A stretch of DNA of 64,000 bases from Phallusia mammillata (Eukaryota). The stretch lies in the NCBI GenBank assembly GCA_965637545.1, contig OZ281496.1, positions 8,494,001-8,558,000 of the forward strand, in the 5' to 3' direction. Within the stretch, counting starts at the first letter, position 1; each line of letters opens with the position of its first letter. Positions 1 to 64,000 of this stretch are shown piece by piece. The notes under the pieces were generated by a model. The model was given only the letters and a program-made list of their open reading frames with translations. It was not told where the DNA came from and made no database searches. A program made the position numbers and the translations under genes.

Positions 1-1974
1 TGATAAGCTTTATACAGCCCAGACACAAGTCTTGCAAACTGTTTTCGTTTTAAGATTGTAGTTGGATAGTTTACCAAAAAACGTTACTGCCGTTTTCCAA
101 TAAATTCCAAAAACGATCAAATACAAACACAAAACTGCATAAAGTTAAGTGTTGCCAATTTTGTTTTTTATAAAGCTTGTTTAGTGTAGGTTTTTTATGC
201 GTTTAGAGAAATATCGTTTTTAATAGAGTTGTTTGTGTTACCTATCGGAACTTAGCTAAATGTTGGGCTGCCATGACGTGTAGTTTCAATAGAGTTTTTA
301 TATATTATAAGTGTTGATTTTGTTGTAACTTATACTATGTTTTATTCTGTTCGCCACAAACTTGCTTTGAGTAAAGACTAAATCAAACGACACTGACGAA
401 ACTGAGACATAGTTTCACTTCTCGTTTTACAATTTATCAAGCCCGTTTGTAAATGAGCATCGAGGACGCTCTTCGCTTGCTTCTATGTTAATATAAAGTG
501 GAATATAAAGCTCATTAACTGTTTTAACTTCGGGCTTGCACAGGTTTAAACGTTAGGTCGAACGAATTCTGGACAAGAAACAAATATTTTTATCAGTGTA
601 ATGGGTTTTTCGGGTCCACTTGGGTTCGTACCGTCTTCGAGCTTTATTTGTTTTCGACAAACGGGCTTGATTCGGGCCTGACGTCAAATTCTCTGTCAGC
701 AATTTTTCAATGAAATGAGTTGCAAACAACTGTGCTTGAACAAAACGAATTTCTCGACTTGGCGCCTGTGTGCAAGGCATGCAAGGGAAGGAAACAATCG
801 CACGGCCAATTGATTTTCATTAGCGAGTGCGTACTGGGCACAAACCAAATGTAAAGTCATTTGACCTAATTCTTCCAGTTTGCTCGTTTATCGTTGGGTG
901 CGGCCAAGCTTCATTAAAGCCAAACATTTTAAAGCAGTTATTTCAAAGCAACTAACGTATTGTGCTGAGTTGTGTTGAATCTATTTAGCTTTCTGAAAGA
1001 GCATATAGCGACACAATGACATTAAACAATCACTAGGCCGACAATAGCTGCACAATGTTGAAATGTAAATGACACAATAGGTAGATATGGCTACGCGCGC
1101 TGCAGCTAAGTCTGCACTGTATCGTAAAGATTTAGGTAGTGGCAGCTTATAAGGGAGTGATCTTTGCGCATTATTTGATTTCTTGTTTGTCAGGGTTTGT
1201 TTGCAACTAAAGGAGATAAATTTGGTAAGATTTCGTGAGTAATACGTAAGTATTTGCATTACAATTGTAATGTACAGCTTGTTAAAGGGACCACAACAGG
1301 TTTTGTTTTGAATTCAATAGGCGTAGTTTTGTTTGTGTTTTACCTCACAGTTTGTGGTTAACTTAAAAAACAAGCCCTCATTCTAAGGACTTGAAGTGGT
1401 CAAAACCTATATATTGTAAAAAAAAGAAGCAACACAAACAAGTGAAGTTGTTTAAACAACTATTGAAACGAGAAAAAGTAATATTTTGGTATTGACGAAG
1501 ATAAAATGGACACTTGTGTGAAAACTGCAACCAAAGAATTTAAATGCAATTTGTGTAAAAAATCATTTACGCGGAAGTATACTCTGAAACAACATGTTGC
1601 TACACACAGTGGAGAAAAACGCTATCAATGTGAGGTATGTCAGAAAAAAGTTTTCACTAAAGCACTTTTGAAAGCACACATTCTGACACACTCCGAAAGA
1701 AAAAGACCGTATAAGTGTGAAATTTGTGAAAAAGGTTTTCTCTCAGCTTCTGAATTGAAAAGACACGAGGTATCTCACACTGGCGTTAAACCATACAGTT
1801 GCGACATTTGCGAAAAGAAGTTTCAAACTTCAGGACATGTAAAGCAACATATGAGATGCCATTTAGAGGAACGACCATACAAGTGTCAGCACTGCGAAAA
1901 AAGTTACACCCAATCTTCCCACCTTTCAAGACACATGCTTCATCACACCAAGGAACAACGACACAAGTGTAGAG

Positions 1975-2105
1975 TGTGATGTATGTATTTACCGCTAGAT
2001 GTCGTCCCTGAGTTATGACGTCACGTTTCGTATATAACCGTGTACCGCGTCTTAAACGTGGCAGTCAATACAGGTAACCGCTTAAAGGTGTGTGCGTTCA
2101 TGACA
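1975..2105 (+). repeat. 5' LTR (131 bp)
   Basis: tgtgatgtatg...gttcatgaca; identical by eye to 5410-5540. Confidence 0.97.
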
Positions 2106-2120
2106 TGGTGTCAGAAGTGG
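2106..2120 (+). promoter_or_regulatory. Primer-binding site complementary to the 3' end of tRNA-Leu
   Basis: TGGTGTCAGAAGTGG directly follows the LTR and is complementary to ...CCACTTCTGACACCA of eukaryotic tRNA-Leu(CAA). Confidence 0.85.
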
Positions 2121-2129
2121 TTTTATAAA

Positions 2130-5100
2130 ATGGAAGGTTCGTTCTCACTGCCTGAAGCTATGCAATGGAGTGGCAATGTGTCACAAAACTGGGTTAAGTT
2201 TATCAGGGGATTTAGGCTTTATTTGACAGCTGTTGGTTATGACGGAAAGGCTGCAAAAGTTAAAACATCTATGTTGCTCCACGTGTTGGGAGAGCAAGGT
2301 CAAACCATCCACTCAACATTTAAATTTGAAGAAGGACAAGAAATGCACTTTGAAACTGTGGTCAATGCCTTCGAAAGCTACTGTTGTCCGAGGAAGAATA
2401 TCACCAGCGAGCGATACAGGTTTTTTTCTAGCAATCAAAATGATGGTGAAAGAATAGATGTTTTTATAACCGATTTAAAAAAAACTGTCTAAAAGCTGTG
2501 ATTTCGGTGAACTTTGCGACTCATTAATCCGAGACAAAATTATTATTGGTATCAAGTGTGTTCAACTTCGTCAAAGTTTGCTGCGGGAAGAGGAACTAAC
2601 GCTTGAAAAAGCTATTAAAATGTGCATAACAAACGAAACAGTAAGATCGCAAATGACAATGTTTCGATCAACAAATTCTACAAGTTGTAGCTTGGATGCT
2701 GTTCAACGCGAACCACGTGGTAATCAATTACCAGCGCCTCGAGTTTGCAGATTCTGTGCCTTGCGACATGACGTCAGAGCGTGTCCTGCCTGGGGAAGGC
2801 GATGCTTGAAGTGTGGTGGAAGAAACCACTTCGCTCGATGTTGCAGTGCAGCTAATCACCCGCAAGCGCAACGCGCGGATACAATTCAGACGTACAACAT
2901 GCAATCTGTAAGTACTACTAGTTCACCAAAAGATTGGCTTGTTGACATTTTTGTGCTTTCATGTACACTTCGTTTTAAGATAGACACGGGAGCCCAAGTA
3001 AATATTTTGTCACGAAATGATTTTCAAAAACTTCAGGGACGTCCATATGTTTCTATTACTAATATTCGATTGATCTCATATACTGGCCACCATATTCCAG
3101 TTTGTGGGACAATTAGTTTAACACTTGAAGAAGAAATTATTAGTCAATTTTCAAATGCTAAAGTATTTTCTAAACTCGACGCTTTGTCTGGGTTTTGGCA
3201 AGTAAAGTTGGATGAAGATAGTTCTAAGCTTTGTACGTTTAACACTCCGTTTGGACGGTGTAGATTTTTGCGCATGCCGTTCGGCATTTGTTCTGCTCCA
3301 GAAGTGTTTCACAAGTTGGTGTACATGATGTTTGAACACATGAACGGCGTTGTAACGTCTATGGACGATATTGTGGTTTGGGGTTCAACTAAGCAGGAAC
3401 ATGACATGAGGCTTAAAAATGTGTTAACGGTTTTGCAACGCAATAATCTGAAACTCAATAAGGAAAAATGTGTGTTCGGTGTAGACAAGATTACTTTTCT
3501 TGGTGAAGTTGTGAGTGCTTCAGGTGTTCAACCTGATCCAAATAAAGTTCATGCAATAGAGCAACTAAAGCGTCCTCAGTCTAAGGGTGACTTGCTGAAA
3601 TTTTTGGGAATGGTCACGTACCTAGGTCGTTTCATTTCCGACTTGTCTACTAAAACATCTTCTTTGCGTTTGTTATTGCATAAACGGAGCAACTGGGAGT
3701 GGACGCAAGCACACGAAATGGAATGGAGGAATTTAAAACGGCTGGTCACAACTGCCCCAGTACTTCGGTTTTTCGACCCCAAGAAATCGATCAAAATTTC
3801 GGCAGACGCATCTAAACATGGACTTGGAGCTGTAATTTTGCAACAGCATGACAACATGTGGCAGCCAGTGGCTTATGCGGCAAGAGCTTTAACAACCGCT
3901 GAAACAAGGTATGCACAAATTGAAAAGGAATTGCTTGCTATCACCTTTGCATGTGAAAGATTTTATCAGTATGTTTATGGTCAGAAATTTGTGGTAGAAA
4001 CTGATCACAAACCTCTCATAGCGTTGTTTCTCAAGGAGTTAAATAACTGTCCGTTGCGCATTCAACGTCTAATGATCCGGTTGCAAAGATTTCATTTCAC
4101 CGCAGAGTTTACTCCAGGTAAATTCATGCACACAGCTGATTTGTTATCAAGATGTGTGGAGAACAGTGTGTCCGTTCAATCGCTTTCTTGTCACAGTGTA
4201 TGTGAATATGTAGATCTAATTGTATCCGCTATTGCTTGTATGCCATTAGTTAAACAAAAGTTACAAAGTAAAACCATATGTGACGAACAGTTGCAAATTG
4301 TAATGCGTCTTGTAAATAATGGTTGGCCTTTACATAAGCGTGCTTGTCCTGTTTTAGCAAAACCCTTTTGGGATGTCAAAAATGAACTTTCTGTTGTTGA
4401 CGGTATTTTGTTTCGTGGATCTCGAATAGTTGTTCCAATGTCTATGCGCAGTTATTTTTTAGAACGTGTGCATGAAGGCCATTTGGGTGAAGTAAAATGC
4501 AAAGGACGAGCTCGGGAAAGTATATATTGGCCTGGGTTATCCAACGACATATCTGGTTTGGTTTCTTCCTGTGCCATTTGTGCAAAATTCAGGTCACAGC
4601 AACAACGCCAACCGTTAGAACCTCACCAAGCTCCTTCTTATCCGTTTCAGAAAGTGGCAACTGACCTGTTCTATTGGAACCGAAAAATGTTTTTGGTAAC
4701 AGTGGACTACTACTCCGGATATCCAGAAGTAACCCCGTTGACTACAACTTCTGCGGCGTCTGTTATAAGTGGTTTGAAAACTATTTTTTCCAGGTTTGGA
4801 ATTCCCGAAACTGTTATTAGTGATAACGGTCCTCAGTTTTCTAGTGAGGAGTTTGCAAAATTCGCCGAGGAATGGGGCTTTGTTCATTTAACCTCGAGTC
4901 CACATTATCCACGATCTAACGGACTGGCTGAGAGGGGTATCCAGACAACGAAGCAACTACTTAAAAAAGCTCATGCCAGTGTACAGGATTTTAACAAAAG
5001 TTTGTTAATATTTAGGAGTGCTCCTCTCCTTTGCGGAAAATCACCTGCACAGCTTCTCATGGGTCGGCAAATCAGACACACGATGCCCCTGGATATCGAA

Positions 5101-5397
5101 ACGTTAAAAAGTTCAACTTGCCGTCCGTTTGGAAAAGAAAGAAAACAACAAAATAAGTATTATGACAGGGGAACAAGAAACATGCTGCAATTACAAGTGA
5201 ACACTCCTGTAAAACTGTACAATACCCAAAACAAACTATGGGATCAACAAGGAACTATAGAAAAACAGTTATCTCATCGCTCTTATCTTGTAAAAACTAG
5301 TGATGGTGTATTGTATCGGCGTAATCGTGTTCATTTACGTCCATTGAATGTTATTGTGAATCCTTACCCTTCGAGACGTCAGTTAAGTTCAATTTAA
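2130..5397 (+). CDS. gag-pol polyprotein; one frameshift in the A-run 2477-2484, RT N-terminus deleted
   Basis: Gag zinc knuckles (CRFCALRH..C, CLKCGGRNHFARCC), protease IDTGAQVN, RT SMDDIV, RNase H ADASKHGLGA/ETDHKPL, integrase HHCC and DLF..SDNGPQF..AERG. Confidence 0.9.
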
Positions 5398-5400
5398 ACG

Positions 5401-5408
5401 AAGGGAAG
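5401..5408 (+). promoter_or_regulatory. Polypurine tract
   Basis: aagggaag, 1 nt before the 3' LTR. Confidence 0.75.
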
Positions 5409-5409
5409 T

Positions 5410-5540
5410 TGTGATGTATGTATTTACCGCTAGATGTCGTCCCTGAGTTATGACGTCACGTTTCGTATATAACCGTGTACCGCGTCTTAAACGTGGCAGT
5501 CAATACAGGTAACCGCTTAAAGGTGTGTGCGTTCATGACA
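5410..5540 (+). repeat. 3' LTR (131 bp)
   Basis: Identical by eye to 1975-2105. Confidence 0.97.
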
Positions 5541-8279
5541 TAGAGTGTGTGAAAAATCTTTTACAGAGAGAAAGAATTAGACATACATCTTAATGTGCAC
5601 ATGGGTCTTAAACTGCATAAGTGTACTATATGTCAGAAGGCATTTAGTTACCCAAGAACTCTAAGAAACCACATACTTACTCATAGTGAAGTAAAACCTC
5701 ACAAGTGTAAGTTTTGTGAAAAAGAGTTTGCGTGGAGAAATGGTCTCAATAAACACATGTTGAGTCATAAAGAAGAAAAACTTTTTAAATGTCCTTCTTG
5801 TGGAAAAGAATTCCATCATTTTCAAAGTTTAAAGCGACACAGCTTGACACACTCGGGAATAAAGGCTCACCAGTGTGACATTTGTGAGAAAAAGTTTGCC
5901 CTTTTGACATTGAAAAGACACCGAGAAGTTCACTTTGGCAAAAAAAAGTTTCAATGTAAAGTTTGTAAAAGATACTTTACACGACTTGACAACTTAAAAG
6001 GGCACTTGGAAAAAACTAACAATGGTCGATGTGCCGAAATTTTGTATGACATCAACCTTTAATACTGCCAATTATTATGTCATTGAATTGATCCAAAAAT
6101 AATTAAAATTTAATTTCTAATTTCTACAGATATATGTAAATTAATCCATAAAAATCATTGTCATTAAAGCATGTATTCGCAGAATTTCTTCTCAATGTCG
6201 TTGAAATATGTTTGCGTCACCTATTTACATGTTTTGTATAGTTTTCCTAACGTTTTTTTTCAAATCCGTCAATTCTTCGTTCTTACTACCATAAAATCTC
6301 GTTCACTTCATTAGATAATATTGTCGCGAAAAGAAAAACACATTTAAAAAAAACATAGATACTGAAAATCAGATTTAGCTAAAAATACTAGTCTGAATTA
6401 TCGTTGGAGATTTGACATACATAACATGTCGTTAATTTCTAATTCGGACTAAATGGTTTGGTTTCAAAACACCGAATGTAGTTTATACAGTGCCCATGCA
6501 ACCTGTAAAGCAGCGATATTTACTTTCGGCGGGAATTTAATTACAATTTTCCCGCGAGAGATTTAGTAAGCCTAGGATGTTGTAGAACCGTACGAAGAAT
6601 GCACCAGTGTTTGCTCTAAAACATTTGTTTGCTCTAAAACTGCATTAAAAAAGTTTCCATAACTAACCACATAAGCCATTACTAAAAATTTAGGAAGTTC
6701 GTGATTTTTTAACTGGTTTTTGCGTCAAATATTAGTTTGTGAGATAAATAGATCATAGGACGTCCTGCTTGGACCAACATGATTCTGTCTCATGTATTAG
6801 TTAGTATTATTTCAGTTTGGTATCAGGCAGAACCAATAAACACGAAAACAAAGTTACGTGACCAAATTTGGCAGTCGGTATGCTTGCACGATCGAATCTG
6901 AGCGATTTGCAGAGTCCATTTTTACTGGCAGCATTTACAACGGTTCACTTGAAAACAAAAGGAATACTTTTGACTGAATAAGGTTGGTTTCTTAACATAT
7001 TTACTTTTAATATCGCTAAATGTATTAAAAGAGTTGATAAAACGTTATCAAAACTGGCGGTTAAAATGTAGTATATTTTTTGGTAGGTTTTTGTTTCAAA
7101 TCAAAGTTGTTGAATCCCCCTAGGTGGTGCAAAAGGCATTCGCTGTCATTTGATATTTAAAAAAAGGGAACTTTGCCGAATGGTCTGCCGCGCCTGACCC
7201 ATATACAGACATAAAAAACCCGCGCACATTCAGATGGGGACAAAGACTTCCAAGAAAATCGAGCAAGGGTTCAGGCATTGGGAGAAGAAACAGCTCAAAT
7301 TTTAAAGAAGCAAGTTTACCACAAAGGAAATTTCCTATTTAGAAGGAGAAAATGTTTAAACGTAATCACATCTTGACTGAACAAAACAATCTAATGGAAG
7401 TTATGACAACAATATTTACAACAAAGGGACAAACTATAAGTTCTCATGAGGATGACAACAACAAAAAGTTAGCAGACAAAGAACATGAACAGCGGAAAGT
7501 GATCGGGATTCGTCCCCGGGAGAATCCTTGGTTCGAACCCCGTGAAAAAAATATGTAAAAATGCTGACGGTTAGGACTACATGGGTTGAGGTAAGGTTTC
7601 ATAATATTATTGACAATAAATCTAAACTTGAGTCCTAACCATAACTCGGTCACACTGGTAATTTTAATACCCGAACTTTTTACGTTATCTATCGAATTTA
7701 GCAAACTTTTTGGTTTTGTTTACTTGTGCTCTATCGTTTATAGACTGATACCTTAGTTGCTAAATACAATTGGTCAAAAATTGATCGGGCAAACACAAAT
7801 TTCTTTTCGTTAGGAAAATTTCATGCATCTAGTTTCAGCAAAACTAAGATGAAGTATTACTGGGATTAGCTCAGAAGCGTTCATACGAGCAGCAATCACG
7901 TCACAGTACATCTGTTATATTAAAGGCGATTTATCGAATCAAAAAGTCTCCCAAATATTTCTTTATTGACAAAAAAGCGTTCATGCAGACCAGCGATCAC
8001 GGTACACTCATTTAAAATGCCTAGTACGCCAAGCCTACTGACACCCTAATACGAAGCTGACATGTGGAGCATACGAGACAGGCAACGGTGTTTGTGATTT
8101 GACTACTACCGGAATTACCCCAAGGCAAAAAATAAGTACAAAAAAGTAAACAAAATCTAGGTTCTTACAGTGCAGCAACCAACACCATACCTCACGGCAG
8201 ACGCAAATTGAGTTAAATATTAATAGGCGCAAAAAGCTGAATTATTAATTTAGCATTTAATAAGGGGTAGGGTTTAGAA

Positions 8280-8496
8280 CAGTGGTTCTTAACCTTTTTT
8301 CCTTGCTGCACCCCTTTCAAATCACAAACCAATTTTCGCACCCCCTTTCAAATCACTAACCAATTTTCGCTCCCCCTTCTGTAATTGCTTAAATAGAATA
8401 GACCTAACCAACCTTAATGGGTCAGCATCCCCGCACCCCCTAGGAACAGTTCTCGCACCCCTTGGGGGTGCGTGCACCCCAGGTTAAGAACCCCTG
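8280..8496. mobile_element. hAT (Buster-type) MITE
   Basis: TIRs cagtggttcttaacc / ggttaagaacccctg; 8-bp TSD GTTTAGAA. Confidence 0.9.
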
Positions 8497-9214
8497 GTTT
8501 AGAATTTTCTAAAAAATTAACATTAAGATATATAGATATAAGATATATACCTTTCAAAATAGGTGCTTGGTTTTGCGCCACCCAAAGAAAATTAGCCAAA
8601 AACGCTGCTAACGTAAGGTATGGTGTTAGAAGATTGCCAATGTCCTAAAACGGCGATGTCGTGCTGTTTCAATTACCATCTGAGCTTTTGCACCACCCAT
8701 CGGCAAATGATCTGATGTTAGTAGGTCTGACATATTTTTTTTAAGTCTATACGAGAATGCTTACAAACAGGCTTGATTCGTTACTTTCACCGATACTTGC
8801 CGCAAAAAAATGTGATTTTTGACTTTTAACAGCCATCTTGGATTCCAATTCAATCGCAGTCTAATGCTTCAAGCAGATTTTTATACAAAGCAACTTTAAC
8901 CTGTACTGATTTGGAAACGTATGAAACAAGTTTTCAGTAAGCTTTATTCCAACATCCCCTTAAATCAAGCCATACTGTAATTTAACAATGGAACTGTTGA
9001 ACGTTAGTCGAACCTAACATGAACAATATCCGGATGTTTGTGCAATTTAGTTATTATTAGCAAGACAATATACACAATGCGAGAAGTAGAAACCGAAAAT
9101 GCCCATAGACTTAGCACAATTCGACAATAGATTGTTTCAAGAGAAACTAAGAAACAGAAAACTATAATACAAAACTAAGGTGCATGAAATATGCCATGAT
9201 GAAAAATAAACAAA

Positions 9215-10102
9215 TCACTGTTCGATATCAACTGTTTCACGCCGTGTCATAAATGACATAGGAAATTTCAATATTTCTTTCCACGTTTCGAACGTTAAAA
9301 CAAGAGCTACTAGGTTGCAAGTAATTGCTACTGCAAACAGCTCTACGTCCAAATACCTATTGACAACTATTGCTAGCATATCGGTTGAAATGCAAAGTAG
9401 GGTCATAAAAGCGGTCCTTTTTATCATTTGTAACACAGCAATGTCATTTACTCTATGCTGGGCGCATTTAAATGGATAGAAGAAAAGGAATAAAAGCAAG
9501 CACTGGCCTACAAAATCAATTGCACCTCCCGCTATCCAAGGCCACTTAACATTCCCAATAACATTTTTGCATCCATATCCAAATGATCGAAATCTTTGTG
9601 TAATAGAGTATCCAATGCAAGCAGTAAAGATGCCAAAAATCAGAAAGACAATGCTCGACCAACTTAGTACTTTAATCGAACTTTTGTAAAGGTGATTCAA
9701 AAGAGAACTTTTATAGAAGCAACGTTGTTTGAACCACAGAAATGTGTAAACTGTACAAAAACTGAAACCAAGCACCATGGGCATAATTTGAAGTAAAGTT
9801 TGACATGCGTACGTTGATCCTGAAATATAACCCATATTTAACATACATAGGTCAAGTACAGTGTATGTGTTCACTAAGATGGACGCTACACTTGTCAACA
9901 TATGCATAACCCGTACATTCCTATCTCCACTTTTGTACTTGTTGTGTGAACAACCATAAGCAAATATTGCAATAGTCAAGTAAATGGTAATGCATAGTGC
10001 AGTTGTGTCTATTATCAGCCAAACAATTCTTTGTGCAGGAAATTTAGTTGCACCCTTCGTTCTTGTATCGATGTCTGTGAGATTGGCAGTGTTTGAGTCC
10101 AT
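9215..10102 (-). CDS. Intronless 7TM GPCR-like protein, 295 aa (intact copy 1)
   Basis: Seven hydrophobic segments; N-terminal NxT sequon; Cys at the top of TM3 and in ECL2; family motifs YTFLWFKQR, LLLFLFxYPF, CISTD, FETW. Confidence 0.9.
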   Translation of the reverse strand: MDSNTANLTDIDTRTKGATKFPAQRIVWLIIDTTALCITIYLTIAIFAYGCSHNKYKSGDRNVRVMHMLTSVASILVNTYTVLDLCMLNMGYISGSTYACQTLLQIMPMVLGFSFCTVYTFLWFKQRCFYKSSLLNHLYKSSIKVLSWSSIVFLIFGIFTACIGYSITQRFRSFGYGCKNVIGNVKWPWIAGGAIDFVGQCLLLFLFFYPFKCAQHRVNDIAVLQMIKRTAFMTLLCISTDMLAIVVNRYLDVELFAVAITCNLVALVLTFETWKEILKFPMSFMTRRETVDIEQ

Positions 10103-10557
10103 CTTAAAGTTTCAGCAAATTCTAAAGCGTAGTACGGTTCTAAAACAATATCAGACTAAATGAAAGGTCAATGCATTCAATAATCAGGCCTACGAAAGCA
10201 GAAAAAGACAAATTACTTATGTATTTAATAAACATAAAAAAGTGCCCTAAACGTCGCTGCCAAACTCCTGGTTTCTGCACAACTAACTAACGCTAGAAAA
10301 TGTCAACCGCAGTTATGAGCACCACAGCATATACAAAGCAGTGCTTCCTTCTATCTAACAACTGTATACTCTTCCTGATTGTGTAATTTATCGGTCTGAC
10401 AACTGAAACACAGAAGTGAAACTTTGTAAGCCTTGTGCACAAGAGTTATGTCATGGAATTATTGTAACGAATTAGACATGAAGGTTTAATTTGCAACGGC
10501 TTATTTTCAATATTTCTCTGTGCTTTTGCGCTACCCATCGGTAATAAAAAAATGGAT

Positions 10558-10601
10558 AATCCTGATGAAGACGTCTTGTATAGGACGCCGAAACGTCGAT
10601 T
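10558..10601 (+). ncRNA. Minimal type I hammerhead ribozyme motif (PLE-type), intact core
   Basis: aatc-CTGATGA-a-[gacgtctt gtat aggacgcc]-GAAAC-GTC-gatt. Stem I aatc/gatt, stem II has one mismatch, predicted cleavage after C10597. Confidence 0.75.
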
Positions 10602-11560
10602 GTTTACAATAAAACTGCTGGATGAGGAATACTTGGTTATACATTATGTCTGGCAGCAATAGTCTATAATTATATCATAAATGGTCTGATGTTGGCAGGT
10701 CTACATATTTTTCGAGTATATTTGGAATTTGTACAGGGCATATTTAATTCGGCATGGTGCAGTTAAACGGTAGTTTCAGAAAAAAGAAAGAATTTTAGAC
10801 ATTTGGCCAAAATCTTGGATTCAAATTTAAACGCTGGTGGATGCTTCGGACTTTAATTCAACTCATCTCAAACCTGTAATCACGCAGAAACGTATAAGTA
10901 AGTTTTTTTTTAGTTAAAGTTTATTCGAAAATACGGATCAACCAGTGGTTCTCAATCTGTAGTACTCCGGAACTTTCCAGGTGGTACGTAAATTGCTTTC
11001 TACCATACTAAGTGTAAGGCATATCAAAAATTTCAACTCAACTGAACCAACTGATCAGCCGTGTTAGTATAAAACAATTGTCTTGGATCATGTTTTAGAA
11101 TTGCTAACTTTCTCTGTCTGGTCGTAGAAAAATAGATCACCTTCTGTTTTTTGTATTGCTACGTACCACCGAAATCCTGTTTGTACGGGTAGACCAAGAG
11201 ATAGGTTTACCTAGTACAGCATAGTTCTAAAACCAGTAAGCCATTGAAAGAGGGTTTCGGTGTTTGGCAGTTAGTACGCGATTCGTATAAGGCTGGTTCT
11301 TAAACAATAGCTGTACTTCAATTTATCAACACAACTTTGGAAGGTGAGTCGACCCGATCACCAACAATACCAGGATGTTTGTGCAATTAATTTATTGGTA
11401 GCAACATTTCATACACAATGCGACAAGTAGAAACCAAAAATCCGCATAGAGATATCACAACACTACAATAGATCGTTTCAAGAGAAACAGAAAACCAGGG
11501 TGCATGAAAACTACAAGCAATTAATGTGGACTATTAATAATGTAATGAAAACTAAACAAC

Positions 11561-12448
11561 TCAGTATTCAATATCAACTGTTTCACGCCTTGTGAAATGT
11601 GACAGAGGATACTTCAGTATATCGTTACAAGTTTCAAACGTTAAAACAAGAGCTAATAGGTTGCATGCAATTGCTGCTGCAAACAGCTGTACCTCCAGAT
11701 ACAAGTTAGCAAACATTGCTGCAATATCGGTTGAAATGCAAAGAAGTGACAAGAAAGCGCTTCGTTTCATCATTTGTAACCCGGCAATGCCATTTACTCC
11801 TTGCTGGGCGCATTTAAATGGATAGAGGAAAAGGAATAAAAGTATGCACTGTCCAGCTATATCAATTGAACTACCCACTAACAAAGGCCACTTAACATTT
11901 CCATCAACATATTTGCACCCATAGCCAAATGATTGATACCTTTGTGTAATCGAGAATGCAATGGATGCAGTAAATGTTCCCAAATTCAGGCAGACAATGC
12001 TTGACCAACTTAGTACTTTAATCCAACCTTTGTAAAGGTGATGTAAAAGTGAACTTTTATAGAAGCAACGTTGTTTATACCACAGAAATGTGTAAACTGA
12101 GCATAAACTAAAACCTAGAACAATGGGCGTGATTTTCATTAATATTTGACATGCACGCGTTGATCCTGGATTGAAGCCCACAAATATATAAGCTAAGTCA
12201 AGCACAATGTGTATGTTCACTAAGATAGACAATAAACTTGTCAACATATACATAACCCATGCATTCCTATCTCCACTTTTGTACTTGTTGTGTGAGGAAC
12301 CATAGGCAAATATTGCAACAGTTAAGTAAACGGTAAAGCATTCTGCAGTTGTGTCTATCATTAGCCAAGCAATTCTTTGTGGAGGAAGTTTGATGGCACT
12401 CTTCGTTCTTCGATCGATGTCTGTGAGATTGGAAATATTTGAATCCAT
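11561..12448 (-). CDS. Intronless 7TM GPCR-like protein, 295 aa (intact copy 2)
   Basis: Colinear paralog of 9215-10102 with the same length and motifs. Confidence 0.9.
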   Translation of the reverse strand: MDSNISNLTDIDRRTKSAIKLPPQRIAWLMIDTTAECFTVYLTVAIFAYGSSHNKYKSGDRNAWVMYMLTSLLSILVNIHIVLDLAYIFVGFNPGSTRACQILMKITPIVLGFSLCSVYTFLWYKQRCFYKSSLLHHLYKGWIKVLSWSSIVCLNLGTFTASIAFSITQRYQSFGYGCKYVDGNVKWPLLVGSSIDIAGQCILLFLFLYPFKCAQQGVNGIAGLQMMKRSAFLSLLCISTDIAAMFANLYLEVQLFAAAIACNLLALVLTFETCNDILKYPLSHFTRRETVDIEY

Positions 12449-12910
12449 GTTTAAGTTTCAGCAAATTCCCAAGCGTATACTACGGTTCTAAATCAATATT
12501 AGACTTTAATGTTCCGTCTAAAAAATCAACGCAGTCAATAATCAGGCCTACGTAAACAGAAATGAAGACAAAATACCTTTGAATTTAGCAAACATAAAAA
12601 ACATCATTAAGTCTCCTAGGTTTTATTGCTGCCAAATCAAGCCTGGTTTCTGCACGCAGTTATGAGCACCACAGCATATACAAAGCAGTGCTACCTTCTT
12701 TACCTAACCAACAACTGTATACTCTTCCTGATTGCGTAATTTATCGGTCTGACAACTGAAACACAGAAGTGAAACTTTGTAAGTCTCATGCACAAGAGTT
12801 TTGTCATGGCATTGTTGTATCGAATTAGACATTAAGGTTTGATTTACAACGGCTCATTTTCAATATTTGTCTGTGCTTTTGCGCTACCTTTTGGCAATAA
12901 ACAAACGGAT

Positions 12911-12952
12911 ATTCCTGATGAAGACGTTATATAGGACGTTGAAATGTCGATT
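12911..12952 (+). ncRNA. Degenerate hammerhead motif, paralog of 10558-10601
   Basis: CTGATGAag...GAAATGTC; stem II shortened and stem I mismatched. Confidence 0.5.
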
Positions 12953-14043
12953 GTTTACAATAAAACTGATGGATGAGCAACACTTGGTTACACATTATGT
13001 CTGGCAGCAATAGCTTATTTCATAAATGGTCTGATGTTGGTAGATCTACATATTTTCAAGTCTATTTGGGAATGTTTACGGGGCAGACTTAATTCGGCAT
13101 GGTGCATTAAAAACGTTAGTTTCAAAAACAAAGAATTTTTGACATTCACCAAAAATCTTGGATTCAAATTCAAACGCAGGTGGAAGCTTTGGACTTTAAT
13201 TCAACTCATTTTAAACCTGTATTCATGCAGAAACGTATGAGTAAGTTTATTTTAATTCAGTTTATTCGACAATGCATCTAAACCAGTGGCTTTCAATCGG
13301 TAGTACTCGTACCACCAGCGGTACGCCGAATTTTTCAGGTGGTACGGTAGTTTTATTCTGTCATACCAAACATGGTACAGTGCAGTTGTGTCTATCGTCA
13401 GCCAAACAATTTTTTGAGAGGAAAGTTAATAGTTTTCAAAGCCATATAACAAGCGGTTCCAATCACTAAATTAAACATTGACAAATCTAAATTTCGGGTT
13501 CAGGTCGAAACAACGGCACACTGACGTATGTGTTTCTGAGTTAGCTCTTGTGCGCAAGTGTCACCGAGTTTCACTCCTGTGTTTCAGTTGATTGATTGAA
13601 CGATCAACTTCACAATGAGGAAGAGTATTCCCCGTTTGTTATTTAAAGAAGGAAGTATGGCTGTGTAAATGCTGTGATGCTCATAGAGGTTTCATTTATT
13701 CCAACGTTAGTTAGTTTGTGCAGAAACCAGGCTTGGTTTGGCAGCAATTATTTCGTAAAGGTTTAAGCACCTTTGCATGTTTACAAAATAGAGTTAAGTA
13801 TATTTCTCGTCACATATTTTGCCACAAAAGTAGTAACGAATCACCAAGCCGTAAATGGATGCGCACATTTTTAATATGATACAGCGCAAAACAGTTTATG
13901 ACTGAAGTTGGCGGACAAATTAATTCCTTTTTTATGTTCACATAGGCCTGATTATAGAAGCTATTGATTTTTTGGACAGAATATTAAGTCTTATTTTGTT
14001 TTAGAACATTAGTGTACGTTTAGGAATTTGTTGAAACTTGAAG

Positions 14044-14433
14044 ATGGAATCAAACAGTTCCTATCTCATAGATATTAAAGAAAGAACCACGGGCGCAACC
14101 AAATTTCCTCCAGAAAGAATTGCTTGGCTGATGATAGACACAACTGCACTGTGTTTTACCATTTACTTGACTATTGCAATATTTGCCTATTGTTCACACA
14201 ACAAGTACAAAGTTGGAGATAGGAATGCACGGGTTATGTATATGTTGACAAGTGTAGCGTCTATCTTAGTAAACATATACACTGTGCTTGACATATCTTT
14301 TATCATTGTGGGTTACAAACCAGAAACTTCCCTTACATGTCAAACCCTAATAAGAGTTATGGCTATGGTGCTAGGTTTTAGTGCATTCACAGTTTACACA
14401 TTTCTGTGGTTTAAACAACGCTTAAAGTACTAA
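14044..14433 (+). pseudogene. 7TM-family gene truncated after TM3; inverted copy
   Basis: MESNSSYL...YTFLWFKQR, then a deletion to ttaaagtactaa and loss of homology. Its upstream module (13560-14040) is an inverted copy of 12450-12830. Confidence 0.85.
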
Positions 14434-14761
14434 TAAAATACTAAAATACTAATCGCATTCAAGAAGATTGGCGATAATCTTGATGTATATCCATTTACCT
14501 TTGTTTGTTTTTCAGACAGATAAATCGATCGCGGCATTCCGCGAAGACCAACAAAAAAAAACAAGCAAGAATCAATGCTATAAAAGTACATCAATTTTGC
14601 CTAAGAAATACATCTAAACAAAAAATGAAATTGGCTGGAATTTGATGCCCCTTTTCCCGCAGGAGACCTTGCAGGACGGCGATGCTGCTCAACTAGAAGA
14701 AATAGACGAAATGATTACTTCGCTGGAAAAAAAGTCAGTTTTCCAAATACGAGCACTGCAG

Positions 14762-17700
14762 TGATATGCTTCATACAGCTCACACACAAGTCTTTCAAAC
14801 TGTTTTCGTTTTAAGATTGTAGTTGGATAGTTTACCAAAAAACGTTACTGCCGTTTTCCAATAAATTCCAAAAACGATCAAATACAAACACAAAACTGCA
14901 TAAAGTTAAGTGTTGCCAATTTTGTATTCATGAAGCTTGTTTAGTGTAGGTTTGTCATGCGTTTAAAGAAATATCATTTTTAATAGGGTTGTTTGTGTTA
15001 CCTATCGGAACTTAGCTAAATGTTGGGCTGCCATGACCTATAGTTTCAATAGAGTTTTTATATATTATAAGCGTTGATTTTGTTGTAACTTATACTATGT
15101 TTTATTCTGTTCGCCACAAACTTGTTTTGAGTAAAGACTAAATCAAACGACACTGACGAAACTGAGACATAGTTTCACTTCCCGTTTTACAATTTATCAA
15201 GCCCGTTTGTTAATGAGCATCGAGGACGCTCTTCGCCTGCTTCTATGTTAATATAAAGTGGAATATAAAGCTCATACGCTGTTTTAACTTCGGGCTTGCA
15301 CAGGTTAAAACGTTAGGTCGAACGAATTCTGGACAAGAAACAAATATTTTTTATGAGTTTTATGGGTTTTTTCGGGTCCACTTTGGGTTCGTACCGTCTT
15401 TGAGCCTTATTTGTTTTTGACAGACGGGCTTGATTCGGGCCTGACGTCAAATTCTCTGTCAGCAATTTTTCAATGAAATGAGTTACAAACAACTGTGCTT
15501 GAACAAAACGAATTTCTCGTATTGGCGCCTGTGTGCAAGGCATGCAAGGGAAGGAAACAATCGCACGGCCAATCGATTTTCATTAGCGAGTGCGTACTGG
15601 GCACAAACCAAATGTAAAGTCATTTGACCTAATCCTTCCAGTTTGCTCGTTTATCGTTGGGTGCGGCCAAGCTTCATTAAAGCCAGACATTTTGAAGCAG
15701 TTATTTCAAAGCAACTAACGTATTGTGCTGAGTTGTGTTGAATCTATTTAGCTTTCTGAAAGAGCATATAGCGACACAATGACATTAAACAATCACTAAG
15801 CCGACAATAGCTGCACAACGTTGAAATGTAAATGGCACAATAGGTAGATACGGCTTAGCGCGCTGCAGCTATGTCTGCACTGTATTGTAAAGATTTAGGT
15901 TGTGGCAGCTTATAAGGGAGTGATCTTTGCGCACCGTGAGTATAACAACATTGGGCATTATTTGATTTCTTGTTTGTCAAGGTTTGTTTGCAAATAAAGG
16001 AGATAAATTTGGTAAGATTACGTGTATTTGCTTTACAGTTGTAATGTTCAGTTTGTTAAAGGGACTACAACAGGATTTGTTTTGAATTTAATAGGCGTAG
16101 TTTTGTTTGTGTTTTACCTTACAGTTTGTGGTTAACTTAAAAAACAAGCCCTTATTTTAAGGACTTGAAGTGGTCAAAACCTATATATTGTAAAAAAGAG
16201 AAGCAACACAAACAAGTGAAGTTGTTTAAACAACTATTGAAACGAGAAAAAGTAATATTTTGGTATTGACAAAGATAAAATGGACACTTGTGTGAAAACT
16301 GCAACCAAAGAATTTAAATGCAATTTGTGTAAAAAATCATTTACTCGGAAGTACACTCTGAAACAACATGTTGCTACACACAGTGGAGAAAAACGCTATC
16401 AATGTGAGGTATGTCAGAAAAAAGTTTTCACTAAAGCACTTTTGAAAGCACACATGCTGACACACTCCGAAAGAAAAAGACCGTATAAGTGTGAAATTTG
16501 TGAAAAAGGTTTTCTCTCAGCTTCTGAATTGAAAAGACACGAGGTATCTCACACTGGCGTTAAACCATACAGTTGCGACATTTGCGAAAAGAAGTTTCAA
16601 ACTTCAGGACATGTAAAGCAACATATGAGATGCCATTTAGAGGAACGACCATACAAGTGTCAGCTCTGCGACAAAAGTTACACCCATTCTTCACACCTTT
16701 CAAGACACATGCTTCATCACACCAAGCAACAACGACACAAGTGTGGAGTGTGTGAAAAATCTTTTGCAGAGAGAAAGAATTTGGACATACATCTTAATGT
16801 GCACATGGGTCTTAAACTGCATAAGTGCACTATATGTCAGAAGGCATTTAGTTACCCAAGAACTCTAAGAAACCACATACTTACTCATAGTGAAGTAAAA
16901 CCTCACAAGTGTAAGTTTTGTGAAAAAGAGTTTGCGTGGAGAAATGGTCTCAATAAACACATGTTAAGTCATAAAGAAGAAAAACTGTTTAAATGTCCTT
17001 CTTGTGGAAAAGAATTCCATCATTTTCAAAGTTTAAAGCGACACAGCTTGACACACTCAGGAATAAAGGCTCACCAGTGTGACATTTGTGAGAAAAAGTT
17101 TGCCCTTTTGGCGACATTGAAAAGACACCGAGAAGTTCACTTTGGCAAAAAAAACTTTCAATGTAAAGTTTGTAAAAGATACTTTACACGACTTGACAAC
17201 TTAAAAGGGCACTTGGAAAAAACTAACAATGGTCGATGTGCCGAAATTTTGTATGACATCAACCTTTAATACTGTCAAACATTATGTCATTAAATATATC
17301 CACTAGTAATTCGAAATTTCTACAGATATATGTAAACCAATCCATAAAAATCACTGTCATTAAAGCATGTATTTGCAGAATTTCTTCTAAATATCGTTGA
17401 AATATGTTTGCGTCACATTTTTACATTTTTTGTATAGTGTTTCCTAATGTATTTTGTTTTCAAATCCGTCAATTCTTCGTTCTTACTTCCATAAAATCTC
17501 GTTCACTTCATTAGATAATATTGTCGCGAAAAGAAAAACACATTTAAAAAAAATAGATACTGAAAATCAGACTTAGCTAAAAAGACTAGTCTGAATTATC
17601 GTTGGAGATTTGACATACATAACATGTCGTTAATTTCTAATTCGGACTAAATGGTTTGTTTCAAACCACCGAATGTAGTTTATACAGTGCCCACGCAACC

Positions 17701-18130
17701 TGTAAAGCAGCGATATTTACCTTTCGGCGGGAATTTAATTACCCTTTTCCCGCGAGAGATTTAGTGAGGCTAGGATGTTGTGGAACCATACGAAGAAGGC
17801 CCCAGGTTGTTGTAATCCTTTTCGAATAAAGACCATTTGTTTGCTCTAAAACTGCATTAAAAAGTTTACATAACTTACCACATAAGCCTTTGCTAAAATT
17901 TAGAAAGTTCGTGATTTTTTAACTGGTTTTTGCGTCAAATATTAGTTTGTGAGATTAACGTTCTGCTTGGACGAACTTGATTCTGTCTCGTGTATTAGTT
18001 ATTAAAACAAAGTTACGTGACCATGTTTGGCAGTTGGTAGGCTTGCACGGTCGAATTTGAGCGATTTGCAGAGCCCATTTTTACTTGCAGCATTTCCAAC
18101 GATACACTTGAAAACAAATGGAATATTTAT
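14762..18130 (+). repeat. Segmental duplication unit B
   Basis: Direct repeat of unit A without the LTR insertion. Confidence 0.95.
16280..17269 (+). CDS. C2H2 zinc-finger protein, 329 aa, 11 fingers (last lacks the final His), no effector domain in the ORF
   Basis: Repeated C-x2-C-x12-H-x3-H with HSGEKRY/HTGVKPY-type linkers; uninterrupted ORF. Confidence 0.92.
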   Translation: MDTCVKTATKEFKCNLCKKSFTRKYTLKQHVATHSGEKRYQCEVCQKKVFTKALLKAHMLTHSERKRPYKCEICEKGFLSASELKRHEVSHTGVKPYSCDICEKKFQTSGHVKQHMRCHLEERPYKCQLCDKSYTHSSHLSRHMLHHTKQQRHKCGVCEKSFAERKNLDIHLNVHMGLKLHKCTICQKAFSYPRTLRNHILTHSEVKPHKCKFCEKEFAWRNGLNKHMLSHKEEKLFKCPSCGKEFHHFQSLKRHSLTHSGIKAHQCDICEKKFALLATLKRHREVHFGKKNFQCKVCKRYFTRLDNLKGHLEKTNNGRCAEILYDINL

Positions 18131-18877
18131 GAAAAATAAAGCTGGTTTCTTAACATATTTAATCAGAGTTGTTAAATGCTCGTACGTGTTGCAAAGGGCA
18201 TTCGAGATTATTTTGCTCTTCTATCGGATTGATCAAATTTTTCGGTTATGTGTCGCTGTGTTCGCGGTAGCTCTGCTGTTTTTGAACTGACACTTTAATT
18301 GCTAAATGCAATTGGCCAAAAAAAGGACACAAAAAACACGAATTCGTTTACGTTAGGAAATTTCATGCATCTATAGTTTTAGCAAAACTAAGATGGACTA
18401 TTACTGGGATTAACATAGAAGCTTTCAAACGAACAGCAATCACGTCACAGTACATCAGGTATATAAAAGGCGATATACCCAATCAAACCAGTCTTCCAAA
18501 CATTCTATTATTGGTCAAATATGGGCTAGAAACATTCACCCTGTGGTGGGATTCAGCCCAAAACAGAATATGACTCCCTGTTAATATGAACATAGATCCA
18601 TAACTGGGATCAGCTCGCAAGCGTTCATGCAGACCAGCGATCATGGTACACTCATTTAAAAATCCCTGTTCGCCAAGCCTTTTAACAGCTTTCTATGAAA
18701 GTGAAATGTGCCGCCTAAGAGGCAGGCAACGGTTCTTGTGGTTCGACTTTTAGCGTAGTTAACCTGATACTGAACAGGCGTTTCGTTCACTAGGTTGCAT
18801 ATTTAATAAATTATTTCGTTCAACTGGTGTAATGCTACATAAAATACTAGTTGTTGTTTTCAAGAACTTGCATTTTA

Positions 18878-18919
18878 GCTGACGTTTCGCCCACCAGAAC
18901 GGTAGGGCTTTTTCAGAGC
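18878..18919 (-). ncRNA. Hammerhead motif with a core mutation (CTGAAAA instead of CTGAAGA)
   Basis: Reverse complement reads gct-CTGAAAA-a-gccctaccgttctggtgggc-GAAACGTC-agc. Confidence 0.65.
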
Positions 18920-19161
18920 AATGAATGAATAATACAGCGGGCACAGAGGATAAAATGTGCAAAAACAGCGGGATACGATGAGAATAATTACATTAGGACA
19001 AAGGCTTTCCGTGAAGAGTTGCGGGTGCAACAAAATGACAAGGCGTAACTAATGTCCGATCCTTGATGGGGAAGTCGGACGCAAAATGTCGCGGAAAACT
19101 GAGATCAGGCTTTTGCCATCGTACATTTTATCCTCTGTGCCCGCTGTATTATTTATTCATT

Positions 19162-19203
19162 GCTCTGAAGAAGCCCTACCGTTCTGGTGGGCGAAACGTC
19201 AGC
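19162..19203 (+). ncRNA. Minimal type I hammerhead ribozyme motif, intact core
   Basis: gct-CTGAAGA-a-gccc.t.acc(gttct)ggt.gggc-GAAAC-GTC-agc; predicted cleavage after C19200. Confidence 0.8.
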
Positions 19204-19603
19204 TAAAATACAAGTTCTTGAAAACAACAACTATTATTTTATTTAGCATTACGCCAGTTGAACGAAATAATTTATTAGATATGGTCTGATGTTAGAAGGT
19301 CTGACATACTTTTCGCGTCTATACGGGAATGCTTACAAACAGGCTTAATTCCGTACGGCGCCTTCAAAACGATACTTTCAGCGAAAATGATGTTTGATTA
19401 TCAGCGGTCATCTTTGATTCCAATCTAAACGAAGTCGGATGCTGGCAACGGATTTTGATACAGAGAAACTTCAACCTGTACTGATTGAGAAACGTAAGTT
19501 TTCAGAAAAGTTTATTCCAAAATCCCCTTAAATCTAGGCCTGCTATAATTTGACAGTACAACAGTTGAATGTTAGTCGACCCGAACATCAACAACAATAA
19601 CCG

Positions 19604-19863
19604 GATGTTGAAATGCAATGAAGTGACATAGAAGCGGTCCTTTTTATCATCTGTAACCCGGCAATAATATTGCTGAGCGCATTTAAATGGATAGACGAAA
19701 AGAAATAAAAGCAAGCACTGTCCTGTTATATCAGTAGCACTTCCCGCTAACAAAGGCCACTTAACATTACCTTCAAAACGTGTGCACCCGAACCCATAAG
19801 ACTGCTATCTTTGTGTAATAGAGTATGCAATGGATGCAGTAAATATTCCAAAATTCAGAAAGA
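19604..19863 (-). pseudogene. 7TM-family fragment (TM4-TM6)
   Basis: Encodes LAGSATDITGQCLLLFLFVYPFKCAQQ; truncated at both ends. Confidence 0.8.
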
Positions 19864-19954
19864 TCTGGCGATCCCCTACTACGAAGCTGACGTGTGCAGC
19901 ACACGAGGCAGGCAACGGTGCTGGTGATTCGACTTTCGGCGGATTCTCCACTGA

Positions 19955-20028
19955 GCCTGCGTAGCTCAGTTGGTAGAGCGCGAGTCCCGGAAAGACTCCT
20001 GCCATGGGTTCGAATCTCACCGCAGGCT
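19955..20028 (+). tRNA. tRNA-like sequence (GGA anticodon loop, short variable arm); probably a pseudo-tRNA or SINE head
   Basis: Perfect 7-bp acceptor stem GCCTGCG/CGCAGGC, D-stem GCTC/GAGC, anticodon stem GAGTC/GACTC with loop CCGGAAA, T-loop TTCGAAT. C replaces U33 and the T-stem has one mismatch. Confidence 0.6.
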
Positions 20029-20449
20029 AGATTTTTCTAGCCTACGCCTTGTCATATGGTGGCGAATGCTTGGTGACCGGCTGATTCGGTATGATGCCTT
20101 TAATGGGCCTGGCGTACAGTGATTCATACTACCAGTTATTTTTTGTATTGCTGCGTACCACCTAAATCCTGTTTGGACGGGTAGACCAAGAGCTAGGCTT
20201 ACCTGGGTAGACCAAGAGCTAGGCTTACCTAGTCCTGCATAGTTATAACTCCTGCCCCTATTGAAAGAGGGTTTCGGTAGTACAAACCCATAGAAAAATG
20301 TCCGTGGTTCGCAATCTGTATAAGGCTGATTCGTAAACAATAGTCATACTTCAATTCATCAACACAACTCTGAAACGTTGGTCGACCCGGTTACCAAAAA
20401 TATCCGGATGTTTGTGCAATTAATTTATTTCTAGCAAGACTTCATATAC

Positions 20450-20760
20450 CAAGGATGGCAACCCTTTTGGAAAGAAAACAAAGTGGATCACAAATTGTAT
20501 TAAATGTCAACGTCAATAAGAAACTCGTTGCTTCATCTTCTTTGCAGGTCTTGCAATCCTAGGTAGTTTTGGCTTAATACACGCAGCAGTCATACCTGAG
20601 CTGAGACGATTCCTGGCACTCGATTTTATGAAACTTATGTGTGAAAACAAGGACTTGCATGAATATATGGAATCGGATAGCCTTAACAAAGCGTGACGGG
20701 AGACCAGCTGCACTGATGAGACGAAATAGTGTGCACTGACTGCAGCTTATCATTTATTGG
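20450..20760 (-). mobile_element. 3' end fragment of a hAT (Buster-like) transposon
   Basis: SFIKSSARNRLSSGMTAACIKPK resembles the hAT dimerisation C-terminus; TIR-like caaggatggcaacc at 20450. Confidence 0.5.
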
Positions 20761-21033
20761 CTCGATGCTTTTACATAAGACTTAAAAGTACTTTTTCAAT
20801 TCTCGGCAACAAAAGAGAGAAAATACTGCTCCGTTGCCATAGTTCAGTGCAACTCTGTTTTAGCTGGAAAAGTGTAAATGAGCACTTATGTTAACGCCAT
20901 GTACTGTTTGCATAGCAACCGATTAATCGCAACAAATGCCCTTTGGCAAATCGATGATACAATTGACCGGATTTGCCTGTATATCAACCCATAATCAACA
21001 ATACCCGGATGTTTGTGCAATTCAATAAACAGA

Positions 21034-21921
21034 TCAGTGTTCGATATCAACTGTTTCACTACGTGTCAAAAGTGACATGGGACACTTCAATATTTTTTTA
21101 CAAGTTTCAAATGTTACAACAAGAGCTAATAGGTTGCAAGTACCTGCTGCTACAAATAGCTGTACCTCCAGATACAAGTTAGCAAACATTCCTACAATAT
21201 CGGTTGAAATGCAAATAAGTGACAAGAAAGCGCTTCGTTTCATCATTTGTAACCCGGCAACGCCATTTACTCCTTGCTGGGCGCATTTAAATCAATAGAG
21301 GAAAAGAAATAAAAGTATGCACTGTCCAGCCATATCAATTGAACTACCCACTAACAAAGGCCACTTAACATTTCCATCAACATATTTGCACCCATAACCA
21401 AATGACTGATACCTTTGTGTAATCGAGCATACAATGGATGCAGTAACTGTTTCCAAATTCAGGCAGACAATGCTTGGCCAACTTAGTACTTTAATCCAAC
21501 CTTTGTAAAGATGATTTAAAAGTGAACTTTTATAGAAGCAACGTTGTTTAAACCACAGAAATGTGTAAACCGAGCATAAACCAAAACCTAGAACCATGGG
21601 CGTGATTTTCATTAAGATTTGACATGCACGCGTTGATCCCGGATTGTACCTCACAAAGATAAAAGCTAAGTCAAGCACAATGTGAATGTTCATTAAGATA
21701 GACAATAAACTTGTCAACGTATACATAATCCATGCATTCCTATTTCCACTTTTGTACTTGTTGTTTGAGAAACCATAGGCAAATATTGCAATAGTCAAGT
21801 AAATGGTAAAGCATAGTGCGGTTGTATCTATGATCAGTCAAGCAATTTTTTGATTGGAAAATTTGGTTCTGCTGTTTGTTCTTTCTTCGATGTCTGTGAG
21901 ATTGGAAGTGTTTGGTTCCAT
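21034..21921 (-). pseudogene. Full-length (888 bp) 7TM-family gene with two in-frame TGA stops
   Basis: ATG at 21921; Trp28->TGA (21838-21840) and Pro210->TGA (21292-21294); no frameshift. Confidence 0.9.
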
Positions 21922-22301
21922 CTTCAAGTTTCAGCAGATTTGAAAACGTACTAAATCAATATGAGATTTAATGTTCTGTCCGAAAAGTCTGTACATTGAA
22001 TAATCAGGCCTACGTAAACAGAAATAAGACCAATTACTTTTGTTTTTAGTAAACATAAAAAGGTGCCCTAAAAGTCATTAAGTCTCATAGTTCAATACTG
22101 CCAAACCAGGCCTTGGTTTCTGAATACACTAACTAACGTTATACAATGCCAACCGCAGTTATGAGCACAGCATATACAAAACCATGCTTCCTTCAACACA
22201 CAAACGTCGGATACTCTTACTTATTGTAAAGTGTATCGGTCTGACAATCAACTGAAACTCTGCAACACCTGTGCACAAGGGTTACTTCAGAGACACATAT
22301 G

Positions 22302-23677
22302 CATAGGCGCCCACTTGAAAAAATATGCGGGGAGGCAGAGGCAAAACTTTTTAACCTAACATAGTACAAAAAACGCCGACTCCCAGATTTTTGCACCATC
22401 ATATGACTGTCCACGGCAATTATTTATGTCAATATGATGTTCATTCAGAGCACCAATAATTACTGCAACTAGACTTTCAGCGCTAGTTGATGCTGTTGAA
22501 TACAGCCCGAGCAAACTTTCTTTTGTTTCAAGTTGCTCAGTCACGAAGCGTAAGCACACAGAAACTTGTACCTTGCATGAAATGTCCGTCGTCTCGTCGC
22601 TTATAATACTAAAAAACTTAGCATCCTTCACTTCAGAAACAATTTTTTTTGGTAACAGCAAATGCACAAATTTGTATTATTTCATTTTGTATGCGATGAC
22701 TCAGCCATCTGTATTTTTTATCGCCTTGCAACCAATACTTCAACTCTGTGTGTTTTTTTTCTAAAAATCTAATTAGTTGCATCATGTTGGAATTGACATC
22801 TGTATGACCACGTAATGCTAGGCCTTGCCGTGTTAAAAAATCACGGTTTCAAAAATAGCATGCAGAGCTTTTCTATTGCTGGCAATACTTTTTTTCCTTC
22901 GATCTGAAATTCGATCCATCAGTGTCTCATCACCTGCATCGCCGGCTTGAACCGAGGCAAGGTCCTTGTGGTGCTTGCTTTCGTGATGTTTTAGCAGACC
23001 AGGCTTTCCTTTTTTCCAATTGTTAAATCACTTAACCCAAACAATACCTTGGCCTTCCAAAAATTTTCGTGAAGCTGGTCCAACTCGGTTGTTTTCATAG
23101 GCCCATTTACAGACCTTGCACGTCAAACTGTCATTGACTGAATCATAATCAATCCAATGGAACTCTTCAATCCACGACTGTTGGATTTTGCGACCATGTT
23201 GTGAAGTTGCTGGCTCTGTCTCAACTACGATTTCTTGCGCGGCTTTATCTACAACCACTTTGTCACTGCATACGGGAGCCACTGTAACATTTACCTCGGT
23301 AGTTTGACGGAAAAAGCTTTTTATTGTCGGCTGCTTACTCATGATTCTGTTATAAGGCTTGATTTTAAAGAATAAACTTTGGAACATAAACGTCTGATCA
23401 TTGACTTACCTTGCGTCCATGACGTGACACTATGCATTCGGGTAAATAATATATATTGTAGAGAAGGGAAGTAAAAGAAAAAATAAACGTTGTTTATTGA
23501 ATATTAAGACGCCCGGTAAGGGACGTCGAAACGTCGGATGACTTGTATATACTTGCCGGACAAACAAAAAAATACTTATTGTTTATTTAATTTGCAAATC
23601 TTGCTTGTGACGTGGTTGGGGATGCAAATACCCGGGGAGGCGGCGCCTCCCCGCCTCCCCGTAAGTGGGCGCCAATG
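22302..23677 (-). mobile_element. Internally deleted hAT transposon (ZMYM1/DUF4371-like transposase fragments)
   Basis: TIRs cataggcgcccactt / aagtgggcgccaatg; TSD CACATATG; fragments FSIISDETTDIS and GQSYDGA. The empty site agagacacatatgcca is seen at ~48406 and ~53628. Confidence 0.92.
23497..23538 (+). ncRNA. Hammerhead relic (stem II and GAAACGTC only)
   Basis: aagacgcccggtaagggacgtcGAAACGTCgg; the CTGATGA box is lost. Confidence 0.3.
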
Positions 23678-23855
23678 CACATATGCCAAGGTGCCTTTGT
23701 TACGAATTAGACCCGAAAGTTAGATTTGTCAAGGTTTAAATAAGGGAGTTGAATCGCTTGTAATATTGGCTCATGGTCGATTTAGGTTTTTATAAGAAAC
23801 AATTTTCAGGCTCGGGTTTTTTTTCGGTTCGTTTCCGGTTGAGATTGGTTCGGGT

Positions 23856-26560
23856 CAGTGGCGTAGCCAGGGGGGGGGCCAAAGGGGCCATGCCCCCCCC
23901 CAAATTTTTTGAAATTGTACTCATCAAAAATAAATGTGCTATATCCATTTTTTAATTGTTTGTTTATGACTGAATAACTGAGAGAATGTTAACTAAATTG
24001 CCAAACAATGATTATTATCGAACAACAATGGTCATTTACACATTGGCTTTGGCATTAATGAGTGTAAGAGTGACTTGTATTTAGTTGGCTTTGGTGATAG
24101 TCTTGTTGAAGTAATATAGCAAAACATACGAGAAATAGCAAGAAGTATAAATAGTAAATACCAAATATTATAGTTTATTGCGATGTCTAAACCAAAACAA
24201 GCAAGATTGGATGCATTTTTTTCTTTAAAAAATAAAGATCAGCAGTCCTTAGAGGAAACACCTGTTACGCCCAGTGTTAGCAGTGTTAGAGTTACTCAGG
24301 AAATAAGAACAACAGACGATCTTGGATTTATTATGAAACACCATTCGCGGTTAGCCGATGATGAGAGGTATAGACTTCTAACATCTGATGGTATAAAAAA
24401 CGTCCCGCTTCTTGATACTATTAGGCAAGGTCGCCGCAAGTTTCTCAAAGTTTGGCTCGATGATGATAGGTTTTCGGATTGGCTGATGTACACTCAATGC
24501 TCTGATGGGGGCGGTTTGTGCAAGATTTGTGTTCTGATGCAAGTACGTTTAAAACATGGCAATCTCACTAACGCTGCTTTTAACAAACCTTGCACTCACT
24601 TCAAAAAATTCATCGAAAAGGCTGTTGCTCATCGTGATGCTGGTTACCATCGACAAGCAACTTTAGAAGCAAAAAGTTTTCTAAGAAGCATGGAAACTAA
24701 CCAAAATGTATCTGCGAGCCTGGATTCAGAATATTCCAGACAAATAAAGGAAAATCGAAACATAATGGCTTCCATCGTTAAAACGGTGATGTTCTGTGCT
24801 TCAAACAACATATCTTTGCGAGGCCATTCGGTAGACAACGGAAACTTTATGAACCTTCTTAAATTTCGCATCGACGCCGGGGACGAAACTTTAAAAAGCC
24901 ATTTTACTCACATGGCTGGTAATGCTAAATACACTAGCCCGACGATACAAAATGAAATTCTGGGTTTAGCAAAAGGTCTAATTGTTCAAGACATAGTCAC
25001 TGATGCCAACCAATCGTTTTTTTCTGTAATAGCCGATGAGTCTTGTGATATATCAGGAAAGGAACAGCTAAGCATTGTTTTGAGATACACGAAAGCTACA
25101 GAAGTGTATGAGAGTTTCATCGGTTTTGTTGAAATGAACTCGGTTTCAGCAGAATCGATTTCTACAAGTATTTTTGTCTCACCTTACCAGCACAGGATTG
25201 GATTTACAGAAACTTGTCGGACAAGGCTATGATGGAGCGTCAACAATGGCAGGTCACGTGAGTGGTGTGCAGAAGCGGATTCGCGACAAGTACCCTCGTG
25301 CATTATTTGTTCACTGTGCTGCGCACTGTTTAAACTTGGCTATAAATGATCAAAGTAAAGTTCCAACCATCAGAAACACCTGCGACATTATTAGAGAGAC
25401 CATCCGTTTTTTTAGAGAAAGTCCTAAAAGACGCACATGTTTAGGACTTAACATCCCGTTGTTCTGCCCTACCAGATGGTCCGAAAAATACAAAAGCATT
25501 CGAATCTTCAAATGTAATTTTAAACGTATACTCGAATCACTTGGCGCCTTGGAGTGTGATTTCAGCGGTGATACAAGAGCAAAAGCATTTTCGTTAAAAT
25601 GTGCTCTGGAAAAGTCTGGAGTTACTTACGCCGTGTGTTTGATTGGGCGATTTTCGGCACTCATTGAACCGTTGGCGCGGAAGCTTCAGGCTGTCGGAGT
25701 ATGTGTGCCAGATGTGAAAAACTTAATCACTTCTCTTCAAAACGTTCTATCTCAAAAACGCATAAACTCGGACACTGCGTTGGATATTTACAAAGAAGCT
25801 TGTGAAGTATTAAATGTACAACAGCTGACTACACCCAGAATAGCCGAGAAACAAGTTTATCGCGACAACGTCAACGCAGAATCTGGACCGCAGTATTTTT
25901 ATCGTGCAGTGTATATTCCTTACATCGAAGGTCTGAGTAGTTCGCTTCACGAACGATTTAGTGACAATTCCTCATTTTTTAATTTGCTATCGATCATTCC
26001 ACCCAACAAACCAACCAAGTTAGATGAGATTGAGCGTTTATATTGTTTAGATAACCTTGAGAGCGAAGTTATTCTGTGGAGATCTTCTCTAAGCTCTCAA
26101 CTCAAACCCGAATGTTTTCATGAACTTCTTTTGAGCGCAAACGACTATCCAAGCGTTCGCAACATAGTCCAGATCATAATGGCGTTGCCGGCAACAACTG
26201 TTGAAGCTGAACGTTCTTTTTCGTGTATGAAGCGGGTCAAGACATGGTTGCGCTCAACGATGACTTCCGATCGCCTTTCAGATATATGTGTGCTGCATTG
26301 TCATCATGAAAAAATCAGCGAGGAAAAGATCAATCAGATTGTGTCAAATATGGCTGGTAGTAGGCGAAGGATGAACTTTTAATCATACCGTTGTGTGCAG
26401 CTAAAGCAATGAAGATAATTTTTTTGTGTAATTTGCCTCAGAAAAATTGCTGTTTGTGGGCACAACTATGTCGTTTTTCGTTCTCGTTGAATGTTATTTT
26501 ACTTGTAAAAAGTCACAAAATATTGGCCCCCCCCAAAATTTTCCGCTGCCTACGCCACTG
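23856..26560 (+). mobile_element. Full-length hAT transposon, 2705 bp
   Basis: TIRs cagtggcgtagccag / ctgcctacgccactg; 8-bp TSD GTTCGGGT. Confidence 0.95.
24183..26382 (+). CDS. hAT transposase (DUF4371 + hATC dimerisation, THAP12/ZMYM1-like); one frameshift in T-run 25171-25175
   Basis: IADESCDIS, GQGYDGASTM, VHCAAHCLNL, PTRW and EAERSFS motifs. Confidence 0.88.
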
Positions 26561-27209
26561 GTTCGGGTTCGGTTTAGGTTTAAAGAATTTATCCGATCAA
26601 ACCGGTTCGCCGGTTCGAGTTTAGTTCCGGTTCGACTCCTTGGTTTAAATCGGTGACAGTCAAGTCCGTTATGTTAAAATTTAACCCGTTTGCCACGTAA
26701 ATCCGAACTCGACTTTCTCGGCTCCAATACAACTTCTTGTAACATGTCAGTATTTTCTCAACATTGGTATATAAATATATATTTATTGCTGTTGTGTTAA
26801 TTGTATTTAGTGCATTTATGGTTATCCAGCCGTTCTTTTATAGAGAAGATGATAAAAAAGAGCCGTTAGAAATAGTTTATTTTCAATGTGACTATTGTAA
26901 AGCAAACGAACGACCCTGTAACGCGTGCACGTTCAATGAAAGTGTAATGTAAAACACTTTTCCATGATATCATTTATACTGTAGCTCGTATACCTAATTG
27001 CTTTGCAGCAGGGGTTGGCAACCGCCGGCACGCATGCCAAGGTTGTCCGGTTGTTTTGTGGCACGCCAAATGATTTATGTATTTATATTACCAATTTAAA
27101 CTGCTACATTGCTTGTTTCCAGTTGTTCAACAATTGGCTTAAAATACGGCCTACACAAACAATTCTTCTTCTTTCCATTGACGTATAAACGTTAAGCCGA
27201 ACGAATTCT

Positions 27210-29600
27210 TTACGCCATACGAATATTTTTATAAGATTTACGTTTTTCGGGTCGAGTTCGGGTTCGTACTGTGTTCGAGCTAAATTTGTTTTTGACAAAC
27301 AGGCTTGATTCGGGCCTGACTTCAAATTCTCTATCAGTGTTTTATTTAAATAGTGAGCTTTAATGAAATGAGTTGCAAACCACTATGCTTGAACAAAACG
27401 AACTTCTCGTTTCGTAGTTGTGAGCAAGGCATGTACGGGAAGGAAGCAATTGCATGGTCAATTAATTTGCTTTGGCGACTGCGTGCTGGGCACAAACCAA
27501 ATATGAAGTCAGTCAACCTAATTGTTTCAGCTTGCTCGCTTTCATGCGGTTTAGACCAGCTTAATCACAAACAAGTCTTTTGAATCTAGTAAGCATTTTT
27601 CAGAATTACAAGTATATTAAGTTTGTTGTCGGTTAGTAAATACATAAGCGCTATATGTAGCTTAAAATAGTAAATGGCACAATTAGTGGATAATGACTGA
27701 AACGCGCAACAGCTGCATTGCAAATGGTTATGCAGCAACCACTCTTAAGTGAGGCAGTTTTACGCACGGTAAGTATAATATGACTGGGCATATTTCGATT
27801 TCTTGTGTGTTGTACATTGATTATGACCTGGTAGTATAGATGTGGCTTCCTATATTGACAGCTTGTTAAAGCGTAAAAGAGGATTGTTTTTAATATTATT
27901 GCCTTGGTTAATGTTAGATTTTTTACCTTACAGTTTGTGGTTAATTTGGAAACCAAGATCTAATTCTGAAGGCATAAAGTGACAAAAACCGATTATAAGT
28001 TTAAAAAGAAACAGAGAATACAAACAAGTGAAGATTGTATAAACAGCAAACGGAACAAGAACAGTTGATAGCAAAGAATACTAACAAACATACAATGAAA
28101 AGTTGTGTAAAATCAGCAAACAAAAAATTTAAATGCAATTTATGTGAAAAATCATATACCCGAAAGTGTAATCTAAAACAACATTTGGTTACACACAATG
28201 GTGAAAAACGCTATCAGTGTGAGGTTTGCAAGAAAAAAGTTTTCACTAAAGCAAATTTGAAAGCACACATGCTGATACACTCGGACAGAAAAAGACCACA
28301 TAAGTGTGAAATTTGTGAAAAGTTTTTTTTATCAGTTTCTGAATTGAAAATACACAAGGTATCGCACACTGGCGTTAAAGCATACAGTTGCAATATCTGC
28401 GAAAAGAAGTTTCAATTTCCAGGACATGTGAATCAACATATGAGATGCCATTCAGGGGAACGACCATACAAATGCAATCTCTGCGACAAAAGTTACACAC
28501 ATTCTTCACCACCTTTCAAGACACATGCTTCATCACACCAAGGAACAACGACATAAGTGTGGAGTGTGTGAAAAATATTTTACAGAGAGAAGGAGTTTGG
28601 ACATACATCTCAATGTACACATGGGACTTAAACTGCATAAGTGTACAATATGTCAGAAAGCATTTAGTTACCCAAGATCTCTAAGGAGCCACATGTTCAT
28701 TCATAGTGACGTGAAACCACACAAGTGTAAGTTTTGTGAAAAGGAGTTTGCTTCGATAGGTGGTCTAAAACATCATATGGCGGCCCATAAAGAAGAAAAA
28801 CTATTCAAGTGTCCCTCTTGTGGAAAAGGATTTCATCACATGCACGGTTTGAAACGACACAGTTTTGACACACTCAGGAATAAAGGCTCACCAGTGTGAC
28901 ATTTGTGAAAAAAGGTTTGCCCTTTCGACAACATTAAAAAGACACCGAGAAGCTCACTTTGGAAATAAAAAGATTCAATGCAAAGTTTGTAAAAGTTACT
29001 TTACACGACCTGACCACTTAAAGCTGCACTTGGAAAAAACCAACAAGGGTCGAAAATGTGCCAAAATTTTATATGACATCAACCTTTGAAACTGTCAATT
29101 ATTATGTCATTAAAGTTCTGAAAAAACGACTATGCACAATGCCTATGTAACCTGTAAGGCAGCGATATTCAATCTTCGGCGGGAATTTAATCACCCTTTT
29201 CCGGCGAGAGACTGAGTTGGGCTAAGATGTTGTACGACCGTATGTAGAAGGTAGCACAAACATTGTTCTTGTTATGTTTGTCGAATCAAACTTGTTTCGC
29301 TGTGAAACTATATTTAAAAAGCTTCCAAAAATTACCACATAAGCTTTCCTATTTAATCTTAGTACTTTCGGCTTTATCAAACTTGATTCTGTCTCGAGTA
29401 ATTGTTAGTAATATTTCAGTTTCGTATGAGGCGGAATAAAAAAACACCAACACACAACTTACATGACCATATTTGGCAATCAGCTTGCTTTCTTTGCACG
29501 ATCGAATCAGAACGATTTGCACATTCATCCATTTTTGTTATCAGCATTTACAACGATACACTAGAAAACAAAAGGAATACTTATCACCGAATAAAGCTAG
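27210..29600 (+). repeat. Diverged duplication unit C
   Basis: Colinear with 590-1500 and 6060-6960 around a third ZnF gene. Confidence 0.85.
28035..29089 (+). pseudogene. C2H2 ZnF copy C (11 fingers); two +1 frameshifts (28509-28510, 28863-28866), possibly sequencing errors
   Basis: ORFs 28035-28556, 28525-28899 and 28865-29089 join into a paralog of 16280-17269. Confidence 0.85.
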
Positions 29601-29966
29601 AATATTTTAGTAAGTTATGTTTTTTGTAGGTTTTATTTCAAATCAGAATAGTTAAATCTTTCCTGTGGGCCAATTGCGTCCAAAAACAAAGGAAACTGGA
29701 ATATTTGGAGGTGGAAATTGAAATATGAATTTTAAACATAGTTTTTGTACCCCTGTGACTATAGTGGTACATCTCACAGTATGGATCACGCCAATGCAAT
29801 TGACACCCTACTACGATACTGACATGCCCCACAGAGGAGACAGCCAACGGTGCCCCTGATTCAAAAAAAAAAAAAGTACAAAAAAGTAACCAAAAACTAA
29901 ACCAGGTTCTTATGGTGGGTTCTAACAACATACATCGCGACAGACCCAAGTTGAGCTAAATTTCGA

Positions 29967-30197
29967 TAGGTGGCGTAAAAAGCTGAATTATTAATTTAGC
30001 ATTTAATGAAAGGTAGGTTTTAGAAGTTTTTTTTCAAAAAAATAACTTTTAAATAGGTGCTTGGGCTCTTTGCGCCACCTAGAAAAATTTAGTTAAAAGC
30101 GCTGCTGACGTGAGTTATGGTGACAGGAGATTGTCCATTTCAAAAAAGTGCAATGTCGTGCTGCTTTAATAACTATCTCTGCTTTTTGCGCCACCCA
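29967..30197. mobile_element. Small TIR element (ggtggcgcaaaaagc family); related pieces at ~8225-8700, ~47910, ~59390
   Basis: taggtggcgtaaaaagc ... gctttttgcgccaccca inverted termini. Confidence 0.6.
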
Positions 30198-30684
30198 TTG
30201 GCAAAATGGTCTGAAGTTAGTATTTCCGACACATTTTTCGAGTATATACGGGAATGCTTACAAACGGGCTTGATTCGGTACAGCGCCTTCAAAACGATAC
30301 CTTCAGCACAAAAAAGATTTTTGACTTTCAGCAGCCATCTTGGATGCGGATTTTAATACCACGCAACTTCAACCTGTACTGATATAGAAACGTATGAATC
30401 AAGTTGTCAGTAGAGATGCCTTAAATCAAGACATACTAAATTTTAACAATACAACCGTTAAACGTTAGTCGAACCGAACATCAACAATATCCGGATGTTT
30501 GTGCAATTAATTTATTTTTAACAAGACTTCATATACAATGTGAGAAGCAGATACCGAAAATGCTCATAGACTTCGATAATTAATAGATCGTTTCAAGAAA
30601 AAGACTATGCAACAGAAAACTAGGGTGCATGAAATATGCGAACAATTAGTTTCGAACCAATAATCGTGTTATGAAACAAACAAT

Positions 30685-31140
30685 TCAGTGTTCGATATCA
30701 ACCGTTTCACGCCTTGTCAAAAGTGACAGTGGATACTTCAATATATCGTTCCAAGTTTCAAATGTTAAAACAAGAGCTAATAGGTTACAAGCAATTGCTG
30801 CTGCAAATAGCTGTACCTCAAGATACAAGTTAGCAAACATTGATACAATATCGGTTGAAATGCAAAGAAGTGACATAAAAGCCGTTCGTTTCATTATTTG
30901 TAACCCGGCAATAATATTTACTCCTTGCTCAGCGCATTTAAATCGATCGAGGAAAAGAAATAAAAGCAAGCACTGTCCTGCTATATCAATGTTTTTTCTG
31001 ACAAAGGCCACTTAACATTGCCTTCAAAATGTGTACACCCAAACCCATTGATATCTTTGTGTAATATAGTATGCTAATGCATGCAGTAAATGTTCCAAAA
31101 TTCAGGCAGACAATGCTCGACCAACTTAGGACTTTAATCC
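30685..31140 (-). pseudogene. 7TM-family 3' fragment
   Basis: DIAGQCLLLFLFL...FETWNDILKYPLSLLTRRETVDIEH, with an internal deletion. Confidence 0.85.
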
Positions 31141-31184
31141 GAAATGCAAAATCATCAAGCCAATAGAGACCTTGTGAGTCGAAA

Positions 31185-32510
31185 CATTGTACAAAGAAGT
31201 GACATAAAAGCGGTTCGTTTCATCATTTGTAACCCGGCAATAATGTTTACTCCTTGCTGGGCGCATTTAAATAGATAGAGGAAAAGAAAAAAAAGTATGC
31301 ACTGGCCTGCAAAATCAATTGCAATTCCTGCTAACAACGGCCACGGTACAATTCCACCAACAAAAGTACATCCATATCCCAATAACTGAAATCTTTGAGT
31401 AATGGAGTATCCAATGCAAGAAGTAAATACGCTCAAACACAGAAAGGCAATGCTCGACTAACTTAGTACTTTAATCCAAGCTTTGTAAATGTGATTCACA
31501 TGAGAACTTTTACAGAAACAGCGTAGTTTAAACCACAGAAATGTGTAAAGTGTGAATGCACTAAAACCTAATACCATGGGCATGATTCTTGTTAGGATTT
31601 GACATGTAAATGAAGATTGTGGTTTGTAACCCACAATGATACAGATATGTCAAGCACAGTCAGGGGTGGATCTAGAAAAAATTTAAGGGGGCTGTCCAAC
31701 AATTATTTGGAAAATTTCCTAGTGCAACACTGATGTTATACAATATTATTTGGGTATTCCCCTTTCTAAAAAACGTCATAAGCTTGACGTCACTTACGCA
31801 CCAAAAAATCTACGGTTGCAAGGTATCATTTTGAAAATACGCAGTGCTCAATGCAAAACAGAAATTTGGGGTTGGAAAAAACTGTTTTACTATCATGGAC
31901 GCACAAAGCTTGTGATGTTGCATTGTTTATAATGACGCATTAAGCGGCAGTGTGCTTTGTCCAGAATTGCAAGCAGGCCCAAACCCGAAAGTACAAGACC
32001 TCAACCTAAATGCTTTCGTATTGTCAGCGCAATAAACTCTTTATTTTAACCCTTACGTCACAATAGTCTAATAGATAAGCCAATACAAAACGATGAAGGC
32101 ACATAGCTTTGAGACAACGACTCCCTGTAATCACGCAACGGTAAACGGAACGTTTGGCCTATTTAATCTACGCACAACTTTTTCAAAATTAGAGTCGTGG
32201 AAATTTTACCAATTTTCTGAGGGGGGTGTCCAAACACCCCCGTCTAGATCCGCCCATGAGCACAGTGTATATGTTTACTAAGATAGACGCCACACTTGTC
32301 AACAAATACATAATCCGTGTATTCCTATCTCCACTTTTGTACTTGTTGTTTGAGAAACCACAGGCAAATATTGCAATAGTCAAGTGAATAGTAAAGCATA
32401 GTGCAGTTGTATCTATCGTCAGCCAAGCAATTCTTTGAGAAGAAAACTTCGCGGCGCCCGTGCTTCTTTCTTTAATGTCCGTGAGCTTGGAAGTGTTTGA
32501 TTCAGTTTCA
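31185..32510 (-). pseudogene. 7TM-family gene with lost ATG, a MITE insertion and 3' truncation
   Basis: ORF pieces 32189-32521 and 31155-31436; the ttaagatg start context is deleted. Confidence 0.85.
31661..32258. mobile_element. hAT MITE inside a 7TM coding sequence
   Basis: TIRs caggggtggatctaga / tctagatccgcccatg; TSD AGCACAGT. Confidence 0.9.
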
Positions 32511-33639
32511 GCAAATTCCAAAACCTATACTACGGTTCTAAAACAAAATAAGACTTAATATTCTGTCCTAAAAGTCACAACCTTCTATATAATGAACAGA
32601 AAAAAAATGAATTGATCAGTCCGCCAACTTGTGCCACAAACTGTTTTGCGCTCCATAATGTCAAAAACGTGCGCATCCATTTTCGGATTGGTGATTTATC
32701 AGTGCTATAGTGACGCAATATGTGATTTTTTGAAGCGAAATAAACTTAATTCAACTCAACTATTTAGAAAACATCGAAAGGTGCCTAAAAAGGTATGATG
32801 TCTTTACGGTTTATTGATGCCAAACCAAGCCTGGTTTCTGCACAAACTAGTGACGTTGGAAAAAATGAAACCTCTGTTATGGGCATCACAGCATATACAA
32901 AAAGCCACACTTCCTTCTTCAAACAATAAACGTCAGAAAACTTCTCCTCATTGTGAAGTGGATCGCTCTGACAAATCAAACGAAACAACAACGCACATAG
33001 TCTAATAAATCACCTAAACAAAACACTTCACCATTTTAGTCTTAGCACCAAGAAACAACACTAAACTACTGGCACTAAACATTTTTTTACAATAATCAGA
33101 AATTGAAATGAGTAATCAGTTATCATTTCACACATTGTGCTTGAAGACAATAAGTTTGTTTACATTTTCTGGTGACAAACGGTTTCCTAAAGGAGACACA
33201 ATATTACCGGCAACAGAAAATAATCGCCCACAAGCAACACTACTGTATGGCAGTCCTAAAAAACATTTTGCTAAATGAAATAATGCAGGAAAATTTGCTT
33301 TGTTAACCTTCCAATTCAGTCGGCATTAAGTCGCTGTAGCGAATTAGGTCATATTATTTCATTAAATCCAAAACGAACGCGTTTTTTAAATGTAGTCCCA
33401 GAAATATTTTATCACGGCCGATGATAGTTGTTTTTTTGCCTCCTTTCATTTTCAATTTTACACATGATAAAGTCTCAAAAAAAGTATCGGTACTTGTACC
33501 GATACCGCTAAAGTATCGGACGAGTACCGATACTGCTCGAAGCATCGGGTATCGGCGCCGATACAGTACTATCGGGCCATCCCTAGTACAAACGTGGAGA
33601 TAGGAATGCACGAGTATTGTTTGTGTAGCGTCCAAACTA

Positions 33640-34290
33640 GTGAAAAAATATAGACTCTAAATAATAAAGTAAGTAACGCATTCTTGAACAGATTGCATAT
33701 TCTAGAGAATGTCGTTGGAATGAATTGCATAGATAAAGACTGGCCTCAGCATAATACAATTCAAATTTCGCACATAGTGGTCTATTTTTGTCCGAGTATT
33801 ACAACACGTGTGTTTTTAAAGGATTTGTAAAAATTCAAACTTTGGACTGGGAATGTTTTTCTTCACTGTGTGTTGCCGCTTGTTTATTCAGGGTAATTCT
33901 CACCTTTTCAATTTGTTGGTTGCATTTTTCACCAAATTTTTATTTCTGTCTTTTGTAATATTTCTAGCTTCAATTTACTGATATTGTTTCCATTGTTGTT
34001 GGGTGCATAAACAAACAACTTTTGTGTGTGTGACTGTGTGTTGTCTGTTGCAAAATCGAAACTTGTTTCTTTGATTACCGCAATCTGTAAGGTAAAATAC
34101 AAACTAATTTCGTGCAATTGTGCAAACCAGTGGTTCTCAAATTGAAGTATGTAAGTGCAGTCAGCAGAAAAAATGATTTAAAAGTCAACAAGTGTACAAT
34201 ACGGTGGCGCGAAAGTTAAATGGTTCGCTTCAGATAGTTTGGTAAGCCTATTTCAGCTTTGATATTATCTAAAACTTCCATATGCGACAC
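33640..34290 (+). repeat. Direct repeat of ~39990-40620
   Basis: Shared blocks such as ttcaatttactgatattgtttccattgttg and ttaccgcaatctgtaaggtaaaatacaaa. Confidence 0.8.
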
Positions 34291-34318
34291 TTTATTACAA
34301 TGCATTTGTACTCTAAAC

Positions 34319-34800
34319 CAGGAGTCCGCAAAAACTTTTTGGCGCGACCCTAAAAAAATTTCTCTAAATTCTCGCGACCCAAGCATTTTGCAAAATTATT
34401 CTAAATTCTCGCGACCCAAGCATCAAGTCTGTGGAAAATACTAATCAACTAAATATCATTATTAAGACTGCTATTATGCTATTGTCAGTTGCTATTTTCA
34501 TATAAAACAGTAGGTAAACGAACGTATTTATTCTAACAAATGAGAACTGTGGGCTCTGTGTTGAGAACACAGCTAATCAGAAAAAAACATGCCTGCATAG
34601 GTGCGCTTACCTTTTTGCATTGTTACATAGACTGTATGTCACAGTTACGCAGTCATACGTAACAATGCAATAATGATTAAAAGGTTGAAAAAAAGCCGAA
34701 ATTCATTAATACTGTAGATGTGATGCTTGTATTTGGGAAATTTAAAATATTTCGCGACCCAGACTGGAACGTCTCGCGACCCACTATTTGCGGACCCCTG
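34319..34800. mobile_element. hAT MITE
   Basis: TIRs caggagtccgcaaa / tttgcggacccctg; TSD CTCTAAAC. Confidence 0.9.
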
Positions 34801-35323
34801 CTCTAAACCAGAGAATAACGTCAATAAACCGGGTATAAAAATGTTTTAGATTTTTGAATTGCGTTCATTGTACAACCATAAAATTAAGCAGCAATATGTA
34901 AATTGTATTTAATCACTTTTGATATATCAAATCAAGAGACCAATGAGGGTAAAAATAGGAACTGTTTAGGTAATACATTTTTTTCATAGTATCCCTTAAA
35001 AATTATTACTTACGCTATTCCGACATTGTTTTGTTAGAGAGATTTTGTGTAGTGAGGTCGCACTGATTTTTCGTTTTTCCTCAATATTACATAACAACTG
35101 TAGTTAAAATGAACTAGTGCGCATGCATGGTGACTAACTCGTTGTGGACTTAATCCTTCAATCCATGGAAATTAAGGAAGTGATTGATCGGTCACATTGG
35201 CGACTGCATGCTGGACAAGCAAAACAAAGTTTCAAGGCAGTTATTCAGTATAGTATGTTCCAGCATAAGCGCTGTCATGCATGAGCTGTATCCTATGTTA
35301 CATCTTTTTCAGCACAGTGATCC

Positions 35324-35538
35324 TTACAAACTAACTTTGAGTTGAGGATTCCAAACTAGAAACTTCAAGTTAAGGTTTTACAAACTAACAACTTTGAGTT
35401 AAGACTAACTAACTAGTGACTTTGATTTATGGTTAACAAACGACTTACTTTAAATTAAGGTTTACAAACTAATAACTTTGAGTTAAGGTTTACGAACTAG
35501 TAGCTTTGAGACTTGAGAGATGGTTTACTAACTAGTAG
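35324..35538 (+). repeat. Degenerate ~27-30-bp tandem repeat (aactttgagttaaggtttacaaact)
   Basis: About 7 imperfect units are visible. Confidence 0.75.
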
Positions 35539-36596
35539 CGAATGTATTTTTAACTTTGACAGCGCCACCCTTGGTAATTAGGCATTTTTTCTTTGACCTA
35601 AATGACTACACTTGTTTGCATACATTTAAGGTAAAGAGAGGATAATTATAGTTACGGCATCTCTCATTGCGACCGATAAGGTTTTGAAACTGTATTAGCG
35701 CAACAGGTTGTGGTTGTTTGTTCCTGTAATGTTTATTTTGAATTAAGCTAAAACTGGAAAGTTAATCTATTAAGTTTAGTAAGATTAGGAGTTAATTTAA
35801 ATAGTTGTTAGATAATATTTCTTACCAGCGACAACTGTACAGGGATCGAGACTACAGTACGTTATACGCGCAACATGCCAGCAGAGTGTAGGGTTATCCC
35901 TTGTAAGTGCAGCTGTCACCGCCATTATTCACAGCTTGTTGAAGTTATCCGGACGGTTTTGTTTTAGTCGTCAGCTTTCTTTTTTTTAGTTTAGCATCTT
36001 AACCTCACTTTCGTGTGAGCCCCAAATACACATAGCTTCATAATAAGGTGTAGGTGCAGCGTGCTTAGTCATGGTCATCCAAATGTGCCCACTACGTTTC
36101 AACGTTCAGGCTCTTTAACCAAGCGAAACCAACTCAGCCGTTAGACATGGTGGTAATTCAAACTTTTACCAAAACTAAAAACATCTGATTGTCAATTTTG
36201 ATATCATGTGTATATTATGGGTCCCCTTTCTTAAAATCTCGCAAACGTACTTCGGTTTCGTATATATCAGAAAAAATATTGTTAATCAACATAAATGTTA
36301 AAAAAATGAACTTGACATTTTCGGGATAAAGGCCCGTTTGCACTGAGCGTAGCGAAACGAAGTTGGGCGAACGGTTAACTTTTTGTTAAAAGTTGTACAA
36401 ATACCACAACTGTTTGACGGAAGATATAAATGTTATTAATTATTTATCTGACACAAATGCCTTTATGTATGAATTGTATCAAAGTAATTTAAATTAATTG
36501 CTATTGTGGCGTCATATTAACACATGTTTTGACCGGAAAATAAATATACGTTTCAAATTTAAGTGCTAGAAGGTATAGTTATTGCTGGATATAAAG

Positions 36597-37975
36597 ATGA
36601 ACAACCGCTCCGCATTAAAAAGGGCTCGAGTAGTCCGATTACTCGCCATTCATCGCCTTTCTAGTCAGAGCAGAACAGGAAGAAGCATCTGGGTGAAACC
36701 TACCAGACAACGACGACCTGTTTTAAGTAAGTGTAGGTTGCAAAACGCACTTTAAGAAAAAATAGCATGACTGACGTTCAATCCTTTCAGGTAAATATTA
36801 TCGCCTGGTTCAGGAACTGCGACTTGAACAGGTTGCGGAGTTCCAATCTTACTTTGGAATGTCGCCCGCAACTTTCGACCAGTTGCTTTCGTTGGTCGGG
36901 CCTCTCGTTTCGAGACAAACAACGAATTTGCGGAGTCCTATTTTACCCGGTGAACGACTTGCAGTAACTTTAAGGTTAGTTATAAGTTGTGTTTTCTTGC
37001 ACTTGATTTCAACAGTAATATTTATGTTTTTCCAGGTATTTAATCGGTGGGATGACGTACGAGAGTTTATCACATGCTTATCGTATGTCAAGAGCTTCGG
37101 TATGCTTGATAATACCTGAAACTTGCCAAGCCATTTGGCAAGTTTGGCAGCCAAACCACCTGGTAAAACCGAATGAAGATGATTTCAAGCGAATAGCCTC
37201 TGATTTTCGCAGGTTATGGCATTTTCCTAACTGCCTTGGTAGTATGGATGGTAAACACATCCAAGTACAGGCTCCTTCCAATTCGGGTTCCCTGTACTAT
37301 AACTACAAGGGCACGTTTAGTATTGTTTTGTTCGCAGTAGTTGATGCTAACTATCGTTTTACGATGGTTGACATCGGGGTATACCGCAAACAAAGCGATG
37401 GCAGCATTTACAGCAATTCTGCATTTGGAAGGCAGTTATCAAGCCACCAATTACCGGTTCCTCCACCACAACCCTTGCCTGGATCATCGGAGGCCCTGCC
37501 ATGCGTTTTTGTTGGGGACGAAGCGTTTCCGTTACAGGAAAACTTGCTTCGTCCTTACCCAGGGAGGCAATTATCCCACCGCCAACGGGTGTTTAATTAC
37601 CGGCTTTCTAGAGCCAGGCGCATCGTAGAAAACGTATTTGGTATAACGGTTTCCCGCTTCCGGGTGTTTCGCGGGCCGATTTGTTTGGCACCAGAAAGGG
37701 TGGATAATGTGGTAAAGGCGTGCGTCGTTCTTCACAACTTCCTTCGCCATGAAAGCATGTACGTTGGACCGAGTGATCTCGACCACGAAGACAGAAGTGG
37801 CGAATTACATCCAGGCAGTTGGCGCGACGAGCAAGAAAATAGTCTGGGGTGCATTCAAAGGGTTGGGCGACGTCATAGTACGCAAGCATTTGAAGTGAGG
37901 GAAAAGTTTGCCGAATACTTCTGCAGCGAAACAGGATCTGTGTCTTGGCAGAATGCCATTATTTCAAGGTGTTAG
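36597..37975 (+). CDS. Harbinger DDE transposase, 417 aa; exons 36597-36726, 36791-36974, 37036-37975
   Basis: GT-AG introns of 64 and 61 nt join in frame; motifs CLGSMDGKHI, FVGDEAFPL and RRIVENVFG. Confidence 0.9.
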
Positions 37976-38221
37976 TTAGTTTGCATGTAAACGGCTCTTT
38001 TTAGAGCCATGTTTGTCCTGTAACTGTATGTCTATGTGTCTGTTTGTGGGAAAGTTGATGGCAACCTTCACGTGGTCTTTCCTGTTACAGTGTGAAAACA
38101 CGAACCATTGCCATCTTAGATTAACTTCATGTTTATTTAAAACAACAATAAAAAATAAATTCGAAAACTAAAATATATTGTGAAACAAAGCACTGTCCTG
38201 CTGTAGTAAAGATTTCACTTT

Positions 38222-39070
38222 TCAGACTCCAATTTTTTTTTCGATGTCCAACATCAGCGTTCTAATTTTTAATTTAAACTCGCATTTCACTACAGTAGGC
38301 CAGTGCTTTGTTTCACCAGCCACTCCAAGAAAAAACAGCTCTTCAGGGTCTTGTGTCTCCTCTGAAAAACAAAACAAAAACACTACATAAAAGGTCTGGT
38401 TTTAGAAATTTCAGGTACAAACTGTGTTAGCATGTACACATTAAAACTTACTTCTAATTTTGAGTTCTAAACAAAATGCATACAAAAAGGAAACTGTGGG
38501 TAAAATTATTGACTACTATTACCTGTTGTTTTTTGTAAGGCATGTAACAATGCCAGATCCATGTCCGGTTTCCTTTTTTTCGACTTTCCTTGGTTCTGGT
38601 GTTGACTGGTAGGGTTTGTGGGTTCTGGTGTTGAATGTGTTTCTGGTGTAGAAACGGTTTCTGGGAAACAAACCGATTCCACACCAGAAACATCACTCTC
38701 ACAGAGCGAGTTCTCCTCCAACACAATGTTGTAGTTTGATGATGTACTAAACAAATAAAAGCACCAGCAAGGAGGGTTAAGAAATATATCCACAATTAAT
38801 CGTGCAATTATAAATCTTTTAATATAATTTGTAACAGTGTGCACTGTCTTTGGGTGCATGAGAAGTTCAGTTATATATAGCTAAGTGAGATCTAGACATA
38901 TACTCTCACCCCCTGGGCTCCATTTGTTTTTCTAAAAACTGCATCACAGGGTACAATGACCACTGCGATGCAGTTAGGGCTTCTGAGCCGGACTTTTTCA
39001 GAGATTTTTTTTTTCTCCCTGGTAAACTTGTCCCGCAGGGACTTCCACCTTTTTTTCATTTCATCACATG
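38222..39070 (-). CDS. MADF-BESS accessory protein of the Harbinger element (5' exon not identified; one +1 frameshift near 38996-39014)
   Basis: MKKRWKSLRDKFTREKKK...WSLYPVMQFL (MADF). Exons ~39070-38912, 38746-38523, 38361-38222; last exon DPEELFFLGVA..KCEFKLKIRTLMLDIE is BESS-like. Confidence 0.7.
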
Positions 39071-39154
39071 GTTGAAATTCAAGTTAGTGCCTATGTATTA
39101 AAGTTCAAAGGCATGCCATAGCTATACTGAAATGCTATGAATATGTTAGCATAC

Positions 39155-39365
39155 AATACAGCCAAATTTGGGAATCCAAACAACCAAGACAGGCCATACA
39201 GGAATCAAGGATATGCACTGCATAAAATTAAAACAAGTTTTCCTGAATGACAGTAAAATTTGGGAATCCAAATAGCCAAGACATGGAAAATCCCCACAGG
39301 CCATACAGGAATCGAGGATATGCTCTGCTTAAAAATTAATACAAGTTTTCCTGAATAACAGTAAA
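39155..39365 (+). repeat. Two ~100-bp tandem units
   Basis: aaatttgggaatccaaa...caggccatacaggaatc...aagttttcctgaat occurs twice. Confidence 0.8.
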
Positions 39366-41281
39366 GTATACTACATTATACACACATACAATCACATCCT
39401 TATCAGTATTTTATTACCTGGCCTATACATAATAAGGGGAAATTTTGTCTTGGCAACTGATACATAATTATTAATTTGGGTTTAGAGGTCATTAGTTTGT
39501 GTTGTCCTGGCGTCCGATGGTCTATAGATAATAAAGGGTTAATTTATGAGAAAGTTGAACGATTGATGATGCTAAAATATAAAATCCTCATATGAAAACA
39601 TTCAACATGTATATTTCTATTTATCACAATTTTTAATGAGTTTCTCTGAGTTGAAAATACATGCTGTAACAGCATATAATCATTGATGCAATTAAACCTG
39701 ATAAAGAAAAAAATGGCAATGAATTCAAAATTTGCTGCAAAAGTTTGAGCAGCTTTTTTGTGTCACTTAAATTCAATGAAGGTATGATTCTCTTGACTTG
39801 CAACTGATGACATAATATAAAGTTTCCCCACATTTTTCTGCCTTTAAACTTCAAATTGTTGAGTTAGCCTATTCAAAGTTTGTTTTACATACCTTGTATC
39901 AGCATTTTTTTATACCAAAGTGATCTTTTAATACCTTATAATGTCATTAAACAGAGATCAAAAATACAAAATCTAGTCTATAATAGGCTATTCTCTAAAA
40001 TTTTCATTCCACTGTAAAATAATAAGTAACATATTTTTGAACAGACTGCATATTCTAAAATCTAGAGTATAGGTCGTTGGAATGGACTGGACTGATGTGA
40101 ACACTGGACATATTATACAATGATAGTCGAACCTTTAGTTTCACAAATTTCACACGTATGTGGTCTACTTTTGTCCTAGTATTACGAAAAGTATGTTTTA
40201 ATCTTTCAGAGAAAAGGGGTTTCGTTGTGGCTTGTTTAAATTTATTTATTCAGGATGATTCTATATCTTTCAATTTCTTGGTTTTGATTTTTTTTACAGT
40301 AATATTTCTAGATTCAATTTACTGATATTGTTTCCATTGTTGTTCGTTGCATAAACAAACAACTTTTTTTTGTGTTGTCTGTTGAAAAATCGAGGCTTGT
40401 TTCTTCGATTACCGCAATCTGTAAGGTAAAATACAAAATTAATATCGTGGAAATGTGCAAACCACTGGTTCTCTCAAAGAGAAGTATGGCAGTGCTGTAA
40501 GAAGAAGCATACGATACGATGATACGTAAGTTAAATGGTCACATTAGATACTTTGGTAAGCATACTGCAGCTTTGAAATTGACTGAAACTTCCATTTGCA
40601 ACTCTTTTTTGCAATGCATTTGTACTAAATCGGAGGATCAGTTCAATAAACGGGTACGAATAGCGTTCACTGTAGAACCATAAAACTATGTGCCAATATG
40701 TTCATTGTATCATGGTGCATGGTGACAATTTTTTTTGTAGGATTGTCTTGCAGAAAAGTAAGTCTTTCGTGTGTGGTGTTGTGTTTAGAAATTGGTTATT
40801 CGGGTAAGAAATACATCATTTGCTGAAATTGTACAGTTGTTTGTGAGAAGTTTCTTTGTCGTTGTTTAAATGTTAGCCTGATTGGCCCAGTGATTACCTG
40901 AACAGTCCGAATATGTTTAAAGGTGTCAATGTGCTTAACACTTTTCCCATTGGGTTTAAGTGATTGGTTCACAATAAGAAATGGCTTTAGTCTTGACAAG
41001 ACATATCACAGTAATTATCTTTTTTTAAAAACTCTTAGTTTTTTGGTAAATAACTCTGACATTATTGCTTTTACTCAGATGTATCAGGCTATAAAAGGTA
41101 ATAATTTTATTTTATTGTTGGTCTTGCCAAAGAAACTGTAGGTGTTGTTGTTATTTGCCATATGTGTTTACAGTTTTCGTGGAGATCTTCATATTTTACC
41201 ACTTGCAAATGATTAACATTTCAGGCAAAACTAGCTTTCCCACCAAACTGAGCTACTTTGCTTGCTAATATTGCTTTAAAC

Positions 41282-41960
41282 CAGTGGTTCCCAACCTTTT
41301 TTGTTACATTTCTCCCTTTGCCCATTTTCGAACTATTCATTCCTCCCCATAAGAAGGAAAACAAATACAACATAAAAATTTATAGGAATTTGAAATAGAC
41401 CTTATAATTAAGGATGTCCATTTTAGAATCGTTTACAACCGGTTCCAAATGTGAACCGGATCAAAATTATAATGGACATCCCTAATGTCGTATTTACTCG
41501 ATTGTAAGCTGCCCTCGGTTTGAAAAATAATAATAATGTAAACCGCCCTCGAATGTAAGCCTCACGCTGGAATTTTTGATACTATTGTTTCTCAATACAT
41601 CTTTCTGTTGTTATATGCTATGGTATAACTAGTTGCCCGTATCCGTTAGTTACGTTGATAACTGTACCCAACGGAACGTTTGTTGACGTATAATCTGTAC
41701 ATGCATACATGATTTGAACCCCAAATAATTTAAAATGTTGGAGTGAAGAAATAATTTCAGTATAAAATTAAAATATAAGCCGCCCTCGATTATAAGCCGC
41801 ACAAACGACAGCTAAAAAAAAAACAATATAAGCCGCGGCTTACAATTGGGTAAATACGGTACAAAAATATTCTGTAATATTTCCAATGTAATTTTTTTTA
41901 CAGTTTTTATGAAACTTCTCCCCTGAACTCATAAAATTCCTCCCCGGTTGGGAACCACTG
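41282..41960. mobile_element. hAT MITE containing nested elements
   Basis: TIRs cagtggttcccaacc / ggttgggaaccactg; TSD CTTTAAAC. Nested: TIR element 41409-41484 (taaggatgtccatt/aatggacatccct) and a pogo/Tigger-like element 41488-41859 (cgtatttac...taaatacgg). Confidence 0.88.
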
Positions 41961-42240
41961 CTTTAAACTTTAGCTTTTGAATTGGAGTAAAAATAAAATG
42001 ATCCACATTAAGATAAAAAAAAGCTGTTGTATGTGCAATAAAACAAAAACCACAAGTCCAATAAGAAATGAAAATGGCCTTAAAGTCATGAAAAGTGATA
42101 ATGCAATGTTTCAACAACAAATTTGACAACCTGTGTACAACTGCTGAAAATAAAAAGTGGTGGTATGGACAAGTTGGTATCATATTTCACTACAAAGCCA
42201 CTCCGAGTCCATTAGGTCGTGTTTTTTTTATCTTCTAAAT

Positions 42241-44858
42241 CAGGGGTGTGCAACCTTTTTCGTCGGTGGGCCATATAAACAATTTCGGACATCAAGCGCG
42301 GGCCACTCTTTTTTCCTATACCGTATTTACACGTTTTTTACCCCACTATTGGCGCGGCTTGCATTGTAGTATCATGTCGATATTATTTCCCCACGCCTGC
42401 GCTTTGTTTTATTTTGCGTTTTAATTTTCTTTCATGTTGGCTTTTGCACTTCAACAAACACTCCATCGCGTAGAGCTATTTGTGTGACTAGAACAGCTGT
42501 TGACAAATAGGTGCACTATGTAGCAAAAAAACGAAGTTTTATTATACAACAGTATCTAACATTGTTGTATAGGGCTTGCAATCGTGTAAGTACGATACAC
42601 AATAAATTTGAATATTCTTATGACACACAATTTTAGTGGGACACTTGAAGTTGAGAGTCCTTACACAGCTTGTCAATGCGGGCTTTGACAGAAGTGGTAG
42701 CTACCCTTAACTGACTAACTAAATTTTCATCAGTCAGCTGACTTCTACATCTTGTTTTGGTGAGCTTCATTTTAGAGAAAAATTGCTCACAGCAATAGGT
42801 GCTACCAAAAAGGGAAGTCATTCGTCTTGCATGTCGGGACAAATTGGGAAACTTTTCACACATGTATAGTTTGTAAAAGTCTACCAAACTTTTTTCAGAA
42901 TATTTTCTCTTTGTGTCCATGTCAGCCTGCAGTTCAATGAGTTCCATTTGGTAATCGTCAGGACTGTCTTCCACTAGGAAATCAAAAGGTTGAGCAAACA
43001 ATTTCAGTTTCATTTCATTTTGTCTAAAATCTGGAAATCTGTTTCCAAACTCATCACGCAGCTTCTGTACACTTGCTACATAGTTAGCGCAATCCAGATC
43101 AGGAAATTCTCGTTTCCTGGTTGCAAGACACGTGAAATGGATCAACGTAGCTCTACTCAACTGAAATTGGAAAAGTTTTAATTTATTCTCAAAAGCACTG
43201 ATATGCTCAAACAGCTTATTCACAAGCTGACTTTTTCCTTGTAATTTCAAGTTCAGGTCAGAGAGATGCTGTGTTATATCTGTGAGGAAGGCTAAATCAT
43301 TCAACCAGTTGTCATCACTCAAAAACGCCACATTCTGATGTTTGCTTTCCATGAAAAACTTAATCTCCTCTCGTAGATTCCAGAACCTCTTTAAGAGTGG
43401 CAGCTCTACTAAGCCAACGTATTGCAGAGAAGTACACAACATCAGCATACTCACTGTCCATGTCATGCAGAAAAGCTTTAAATTGCCGATGGTTTAAACC
43501 TCGTGCTCGAACGTAATTTACACACTGGACAACACTTTTCATGACGTCTACAAAATCAAGAACTTCGGTACACAAGTTCTCTTGGTGAATAATGCAGTGG
43601 CTCACAACTACGTCCTGTGCTTCAACTGCATTGAGAAATTTTGTGGTGAATCCATTTGTTTTACCTTTCATGGAAGGAGCACCATCTGTTGTAATACCAC
43701 ACAAGTTAGCAGGATCCAGTTCGAACTTTTTCACTACCTTAAGCACCTGTTCACAGATATCCTGTCCTGTGGTTGTCGAATATAGACTTCCCATATCTAA
43801 AAATTCTTCGACAATATCAAAGTCAGCAGTAACAGCTCTGATGAAAATGACGAGTTGGGCTGTGTCACTAATGTCAGTGCTCTCATCTAAAGCCAGACTG
43901 AAAGCTATACATGATTTTAGTCTCTCTTTTAAAGTCTCTTTAATATCATTTGAAAGACAATTTGTTCTGCGCGAGACAGTAAAGCGAGAAAGGCTAGTTT
44001 GTTTTACCAACTGAGTTTTCTCTGGACATGCATATTCTGCGAATATTGTCAAACAATGTTTAATAAATTCTCCGTCACTGAAAGGCTTTCCTTTTTCGGC
44101 CATACTTTCACAAATCTTAAAACTGAGTTTTGTCACCAGTTCTGTGTCTTTCTTGTAAGTGGTGAAAACATGTTGTTGTTTTTTCAAAGAATTTTTTAAA
44201 TGTTCTATTTTGTCCACTCGTACCTGACCAACCATTCCATCATACTGGGAGGAGTGCTTACTCAAATAATGTCGTTTAATATTATACTCTTTCATGACAG
44301 CAATTGTATTTTGGCAGACGAGACAGACAACACCTTCGTTAAGTGGCTCAACAAGATATTTTGTGCACCATTCGCTGTTGAATAACCTTCCTTCGCCATC
44401 AATTTTTCGTTTCCTAGCTGTTAACATTTCGCAAACCCTGACACTCCTAAAATACCCTTTCAGTCTGCTGTCGCAGATATATAACTTAAGAAAACATTCC
44501 GCACCAAGCTTGCCAAGTCAACTTTAAAATGTGAGGTGCAAGTAAGTTTCGTCCCAACACTGCCTTTCACAACAAAGTAATTGTTTACTACACAAAGAGG
44601 AATATTACGTCACATTCGGTTTAGATACGCAACAAGCAACTAATGCGAATAGAAGACTAAAGGTCTGGGTGAATTAAGTTCAATGCGCTGGTTTAGCTTA
44701 TTCTTGTTACGTATAGCAACTTAGGAGATTTACCGAAAACTAGCCAGGATTTTTTGCTAAAATGTGCATTTTTACTTGCTCTGAATTTAGAATGTTGTTG
44801 CGGGCCACACTAAATGGCTTGGCGGGCCGGATTGTGGCCCGCGGGTTGCACACCCCTG
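42241..44858 (-). mobile_element. Full-length hAT Buster/SPIN-like transposon, 2618 bp
   Basis: Perfect 15-bp TIRs CAGGGGTGTGCAACC; TSD TTCTAAAT. Confidence 0.96.
42633..44427 (-). CDS. SPIN/GTF2IRD2-like transposase; one +1 frameshift at 43390-43392
   Basis: RKRKIDGEGRLFNSEW, SLALDESTD, TTDGAPSM, HCIIHQENL, IRWLSR, FGSTYCCEQFFS. Confidence 0.9.
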
Positions 44859-45229
44859 TTCTAAATAATCAGTATGAGTCAACCCATCTAGAAAAAAAGA
44901 AATGCAACCAAACCGTGTGATTAGTGCACAGATGGAAATATACATTTTTATCTGGGATGTCCATTTCCAAATCACACAGATTTTTTCCTGTTGTAAAACA
45001 TTTAGGTTTGCCAACAGGCATACTGGTCAATCTAAATTGTATGCAAGGATTTTTAGATTTGTTGTTACCTCATTTTTCACAAAAAATACTTAACAACACT
45101 AGTTTTGCAGTTCCGTTAAACTTTATGATTACTTTTAACACTCCCTTGTAGACTTCTGTTGTATGGAGACATGCTTTGTTCATGATACAGTTAAGCAATT
45201 GCTTTGGTCATTGTGAGAGGGGGCTGCAT

Positions 45230-45950
45230 CTGACATATTAGATCAGAGGGTGTTGAACTTGCAAATTAGGCTCAACAGATAATACTTAGCGGCTGTTGAG
45301 GCCTGCTTTTGATAAAATTGATGCACTTTACTACTGTTGACATGATATTACGGAGTTGAACTGACTTTGCACATAAGTTTTGTTGATGTATGATGCAATA
45401 GCATAAAACTAAGGCATCTGCAGCAAGACCGCGACGAGTCATTTCTTTTTAACTAGTCGTGTTAATCCTTTTGTGAACCAACCATGGCTGGAGCACCATC
45501 TGTAGTAAGTCCACTTACTTTTACAAACGAAACATTAAATTTTCGCATTGCCAAGTAGAGTTTTTCAAACGAACTACACCACGCGTAGTTTCATGCATGG
45601 GTTCCAATGGCAACAATACCCTCGTATATTTTAAAATCGTATGTTACCCCTCACATAAAGATTGCTAGCTGAGCTGTGTTTGTAGTCTCATCAAGGGGCA
45701 GGGCAAAAAACTCGAATCATAGAACTTTATCTGTCAGTGTTTTTTCAATATCATCTCACATGTCCCAAATCCAATCTGAGACGGTTCTTCTTGATGGACT
45801 AATTTTTTGAAACAATGCGACTTTGCATGGCTTTGCAATTAGGTTGCTTATTTTGTAACTTGTTTGATTGACATCGTTATCGTTTTTGCAGTATCTTCGC
45901 AAAGTAGTTTGCTGTGCTATTAACTCTCCTTTGAGAATAATAATCTTATC
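45230..45950 (-). mobile_element. Decayed Buster-type transposase fragment
   Basis: Minus-strand remnants LDETTNTAQLAI and GLTTDGAPAMVG. Confidence 0.65.
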
Positions 45951-46834
45951 CTGCCGAGCCTGACCTGTTAACTTTTTCAGATTACCGTAGCAGGATGAAG
46001 CTCCAGATTAGCTCCAGACTGGTCGATCTCGGACTGATCTCAAGTCGATCGCGAGGGTTGCAAAAAATTATTTAAAATAGTTGCTTTGTAACGCGTTGCT
46101 GTACGTAGATGACTTTATAATCATAAGGACATGTTAATAAGTTCATAAGTAGGCGCTTTGTTACGTTACAAAAGTAATAGTTGCAATAGTAGTTGTTACT
46201 TTGTTCTGTTACTCGCTATGTCTTTGCTAATTTGCATTGGAATGGTAGATCTCGAGAGTTGAACTACCTCAAAAGTCGATCGCAGGTCAAAAAAGGTTGG
46301 GTACTCCTGCTGTACAGTCAGCTAATAGCTCTGAAACAGTGCGCAACGGAGTATAGGCGTTTGCGGCGACAATAATTGCTGAGTCAGCATGTTGCAAATT
46401 GCTGTATTATTGTCACCATAAAAGCCTATTTCTGCTCCGTTGCGCCACCCAGCGGAAATTCCCAAACCTGACTACTGTCAGTTCTAACGTTAGTAGTTCT
46501 ACCATCGCACATCGAGCTGTTTCCACCGGTTATTAGCTTTAATGAAGTCTACACAACGGGACTGTTATGACGCAAACTTGCAATTGAAATTGTTTTTATG
46601 CATGTTATGTTTGTTTTTGCGTATTGTGGAAGTTTGCACTTCACCTCACATTGACAAGCATTATTTTATCCTATTGTGCTGTGTCAACTAATAACGTTAC
46701 TTGTAAGTGTGCTAATGTGTGGTAGTCACTTAAGCAGATGATTTGCTGCAGTTGTTTTGCCAGGCAGCTGACCACCGGCGTTTACCCAAAAGCTTTGTGA
46801 ATGTAACCACAGCATTTGTTACAAAAAAGACTGC

Positions 46835-47070
46835 ACTCTTGAAGCGGATTTCCTAACAAGTTTCGTGCAGTCAAACATAGCACTTGTTGCATGCACGTCT
46901 TTGCACTCTTTAAGTGGTTTTCCTAACAAGCTTCATAAAGATAGCACTTGGTAAATACACAGCGTTGGACTTCAAAACGGGTTTCTAACGAGCTTTGCGC
47001 AGTCAATCATAGCGCTTGTTATATGCACGGCTTTTAAACCTTTAAGTGTGTTGTCTAATAAGGTTGTGCA
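46835..47070 (+). repeat. Degenerate ~60-70-bp tandem repeat
   Basis: Recurring ttcctaacaag...gcagtcaa.catagc.cttgtt..atgcacg units. Confidence 0.55.
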
Positions 47071-48069
47071 GCACTTAAAGACTTTGAACGCTGAAAGTAA
47101 ATTTTGTTTAATGAGTTTTGTGTAATAAACGATAGCTATTTATAAACAAAACCAAAAATGCATAGTTGAAAACTACTAAAATTAACGAGACTATTTTGAA
47201 AGATTGCATTCGTTCGTTTTAGTAGAAAATCGCTTTGTGCTATTTCAGACGTGAGCGACAATTTTTCATACTAACAAAAACCAATGCACGTTTCTGTTTA
47301 ACTGTCCTTTGTGTAACTAAAGTTTCGCATGAAAATTTCCCGTTTTCTTGTTTCGGCAGAAACTGATTATCACAGACAAGTAACAACAGCGTGTTATGAA
47401 TAGCTGAAATATAATCCCATCCTGAAATATAATCCCACCCGTTGTTTATCAGCTCGGCCCATTGTAAGATTTTACTTCCTTTTTAATAAACAATGCCACT
47501 GAAAACCCTTGCTTATGCACGAACTATTCTTTATTCCATTGTATGACACTTTCTTATTATTTGCAGGGAATTTTGTGCTTTATACTTTTGCACCCTTAAG
47601 GGAATTTTGTCATGTAATTTTAAACTTTCCCACTTCCTTGTAGAGAAACCATTGTACTGTTTGTGTTATAAAAACCCTGGCTTTTTTCTGGGGTGGTGAT
47701 TAGAGTTGTCAGACAGATCGAATTCTAGTTGCTAGGAAAAAAATTACTCCTTTACGGCTATTGTCACTTTCTTTAGAAATTTGCAGTCTTGTACTGATTG
47801 CGTCAAAGTTGTGAGTCGGGCCAGGCTATTGGGGTCAGGATCTAAATTCGCTTGGTAAAGGTACTAACACCATACCTCATGACAGGCCCACATTTAGCTA
47901 TATTCTGAAAGTTGGCGCAAAAAGCTGAATTACTAATTTGACAGCTAAAGAGAGGGTAGGGGAATGTATACATTGTACTTCATTGAATTAATTTTCGGCC
48001 CTCACATATATAAGCTATTGCTGCCAGGCATAATATCAAGTTTAAAGCTCTTCTGGCCAGTATTTTTAT

Positions 48070-48112
48070 TTCGACGTTTCGACGTCCTATACAGTTCGTC
48101 TTCGTCAGGGTA
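48070..48112 (-). ncRNA. Degenerate hammerhead motif of the 10558 family
   Basis: Reverse complement reads cc-CTGACGA-agacgaactgtataggacgtc-GAAACGTC-gaaa; stems I and II are eroded. Confidence 0.5.
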
Positions 48113-49872
48113 AAAACTGAAAAAACAACGTAAACTGAATAAAGACAAATTACTTTTGTATTTAACTAAACACAAAAATGTGCTCTAACAGCCAGGAAGT
48201 CTCGTAGTTTTTTGCTGCCAAACCAAACTAACCAACTTGGAATGAATGAAACCTCTGTTATGAGCATCACAGCATATACAAAGCCATACTTCCTTCATCA
48301 CAAAAACATCTGTATACTCTTAATTATTGTGAAGTGTAGTGTTATGACAATTAACTAAAACTCTGAAGTGAAACTTTGCGACGCTTGTGCACAAGAGTTA
48401 CGTCAGAGACACATATGCCAGTGTGTATTGTTTCGATTCGAAACAGAAATTTAGATTGATCAAGATATAATTTGGAGAGTCAAATCGCTTGTTATATGGT
48501 ATCGGATCAGGTTTTTTTAAAAAACAAACAAGACCTCCTAAAAGAGATTAATGACGGGTTATTTCCTGCGTTTGCCAAACGACGCGAGTTATACATGAAT
48601 GCATGCAAGGCGAAATCACCCTAAGAATTACGGCGCAAGTTATTTATTGTTAACAGGCCATAAAACGCTGCAAGCTGAACATTTTATGGTGCTTCAAATT
48701 TTGTCTTCAATCATACATAGCTAGTTTGTCAAATACGTTCAAGTGATCAAACTTGGCGATCTGATTGGTCGAGATGTCATTTGTAACAATTACATGGCGT
48801 GGCTAAAAGCAAATTTCCTCTTTAAACATTTCACATTGAATCTGAATTAGATTTGAGAAAATTGCTGAAAAAATTTAGTGTGGGTGGTCTTGAGTATAAA
48901 AACTATATGATCGTTAAAATTGGAATTTATGTACATCATATTGCACCACTATGACGCTGATTTAGCGAAAAACATGAGGGTAGTATTTTGCAACAAAACG
49001 CTACGGCCGAGCGAAGGAATTAGTAACACTTTTGTTTTACTCCAGATCTTTACTTTCTCCAGTTTAAATGCATCCACACAAAAAGGAACTACTGCTGAGA
49101 TTGTGAAGCACAGTGTGTTTTTCGTCAGTTAAGAAGCATCGCCGTTCTGCATGATCTCCTGCTGGATAAAGGGCTTTTAATTCCCGTCGATTTTCTAATT
49201 TTGTCACTATGTAATTTTCTTTAAAAGACTGTATAAGTTCCGTGTAGATTCTTTGTGTTCCATTATGACCATTATAATAATCAGGAAATGCTTTATTACG
49301 TCATTACACAGAAGATAACTTAATGCAAGTGACACCACACCGCGTGGGCAAACGTCAAAACACCACAACACTTGTAGTAGGTGTCAGTGTTTTGTAACAA
49401 GATTTTTTGTGGATGGAAACCGAACAGACCAGCTAGCTAAGACCCTCTCACTTTGCCTAAAGTTAGTTTATACTGTAGTGATTATAAAAAAAAACATGGA
49501 AAAGGTTGAAAACTACTGGTGTAGATAATAAATAGAATTTGTAAAAAAATGGATTGAAAACTGATTTCCAAAACGCAAACCGGGGCGGACCGGATATTTT
49601 GCGCAAACCGTAACCCGAAACAGGCAAAATCAATCCAGACGTTTGTGTGTAAAAGGAAGTATGGCTTTATATACGCTGTGATGTTCATAACATTGGTTAC
49701 ATTCATTCCAACGTAAGTTAGTTTGTGCAGAAACCAAGCTTGGTTTTGTCGCAATAAACCTTTATGACTTTGAAGGCACCTTTTTTGTGCTACAAAATGA
49801 AAGGGCGTAACTAATGTCCGATATTTGATGGGGAAGTCGGACGCAAAATGTCGCGGAAAACTGGGCTCAGGC

Positions 49873-50526
49873 TAAACTGGACAACAGAGTCACCACTCAT
49901 ATCAGGAATACGGCTGTTCACAAACACGAATGCAAGAGCATTGCACGCGTGTTAAGGAATAACGGTTTCCCACGTAACTTGCACCACATGATACATAACA
50001 CAACCACCTCACAAAACAGACAGTTTAAATCGTTCACTTGCCTACCATACGTCCAGGGTGTATCAGAGCGCCGCAAACGAATCTTGAACGACGCTGGGTA
50101 AAAGTGGCAATAAAACCTTTCAAAACAATTGGACAGCTGCTACCAAAACCTAAAGATGCCAGCACTATACCACAACATCGTACAGGAGTTGTTTACCAGG
50201 TCCCTTGTCGTGATTGTAATATGGTATACATTGGCCAAACTAAGCGAAATCTAAATTCACGCCTCAAGGAACACAAAGTGGCAGTCAAAAACACGGACGT
50301 CAACAAGTCCGCCTTATGCAAACATGTTTTGGAATGTGATCACCGCATTAATTGGAACGATGCCCAAATTTTGAAACAAGAACCGAATTGGTCGAAAAGA
50401 TTGGTCTTCGAAAGTTGCCTCATAAATTCTAATTCAAATGTTTTAAAACCCAACGATTGCAAAAGCCTGAGCCCAGTTTTCCGCGACATTTTGCGTCCGG
50501 CTTCCCCATCAAATATCGGACATTAG
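49873..50526 (+). pseudogene. PLE RT C-terminus and GIY-YIG endonuclease (frameshifted)
   Basis: GVVYQVPCRDCNMVYIGQTKRNLNSRLKEH...LCKHVLECDHRINW...LVFESCLI. Confidence 0.9.
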
Positions 50527-50654
50527 TTACGCCCTGTCATTTTGTAGCACCCACAACTCTTCACGGAAAGCCTTTGTCCTAATGTAATTATTTTTCATCG
50601 TATCCCGCTGTTTTTGTACATTTTCGCCTCTGTGCCCCCTGTATTATTCATTCA

Positions 50655-50700
50655 TTGCTGTGAAGAAGCCCTACCGTTCTGGTGGGCGAAACGTCAGCAA
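50655..50700 (+). ncRNA. Hammerhead motif with C3->G change in the core
   Basis: ttgct-GTGAAGA-a-gccctaccgttctggtgggc-GAAACGTC-agcaa. Confidence 0.7.
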
Positions 50701-50831
50701 ATACAAGTTCTTGAAACAACAACTAGTATTTTGTTTAGCATAACACCAGTTGAACGACAAATTTTGTTAAATTAAGGCTTATATTAGTTGAAAAGCGTTG
50801 TACACGTTTTAGATTTTGCTATAACTTTAAA

Positions 50832-51719
50832 ATGGAATCAAACACTTCCAATCTCACGGACATAGAAGAAAGAACGCAAGGCGCAACCAAATTTCCTCCT
50901 CTAACAATTGCTTGGCTGACGATAGACACAACTGCACTGTGTTTCACCATTTACTTGACTATTGCAATATTTGCCTATGGTTCTTCACACAACAAGTACA
51001 AAAGTGGAGATAGGAATGTACGGGTCATGTATATGTTGACAAGTGTAACTTCTATTTTAGTCACCATATACAATGTGCTTGACATATGTTTAATAAATGT
51101 GGGTTACATTCCCGGATTAACGCATGCATGTCAAACTTTATTGAAAACCATGCCTATACTTCTAGTTGTGAGTTTATGCTCAGTTTACACATTTCTGTGG
51201 TTTAAACAACGTTGCTTCTATAAAAGTCCTCTTTTGAATCACCTTTACAGAGGATGGATTAAAGTACTAAGTTGGTCATGCATTGTCTTTCTGAGTTTTG
51301 GCATGTTTGCTACTCTCATTTCATTATTGATTACACAACAAGGAGTTCGGTCATTTGGTTATGGGTGCCGAAATGTTGATGGAAAAGTGTGGCCTTTGAT
51401 AGCAGGAGTTGCATTTGATTTTGGGGGCCAGTGCTTACTTCTTTTTTTATTTCTTTATCCATTTAAATGCGCTCAGCAAGGAGTAAATCACATTGTCATG
51501 TTTCAAATGATCAAAAGGACTGCTTTTATGTCACTTTTTTGCATTTCAACCGATGTTATAGCAGTTATTGTTAATAGGTGTTCGGACGTAGAGCTGTTTG
51601 CAGTAGCAAATACTTGCAACCTATTAGCTCTTGTTTTAACTTTTGAAACGTGGAAAGATATGATAAAATATCCTCTGTCACTTTTCACAATGCGTGAAAC
51701 TGTTCATATCCAACAATGA
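50832..51719 (+). CDS. Intronless 7TM GPCR-like protein, 295 aa (intact copy 3)
   Basis: Same motifs as copies 1 and 2. Confidence 0.9.
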   Translation: MESNTSNLTDIEERTQGATKFPPLTIAWLTIDTTALCFTIYLTIAIFAYGSSHNKYKSGDRNVRVMYMLTSVTSILVTIYNVLDICLINVGYIPGLTHACQTLLKTMPILLVVSLCSVYTFLWFKQRCFYKSPLLNHLYRGWIKVLSWSCIVFLSFGMFATLISLLITQQGVRSFGYGCRNVDGKVWPLIAGVAFDFGGQCLLLFLFLYPFKCAQQGVNHIVMFQMIKRTAFMSLFCISTDVIAVIVNRCSDVELFAVANTCNLLALVLTFETWKDMIKYPLSLFTMRETVHIQQ

Positions 51720-51991
51720 ATTGTTTCTTTTTAGGACATTATTGAAAGACATTTGTATTTTTCGTTTCATTGTTTCTTAACTGTAAATCTGTTTCTTGTT
51801 TTTCGTCATTTCCAATTTTGCCATTAATTTTTTAATTCTTAAAAGTTTGTGTTTTACTGTTTTGTAACCAGATTTTGGTTGTGCGTGTGTTTTTCAGTAC
51901 AAGCTTGTGAGCAAAAACAGTTTGCAGCATTTGGTTTTATGCTGTATGAAATATAAATCTGGGATTTTTTACCTAATTTAGGTGAGAAAAA

Positions 51992-52055
51992 GGACCAGGC
52001 TCCGGTGACAGTAATGTTTCCGCGACTCACGCTTTACCAACTGAGCTACACAGGT
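51992..52055 (-). repeat. Degenerate second copy of the tRNA-like element
   Basis: Reverse complement acctgtgtagctcagttggtaaagcgtgagtcgcggaaa, preceded by the same ~70-nt leader as 19864-19954. Confidence 0.7.
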
Positions 52056-52799
52056 TCCGAATCACAAGCACCGTTGCCTGCCTCGTAAGCATATGATACC
52101 TTCGTAGTAGGGGATCGCCAGATTGATGGACTATTTTTTACATAAAGGGTATGCAATGGACGCTGTCGTTTATTCAAAATTGCTAATAATTACCATTCTT
52201 GTTTGCGGTGCCGCATCAAAGCACAATAAGAGGATTGATACGACTAAACGGTAGTTTTTTTTAACAATGATACAGTAAACCAACGGACAATAAAAACCCT
52301 TGGTATCAACGAATCAATATGTATTTCGCCTATGTGGCATCATCAGTTCCTGGAAATTGAAATACATTACGATTTTTTTTGTTTTTTTTTTATCTATAAC
52401 CGTTTTTATCTTTAAGTCTTTATAAATAAAGCAGCGATATTAAACTTTCGGCGGGAATTTAATCACCCTTTTCCCGCGAGAGATCCGTTTGTTTTTAGAT
52501 GTTGTACGACCGTACAGCACGAACATAGTTTGCTATAATCGTTGTCGAGTTCAGTTAGGTTTTGCTCTTAAACCGCATTTGAAAGTTTTCTAAAATTGCC
52601 ACATAACTCTTTACATTAAATCTTAAGACGTTCAACTTTTGGAACGTGATTCTGTTGTGAGCATTAGTTTGTATGAACGTAGATCCATAACAGGAAGCAT
52701 CTCGTAAGAGTTCATCTCTGTTCGATATTAACAAATAGTTGTACCTCTAAATAGAAGTTGCCAATTATTGCCACATTATCGGTTAAAATGCATAGAACT

Positions 52800-53450
52800 G
52801 ACATGCATGCGGTTCGTTTGATCATTTGTCACCCGGCAATGTTATTTACTCTTTGCTGAGCGCATTTAAATGGATAGAGGAAAAGAAATAAAAGTAAGCA
52901 CTGGCCTGCAAAATCAATTGCACTTCCCCCTAACAAAGGCCACGGTACAATTCCACCAACAAAAGTACACCCAAACCCATAAGACTGATATTTTTGAGTA
53001 ATCGAGTACCCAATGCAAGAAGTAAATATTCCCAAACTCAAAAAGACAATGCTCGACCAACTTAGTACTTTAATCCATCCTTTGTAAAGGTGATTTAAAA
53101 GAGAACTTTTATGGAAGCAACGTTGTTTAAACCACAGAAAGTATAAACTGTGCAAGCACTACAACCTAGCACCATGGGCATGATTATTATTAAGGTTTGA
53201 CATGTAAACGATGATCTTGGTTTGTAACCCGCAATGATAAAAGATATGTCAAGCACAGTATATATGTTCACTAAGATCGATGCTACATTTGTCAAAATAT
53301 ACATTACCCGTGCATTCCTATCTCCACTTTTGTACTTGTGTGAGGAACCATAGGAAAATATTGCAACAGTCAAGAAAATGGTAAAACATAGCGCAGTTGT
53401 GTCTATTATCAGCCAAGCAATTCTTTGTGGATGAAGTTTGGTTGCAATCT
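52800..53450 (-). pseudogene. 7TM-family gene, frameshifted and truncated at both ends
   Basis: ORF pieces 53095-53547 and 52829-53155. Confidence 0.85.
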
Positions 53451-54043
53451 CCGTTCTGACATAAACTGTTTTGAGCTCTATTACGTTAAAAATATTCGCA
53501 TCTATTTTTTTTCGGCTTAGTGATTCTTCAGTGCTATTGTGTCGCAATACATGATTCTTAAAAGCAAAACAGACTCAACTCAACTTAAGTAGTTAGAAAA
53601 CATGACGCTTGTGCACAACAGTTACGTCAGAGACACATATGCCAGTGTTGTATTGTTAAAAATTAAAACGGAAATTTAGAAACTCTCAAAGAGTTGTTTG
53701 GCTGACCGTCAACACAACTGTACCGTCTCAAGTTTATTATGAATACTCGTGAACCACCTGAAAAGTTCGTCGTACCGCTGGTGTTACGAGTACTAAAGAT
53801 TGAGAACCACTGGTTTAGGTGTATTATAGAATAAACATTAACTAAACAAACTTACTCATACGTTTCTGCATCAATACAAGTTTAAGATGAGTTGAATTAA
53901 AGTCCGAAACTTTCACCTGCGTTTGAATTTCAATCCACTATTTTTGCTAAATGTTAAAATTTATTATGTTTACTTTTTGCTGAAACTATCGTGTTGAAGG
54001 CGCCATGTCGAATTTGATCTGTCTCGTAAACATTCCCATAGAG

Positions 54044-54853
54044 CAGTGGTTCTCAAACTGTGGTACGCGTACCACTAGTGGTACGCCGGAACTTTTCAGG
54101 TGGTACGCGAGTAAAATTTTGTGATACCTAATTTAAGTTCAATTTAAAATTGCACCTCAACTGACCCGACTGATCAGCCCTGGCTTAGGCGATACTCGTG
54201 GTTTGGACAGTCTTTTGAAATTGCTAAATACGCTAAGTCGGTTCGAGAAAGTAGGCTTATTTCTAACGCTCTATTGAAACCGGGTTTAGGTCAGTGGTCT
54301 TCAACCTCAAAGGGATCCGCGAGATGGTTTCAGGGGTTCCATGAAGGCAAATATGTTTAGTATCTTTACCAACAGAAAAATATATTTAAGTTTCTCCACC
54401 GTTTTTAAAATCCTGCATACAAATGCAAACTGTTGATCACCCCTTAATTGGGCCAGAAACACTGAACATATACTTTTTGTGGTTGTTTTTCCAATTGTGA
54501 CATCATAACACACGTGGTCAAACGACTTTATAGGACAAGTGTTGTGTCAAGTTAAATAAATATAACAGAAAATGTATCAATTTGTTGTGTTGGCCGCTAC
54601 AATACAGAAACTTCTTCGAAATTAAAGGACTGTGAAGGTGAATGAAAATGCTTCAAAAGCATAATAACATATAATGCAAGAAACGAGAAACATAAAAAGA
54701 CCTGTTGGTAATTACGTTGGGGGTCCGCAGACTTAAAATTTATAAAAGGGGTCCGTGACTACAAAATGGTTAGGAACCACTGGTTTAGGTGGTACGCCGC
54801 GATAGAAAAAGTTGTCAGGTGGTACGCGATCCGTATAAGTTTGAGAAACACTG
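54044..54853. mobile_element. hAT MITE with a nested MITE at 54292-54782
   Basis: Outer TIRs cagtggttctcaaac / gtttgagaaacactg with TSD CCATAGAG; inner TSD GTTTAGGT. Confidence 0.9.
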
Positions 54854-55142
54854 CCATAGAGACTCGAAAAATATGTAAAAAGGAAGTATGGCTTTGTATA
54901 TGCTGTGATGCTCATAACTGCGGTTGACATTGTCTAGCGTTAGTTAGTTGAGCAGAAATCAGGTTGAGTTTGGCAGCGACGTTTAGGGCACTTTTTTATG
55001 TTTACTAAATACATAAGTAATTTGGCTTTTTCTGCTTTCGTAGGCCTGATTATTGAATGCATTGACATTTCGGACAGAACATTAAGTCTGATATTGTTTC
55101 AGAACCGTAGTATCCGCTTTAGAATTTGCTGAAACTTTAAGA

Positions 55143-55250
55143 TGGACTCAAACATTGCCAGTCTCACAGACATCGATGCAAGAACGAAGGGTGCAACTAA
55201 ATTTCCTGCACAAAGAATTGTTTGGCTGACTGCACAACTGCACTATGCTC
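55143..55250 (+). pseudogene. 7TM-family 5' fragment
   Basis: MDSNIASLTDIDARTKGATKFPAQRIVWL, cut off by the TIR-like cagtgccggattaacc. Confidence 0.8.
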
Positions 55251-57984
55251 AGTGCCGGATTAACCATTAGGCAAAGTAGACACGTGCCTACAGGCCAGTC
55301 AAAAATCCAGGCCACTTTAAAATCATTAGAAATTTAGATATGTTTTCAAAATAATTATGTTGTGTATAATATGTAAAGCGATCTACTCCGTAAGATTGTC
55401 CTCTGAAAACTAGTTAACGCGTTTTCAATAGCAAAAACGCGCAAAGTTGTAATTTAGTTAGGCATATGACCAAGCTTTTGCATGGCCTACCCTAAGTTAG
55501 AGTTGCAACAACGATCTTTGTGACAATGATTTGGCAACCCTGATTTTCGGGCCACTTATAAAATGTGCCTACAGGCCAGCAGACCCTTAGTCCAGTTATT
55601 CGTTTTTGAAATGCATGGTTTGTTTCTTTTAACAACGCAAGCCTAAACGTTTCCTGTCCCATCCGAGCAAACCGAGCTATATCACATCCTTCTGCCGTTC
55701 GCCTGCTATTTGAGGCGTGACGGAAATGATTGATTGTCTGTGTTATCAGAACACCATGGTTAGCAAATGGCACCATGTTGCATTACGCAACATCACACCC
55801 GCCCAGAGAGGAATTGCTCAAAGAGCAAGTCCTTTGGAATAAGTCTGATTGTCTTTGTGGCGGCGAAATTGATTCCATCCATAACAGCTTGCCAGTATGA
55901 GAAGAAAAGCTCCAATGATAGCAATCATCGGCAGTGGCTTTCCCAGGATACCGGTGGTGTCATCAAAATAGTGTTATCAACAACTGACTTGACGTCACCG
56001 AAACCAGTATTCACGACACCTTCAAGGGAGTTGATCCCTCCTGCACCAGCATTGATAAGAATGTCGTCATTTGAAAAGTTGAACAAAGTGTTGTCTGCTG
56101 CAAATACAAGCGGACGAATGGTAAAACTCAAGTCAAGTGAAATTTTGAAGATTTCCATATTACTGTTGTTTAATATCACAGACGACTAAACGTAAGGCAC
56201 CTTTGGATAACACAAACGAATATACAGAGGTGTTATCACTGGTGATTTTGCCAAGGGTGTGAAGCGAGTTCAAGCAGGGTTGAAGTGTGTTGTGTCATAG
56301 TAGTTTTCGATGAAACACGGATCAGTTCGAGAATGTTACCCTGGTGTTGATGTTTGATTTTGTCGTAAGAAATCGAGCAGACTGAAGTATTTTCCAATTG
56401 CATGTTCACAAAGCGTTGGAGCTGGCGCGCTATTGCAGCAGTGCCATCCTGCTATTCTTATTTTGCAATATTGGTTTGCTTTACTCAGATGAGAGCCTAA
56501 TTATGTGATTCAGTCTGTCTTCACGTCGACTACGTTTTGGAATTTGTTATGACGTGAAGTCAGGAGCTTTGAAACCTTTGCATTTCAAAAAAATAACCGC
56601 TTAACCAAACAAACACGAATTCGGTGACGTAAAAGAATAGTTTAAGACGAAATTGTGTAGGTTTAAAAAGTACTTTAAGTGCTTTATGGGTATTTTTTCT
56701 TTAAAAAAAAACGGGCTAGCAGGCGAACCTGTAGCATGGCGACACGACGATACAGCGATACGATGTTGACAAACAGTACAACAGCGAAGATTTACAGGAC
56801 ATTTAATGTAAAGATTTAAAATATGCGATGGATTTCTATTATTTTTTGGAATGGATCCTTGTTACACCAAAATTGTGTGGAATATTGAAAAAAACGGGTG
56901 GAAGCGGTGTAGCGCTTAGTTCAGGTAATTATCGAATCTTTAGGATACCATTCTTGAGGAAAAGCTAGCAAAAACAAAATAAAGAGTTCGGCATTAGTGT
57001 CTAAGGGAAGTGGTATGGATTCAATGAGTCTTTAGAAGGAAGATGGGTTAATCGTGGTTTAAATAAAGGTATATTGACAAACATTCGAGATGCAGTAGTT
57101 GGATAAGGAAAAGTGTCATTAGTTGGACTCCAAAAACTATACAATGAGGGAAGAACAGCCAGGCGTGGAGTCACGCGCCCTTTTCAGGGTTAAAGTTTGT
57201 TCCAGCCCGTTCCAACCGGAACGGAAATGCGCATGGCGCCATAACAGCCTGGTTCGGTACATGCAGTCTATTATACACGGTAACATTGACTTCATGGATA
57301 AGTCGCAGTTGGACTTCTCTGGTGAGATGTTTGTAGTACGATACGTTGGCTATTCTAGGGAATGAAATCTCGGAAAACTGGATCTGTTGAACAATGCTAG
57401 AGCACCATAAAATCCCTAAAATCAGCAAATTGGAAATCTGCTAAGATACAAACATAGATAATATGTGGTACCCACAGAGAATTAACACGTTTATACTGAT
57501 AATATACCCAGATTAACCACGTTAGCAACAACAAAATTAATGTATGCCAATTAGGAGTGCATACTTAGAACGAAGGGTAAAAAGAGTTAAATTGTTTTTA
57601 CCAGAGACAGGAGTTGACTACAGACTCTTATCTGTAAACTTGAGGGAAGACAGTGACGAGGAAATTGAACATACCTTTATATGTCCATGTATAAAGGCTT
57701 CTGCCGTCTTCAGCAGAGGCAGAGCAAGGTTAGCAGTTAATGCAGCAACAGAATATGCTATAGATGATTGTACTGACGCACCGACAGCACTAGAAAATGA
57801 TACACAAGATTAGTTGCATAATAAGTAAAGTGGAAGGTAGAAGGTGGCAGGTGGTGTGGGTTTAGTAGGGTTTTTATGTTAGAGTAATGTTAGTCAGAAT
57901 GAGGTTGCAAGGAAGTCGACTTTCCTTTGGATTTAGATGTTTTGCTCTAAATTGTACTTAAAAGGTCCTGCCTACTTCATCCCC

Positions 57985-59385
57985 CAGCTGCGCGAGTTTT
58001 TGCTTGAAGCAAACAGCCTTAGATTTTGGTCAAAAAATTTCAATGCACAAGCGTCTTCGGTCGTCAGAAGAAATTTTTACGTGGACGACTGTCTGACTTC
58101 GGTTGCATCTATAGAGGAAAGGGTTCAATTGACCAAACACATTTGTTGTCACGTGGAGGATTCCACTTGACAAAGTGGTTCAGTGATAACCAGAAGATTT
58201 TGTCAAAAATTCCTGAAGAAGAGAGGTCAAAGGCAGTGCGAAACAAAAGCTTGAGTGATGACTTCACAGAGAGAGTTCTTGGTGTCCACTGGAACGTGCA
58301 TGAAGATACGTTTGGATTTAAAGTCAACCTTCCTGAAACGGCGAAGACTCGAAGAGGGATTCTTTCTGCATTGAGTTCACTGTACGGCCCTCTTGGATTC
58401 GTGGCACCGTGCACGCTTGGAGCAAAATTGTTACTCCAAGGTCTGTGCAAATGTGGAGTTGGCTGGGATGACTGCATTTTGGAATCGGAAGCAACACTGT
58501 GGAGAGAATGGCTTGGGCGTTTACCGAAGCTTCATGACCTGTGTCTTCCTCGTTGTTGTAAGCACTAAGATTTCGGCGTTGTGCAAAGTTGGGAGTTACA
58601 CCACTTTGCAGATGCTTCCTCCGTGGCCTACGGAGCCGTGTACTATCTGAGGATGGTTGACGTTGGTTCGCGTGTTCATTGCGTGTTTCTTGTTGGCAAG
58701 TGCCGACTAGCGCCGCTGAAAACAGTGTCAATTCCTAGACTTGAACTGACTGCGGCGGTTTTATCCGTAAAGCTAGATGAAATGATGCGACGATAGCTTG
58801 GCTTACCAGTGCATCGGTCTGTGTTTTGGACAGACTCCACTGACGTCCTGCAGAGCATCAGAAATTCGAGGAAAAGATTCCTTACGTTCGTTGCCAATCG
58901 AATTGCAAAGATCGAAAGGCAAAGCGATCCTTCAAGCTGAAGACATGTCCCTTCAAAGCTTAATCCGGCGGTTGAGGCGTCACGCGGGTTGACGTCGGAG
59001 GCGTTAGTGACGTCCGGCCGCTGGTTGCGCGGTCCGCAGTTTTTGTTGGTATCTGAAGATCAATGGCCTGTGAGTCCGATTGTTTTACCCGACTTACCTG
59101 CTAAGTTCAGTCTCATAAAAAGGCAGGAAGTATCCATACATACGGTTGTAGAGAAGCAGTCCATTGTTGAGAGGATCATCCATCGGTACTCTTCGTTGCA
59201 TCGTTTGAAAAAGAGTATTGCATTGTTGCTTCGATATCAGAAATTTTTACTGTCGCGTGTTCGGCGGGGCAAGGCTGTGGTGGAGAATCGTGGATCTTTA
59301 TCTGTTGAAGAATTAATTGCTGCCGAACTGGAGTTGATCAAACATATGCAGCGAAAGCATCTGATTCTGTTGCCACAGCTGAATT
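57985..59385 (+). mobile_element. Decayed BEL/Pao LTR retrotransposon pol fragment (RT C-terminus, RNase H)
   Basis: [34 protein letters not shown] and [10 protein letters not shown], with stops and frameshifts. Confidence 0.9.
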
Positions 59386-60080
59386 TTGGTAGGTGGCGCA
59401 AAAAGCTGAATTATTTATTTAGCTGTCAAAAAGGTGTAGGGGCAGGAAAAAAAGTTTTAGGTTAGTTTTTTGGATTTCATTGATAATTCCATTACTCAAC
59501 TTAAAAAGCCTAACCGTTGGCATTTTTAGAGATATATCTATTTATATTTGGTTTTAGTGCTCTTTGTATCACCTGTGGGAATTTGGCTAAATGCTGGGCT
59601 ACTGTGAGGTATAGTTTCAATAGATTGTCCTCATTTTTAAGTGTTGATTTTGTTGTATACTATGTGTTATTCAGTTCGCCACAAACTTGTTTTGAGTAAA
59701 TACTAGATCAAAGGACACTGACGAAACTGTGATGTAGTTTCACTTCTCGTTTTACAATTCACCAATGGCGCCTGTTTATTAATGAGCATCCGGACATTGT
59801 TGGTTAAAAGATGAACTCTCTTCGCTTGCTTCTATCTATTGTGGGTTGGTATACAGTGGCGAAAAAGATAGCAAAGCGCAAAAAAGTGGTGAGCACAATT
59901 GGTGGATTGCTGAGCACGCTGCTGCTACACAGTATTAGAAAGCGAATACAAAAGTAATTTGTCTCCCGTTTTCAGTTGGCCTACGCCTGATTATTAAATG
60001 TATTGACTTTACAGACAGAATAGTGAGTCATTTTTTGATTGAGAACTGTAGTTATTTTTGAATTTTACTGAAACTTGAAA

Positions 60081-60962
60081 ATGGAATCAAACATTTCCAA
60101 TCTCACAGACATCGATGTAAGAACGAAGGGTGCAACCGAATTTCCTCCACAAAGAATTGCTTGGCTGATGATAGACACAACTGCACTATGTTTTACCATT
60201 TACTTGACTGTAGCAATATTTGCCTATGGTTCCTCACAGAACAAGTACAAAAGTGCAGATAACAATGCTCGGGTTGTGTATATGTTGACAAGTGTAGCGT
60301 CAATCTTAGTGAACATATACACTGTGCTTGACATCAGTTATATGAATGTTGGTTACATTGAAGGATCAACGTATGCATGTCAAACTTTAATAAAAGTCAT
60401 GCCCGTGGTGCTGGCATTTAGTCTCAGTTCAGTTTACACATTTCTGTGGTTTAAACAACGCTGCTTCTATAAAAGTTCTTTGTTGAATCACCTTTACAAT
60501 GGTTGGATTCAAGTACTAAGTTGGTCGGGCATATTCTTTTTGAATTTAGGAATATTTACTTCTTGCATTGGATATTCTATCACTCAAAGAGTTCAGTCAT
60601 TGGGGTATGGATGTAAATTTGTTGGTGGAATAATATCGTGGCCTTTGTTGGCGGGAAGTGCGATTGATATAGCAGGCCAGTGCATACTTTTATTCCTTTT
60701 CCTCTATCCATTTAAATGCGCTGAGCAAGGGGCAAATATCATTGCCGGGTTACAAATCATCAAACGAACCGCATGTATGTCAGTTCTATGTATTTCAACC
60801 GATATTGTAGCGATACTTGCTATCTTGTATCTGGAGGTACAGCTATTTACAGCAGCAATTACTTGCAACCTAGTAGCTGTTGTGTTAACGTTCGAAACGT
60901 GGAACGATATGTTAAAATACCCTCTGTCACTTTTCACAAAGCGTGAAACAGTTGATATCTAA
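60081..60962 (+). CDS. Intronless 7TM GPCR-like protein, 293 aa (intact copy 4)
   Basis: ATG at 60081; same motifs as copies 1-3. Confidence 0.9.
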   Translation: MESNISNLTDIDVRTKGATEFPPQRIAWLMIDTTALCFTIYLTVAIFAYGSSQNKYKSADNNARVVYMLTSVASILVNIYTVLDISYMNVGYIEGSTYACQTLIKVMPVVLAFSLSSVYTFLWFKQRCFYKSSLLNHLYNGWIQVLSWSGIFFLNLGIFTSCIGYSITQRVQSLGYGCKFVGGIISWPLLAGSAIDIAGQCILLFLFLYPFKCAEQGANIIAGLQIIKRTACMSVLCISTDIVAILAILYLEVQLFTAAITCNLVAVVLTFETWNDMLKYPLSLFTKRETVDI

Positions 60963-61398
60963 CAATGAATTGTTTATTTTTTATTGCATTATTGTAAGTC
61001 CACATTAACTAATTGCTTGTTTTCATGCACCCTAGTTTTGTATTATAGTTTTCTGTCGGTTAGTTTTTTCTCTTCCAATGGTCTATTGTCGTGTTGTGCT
61101 ATATTTTTTTATTTTAGACGTTTTCGGTTTCCAAAAATTAAATTGCACAAACTTTCAAGTATTTTTGATGTTCGGTGCGAACAACGTTCCACAGTAGTGT
61201 TGGTAAATTATAGTATTGAGTTAAGGGGATGATCAAATAAACTTTACTGAAAACTTGATTTGAAACTAACTAAATGAAACTAATGGCCTTCGTAACCTGC
61301 TTAGCAACACCGTGCTTATGTTGGTAAACTTGCGTATAGCGTATAGATCGTGATAAAGATCAGCCTCGTCTGGATCTCTGATGATTAGTTGATTGAAG

Positions 61399-63590
61399 CT
61401 ATACGTTGTAGTCAAAGCGACACTTGTCAATGTTCAAATGTAACCCATATTCATTAAGCTTTTGGAAGACTTTGTTTAAATGCTCCATATGCTCAGTTTC
61501 GTTGCGACTGTATACGATTATGTCATCTAAATACGCATAGCAGAATTGCAATGAACCTAGAGGAAGGTCAATAAGGCGTTGAAACACCTGTGCGGAAGTT
61601 GATAATCCGAAAGGGGACCGCGTGTAACAAAAAGTGCCAAGGGGTGTTCGAATGGCAGTTTTCTTTTGGTCCTCTGGGCGAATTGGGACATGATGAAAAG
61701 CAGATTTAAGGTCAAGGGTCGAAAAAATGGTAGAGCCATGTAATAATTCATAGGCCGTTCGTAGTGACGGAAGTGCGTAATTATCTTTCTTTAATTGTTT
61801 ATTGAGATCCCTAAAATCGCCGCAGAGCCTTAGGTCATTTGAATTTGGCTTCTTAACTATTTGTAATGGACTCGCGTATTCGGAATTACATCTTTTAATC
61901 AAACCTGAATTCAACATTTCTTGAATTTGTGTTTTCATTTGCTTGTAAAGCTCAGGATGAACTCTGCGTGCCCTACAGGTTGGGGAACGACCTGTTGTCG
62001 GTAGATGTTGTTCTACCGGATGTCGTATAGGTGCACGATAATCAGGCGTTTTAGTCAATTCAGGATAATTAGCCAAAAGTTGCAAGTACTTTTGTTCGTT
62101 TAAAATAGGCATTTGTGACCCGCTGTCAGGTTTTATGATTAGGTCAACTTTTACGCCTGTTTTGCTACATTGCAGGGTTTTGGAATGTGGTTGAAGGTTA
62201 AGTTGTTTTTCTTGCAGGAAATCAAATCCTAAAAGTCTATGTTGCAAATGTAAAACAGAGTTTTCATAGGGCCAAAACCGATATTAATTTCGATTTCTTT
62301 TGTTCCATAACATTTTACAGGGGTGCCACTGGCAGTTGCGAAAAGCTGTTGTGACTCATTATTCTTTTCATTTGGAGGGACAGGCATAAAACTTTTTGTG
62401 GCTCCTGAATCTATTAGGAATGTTTGATTGTTTATCGTGTCAAAAACGTGAGGTAAATTTTCATTTCCTTGACTTATGTTTGACAAATTGGACATGTGGG
62501 TATGCATGTCTATTCCGACCGACTTAATTGCATTTATATTTTGGGTTTCTTCAAATTTGCAGGGTTGTGTGCATTTGTATGCATCTTTCCCATATCTATC
62601 ATGATAGTAACAAAAATTAGGGTTTTTGTGACGGTATCCAGAGAAGTTTGCACGGTTTTGAAACCGTGGAGGGAAGCGTTGGCTATTTTGAGGTTGGAAG
62701 TTTTGGGGCTGGGAATAAGAATTGGCGGGCGCTTGATGCCTAAATTGCCGCGGACCGTTGGCAAAACCTCTTTGGAAATTGCCGTTCTGTGAATTATTGT
62801 AAAAATTGCGCGATTGGTGATTGTAATTTTTGAATTGGTTATTTCGCTTCATTTGGGGCTGAAATTGCGCAGCCTGAGGTTGGGCATACATTTGTGACTG
62901 GTTTTGTTTGTATTGAGATACAGAAGTTAACACTTCATCCATTTTAGCAGTTAGCATTGCAATTTGTTCATTGTTCGAATCCCTGGGCGAGTTTACTTTA
63001 TCAGGGTCAAAATATTTGTCTGAAAATTTTCCCAAATCTTTTAGGGTTTTAAAATTTTGAGCCTTAATGATATTTTGGACATCTGGTGGCATTAGCGAGG
63101 TGAAATGTTCTTCCAACAAATCACGCGTAACTGCGTCATTTTGGGGATTGTATTTGCACGCTGCAATTAAACGTTGCATTAAAGCAGAAGGTCTTTCATC
63201 GGGCGACATGAACGTAATAGATTTTAAATGTTTTAACCAGTTTAATTTCGACCCCCCATGTACCGAATCAATTATTTCTTGATTAAGCGTACTGTAGGGT
63301 TCTGTTAATGAAGCGGTTGCTTCAGTTAAAGCATTTCTGTAATTGGCTGATTGCATTGGGGTTAAGTTAGAAACAAACAGTTGAAATTTAGTTGCTTCAT
63401 CTCCGATTTGATTAGATTCATAAAATTTGTCCAAAAACGCGAAATATTCCTTTATGTCATGTTGATTAGGCCAAATGGGCGGAATTTTCATTAGTGAGAT
63501 GCGTAATTTGTCATTTTCACTTCGATTTGCAACGGCATTATCGCTTTGCGACGTTTGTTTAGAGGATTCGCCGTTATTTGGGGTAGTCAT
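61399..63590 (-). mobile_element. Ty3/gypsy (CsRn1-like) gag-PR-RT, truncated before RNase H
   Basis: Gag PPIWP...TKF and CYYHDRYGKDAYKCTQPC; protease LIDSGA; RT LCGDFRDLN and YLDDII; frameshift at ~62235; no LTR pair found. Confidence 0.88.
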
Positions 63591-64000
63591 GGTTGTCTCA
63601 GGCGGGGTCTGTAACGCTACAGTACGCTGTTGGGGCTTTTCTTTATCTTTAGGTTTCGTTTTACTGCGCGTACTTTGGCTAACAGCCGATTTAATTTTAT
63701 CTGGTAAACTGGGAGGATTCCCACAAGTTGCTTGGCGAATTGTTTTAGACAGTTTGACCGTTATTGATCATACACATTCAACAAAATACATGCAAGCAGT
63801 AATAAAATAACAGCCAAGAATATAACTTCAAACTCTGCTCACCTTTCGTGGGGCAGCTGAAATCATGAACTATAGACAGATCTATAGATTTCTTCAATCC
63901 TAGTAGTCTCCTCAGTTTCTGCAGTTTCTTCGGTTGATGCAATCTCCTTGGTTGCTGCAATCTCCTCAGGTTCCACAGTGTCGTCGGGTTCAAAGATTAT

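Follow-up and report, generated by a model that had tools for sequence, protein, structure and literature searches.

Tunicates are the closest living relatives of vertebrates, and their larvae select settlement sites. Tunicates lack OR, V1R, V2R and TAAR genes; more broadly, no chemoreceptor family of vertebrates, insects or nematodes is present in them (PMC2396169, PMC7776563). That they have no vertebrate-type OR genes, as stated in an earlier note on the DNA studied here, is found in the literature. Johnson et al. 2020 (EvoDevo, PMC7397655) described the closest known system, the "large tunicate-specific 7TM family", and already suggested for it a chemoreceptor role, as a possible OR substitute, so the chemoreceptor idea for this family is not new. 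Its one characterised member, KH.C3.516 of Ciona robusta, is specific to the axial columnar cells of the papilla, where KH.C3.516::GFP lies at the exposed apical tip (PMC7397655). These cells are a contractile, not classically neuronal, type, which counts against a chemoreceptor reading.

We analysed a window of 64,000 nucleotides from Phallusia mammillata. The ORF list contains four intact single-exon 7TM genes, each a 295-aa ORF, on both strands. For gene D, the program-made ORF (60075-60962, 295 aa) begins at a TTG at 60075, and the likely ATG lies at 60081. Searching the window by tblastn and six-frame reading located eight broken pieces in addition. The features are as follows.

9215-10102, minus strand: gene A, intact, single-exon, 295 aa; 72% identical to gene C and in the clade found in this genome only
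11561-12448, minus strand: gene B, intact, single-exon, 295 aa
14038-14430, plus strand: truncated copy, residues 1-130, ending just past the FLWFKQR (TM3) motif and followed by stops
19603-19864, minus strand: fragment, residues ~152-243, with a frameshift/deletion
21037-21927, minus strand: full-length pseudogene; its two in-frame stops replace W30 and the invariant P210
30688-31138, minus strand: C-terminal fragment, residues ~143-295, in three frames (frameshifts)
31191-31649, minus strand: fragment, residues ~84-239, with one stop
32234-32509, minus strand: N-terminal fragment, residues 2-83
50832-51719, plus strand: gene C, intact, single-exon, 295 aa; its protein was used for the AlphaFold model
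52733-53508, minus strand: broken copy, residues 1-258, with a frameshift near residue 120, in-frame stops and the 3' end gone
55139-55231, plus strand: stub, first 31 residues only
60081-60962, plus strand: gene D, intact, single-exon, 293 aa from the ATG

The pieces at 31191-31649 and 32234-32509 are probably one copy split by ~0.6 kb, because they lie on the same strand at that distance and their query ranges (84-239 and 2-83) abut. Counted in this way, the eight pieces would represent about seven broken copies. The earlier note had described four intact and at least seven broken copies in both orientations, intronless and forming a birth-and-death array; the ORF list, tblastn and six-frame reading bear out the counts, orientations and single-exon coding sequences, and the wider array and the tree described below support the birth-and-death dynamics. 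The pseudogene at 21037-21927 is 82% identical to gene B and has an omega of 0.62 against that gene.

The window is only part of a larger array. This extends over ~188 kb (C3:8.489-8.678 Mb), exceeds the window at both ends and holds roughly 10 intact copies and more than 20 broken pieces. Further clusters lie elsewhere in the genome, which contains at least 122 matches to the family. In a tree built with FastTree, the copies in the window fall in a clade made up of copies of this genome only (support 100), which marks the clade, as judged from the sequences, as a lineage-specific expansion. Transposons abound in the region, and in the window broken copies outnumber intact ones.

Copies resemble one another only over the ORF and a few hundred further bases, and no terminal repeats were seen around the copies when these were compared. 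Directly upstream of gene C lies a Penelope-like GIY-YIG ORF (50038-50523), and similarity between gene C and the other genes ends ~59 bp before its ATG. Evidence for expression of the window genes is weak, consisting of low-depth contigs from runs guessed to be RNA. Over gene B, such contigs come from three studies (11637-12517), and none has a splice joint. Its 3' flank (10997-11714) is covered in two runs of one study (X1, X2), likewise RNA by guess. For gene A, contigs of possibly-RNA runs cover the 5' end alone (9980-10425).

A family profile retrieved 1,313 public cluster representatives. Among the best 150 of these, all named relatives come from Ciona, Styela, Phallusia or Clavelina and are uncharacterised proteins, and KH.C3.516 itself is absent. 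Many matches lie on eukaryotic contigs in metagenome assemblies, the host being unknown. The family is conserved over three ascidian orders, and one paralog is 99.7% identical to a deposited Phallusia mammillata protein record, in line with the ascidian origin that the earlier note had raised as a condition. The tie to the published family was made with short motif probes and with P0025. P0025 carries exact peptides of the published KH.L25.4, with which it is about the same, and it matches the profile at E 6e-68 and gene C by BLASTP at E 2e-17 and 3e-6. The motif Y-x-x-L-W-x-R-Q, read by eye, is common to all 12 published Ciona sequences. Judged by these resemblances, the window genes are assigned to the 7TM family that Johnson et al. 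2020 described as tunicate-specific (KH.C3.516, PMC7397655).

The clade in the window is at most ~35% identical to any public protein among those retrieved. Some branches of the family are conserved one-to-one across Phallusia-type, Ciona and Clavelina genomes (L065-P0025, 55% identity; L066-P0065), and a single-exon paralog adjoins P0001 of Ciona. Homolog searches by word index, run with gene C and also with the family alignment, gave nothing useful, because the family diverges too fast for shared 5-mers. A literature search on the NCBI locus names found nothing, and a 2026 paper on taurine chemotaxis does not deal with the family. The family had been called an orphan. This holds in that it belongs to no curated family, but not in the stricter sense, given 1,313 public relatives and one paper (PMC7397655).

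The intact proteins are predicted to have a GPCR-like architecture. The AlphaFold model of gene C (pLDDT 90.3, pTM 0.88) shows seven helices in a bundle, an ECL2 hairpin and a helix 8, and hydropathy gives seven hydrophobic segments in the window proteins. Across 54 family members, cytoplasmic loops carry 7.2 K+R versus 1.9 for extracellular loops, and by the positive-inside rule 47 of the 54 have an N-out/C-in topology. A short N-terminus with an NxT/S sequon is present in 47/54. The TM3 cysteine (C100) is found in all 54 and the ECL2 cysteine (C179), which lies within the modelled hairpin, in 53. Residue 125, which belongs to a W-x-[RK]-Q-R motif closing TM3 on its cytoplasmic side, is basic in every member, and the TM7/H8 turn reads [ST]-F-E-[TS]-W. 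A DRY-like string occurs anywhere in the protein in just 7/54 members and NPxxY in one, whereas YTFLWFKQR, LFxYPF, CISTD and FETW are all found in the window proteins. The 7TM nature, short N-terminus with its sequon, cysteine pair and motif replacements described in the earlier note were all recovered.

Searches against known families place the proteins in no GPCR class. A Pfam scan covering the four window proteins, 50 paralogs and 10 public relatives turned up chance-level matches only; even with E values up to 10 allowed, the PF00001 (7tm_1) profile matched none of the 54 members and none of the public relatives. PDB sequence searches with a single protein and with the family profile found no relative; hence neither Pfam scans nor PDB sequence searches yielded a sequence link to any GPCR class. 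Foldseek of the model against the PDB gave no match at E <= 1e-3, and the fold matches tie across 7TM classes, GPCRs not being favoured over microbial rhodopsins, Ste2 and TMEM87A. An Atlas fold search returned generic 7TM rows, and the Atlas named-cluster search returned fungal DUF7703 alone (0.86). No window protein has a lysine in TM7 (the family mean of TM7 K+R is 0.19), and they consequently have no retinal site.

The intact copies are under relaxed purifying selection, with an omega of 0.46 (CI 0.38-0.56) that is significantly below 1. Change is about twice as fast in the extracellular half as in the intracellular one (outer dN 0.232, omega 0.59; inner dN 0.109, omega 0.32; p = 0.0012), and the claim of a conserved intracellular side is upheld. 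Differences cluster in ECL1 and ECL2 and in the outer halves of TM2, TM3 and TM6. Of the variable sites named earlier, ECL1, ECL2 and TM2 (its outer half) thus stand, but TM5 does not, being the most conserved helix (dN 0.108, omega 0.20). In no larger region does omega reach 1, so no positive selection was detected at that scale. The pattern had been likened to odorant- or taste-type repertoires; the faster outer half agrees with this, but faster ligand-side change also occurs among ordinary, non-chemosensory receptor paralogs.

We read the window, at roughly even odds (about 0.5), as part of a young lineage-specific tandem expansion of tunicate 7TM receptors that forms a chemoreceptor-like repertoire. 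The features of such a repertoire are present: it is large, tandem and pseudogene-rich, with lineage-specific expansions and a ligand-facing half that evolves faster. The expansion would grow by local duplication in a transposon-rich region, copies being lost to stops, frameshifts and truncation. The proteins would be cell-surface receptors, whose rapidly diversifying outer pocket may bind varied, probably external, ligands and whose conserved inner face may relay the signal to one shared transducer, for which a heterotrimeric G protein is the simplest candidate. They would then operate like a chemoreceptor repertoire. A more specific version is doubtful: that the family arose within tunicates as a class of G-protein-coupled chemoreceptors of its own and replaced OR, TAAR and V1R/V2R, the array in the window being a Phallusia-lineage expansion tuned to settlement or feeding cues.

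Other readings share part of this evidence. Diversification of the outer half suits any ligand-binding receptor, and it is conceivable, if unlikely, that the proteins receive internal or conspecific signals such as fast-evolving peptides, neurotransmitters of neighbouring neurons, or gamete or colony recognition cues. Johnson et al. considered that the ligand of KH.C3.516 might be a neurotransmitter (PMC7397655), and the one-to-one branches (L065-P0025, L066-P0065) are as expected for receptors of conserved ligands. A species-restricted clade with many pseudogenes, however, is unusual for receptors of endogenous ligands. Somewhat less probable still is that these are seven-helix proteins signalling without G proteins, whether a channel, a transporter or a trafficking factor of the TMEM87/GOST or GPR180 type. 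Several features are receptor-like, namely the conserved cysteines of TM3 and ECL2, the ECL2 hairpin, helix 8 and the basic residue where TM3 meets the cytoplasm, and KH.C3.516::GFP sits at the apical cell tip (PMC7397655). The window proteins also lack both the TM7 lysine of a retinal site and the N-terminal GOLD or lumenal domain of the TMEM87/GPR180 type, and housekeeping 7TM proteins are not typically found in large, pseudogene-rich, fast-diverging arrays.

That the ORFs are decaying repeats or transposon cargo, open by chance, is very improbable, even though the region is filled with transposons, the majority of the window copies are broken and the overall omega of 0.46 is high. For a neutral ORF of 885 nt, the chance of remaining open falls from P ~0.02 at 10% divergence to 0.001 at 18%, yet ~10 copies are intact; on this and on the confidence interval of omega, chance was rejected. 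The confinement of conservation to the ORF and its near flanks and the lack of visible terminal repeats also speak against this reading, as do the presence of the family in three ascidian orders and that of a paralog as a deposited Phallusia protein record.

The earlier pointer to this family was one paper on a single Ciona gene. Added here are the genomic matches (at least 122), the pseudogenes within tandem arrays, clades restricted to one species, an inner face that is conserved and an outer half that changes fast, and a confident GPCR-like model, so that the family offers concrete genes and sites for the study of tunicate chemical sensing. Should the chemoreceptor idea prove true, the family would represent a new class of receptors, and chemoreception would have had a separate origin within chordates; otherwise the family still ranks among the largest uncharacterised membrane-protein families in ascidians.

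Several known systems resemble the window proteins in part. Insect odorant and gustatory receptors (7tm_6/7tm_7) were rejected as relatives, their type being N-in whereas 47/54 members here are N-out, the sequon is N-terminal and there is no Pfam match, and microbial (type I) rhodopsins were ruled out by the missing retinal-binding lysine in TM7. Fungal class D Ste2 and fungal DUF7703 fall in the generic 7TM score range, share few features (127-140/256), have no sequence match and serve as a lead only. Nematode Sr* receptors (Srg, Srh) likewise form very large 7TM families that evolve fast, are confined to one lineage and combine a GPCR-like topology with the lack of class A motifs, and one Atlas neighbour cluster bears the automatic name 'Serpentine receptor class gamma'. 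The nematode genes, in contrast, are intron-rich, and the Pfam Sr signal is one chance-level Srh match in 1/54 members.

With class A GPCRs the window proteins share the N-out seven-helix bundle, the TM3/ECL2 cysteine pair, the ECL2 hairpin and helix 8, together with a basic residue 25 positions past the TM3 cysteine, the position of R3.50. Unlike class A GPCRs (PF00001), they give no HMM match and lack DRY, NPxxY and CWxP; the 69 PF00001 matches in the genome all lie away from the loci of the family, and the fold similarity of the window protein to class A GPCRs is no better than to non-GPCR 7TM proteins. The likeness to vertebrate odorant receptor genes lies in the single-exon coding region and the tandem arrays with pseudogenes. 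Compared with many Ciona members of the KH.C3.516 family the window proteins are shorter (295 aa), with minimal ICL3 and C-tail, and their clade is a separate expansion confined to this genome. Otherwise the two have in common the 7TM topology, the tandem arrangement, the lack of a curated family, named members that, among the best 150 matches, are all tunicate, and the motifs Y-x-x-L-W-x-R-Q-x-x-Y, G-C in ECL2, C-x-x-x-D in TM6 and [ST]-F-x-[DT]-W at the TM7/H8 turn.

The 64-kb window holds four intact family ORFs and, as found by tblastn with the four intact proteins together with six-frame reading, eight further family pieces on both strands. Two of the pieces adjoin in protein coordinates (residues 2-83 and 84-239) and therefore probably represent a single copy split by ~0.6 kb.

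Family copies inside the window (intact copies from the ORF list; all others from tblastn and six-frame reading)
9215-10102, minus strand: intact ORF, 295 aa (gene A)
11561-12448, minus strand: intact ORF, 295 aa (gene B)
50832-51719, plus strand: intact ORF, 295 aa (gene C)
60075-60962, plus strand: intact ORF, 295 aa (gene D); probable ATG at 60081
21037-21927: full-length copy with two in-frame stops
52733-53508: frameshifted copy
14038-14430: N-terminal stub
55139-55231: N-terminal stub
32234-32509: N-terminal stub, residues 2-83
19603-19864: internal or C-terminal fragment
30688-31138: internal or C-terminal fragment
31191-31649: internal or C-terminal fragment, residues 84-239

The earlier note had counted four intact and at least seven broken copies; the four ORFs are present and the pieces amount to about seven copies. 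The motifs that it quoted are found in the window proteins, and it was right that DRY and NPxxY are missing as a rule (DRY-like strings in 7 and NPxxY in 1 of 54 family members).

Searched in six frames, the full 240-Mb genome yielded at least 122 family matches. The window forms the middle of an array on contig C3, from ~8.489 to 8.678 Mb, in which about ten genes are intact and over twenty pieces are broken. More clusters, of diverged paralogs (20-45% identity, almost all unbroken ORFs of ~290-510 aa), lie on contigs C1, C2, C3 (19 and 24-28 Mb), C4, C5, C7 and C8. In a FastTree phylogeny of 227 rows (proteins of <250 or >620 aa and the public relatives P0157 and P0158 excluded), the window copies formed a clade of sequences from this genome only (support 100), nested in a larger 20-row clade likewise restricted to this genome (support 100). 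Together with the mixture of intact and broken copies, this bears out the birth-and-death array that had been proposed. One-to-one pairs occur on other branches: the paralog L065 with Ciona P0025 (55% identity) and L066 with Clavelina P0065. The window proteins share at most about 35% identity with any public protein retrieved.

Non-functional repeats were rejected as an explanation by this census, with its roughly ten intact array genes, and by the selection analysis. Among the ten intact close paralogs (median dS 0.37, median dN/dS 0.47), pooled omega was 0.46 (bootstrap CI 0.38-0.56), and a simulated neutral ORF of the same length stayed stop-free at 10% divergence with P ~0.02. Since the interval lies below 1 and the simulated probability is low, the intact genes are kept by selection, weakly. 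When outer and inner halves were assigned from the AlphaFold model, the outer, extracellular half had dN 0.232 and omega 0.59 versus 0.109 and 0.32 for the inner, intracellular half (permutation p = 0.0012), as expected from the claim of a conserved intracellular side. ECL1 and ECL2 changed fastest, together with the outer halves of TM2, TM3 and TM6. Variability had been ascribed to TM2-ECL1, ECL2 and TM5; this stands for both loops and outer TM2 but not for TM5, which is the slowest helix (omega 0.20). In no region of useful size did omega exceed 1 among these paralogs, giving no sign of positive selection.

The proteins show seven hydrophobic segments by hydropathy. The AlphaFold model of the gene C protein, built with the 54-paralog alignment as input, is confident (pLDDT 90.3, pTM 0.88), with helices at 23-52, 61-91, 97-131, 141-171, 187-216, 221-251 and 256-269; the second extracellular loop forms a beta-hairpin, and a helix 8 follows at the C-terminus. 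C100 (top of TM3), W123, Q126 and P210 are invariant in the alignment, and 53 of its 54 sequences have C179, which lies in the ECL2 hairpin. Residue 125, Arg or Lys in all 54, lies 25 residues past the TM3 cysteine, counted per class A numbering; W-x-[RK]-Q-R may thus stand in for D-R-Y, judging from sequence position.

No Pfam match was found in the 54 paralogs and 10 public relatives scanned, and neither single-sequence nor profile searches revealed a PDB sequence relative. Every match listed by Foldseek against the PDB was a 7TM protein (best E 7e-3, TM ~0.55), none at E 1e-3 or better. These results point to a predicted seven-helix bundle of GPCR/rhodopsin type without class assignment, so that the 7TM claim holds for the fold, by hydropathy and model, but not for any specific class. 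A retinal-binding role is unlikely because TM7 of the window proteins lacks a lysine. The genome has 69 PF00001 matches, none at family loci. One class A receptor exon (PF00001, E 4e-39; C3:19229586-19230107) lies <4 kb from a cluster of long family members (L059, L060 and L063, 372-446 aa, C3:19.23-19.26 Mb); the two are probably neighbours only.

An exhaustive profile search matched 1,313 public cluster representatives at E <= 1e-3, of which 591 reached E <= 1e-30. Among the best 150 of the 1,313, all named matches were ascidian 'uncharacterized protein' entries, the ascidians listed being Ciona intestinalis, Styela clava, Phallusia mammillata and Clavelina lepadiformis. Many other matches are eukaryotic contigs in metagenome assemblies with host not identified, so the family may not be confined to tunicates. 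The earlier note's proviso, 'if this is an ascidian', is settled by paralog L033, which shares 99.7% identity with P. mammillata CAB3262857.1 and so places this genome in that species or in one very closely related to it. Ciona P0001 is a single-exon gene adjoined by a single-exon paralog; Ciona P0025 contains introns. Three public relatives (P0019, P0083 and P0162) are far longer than the 7TM core (583-1191 aa): P0019 has ~345 additional N-terminal residues without a Pfam match, and for Styela XP_039272024.2 (1191 aa) a single gene model seems to span two tandem genes.

The family has a published member, Ciona KH.C3.516, which Johnson et al. (2020, PMC7397655) class as an orphan 7TM gene 'of unresolved phylogeny'. 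It is the second most enriched transcript of the axial columnar cells of the papilla, its expression there is specific by in situ hybridisation, and a GFP fusion concentrated at the exposed apical tip (PMC7397655). By eye, a Y-x-x-L-W-x-R-Q-x-x-Y signature is present in 12/12 Ciona sequences of that paper's supplement. P0025 corresponds to KH.L25.4 (a short probe matched and more exact peptides agree), and matches both the family profile (E 6e-68) and gene C (E 2e-17 plus 3e-6). These matches and the common signature identify the window family as the published tunicate family, linked via KH.L25.4 rather than by alignment with KH.C3.516. Among the later papers searched, the family figures only through KH.C3.516 as a marker. 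The orphan chemoreceptor proposal keeps its orphan part, in that the family lacks a Pfam match, but the same hypothesis was already in print (PMC7397655). The window array is a new, lineage-specific subfamily array within a family whose functional hypothesis was previously published; the literature link, species assignment, structural model, selection pattern and census are added here.

The runs that contain the window stretch all derive from one organism, and ten of them are small contig sets whose RNA status is only guessed. Low-depth contigs from three studies, placed on 9000-12700, cover the gene B ORF, and those of two runs of one study (X1, X2) extend ~560 bp into its 3' flank with no splice joints; AATAAA occurs 165 nt and 636 nt past the stop. 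The contigs are compatible with low-level unspliced transcripts, though not proof of them. Gene A has contig coverage at its 5' end only. Between the two genes, contig depth was very high at 10559-10662 (as much as ~560) in 4/4 runs compared, with loose ends on both sides; this short stretch is probably either a piece of an abundant repeat or a highly expressed element.

Similarity between window copies reaches at most ~865 bp upstream and ~290 bp downstream of the ORF. Among the copies lie an LTR retrotransposon, two hAT elements, a PIF/Harbinger element, a Penelope-like GIY-YIG ORF, BEL/Pao fragments and C2H2 zinc-finger genes.

Other features among the copies
1506-6062, plus strand: C2H2 zinc-finger gene, apparently split by the LTR retrotransposon
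1506-1979 and 5595-6062: ORFs matching the N- and C-terminal halves of the zinc-finger ORF at 16280-17269
2578-5397: RT-RNaseH-integrase ORF, 939 aa, between the two halves
16280-17269, plus strand: intact zinc-finger ORF, 329 aa
28035-28556: third, more diverged zinc-finger paralog
24183-26382, plus strand: hAT-type transposase gene (DUF4371 and hAT dimerisation domain)
42633-44427, minus strand: hAT-type transposase gene (same domains)
37052-37975: PIF/Harbinger DDE_Tnp_4 ORF
50038-50526, plus strand: Penelope-like GIY-YIG ORF, adjoining gene C on its 5' side
10103-10252 (minus), 12449-12598 (minus) and 59931-60080 (plus): regions with a conserved block of ~100 nt just 5' of the ATG of genes A, B and D

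Both hAT transposase genes are divided into a pair of overlapping ORFs, which points to a frameshift in either gene. Genes A and B have ~865 bp of upstream sequence in common; that of gene C loses similarity to the other genes ~59 bp before the ATG, which argues that the Penelope-like element replaced most of the upstream region and left the ORF intact. In A and B the conserved block carries a pyrimidine-rich run that ends with AG (TTTCGTAG|GCCTGATTATT), a possible acceptor site for the splicing or trans-splicing of a 5' leader.

The window family is best read as a surface receptor repertoire. The diversifying outer pocket would bind varied ligands, and the conserved inner face, with W-x-[RK]-Q-R, L-F-x-Y-P at the end of TM5, C-x-x-x-D in TM6 and F-E-T-W at TM7/H8, would signal to a shared transducer, probably a G protein. 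The proteins might instead be receptors for internal or conspecific signals, or 7TM proteins acting without a G protein; ligand binding, G-protein coupling and a chemosensory role are the parts of the receptor repertoire reading that we infer. Tunicates lack OR, V1R, V2R and TAAR genes, as the earlier note had stated for vertebrate-type ORs, and their own chemoreceptors are unknown (PMC2396169, PMC7776563). Across the family, Lys and Arg total 7.2 in the predicted cytoplasmic loops versus 1.9 in the extracellular loops, a bias that indicates N-out in 47 of 54 sequences, and 47/54 family members carry an N-terminal sequon. Both features argue for an N-out/C-in topology, the same as in GPCRs and opposite to that of insect odorant receptors.
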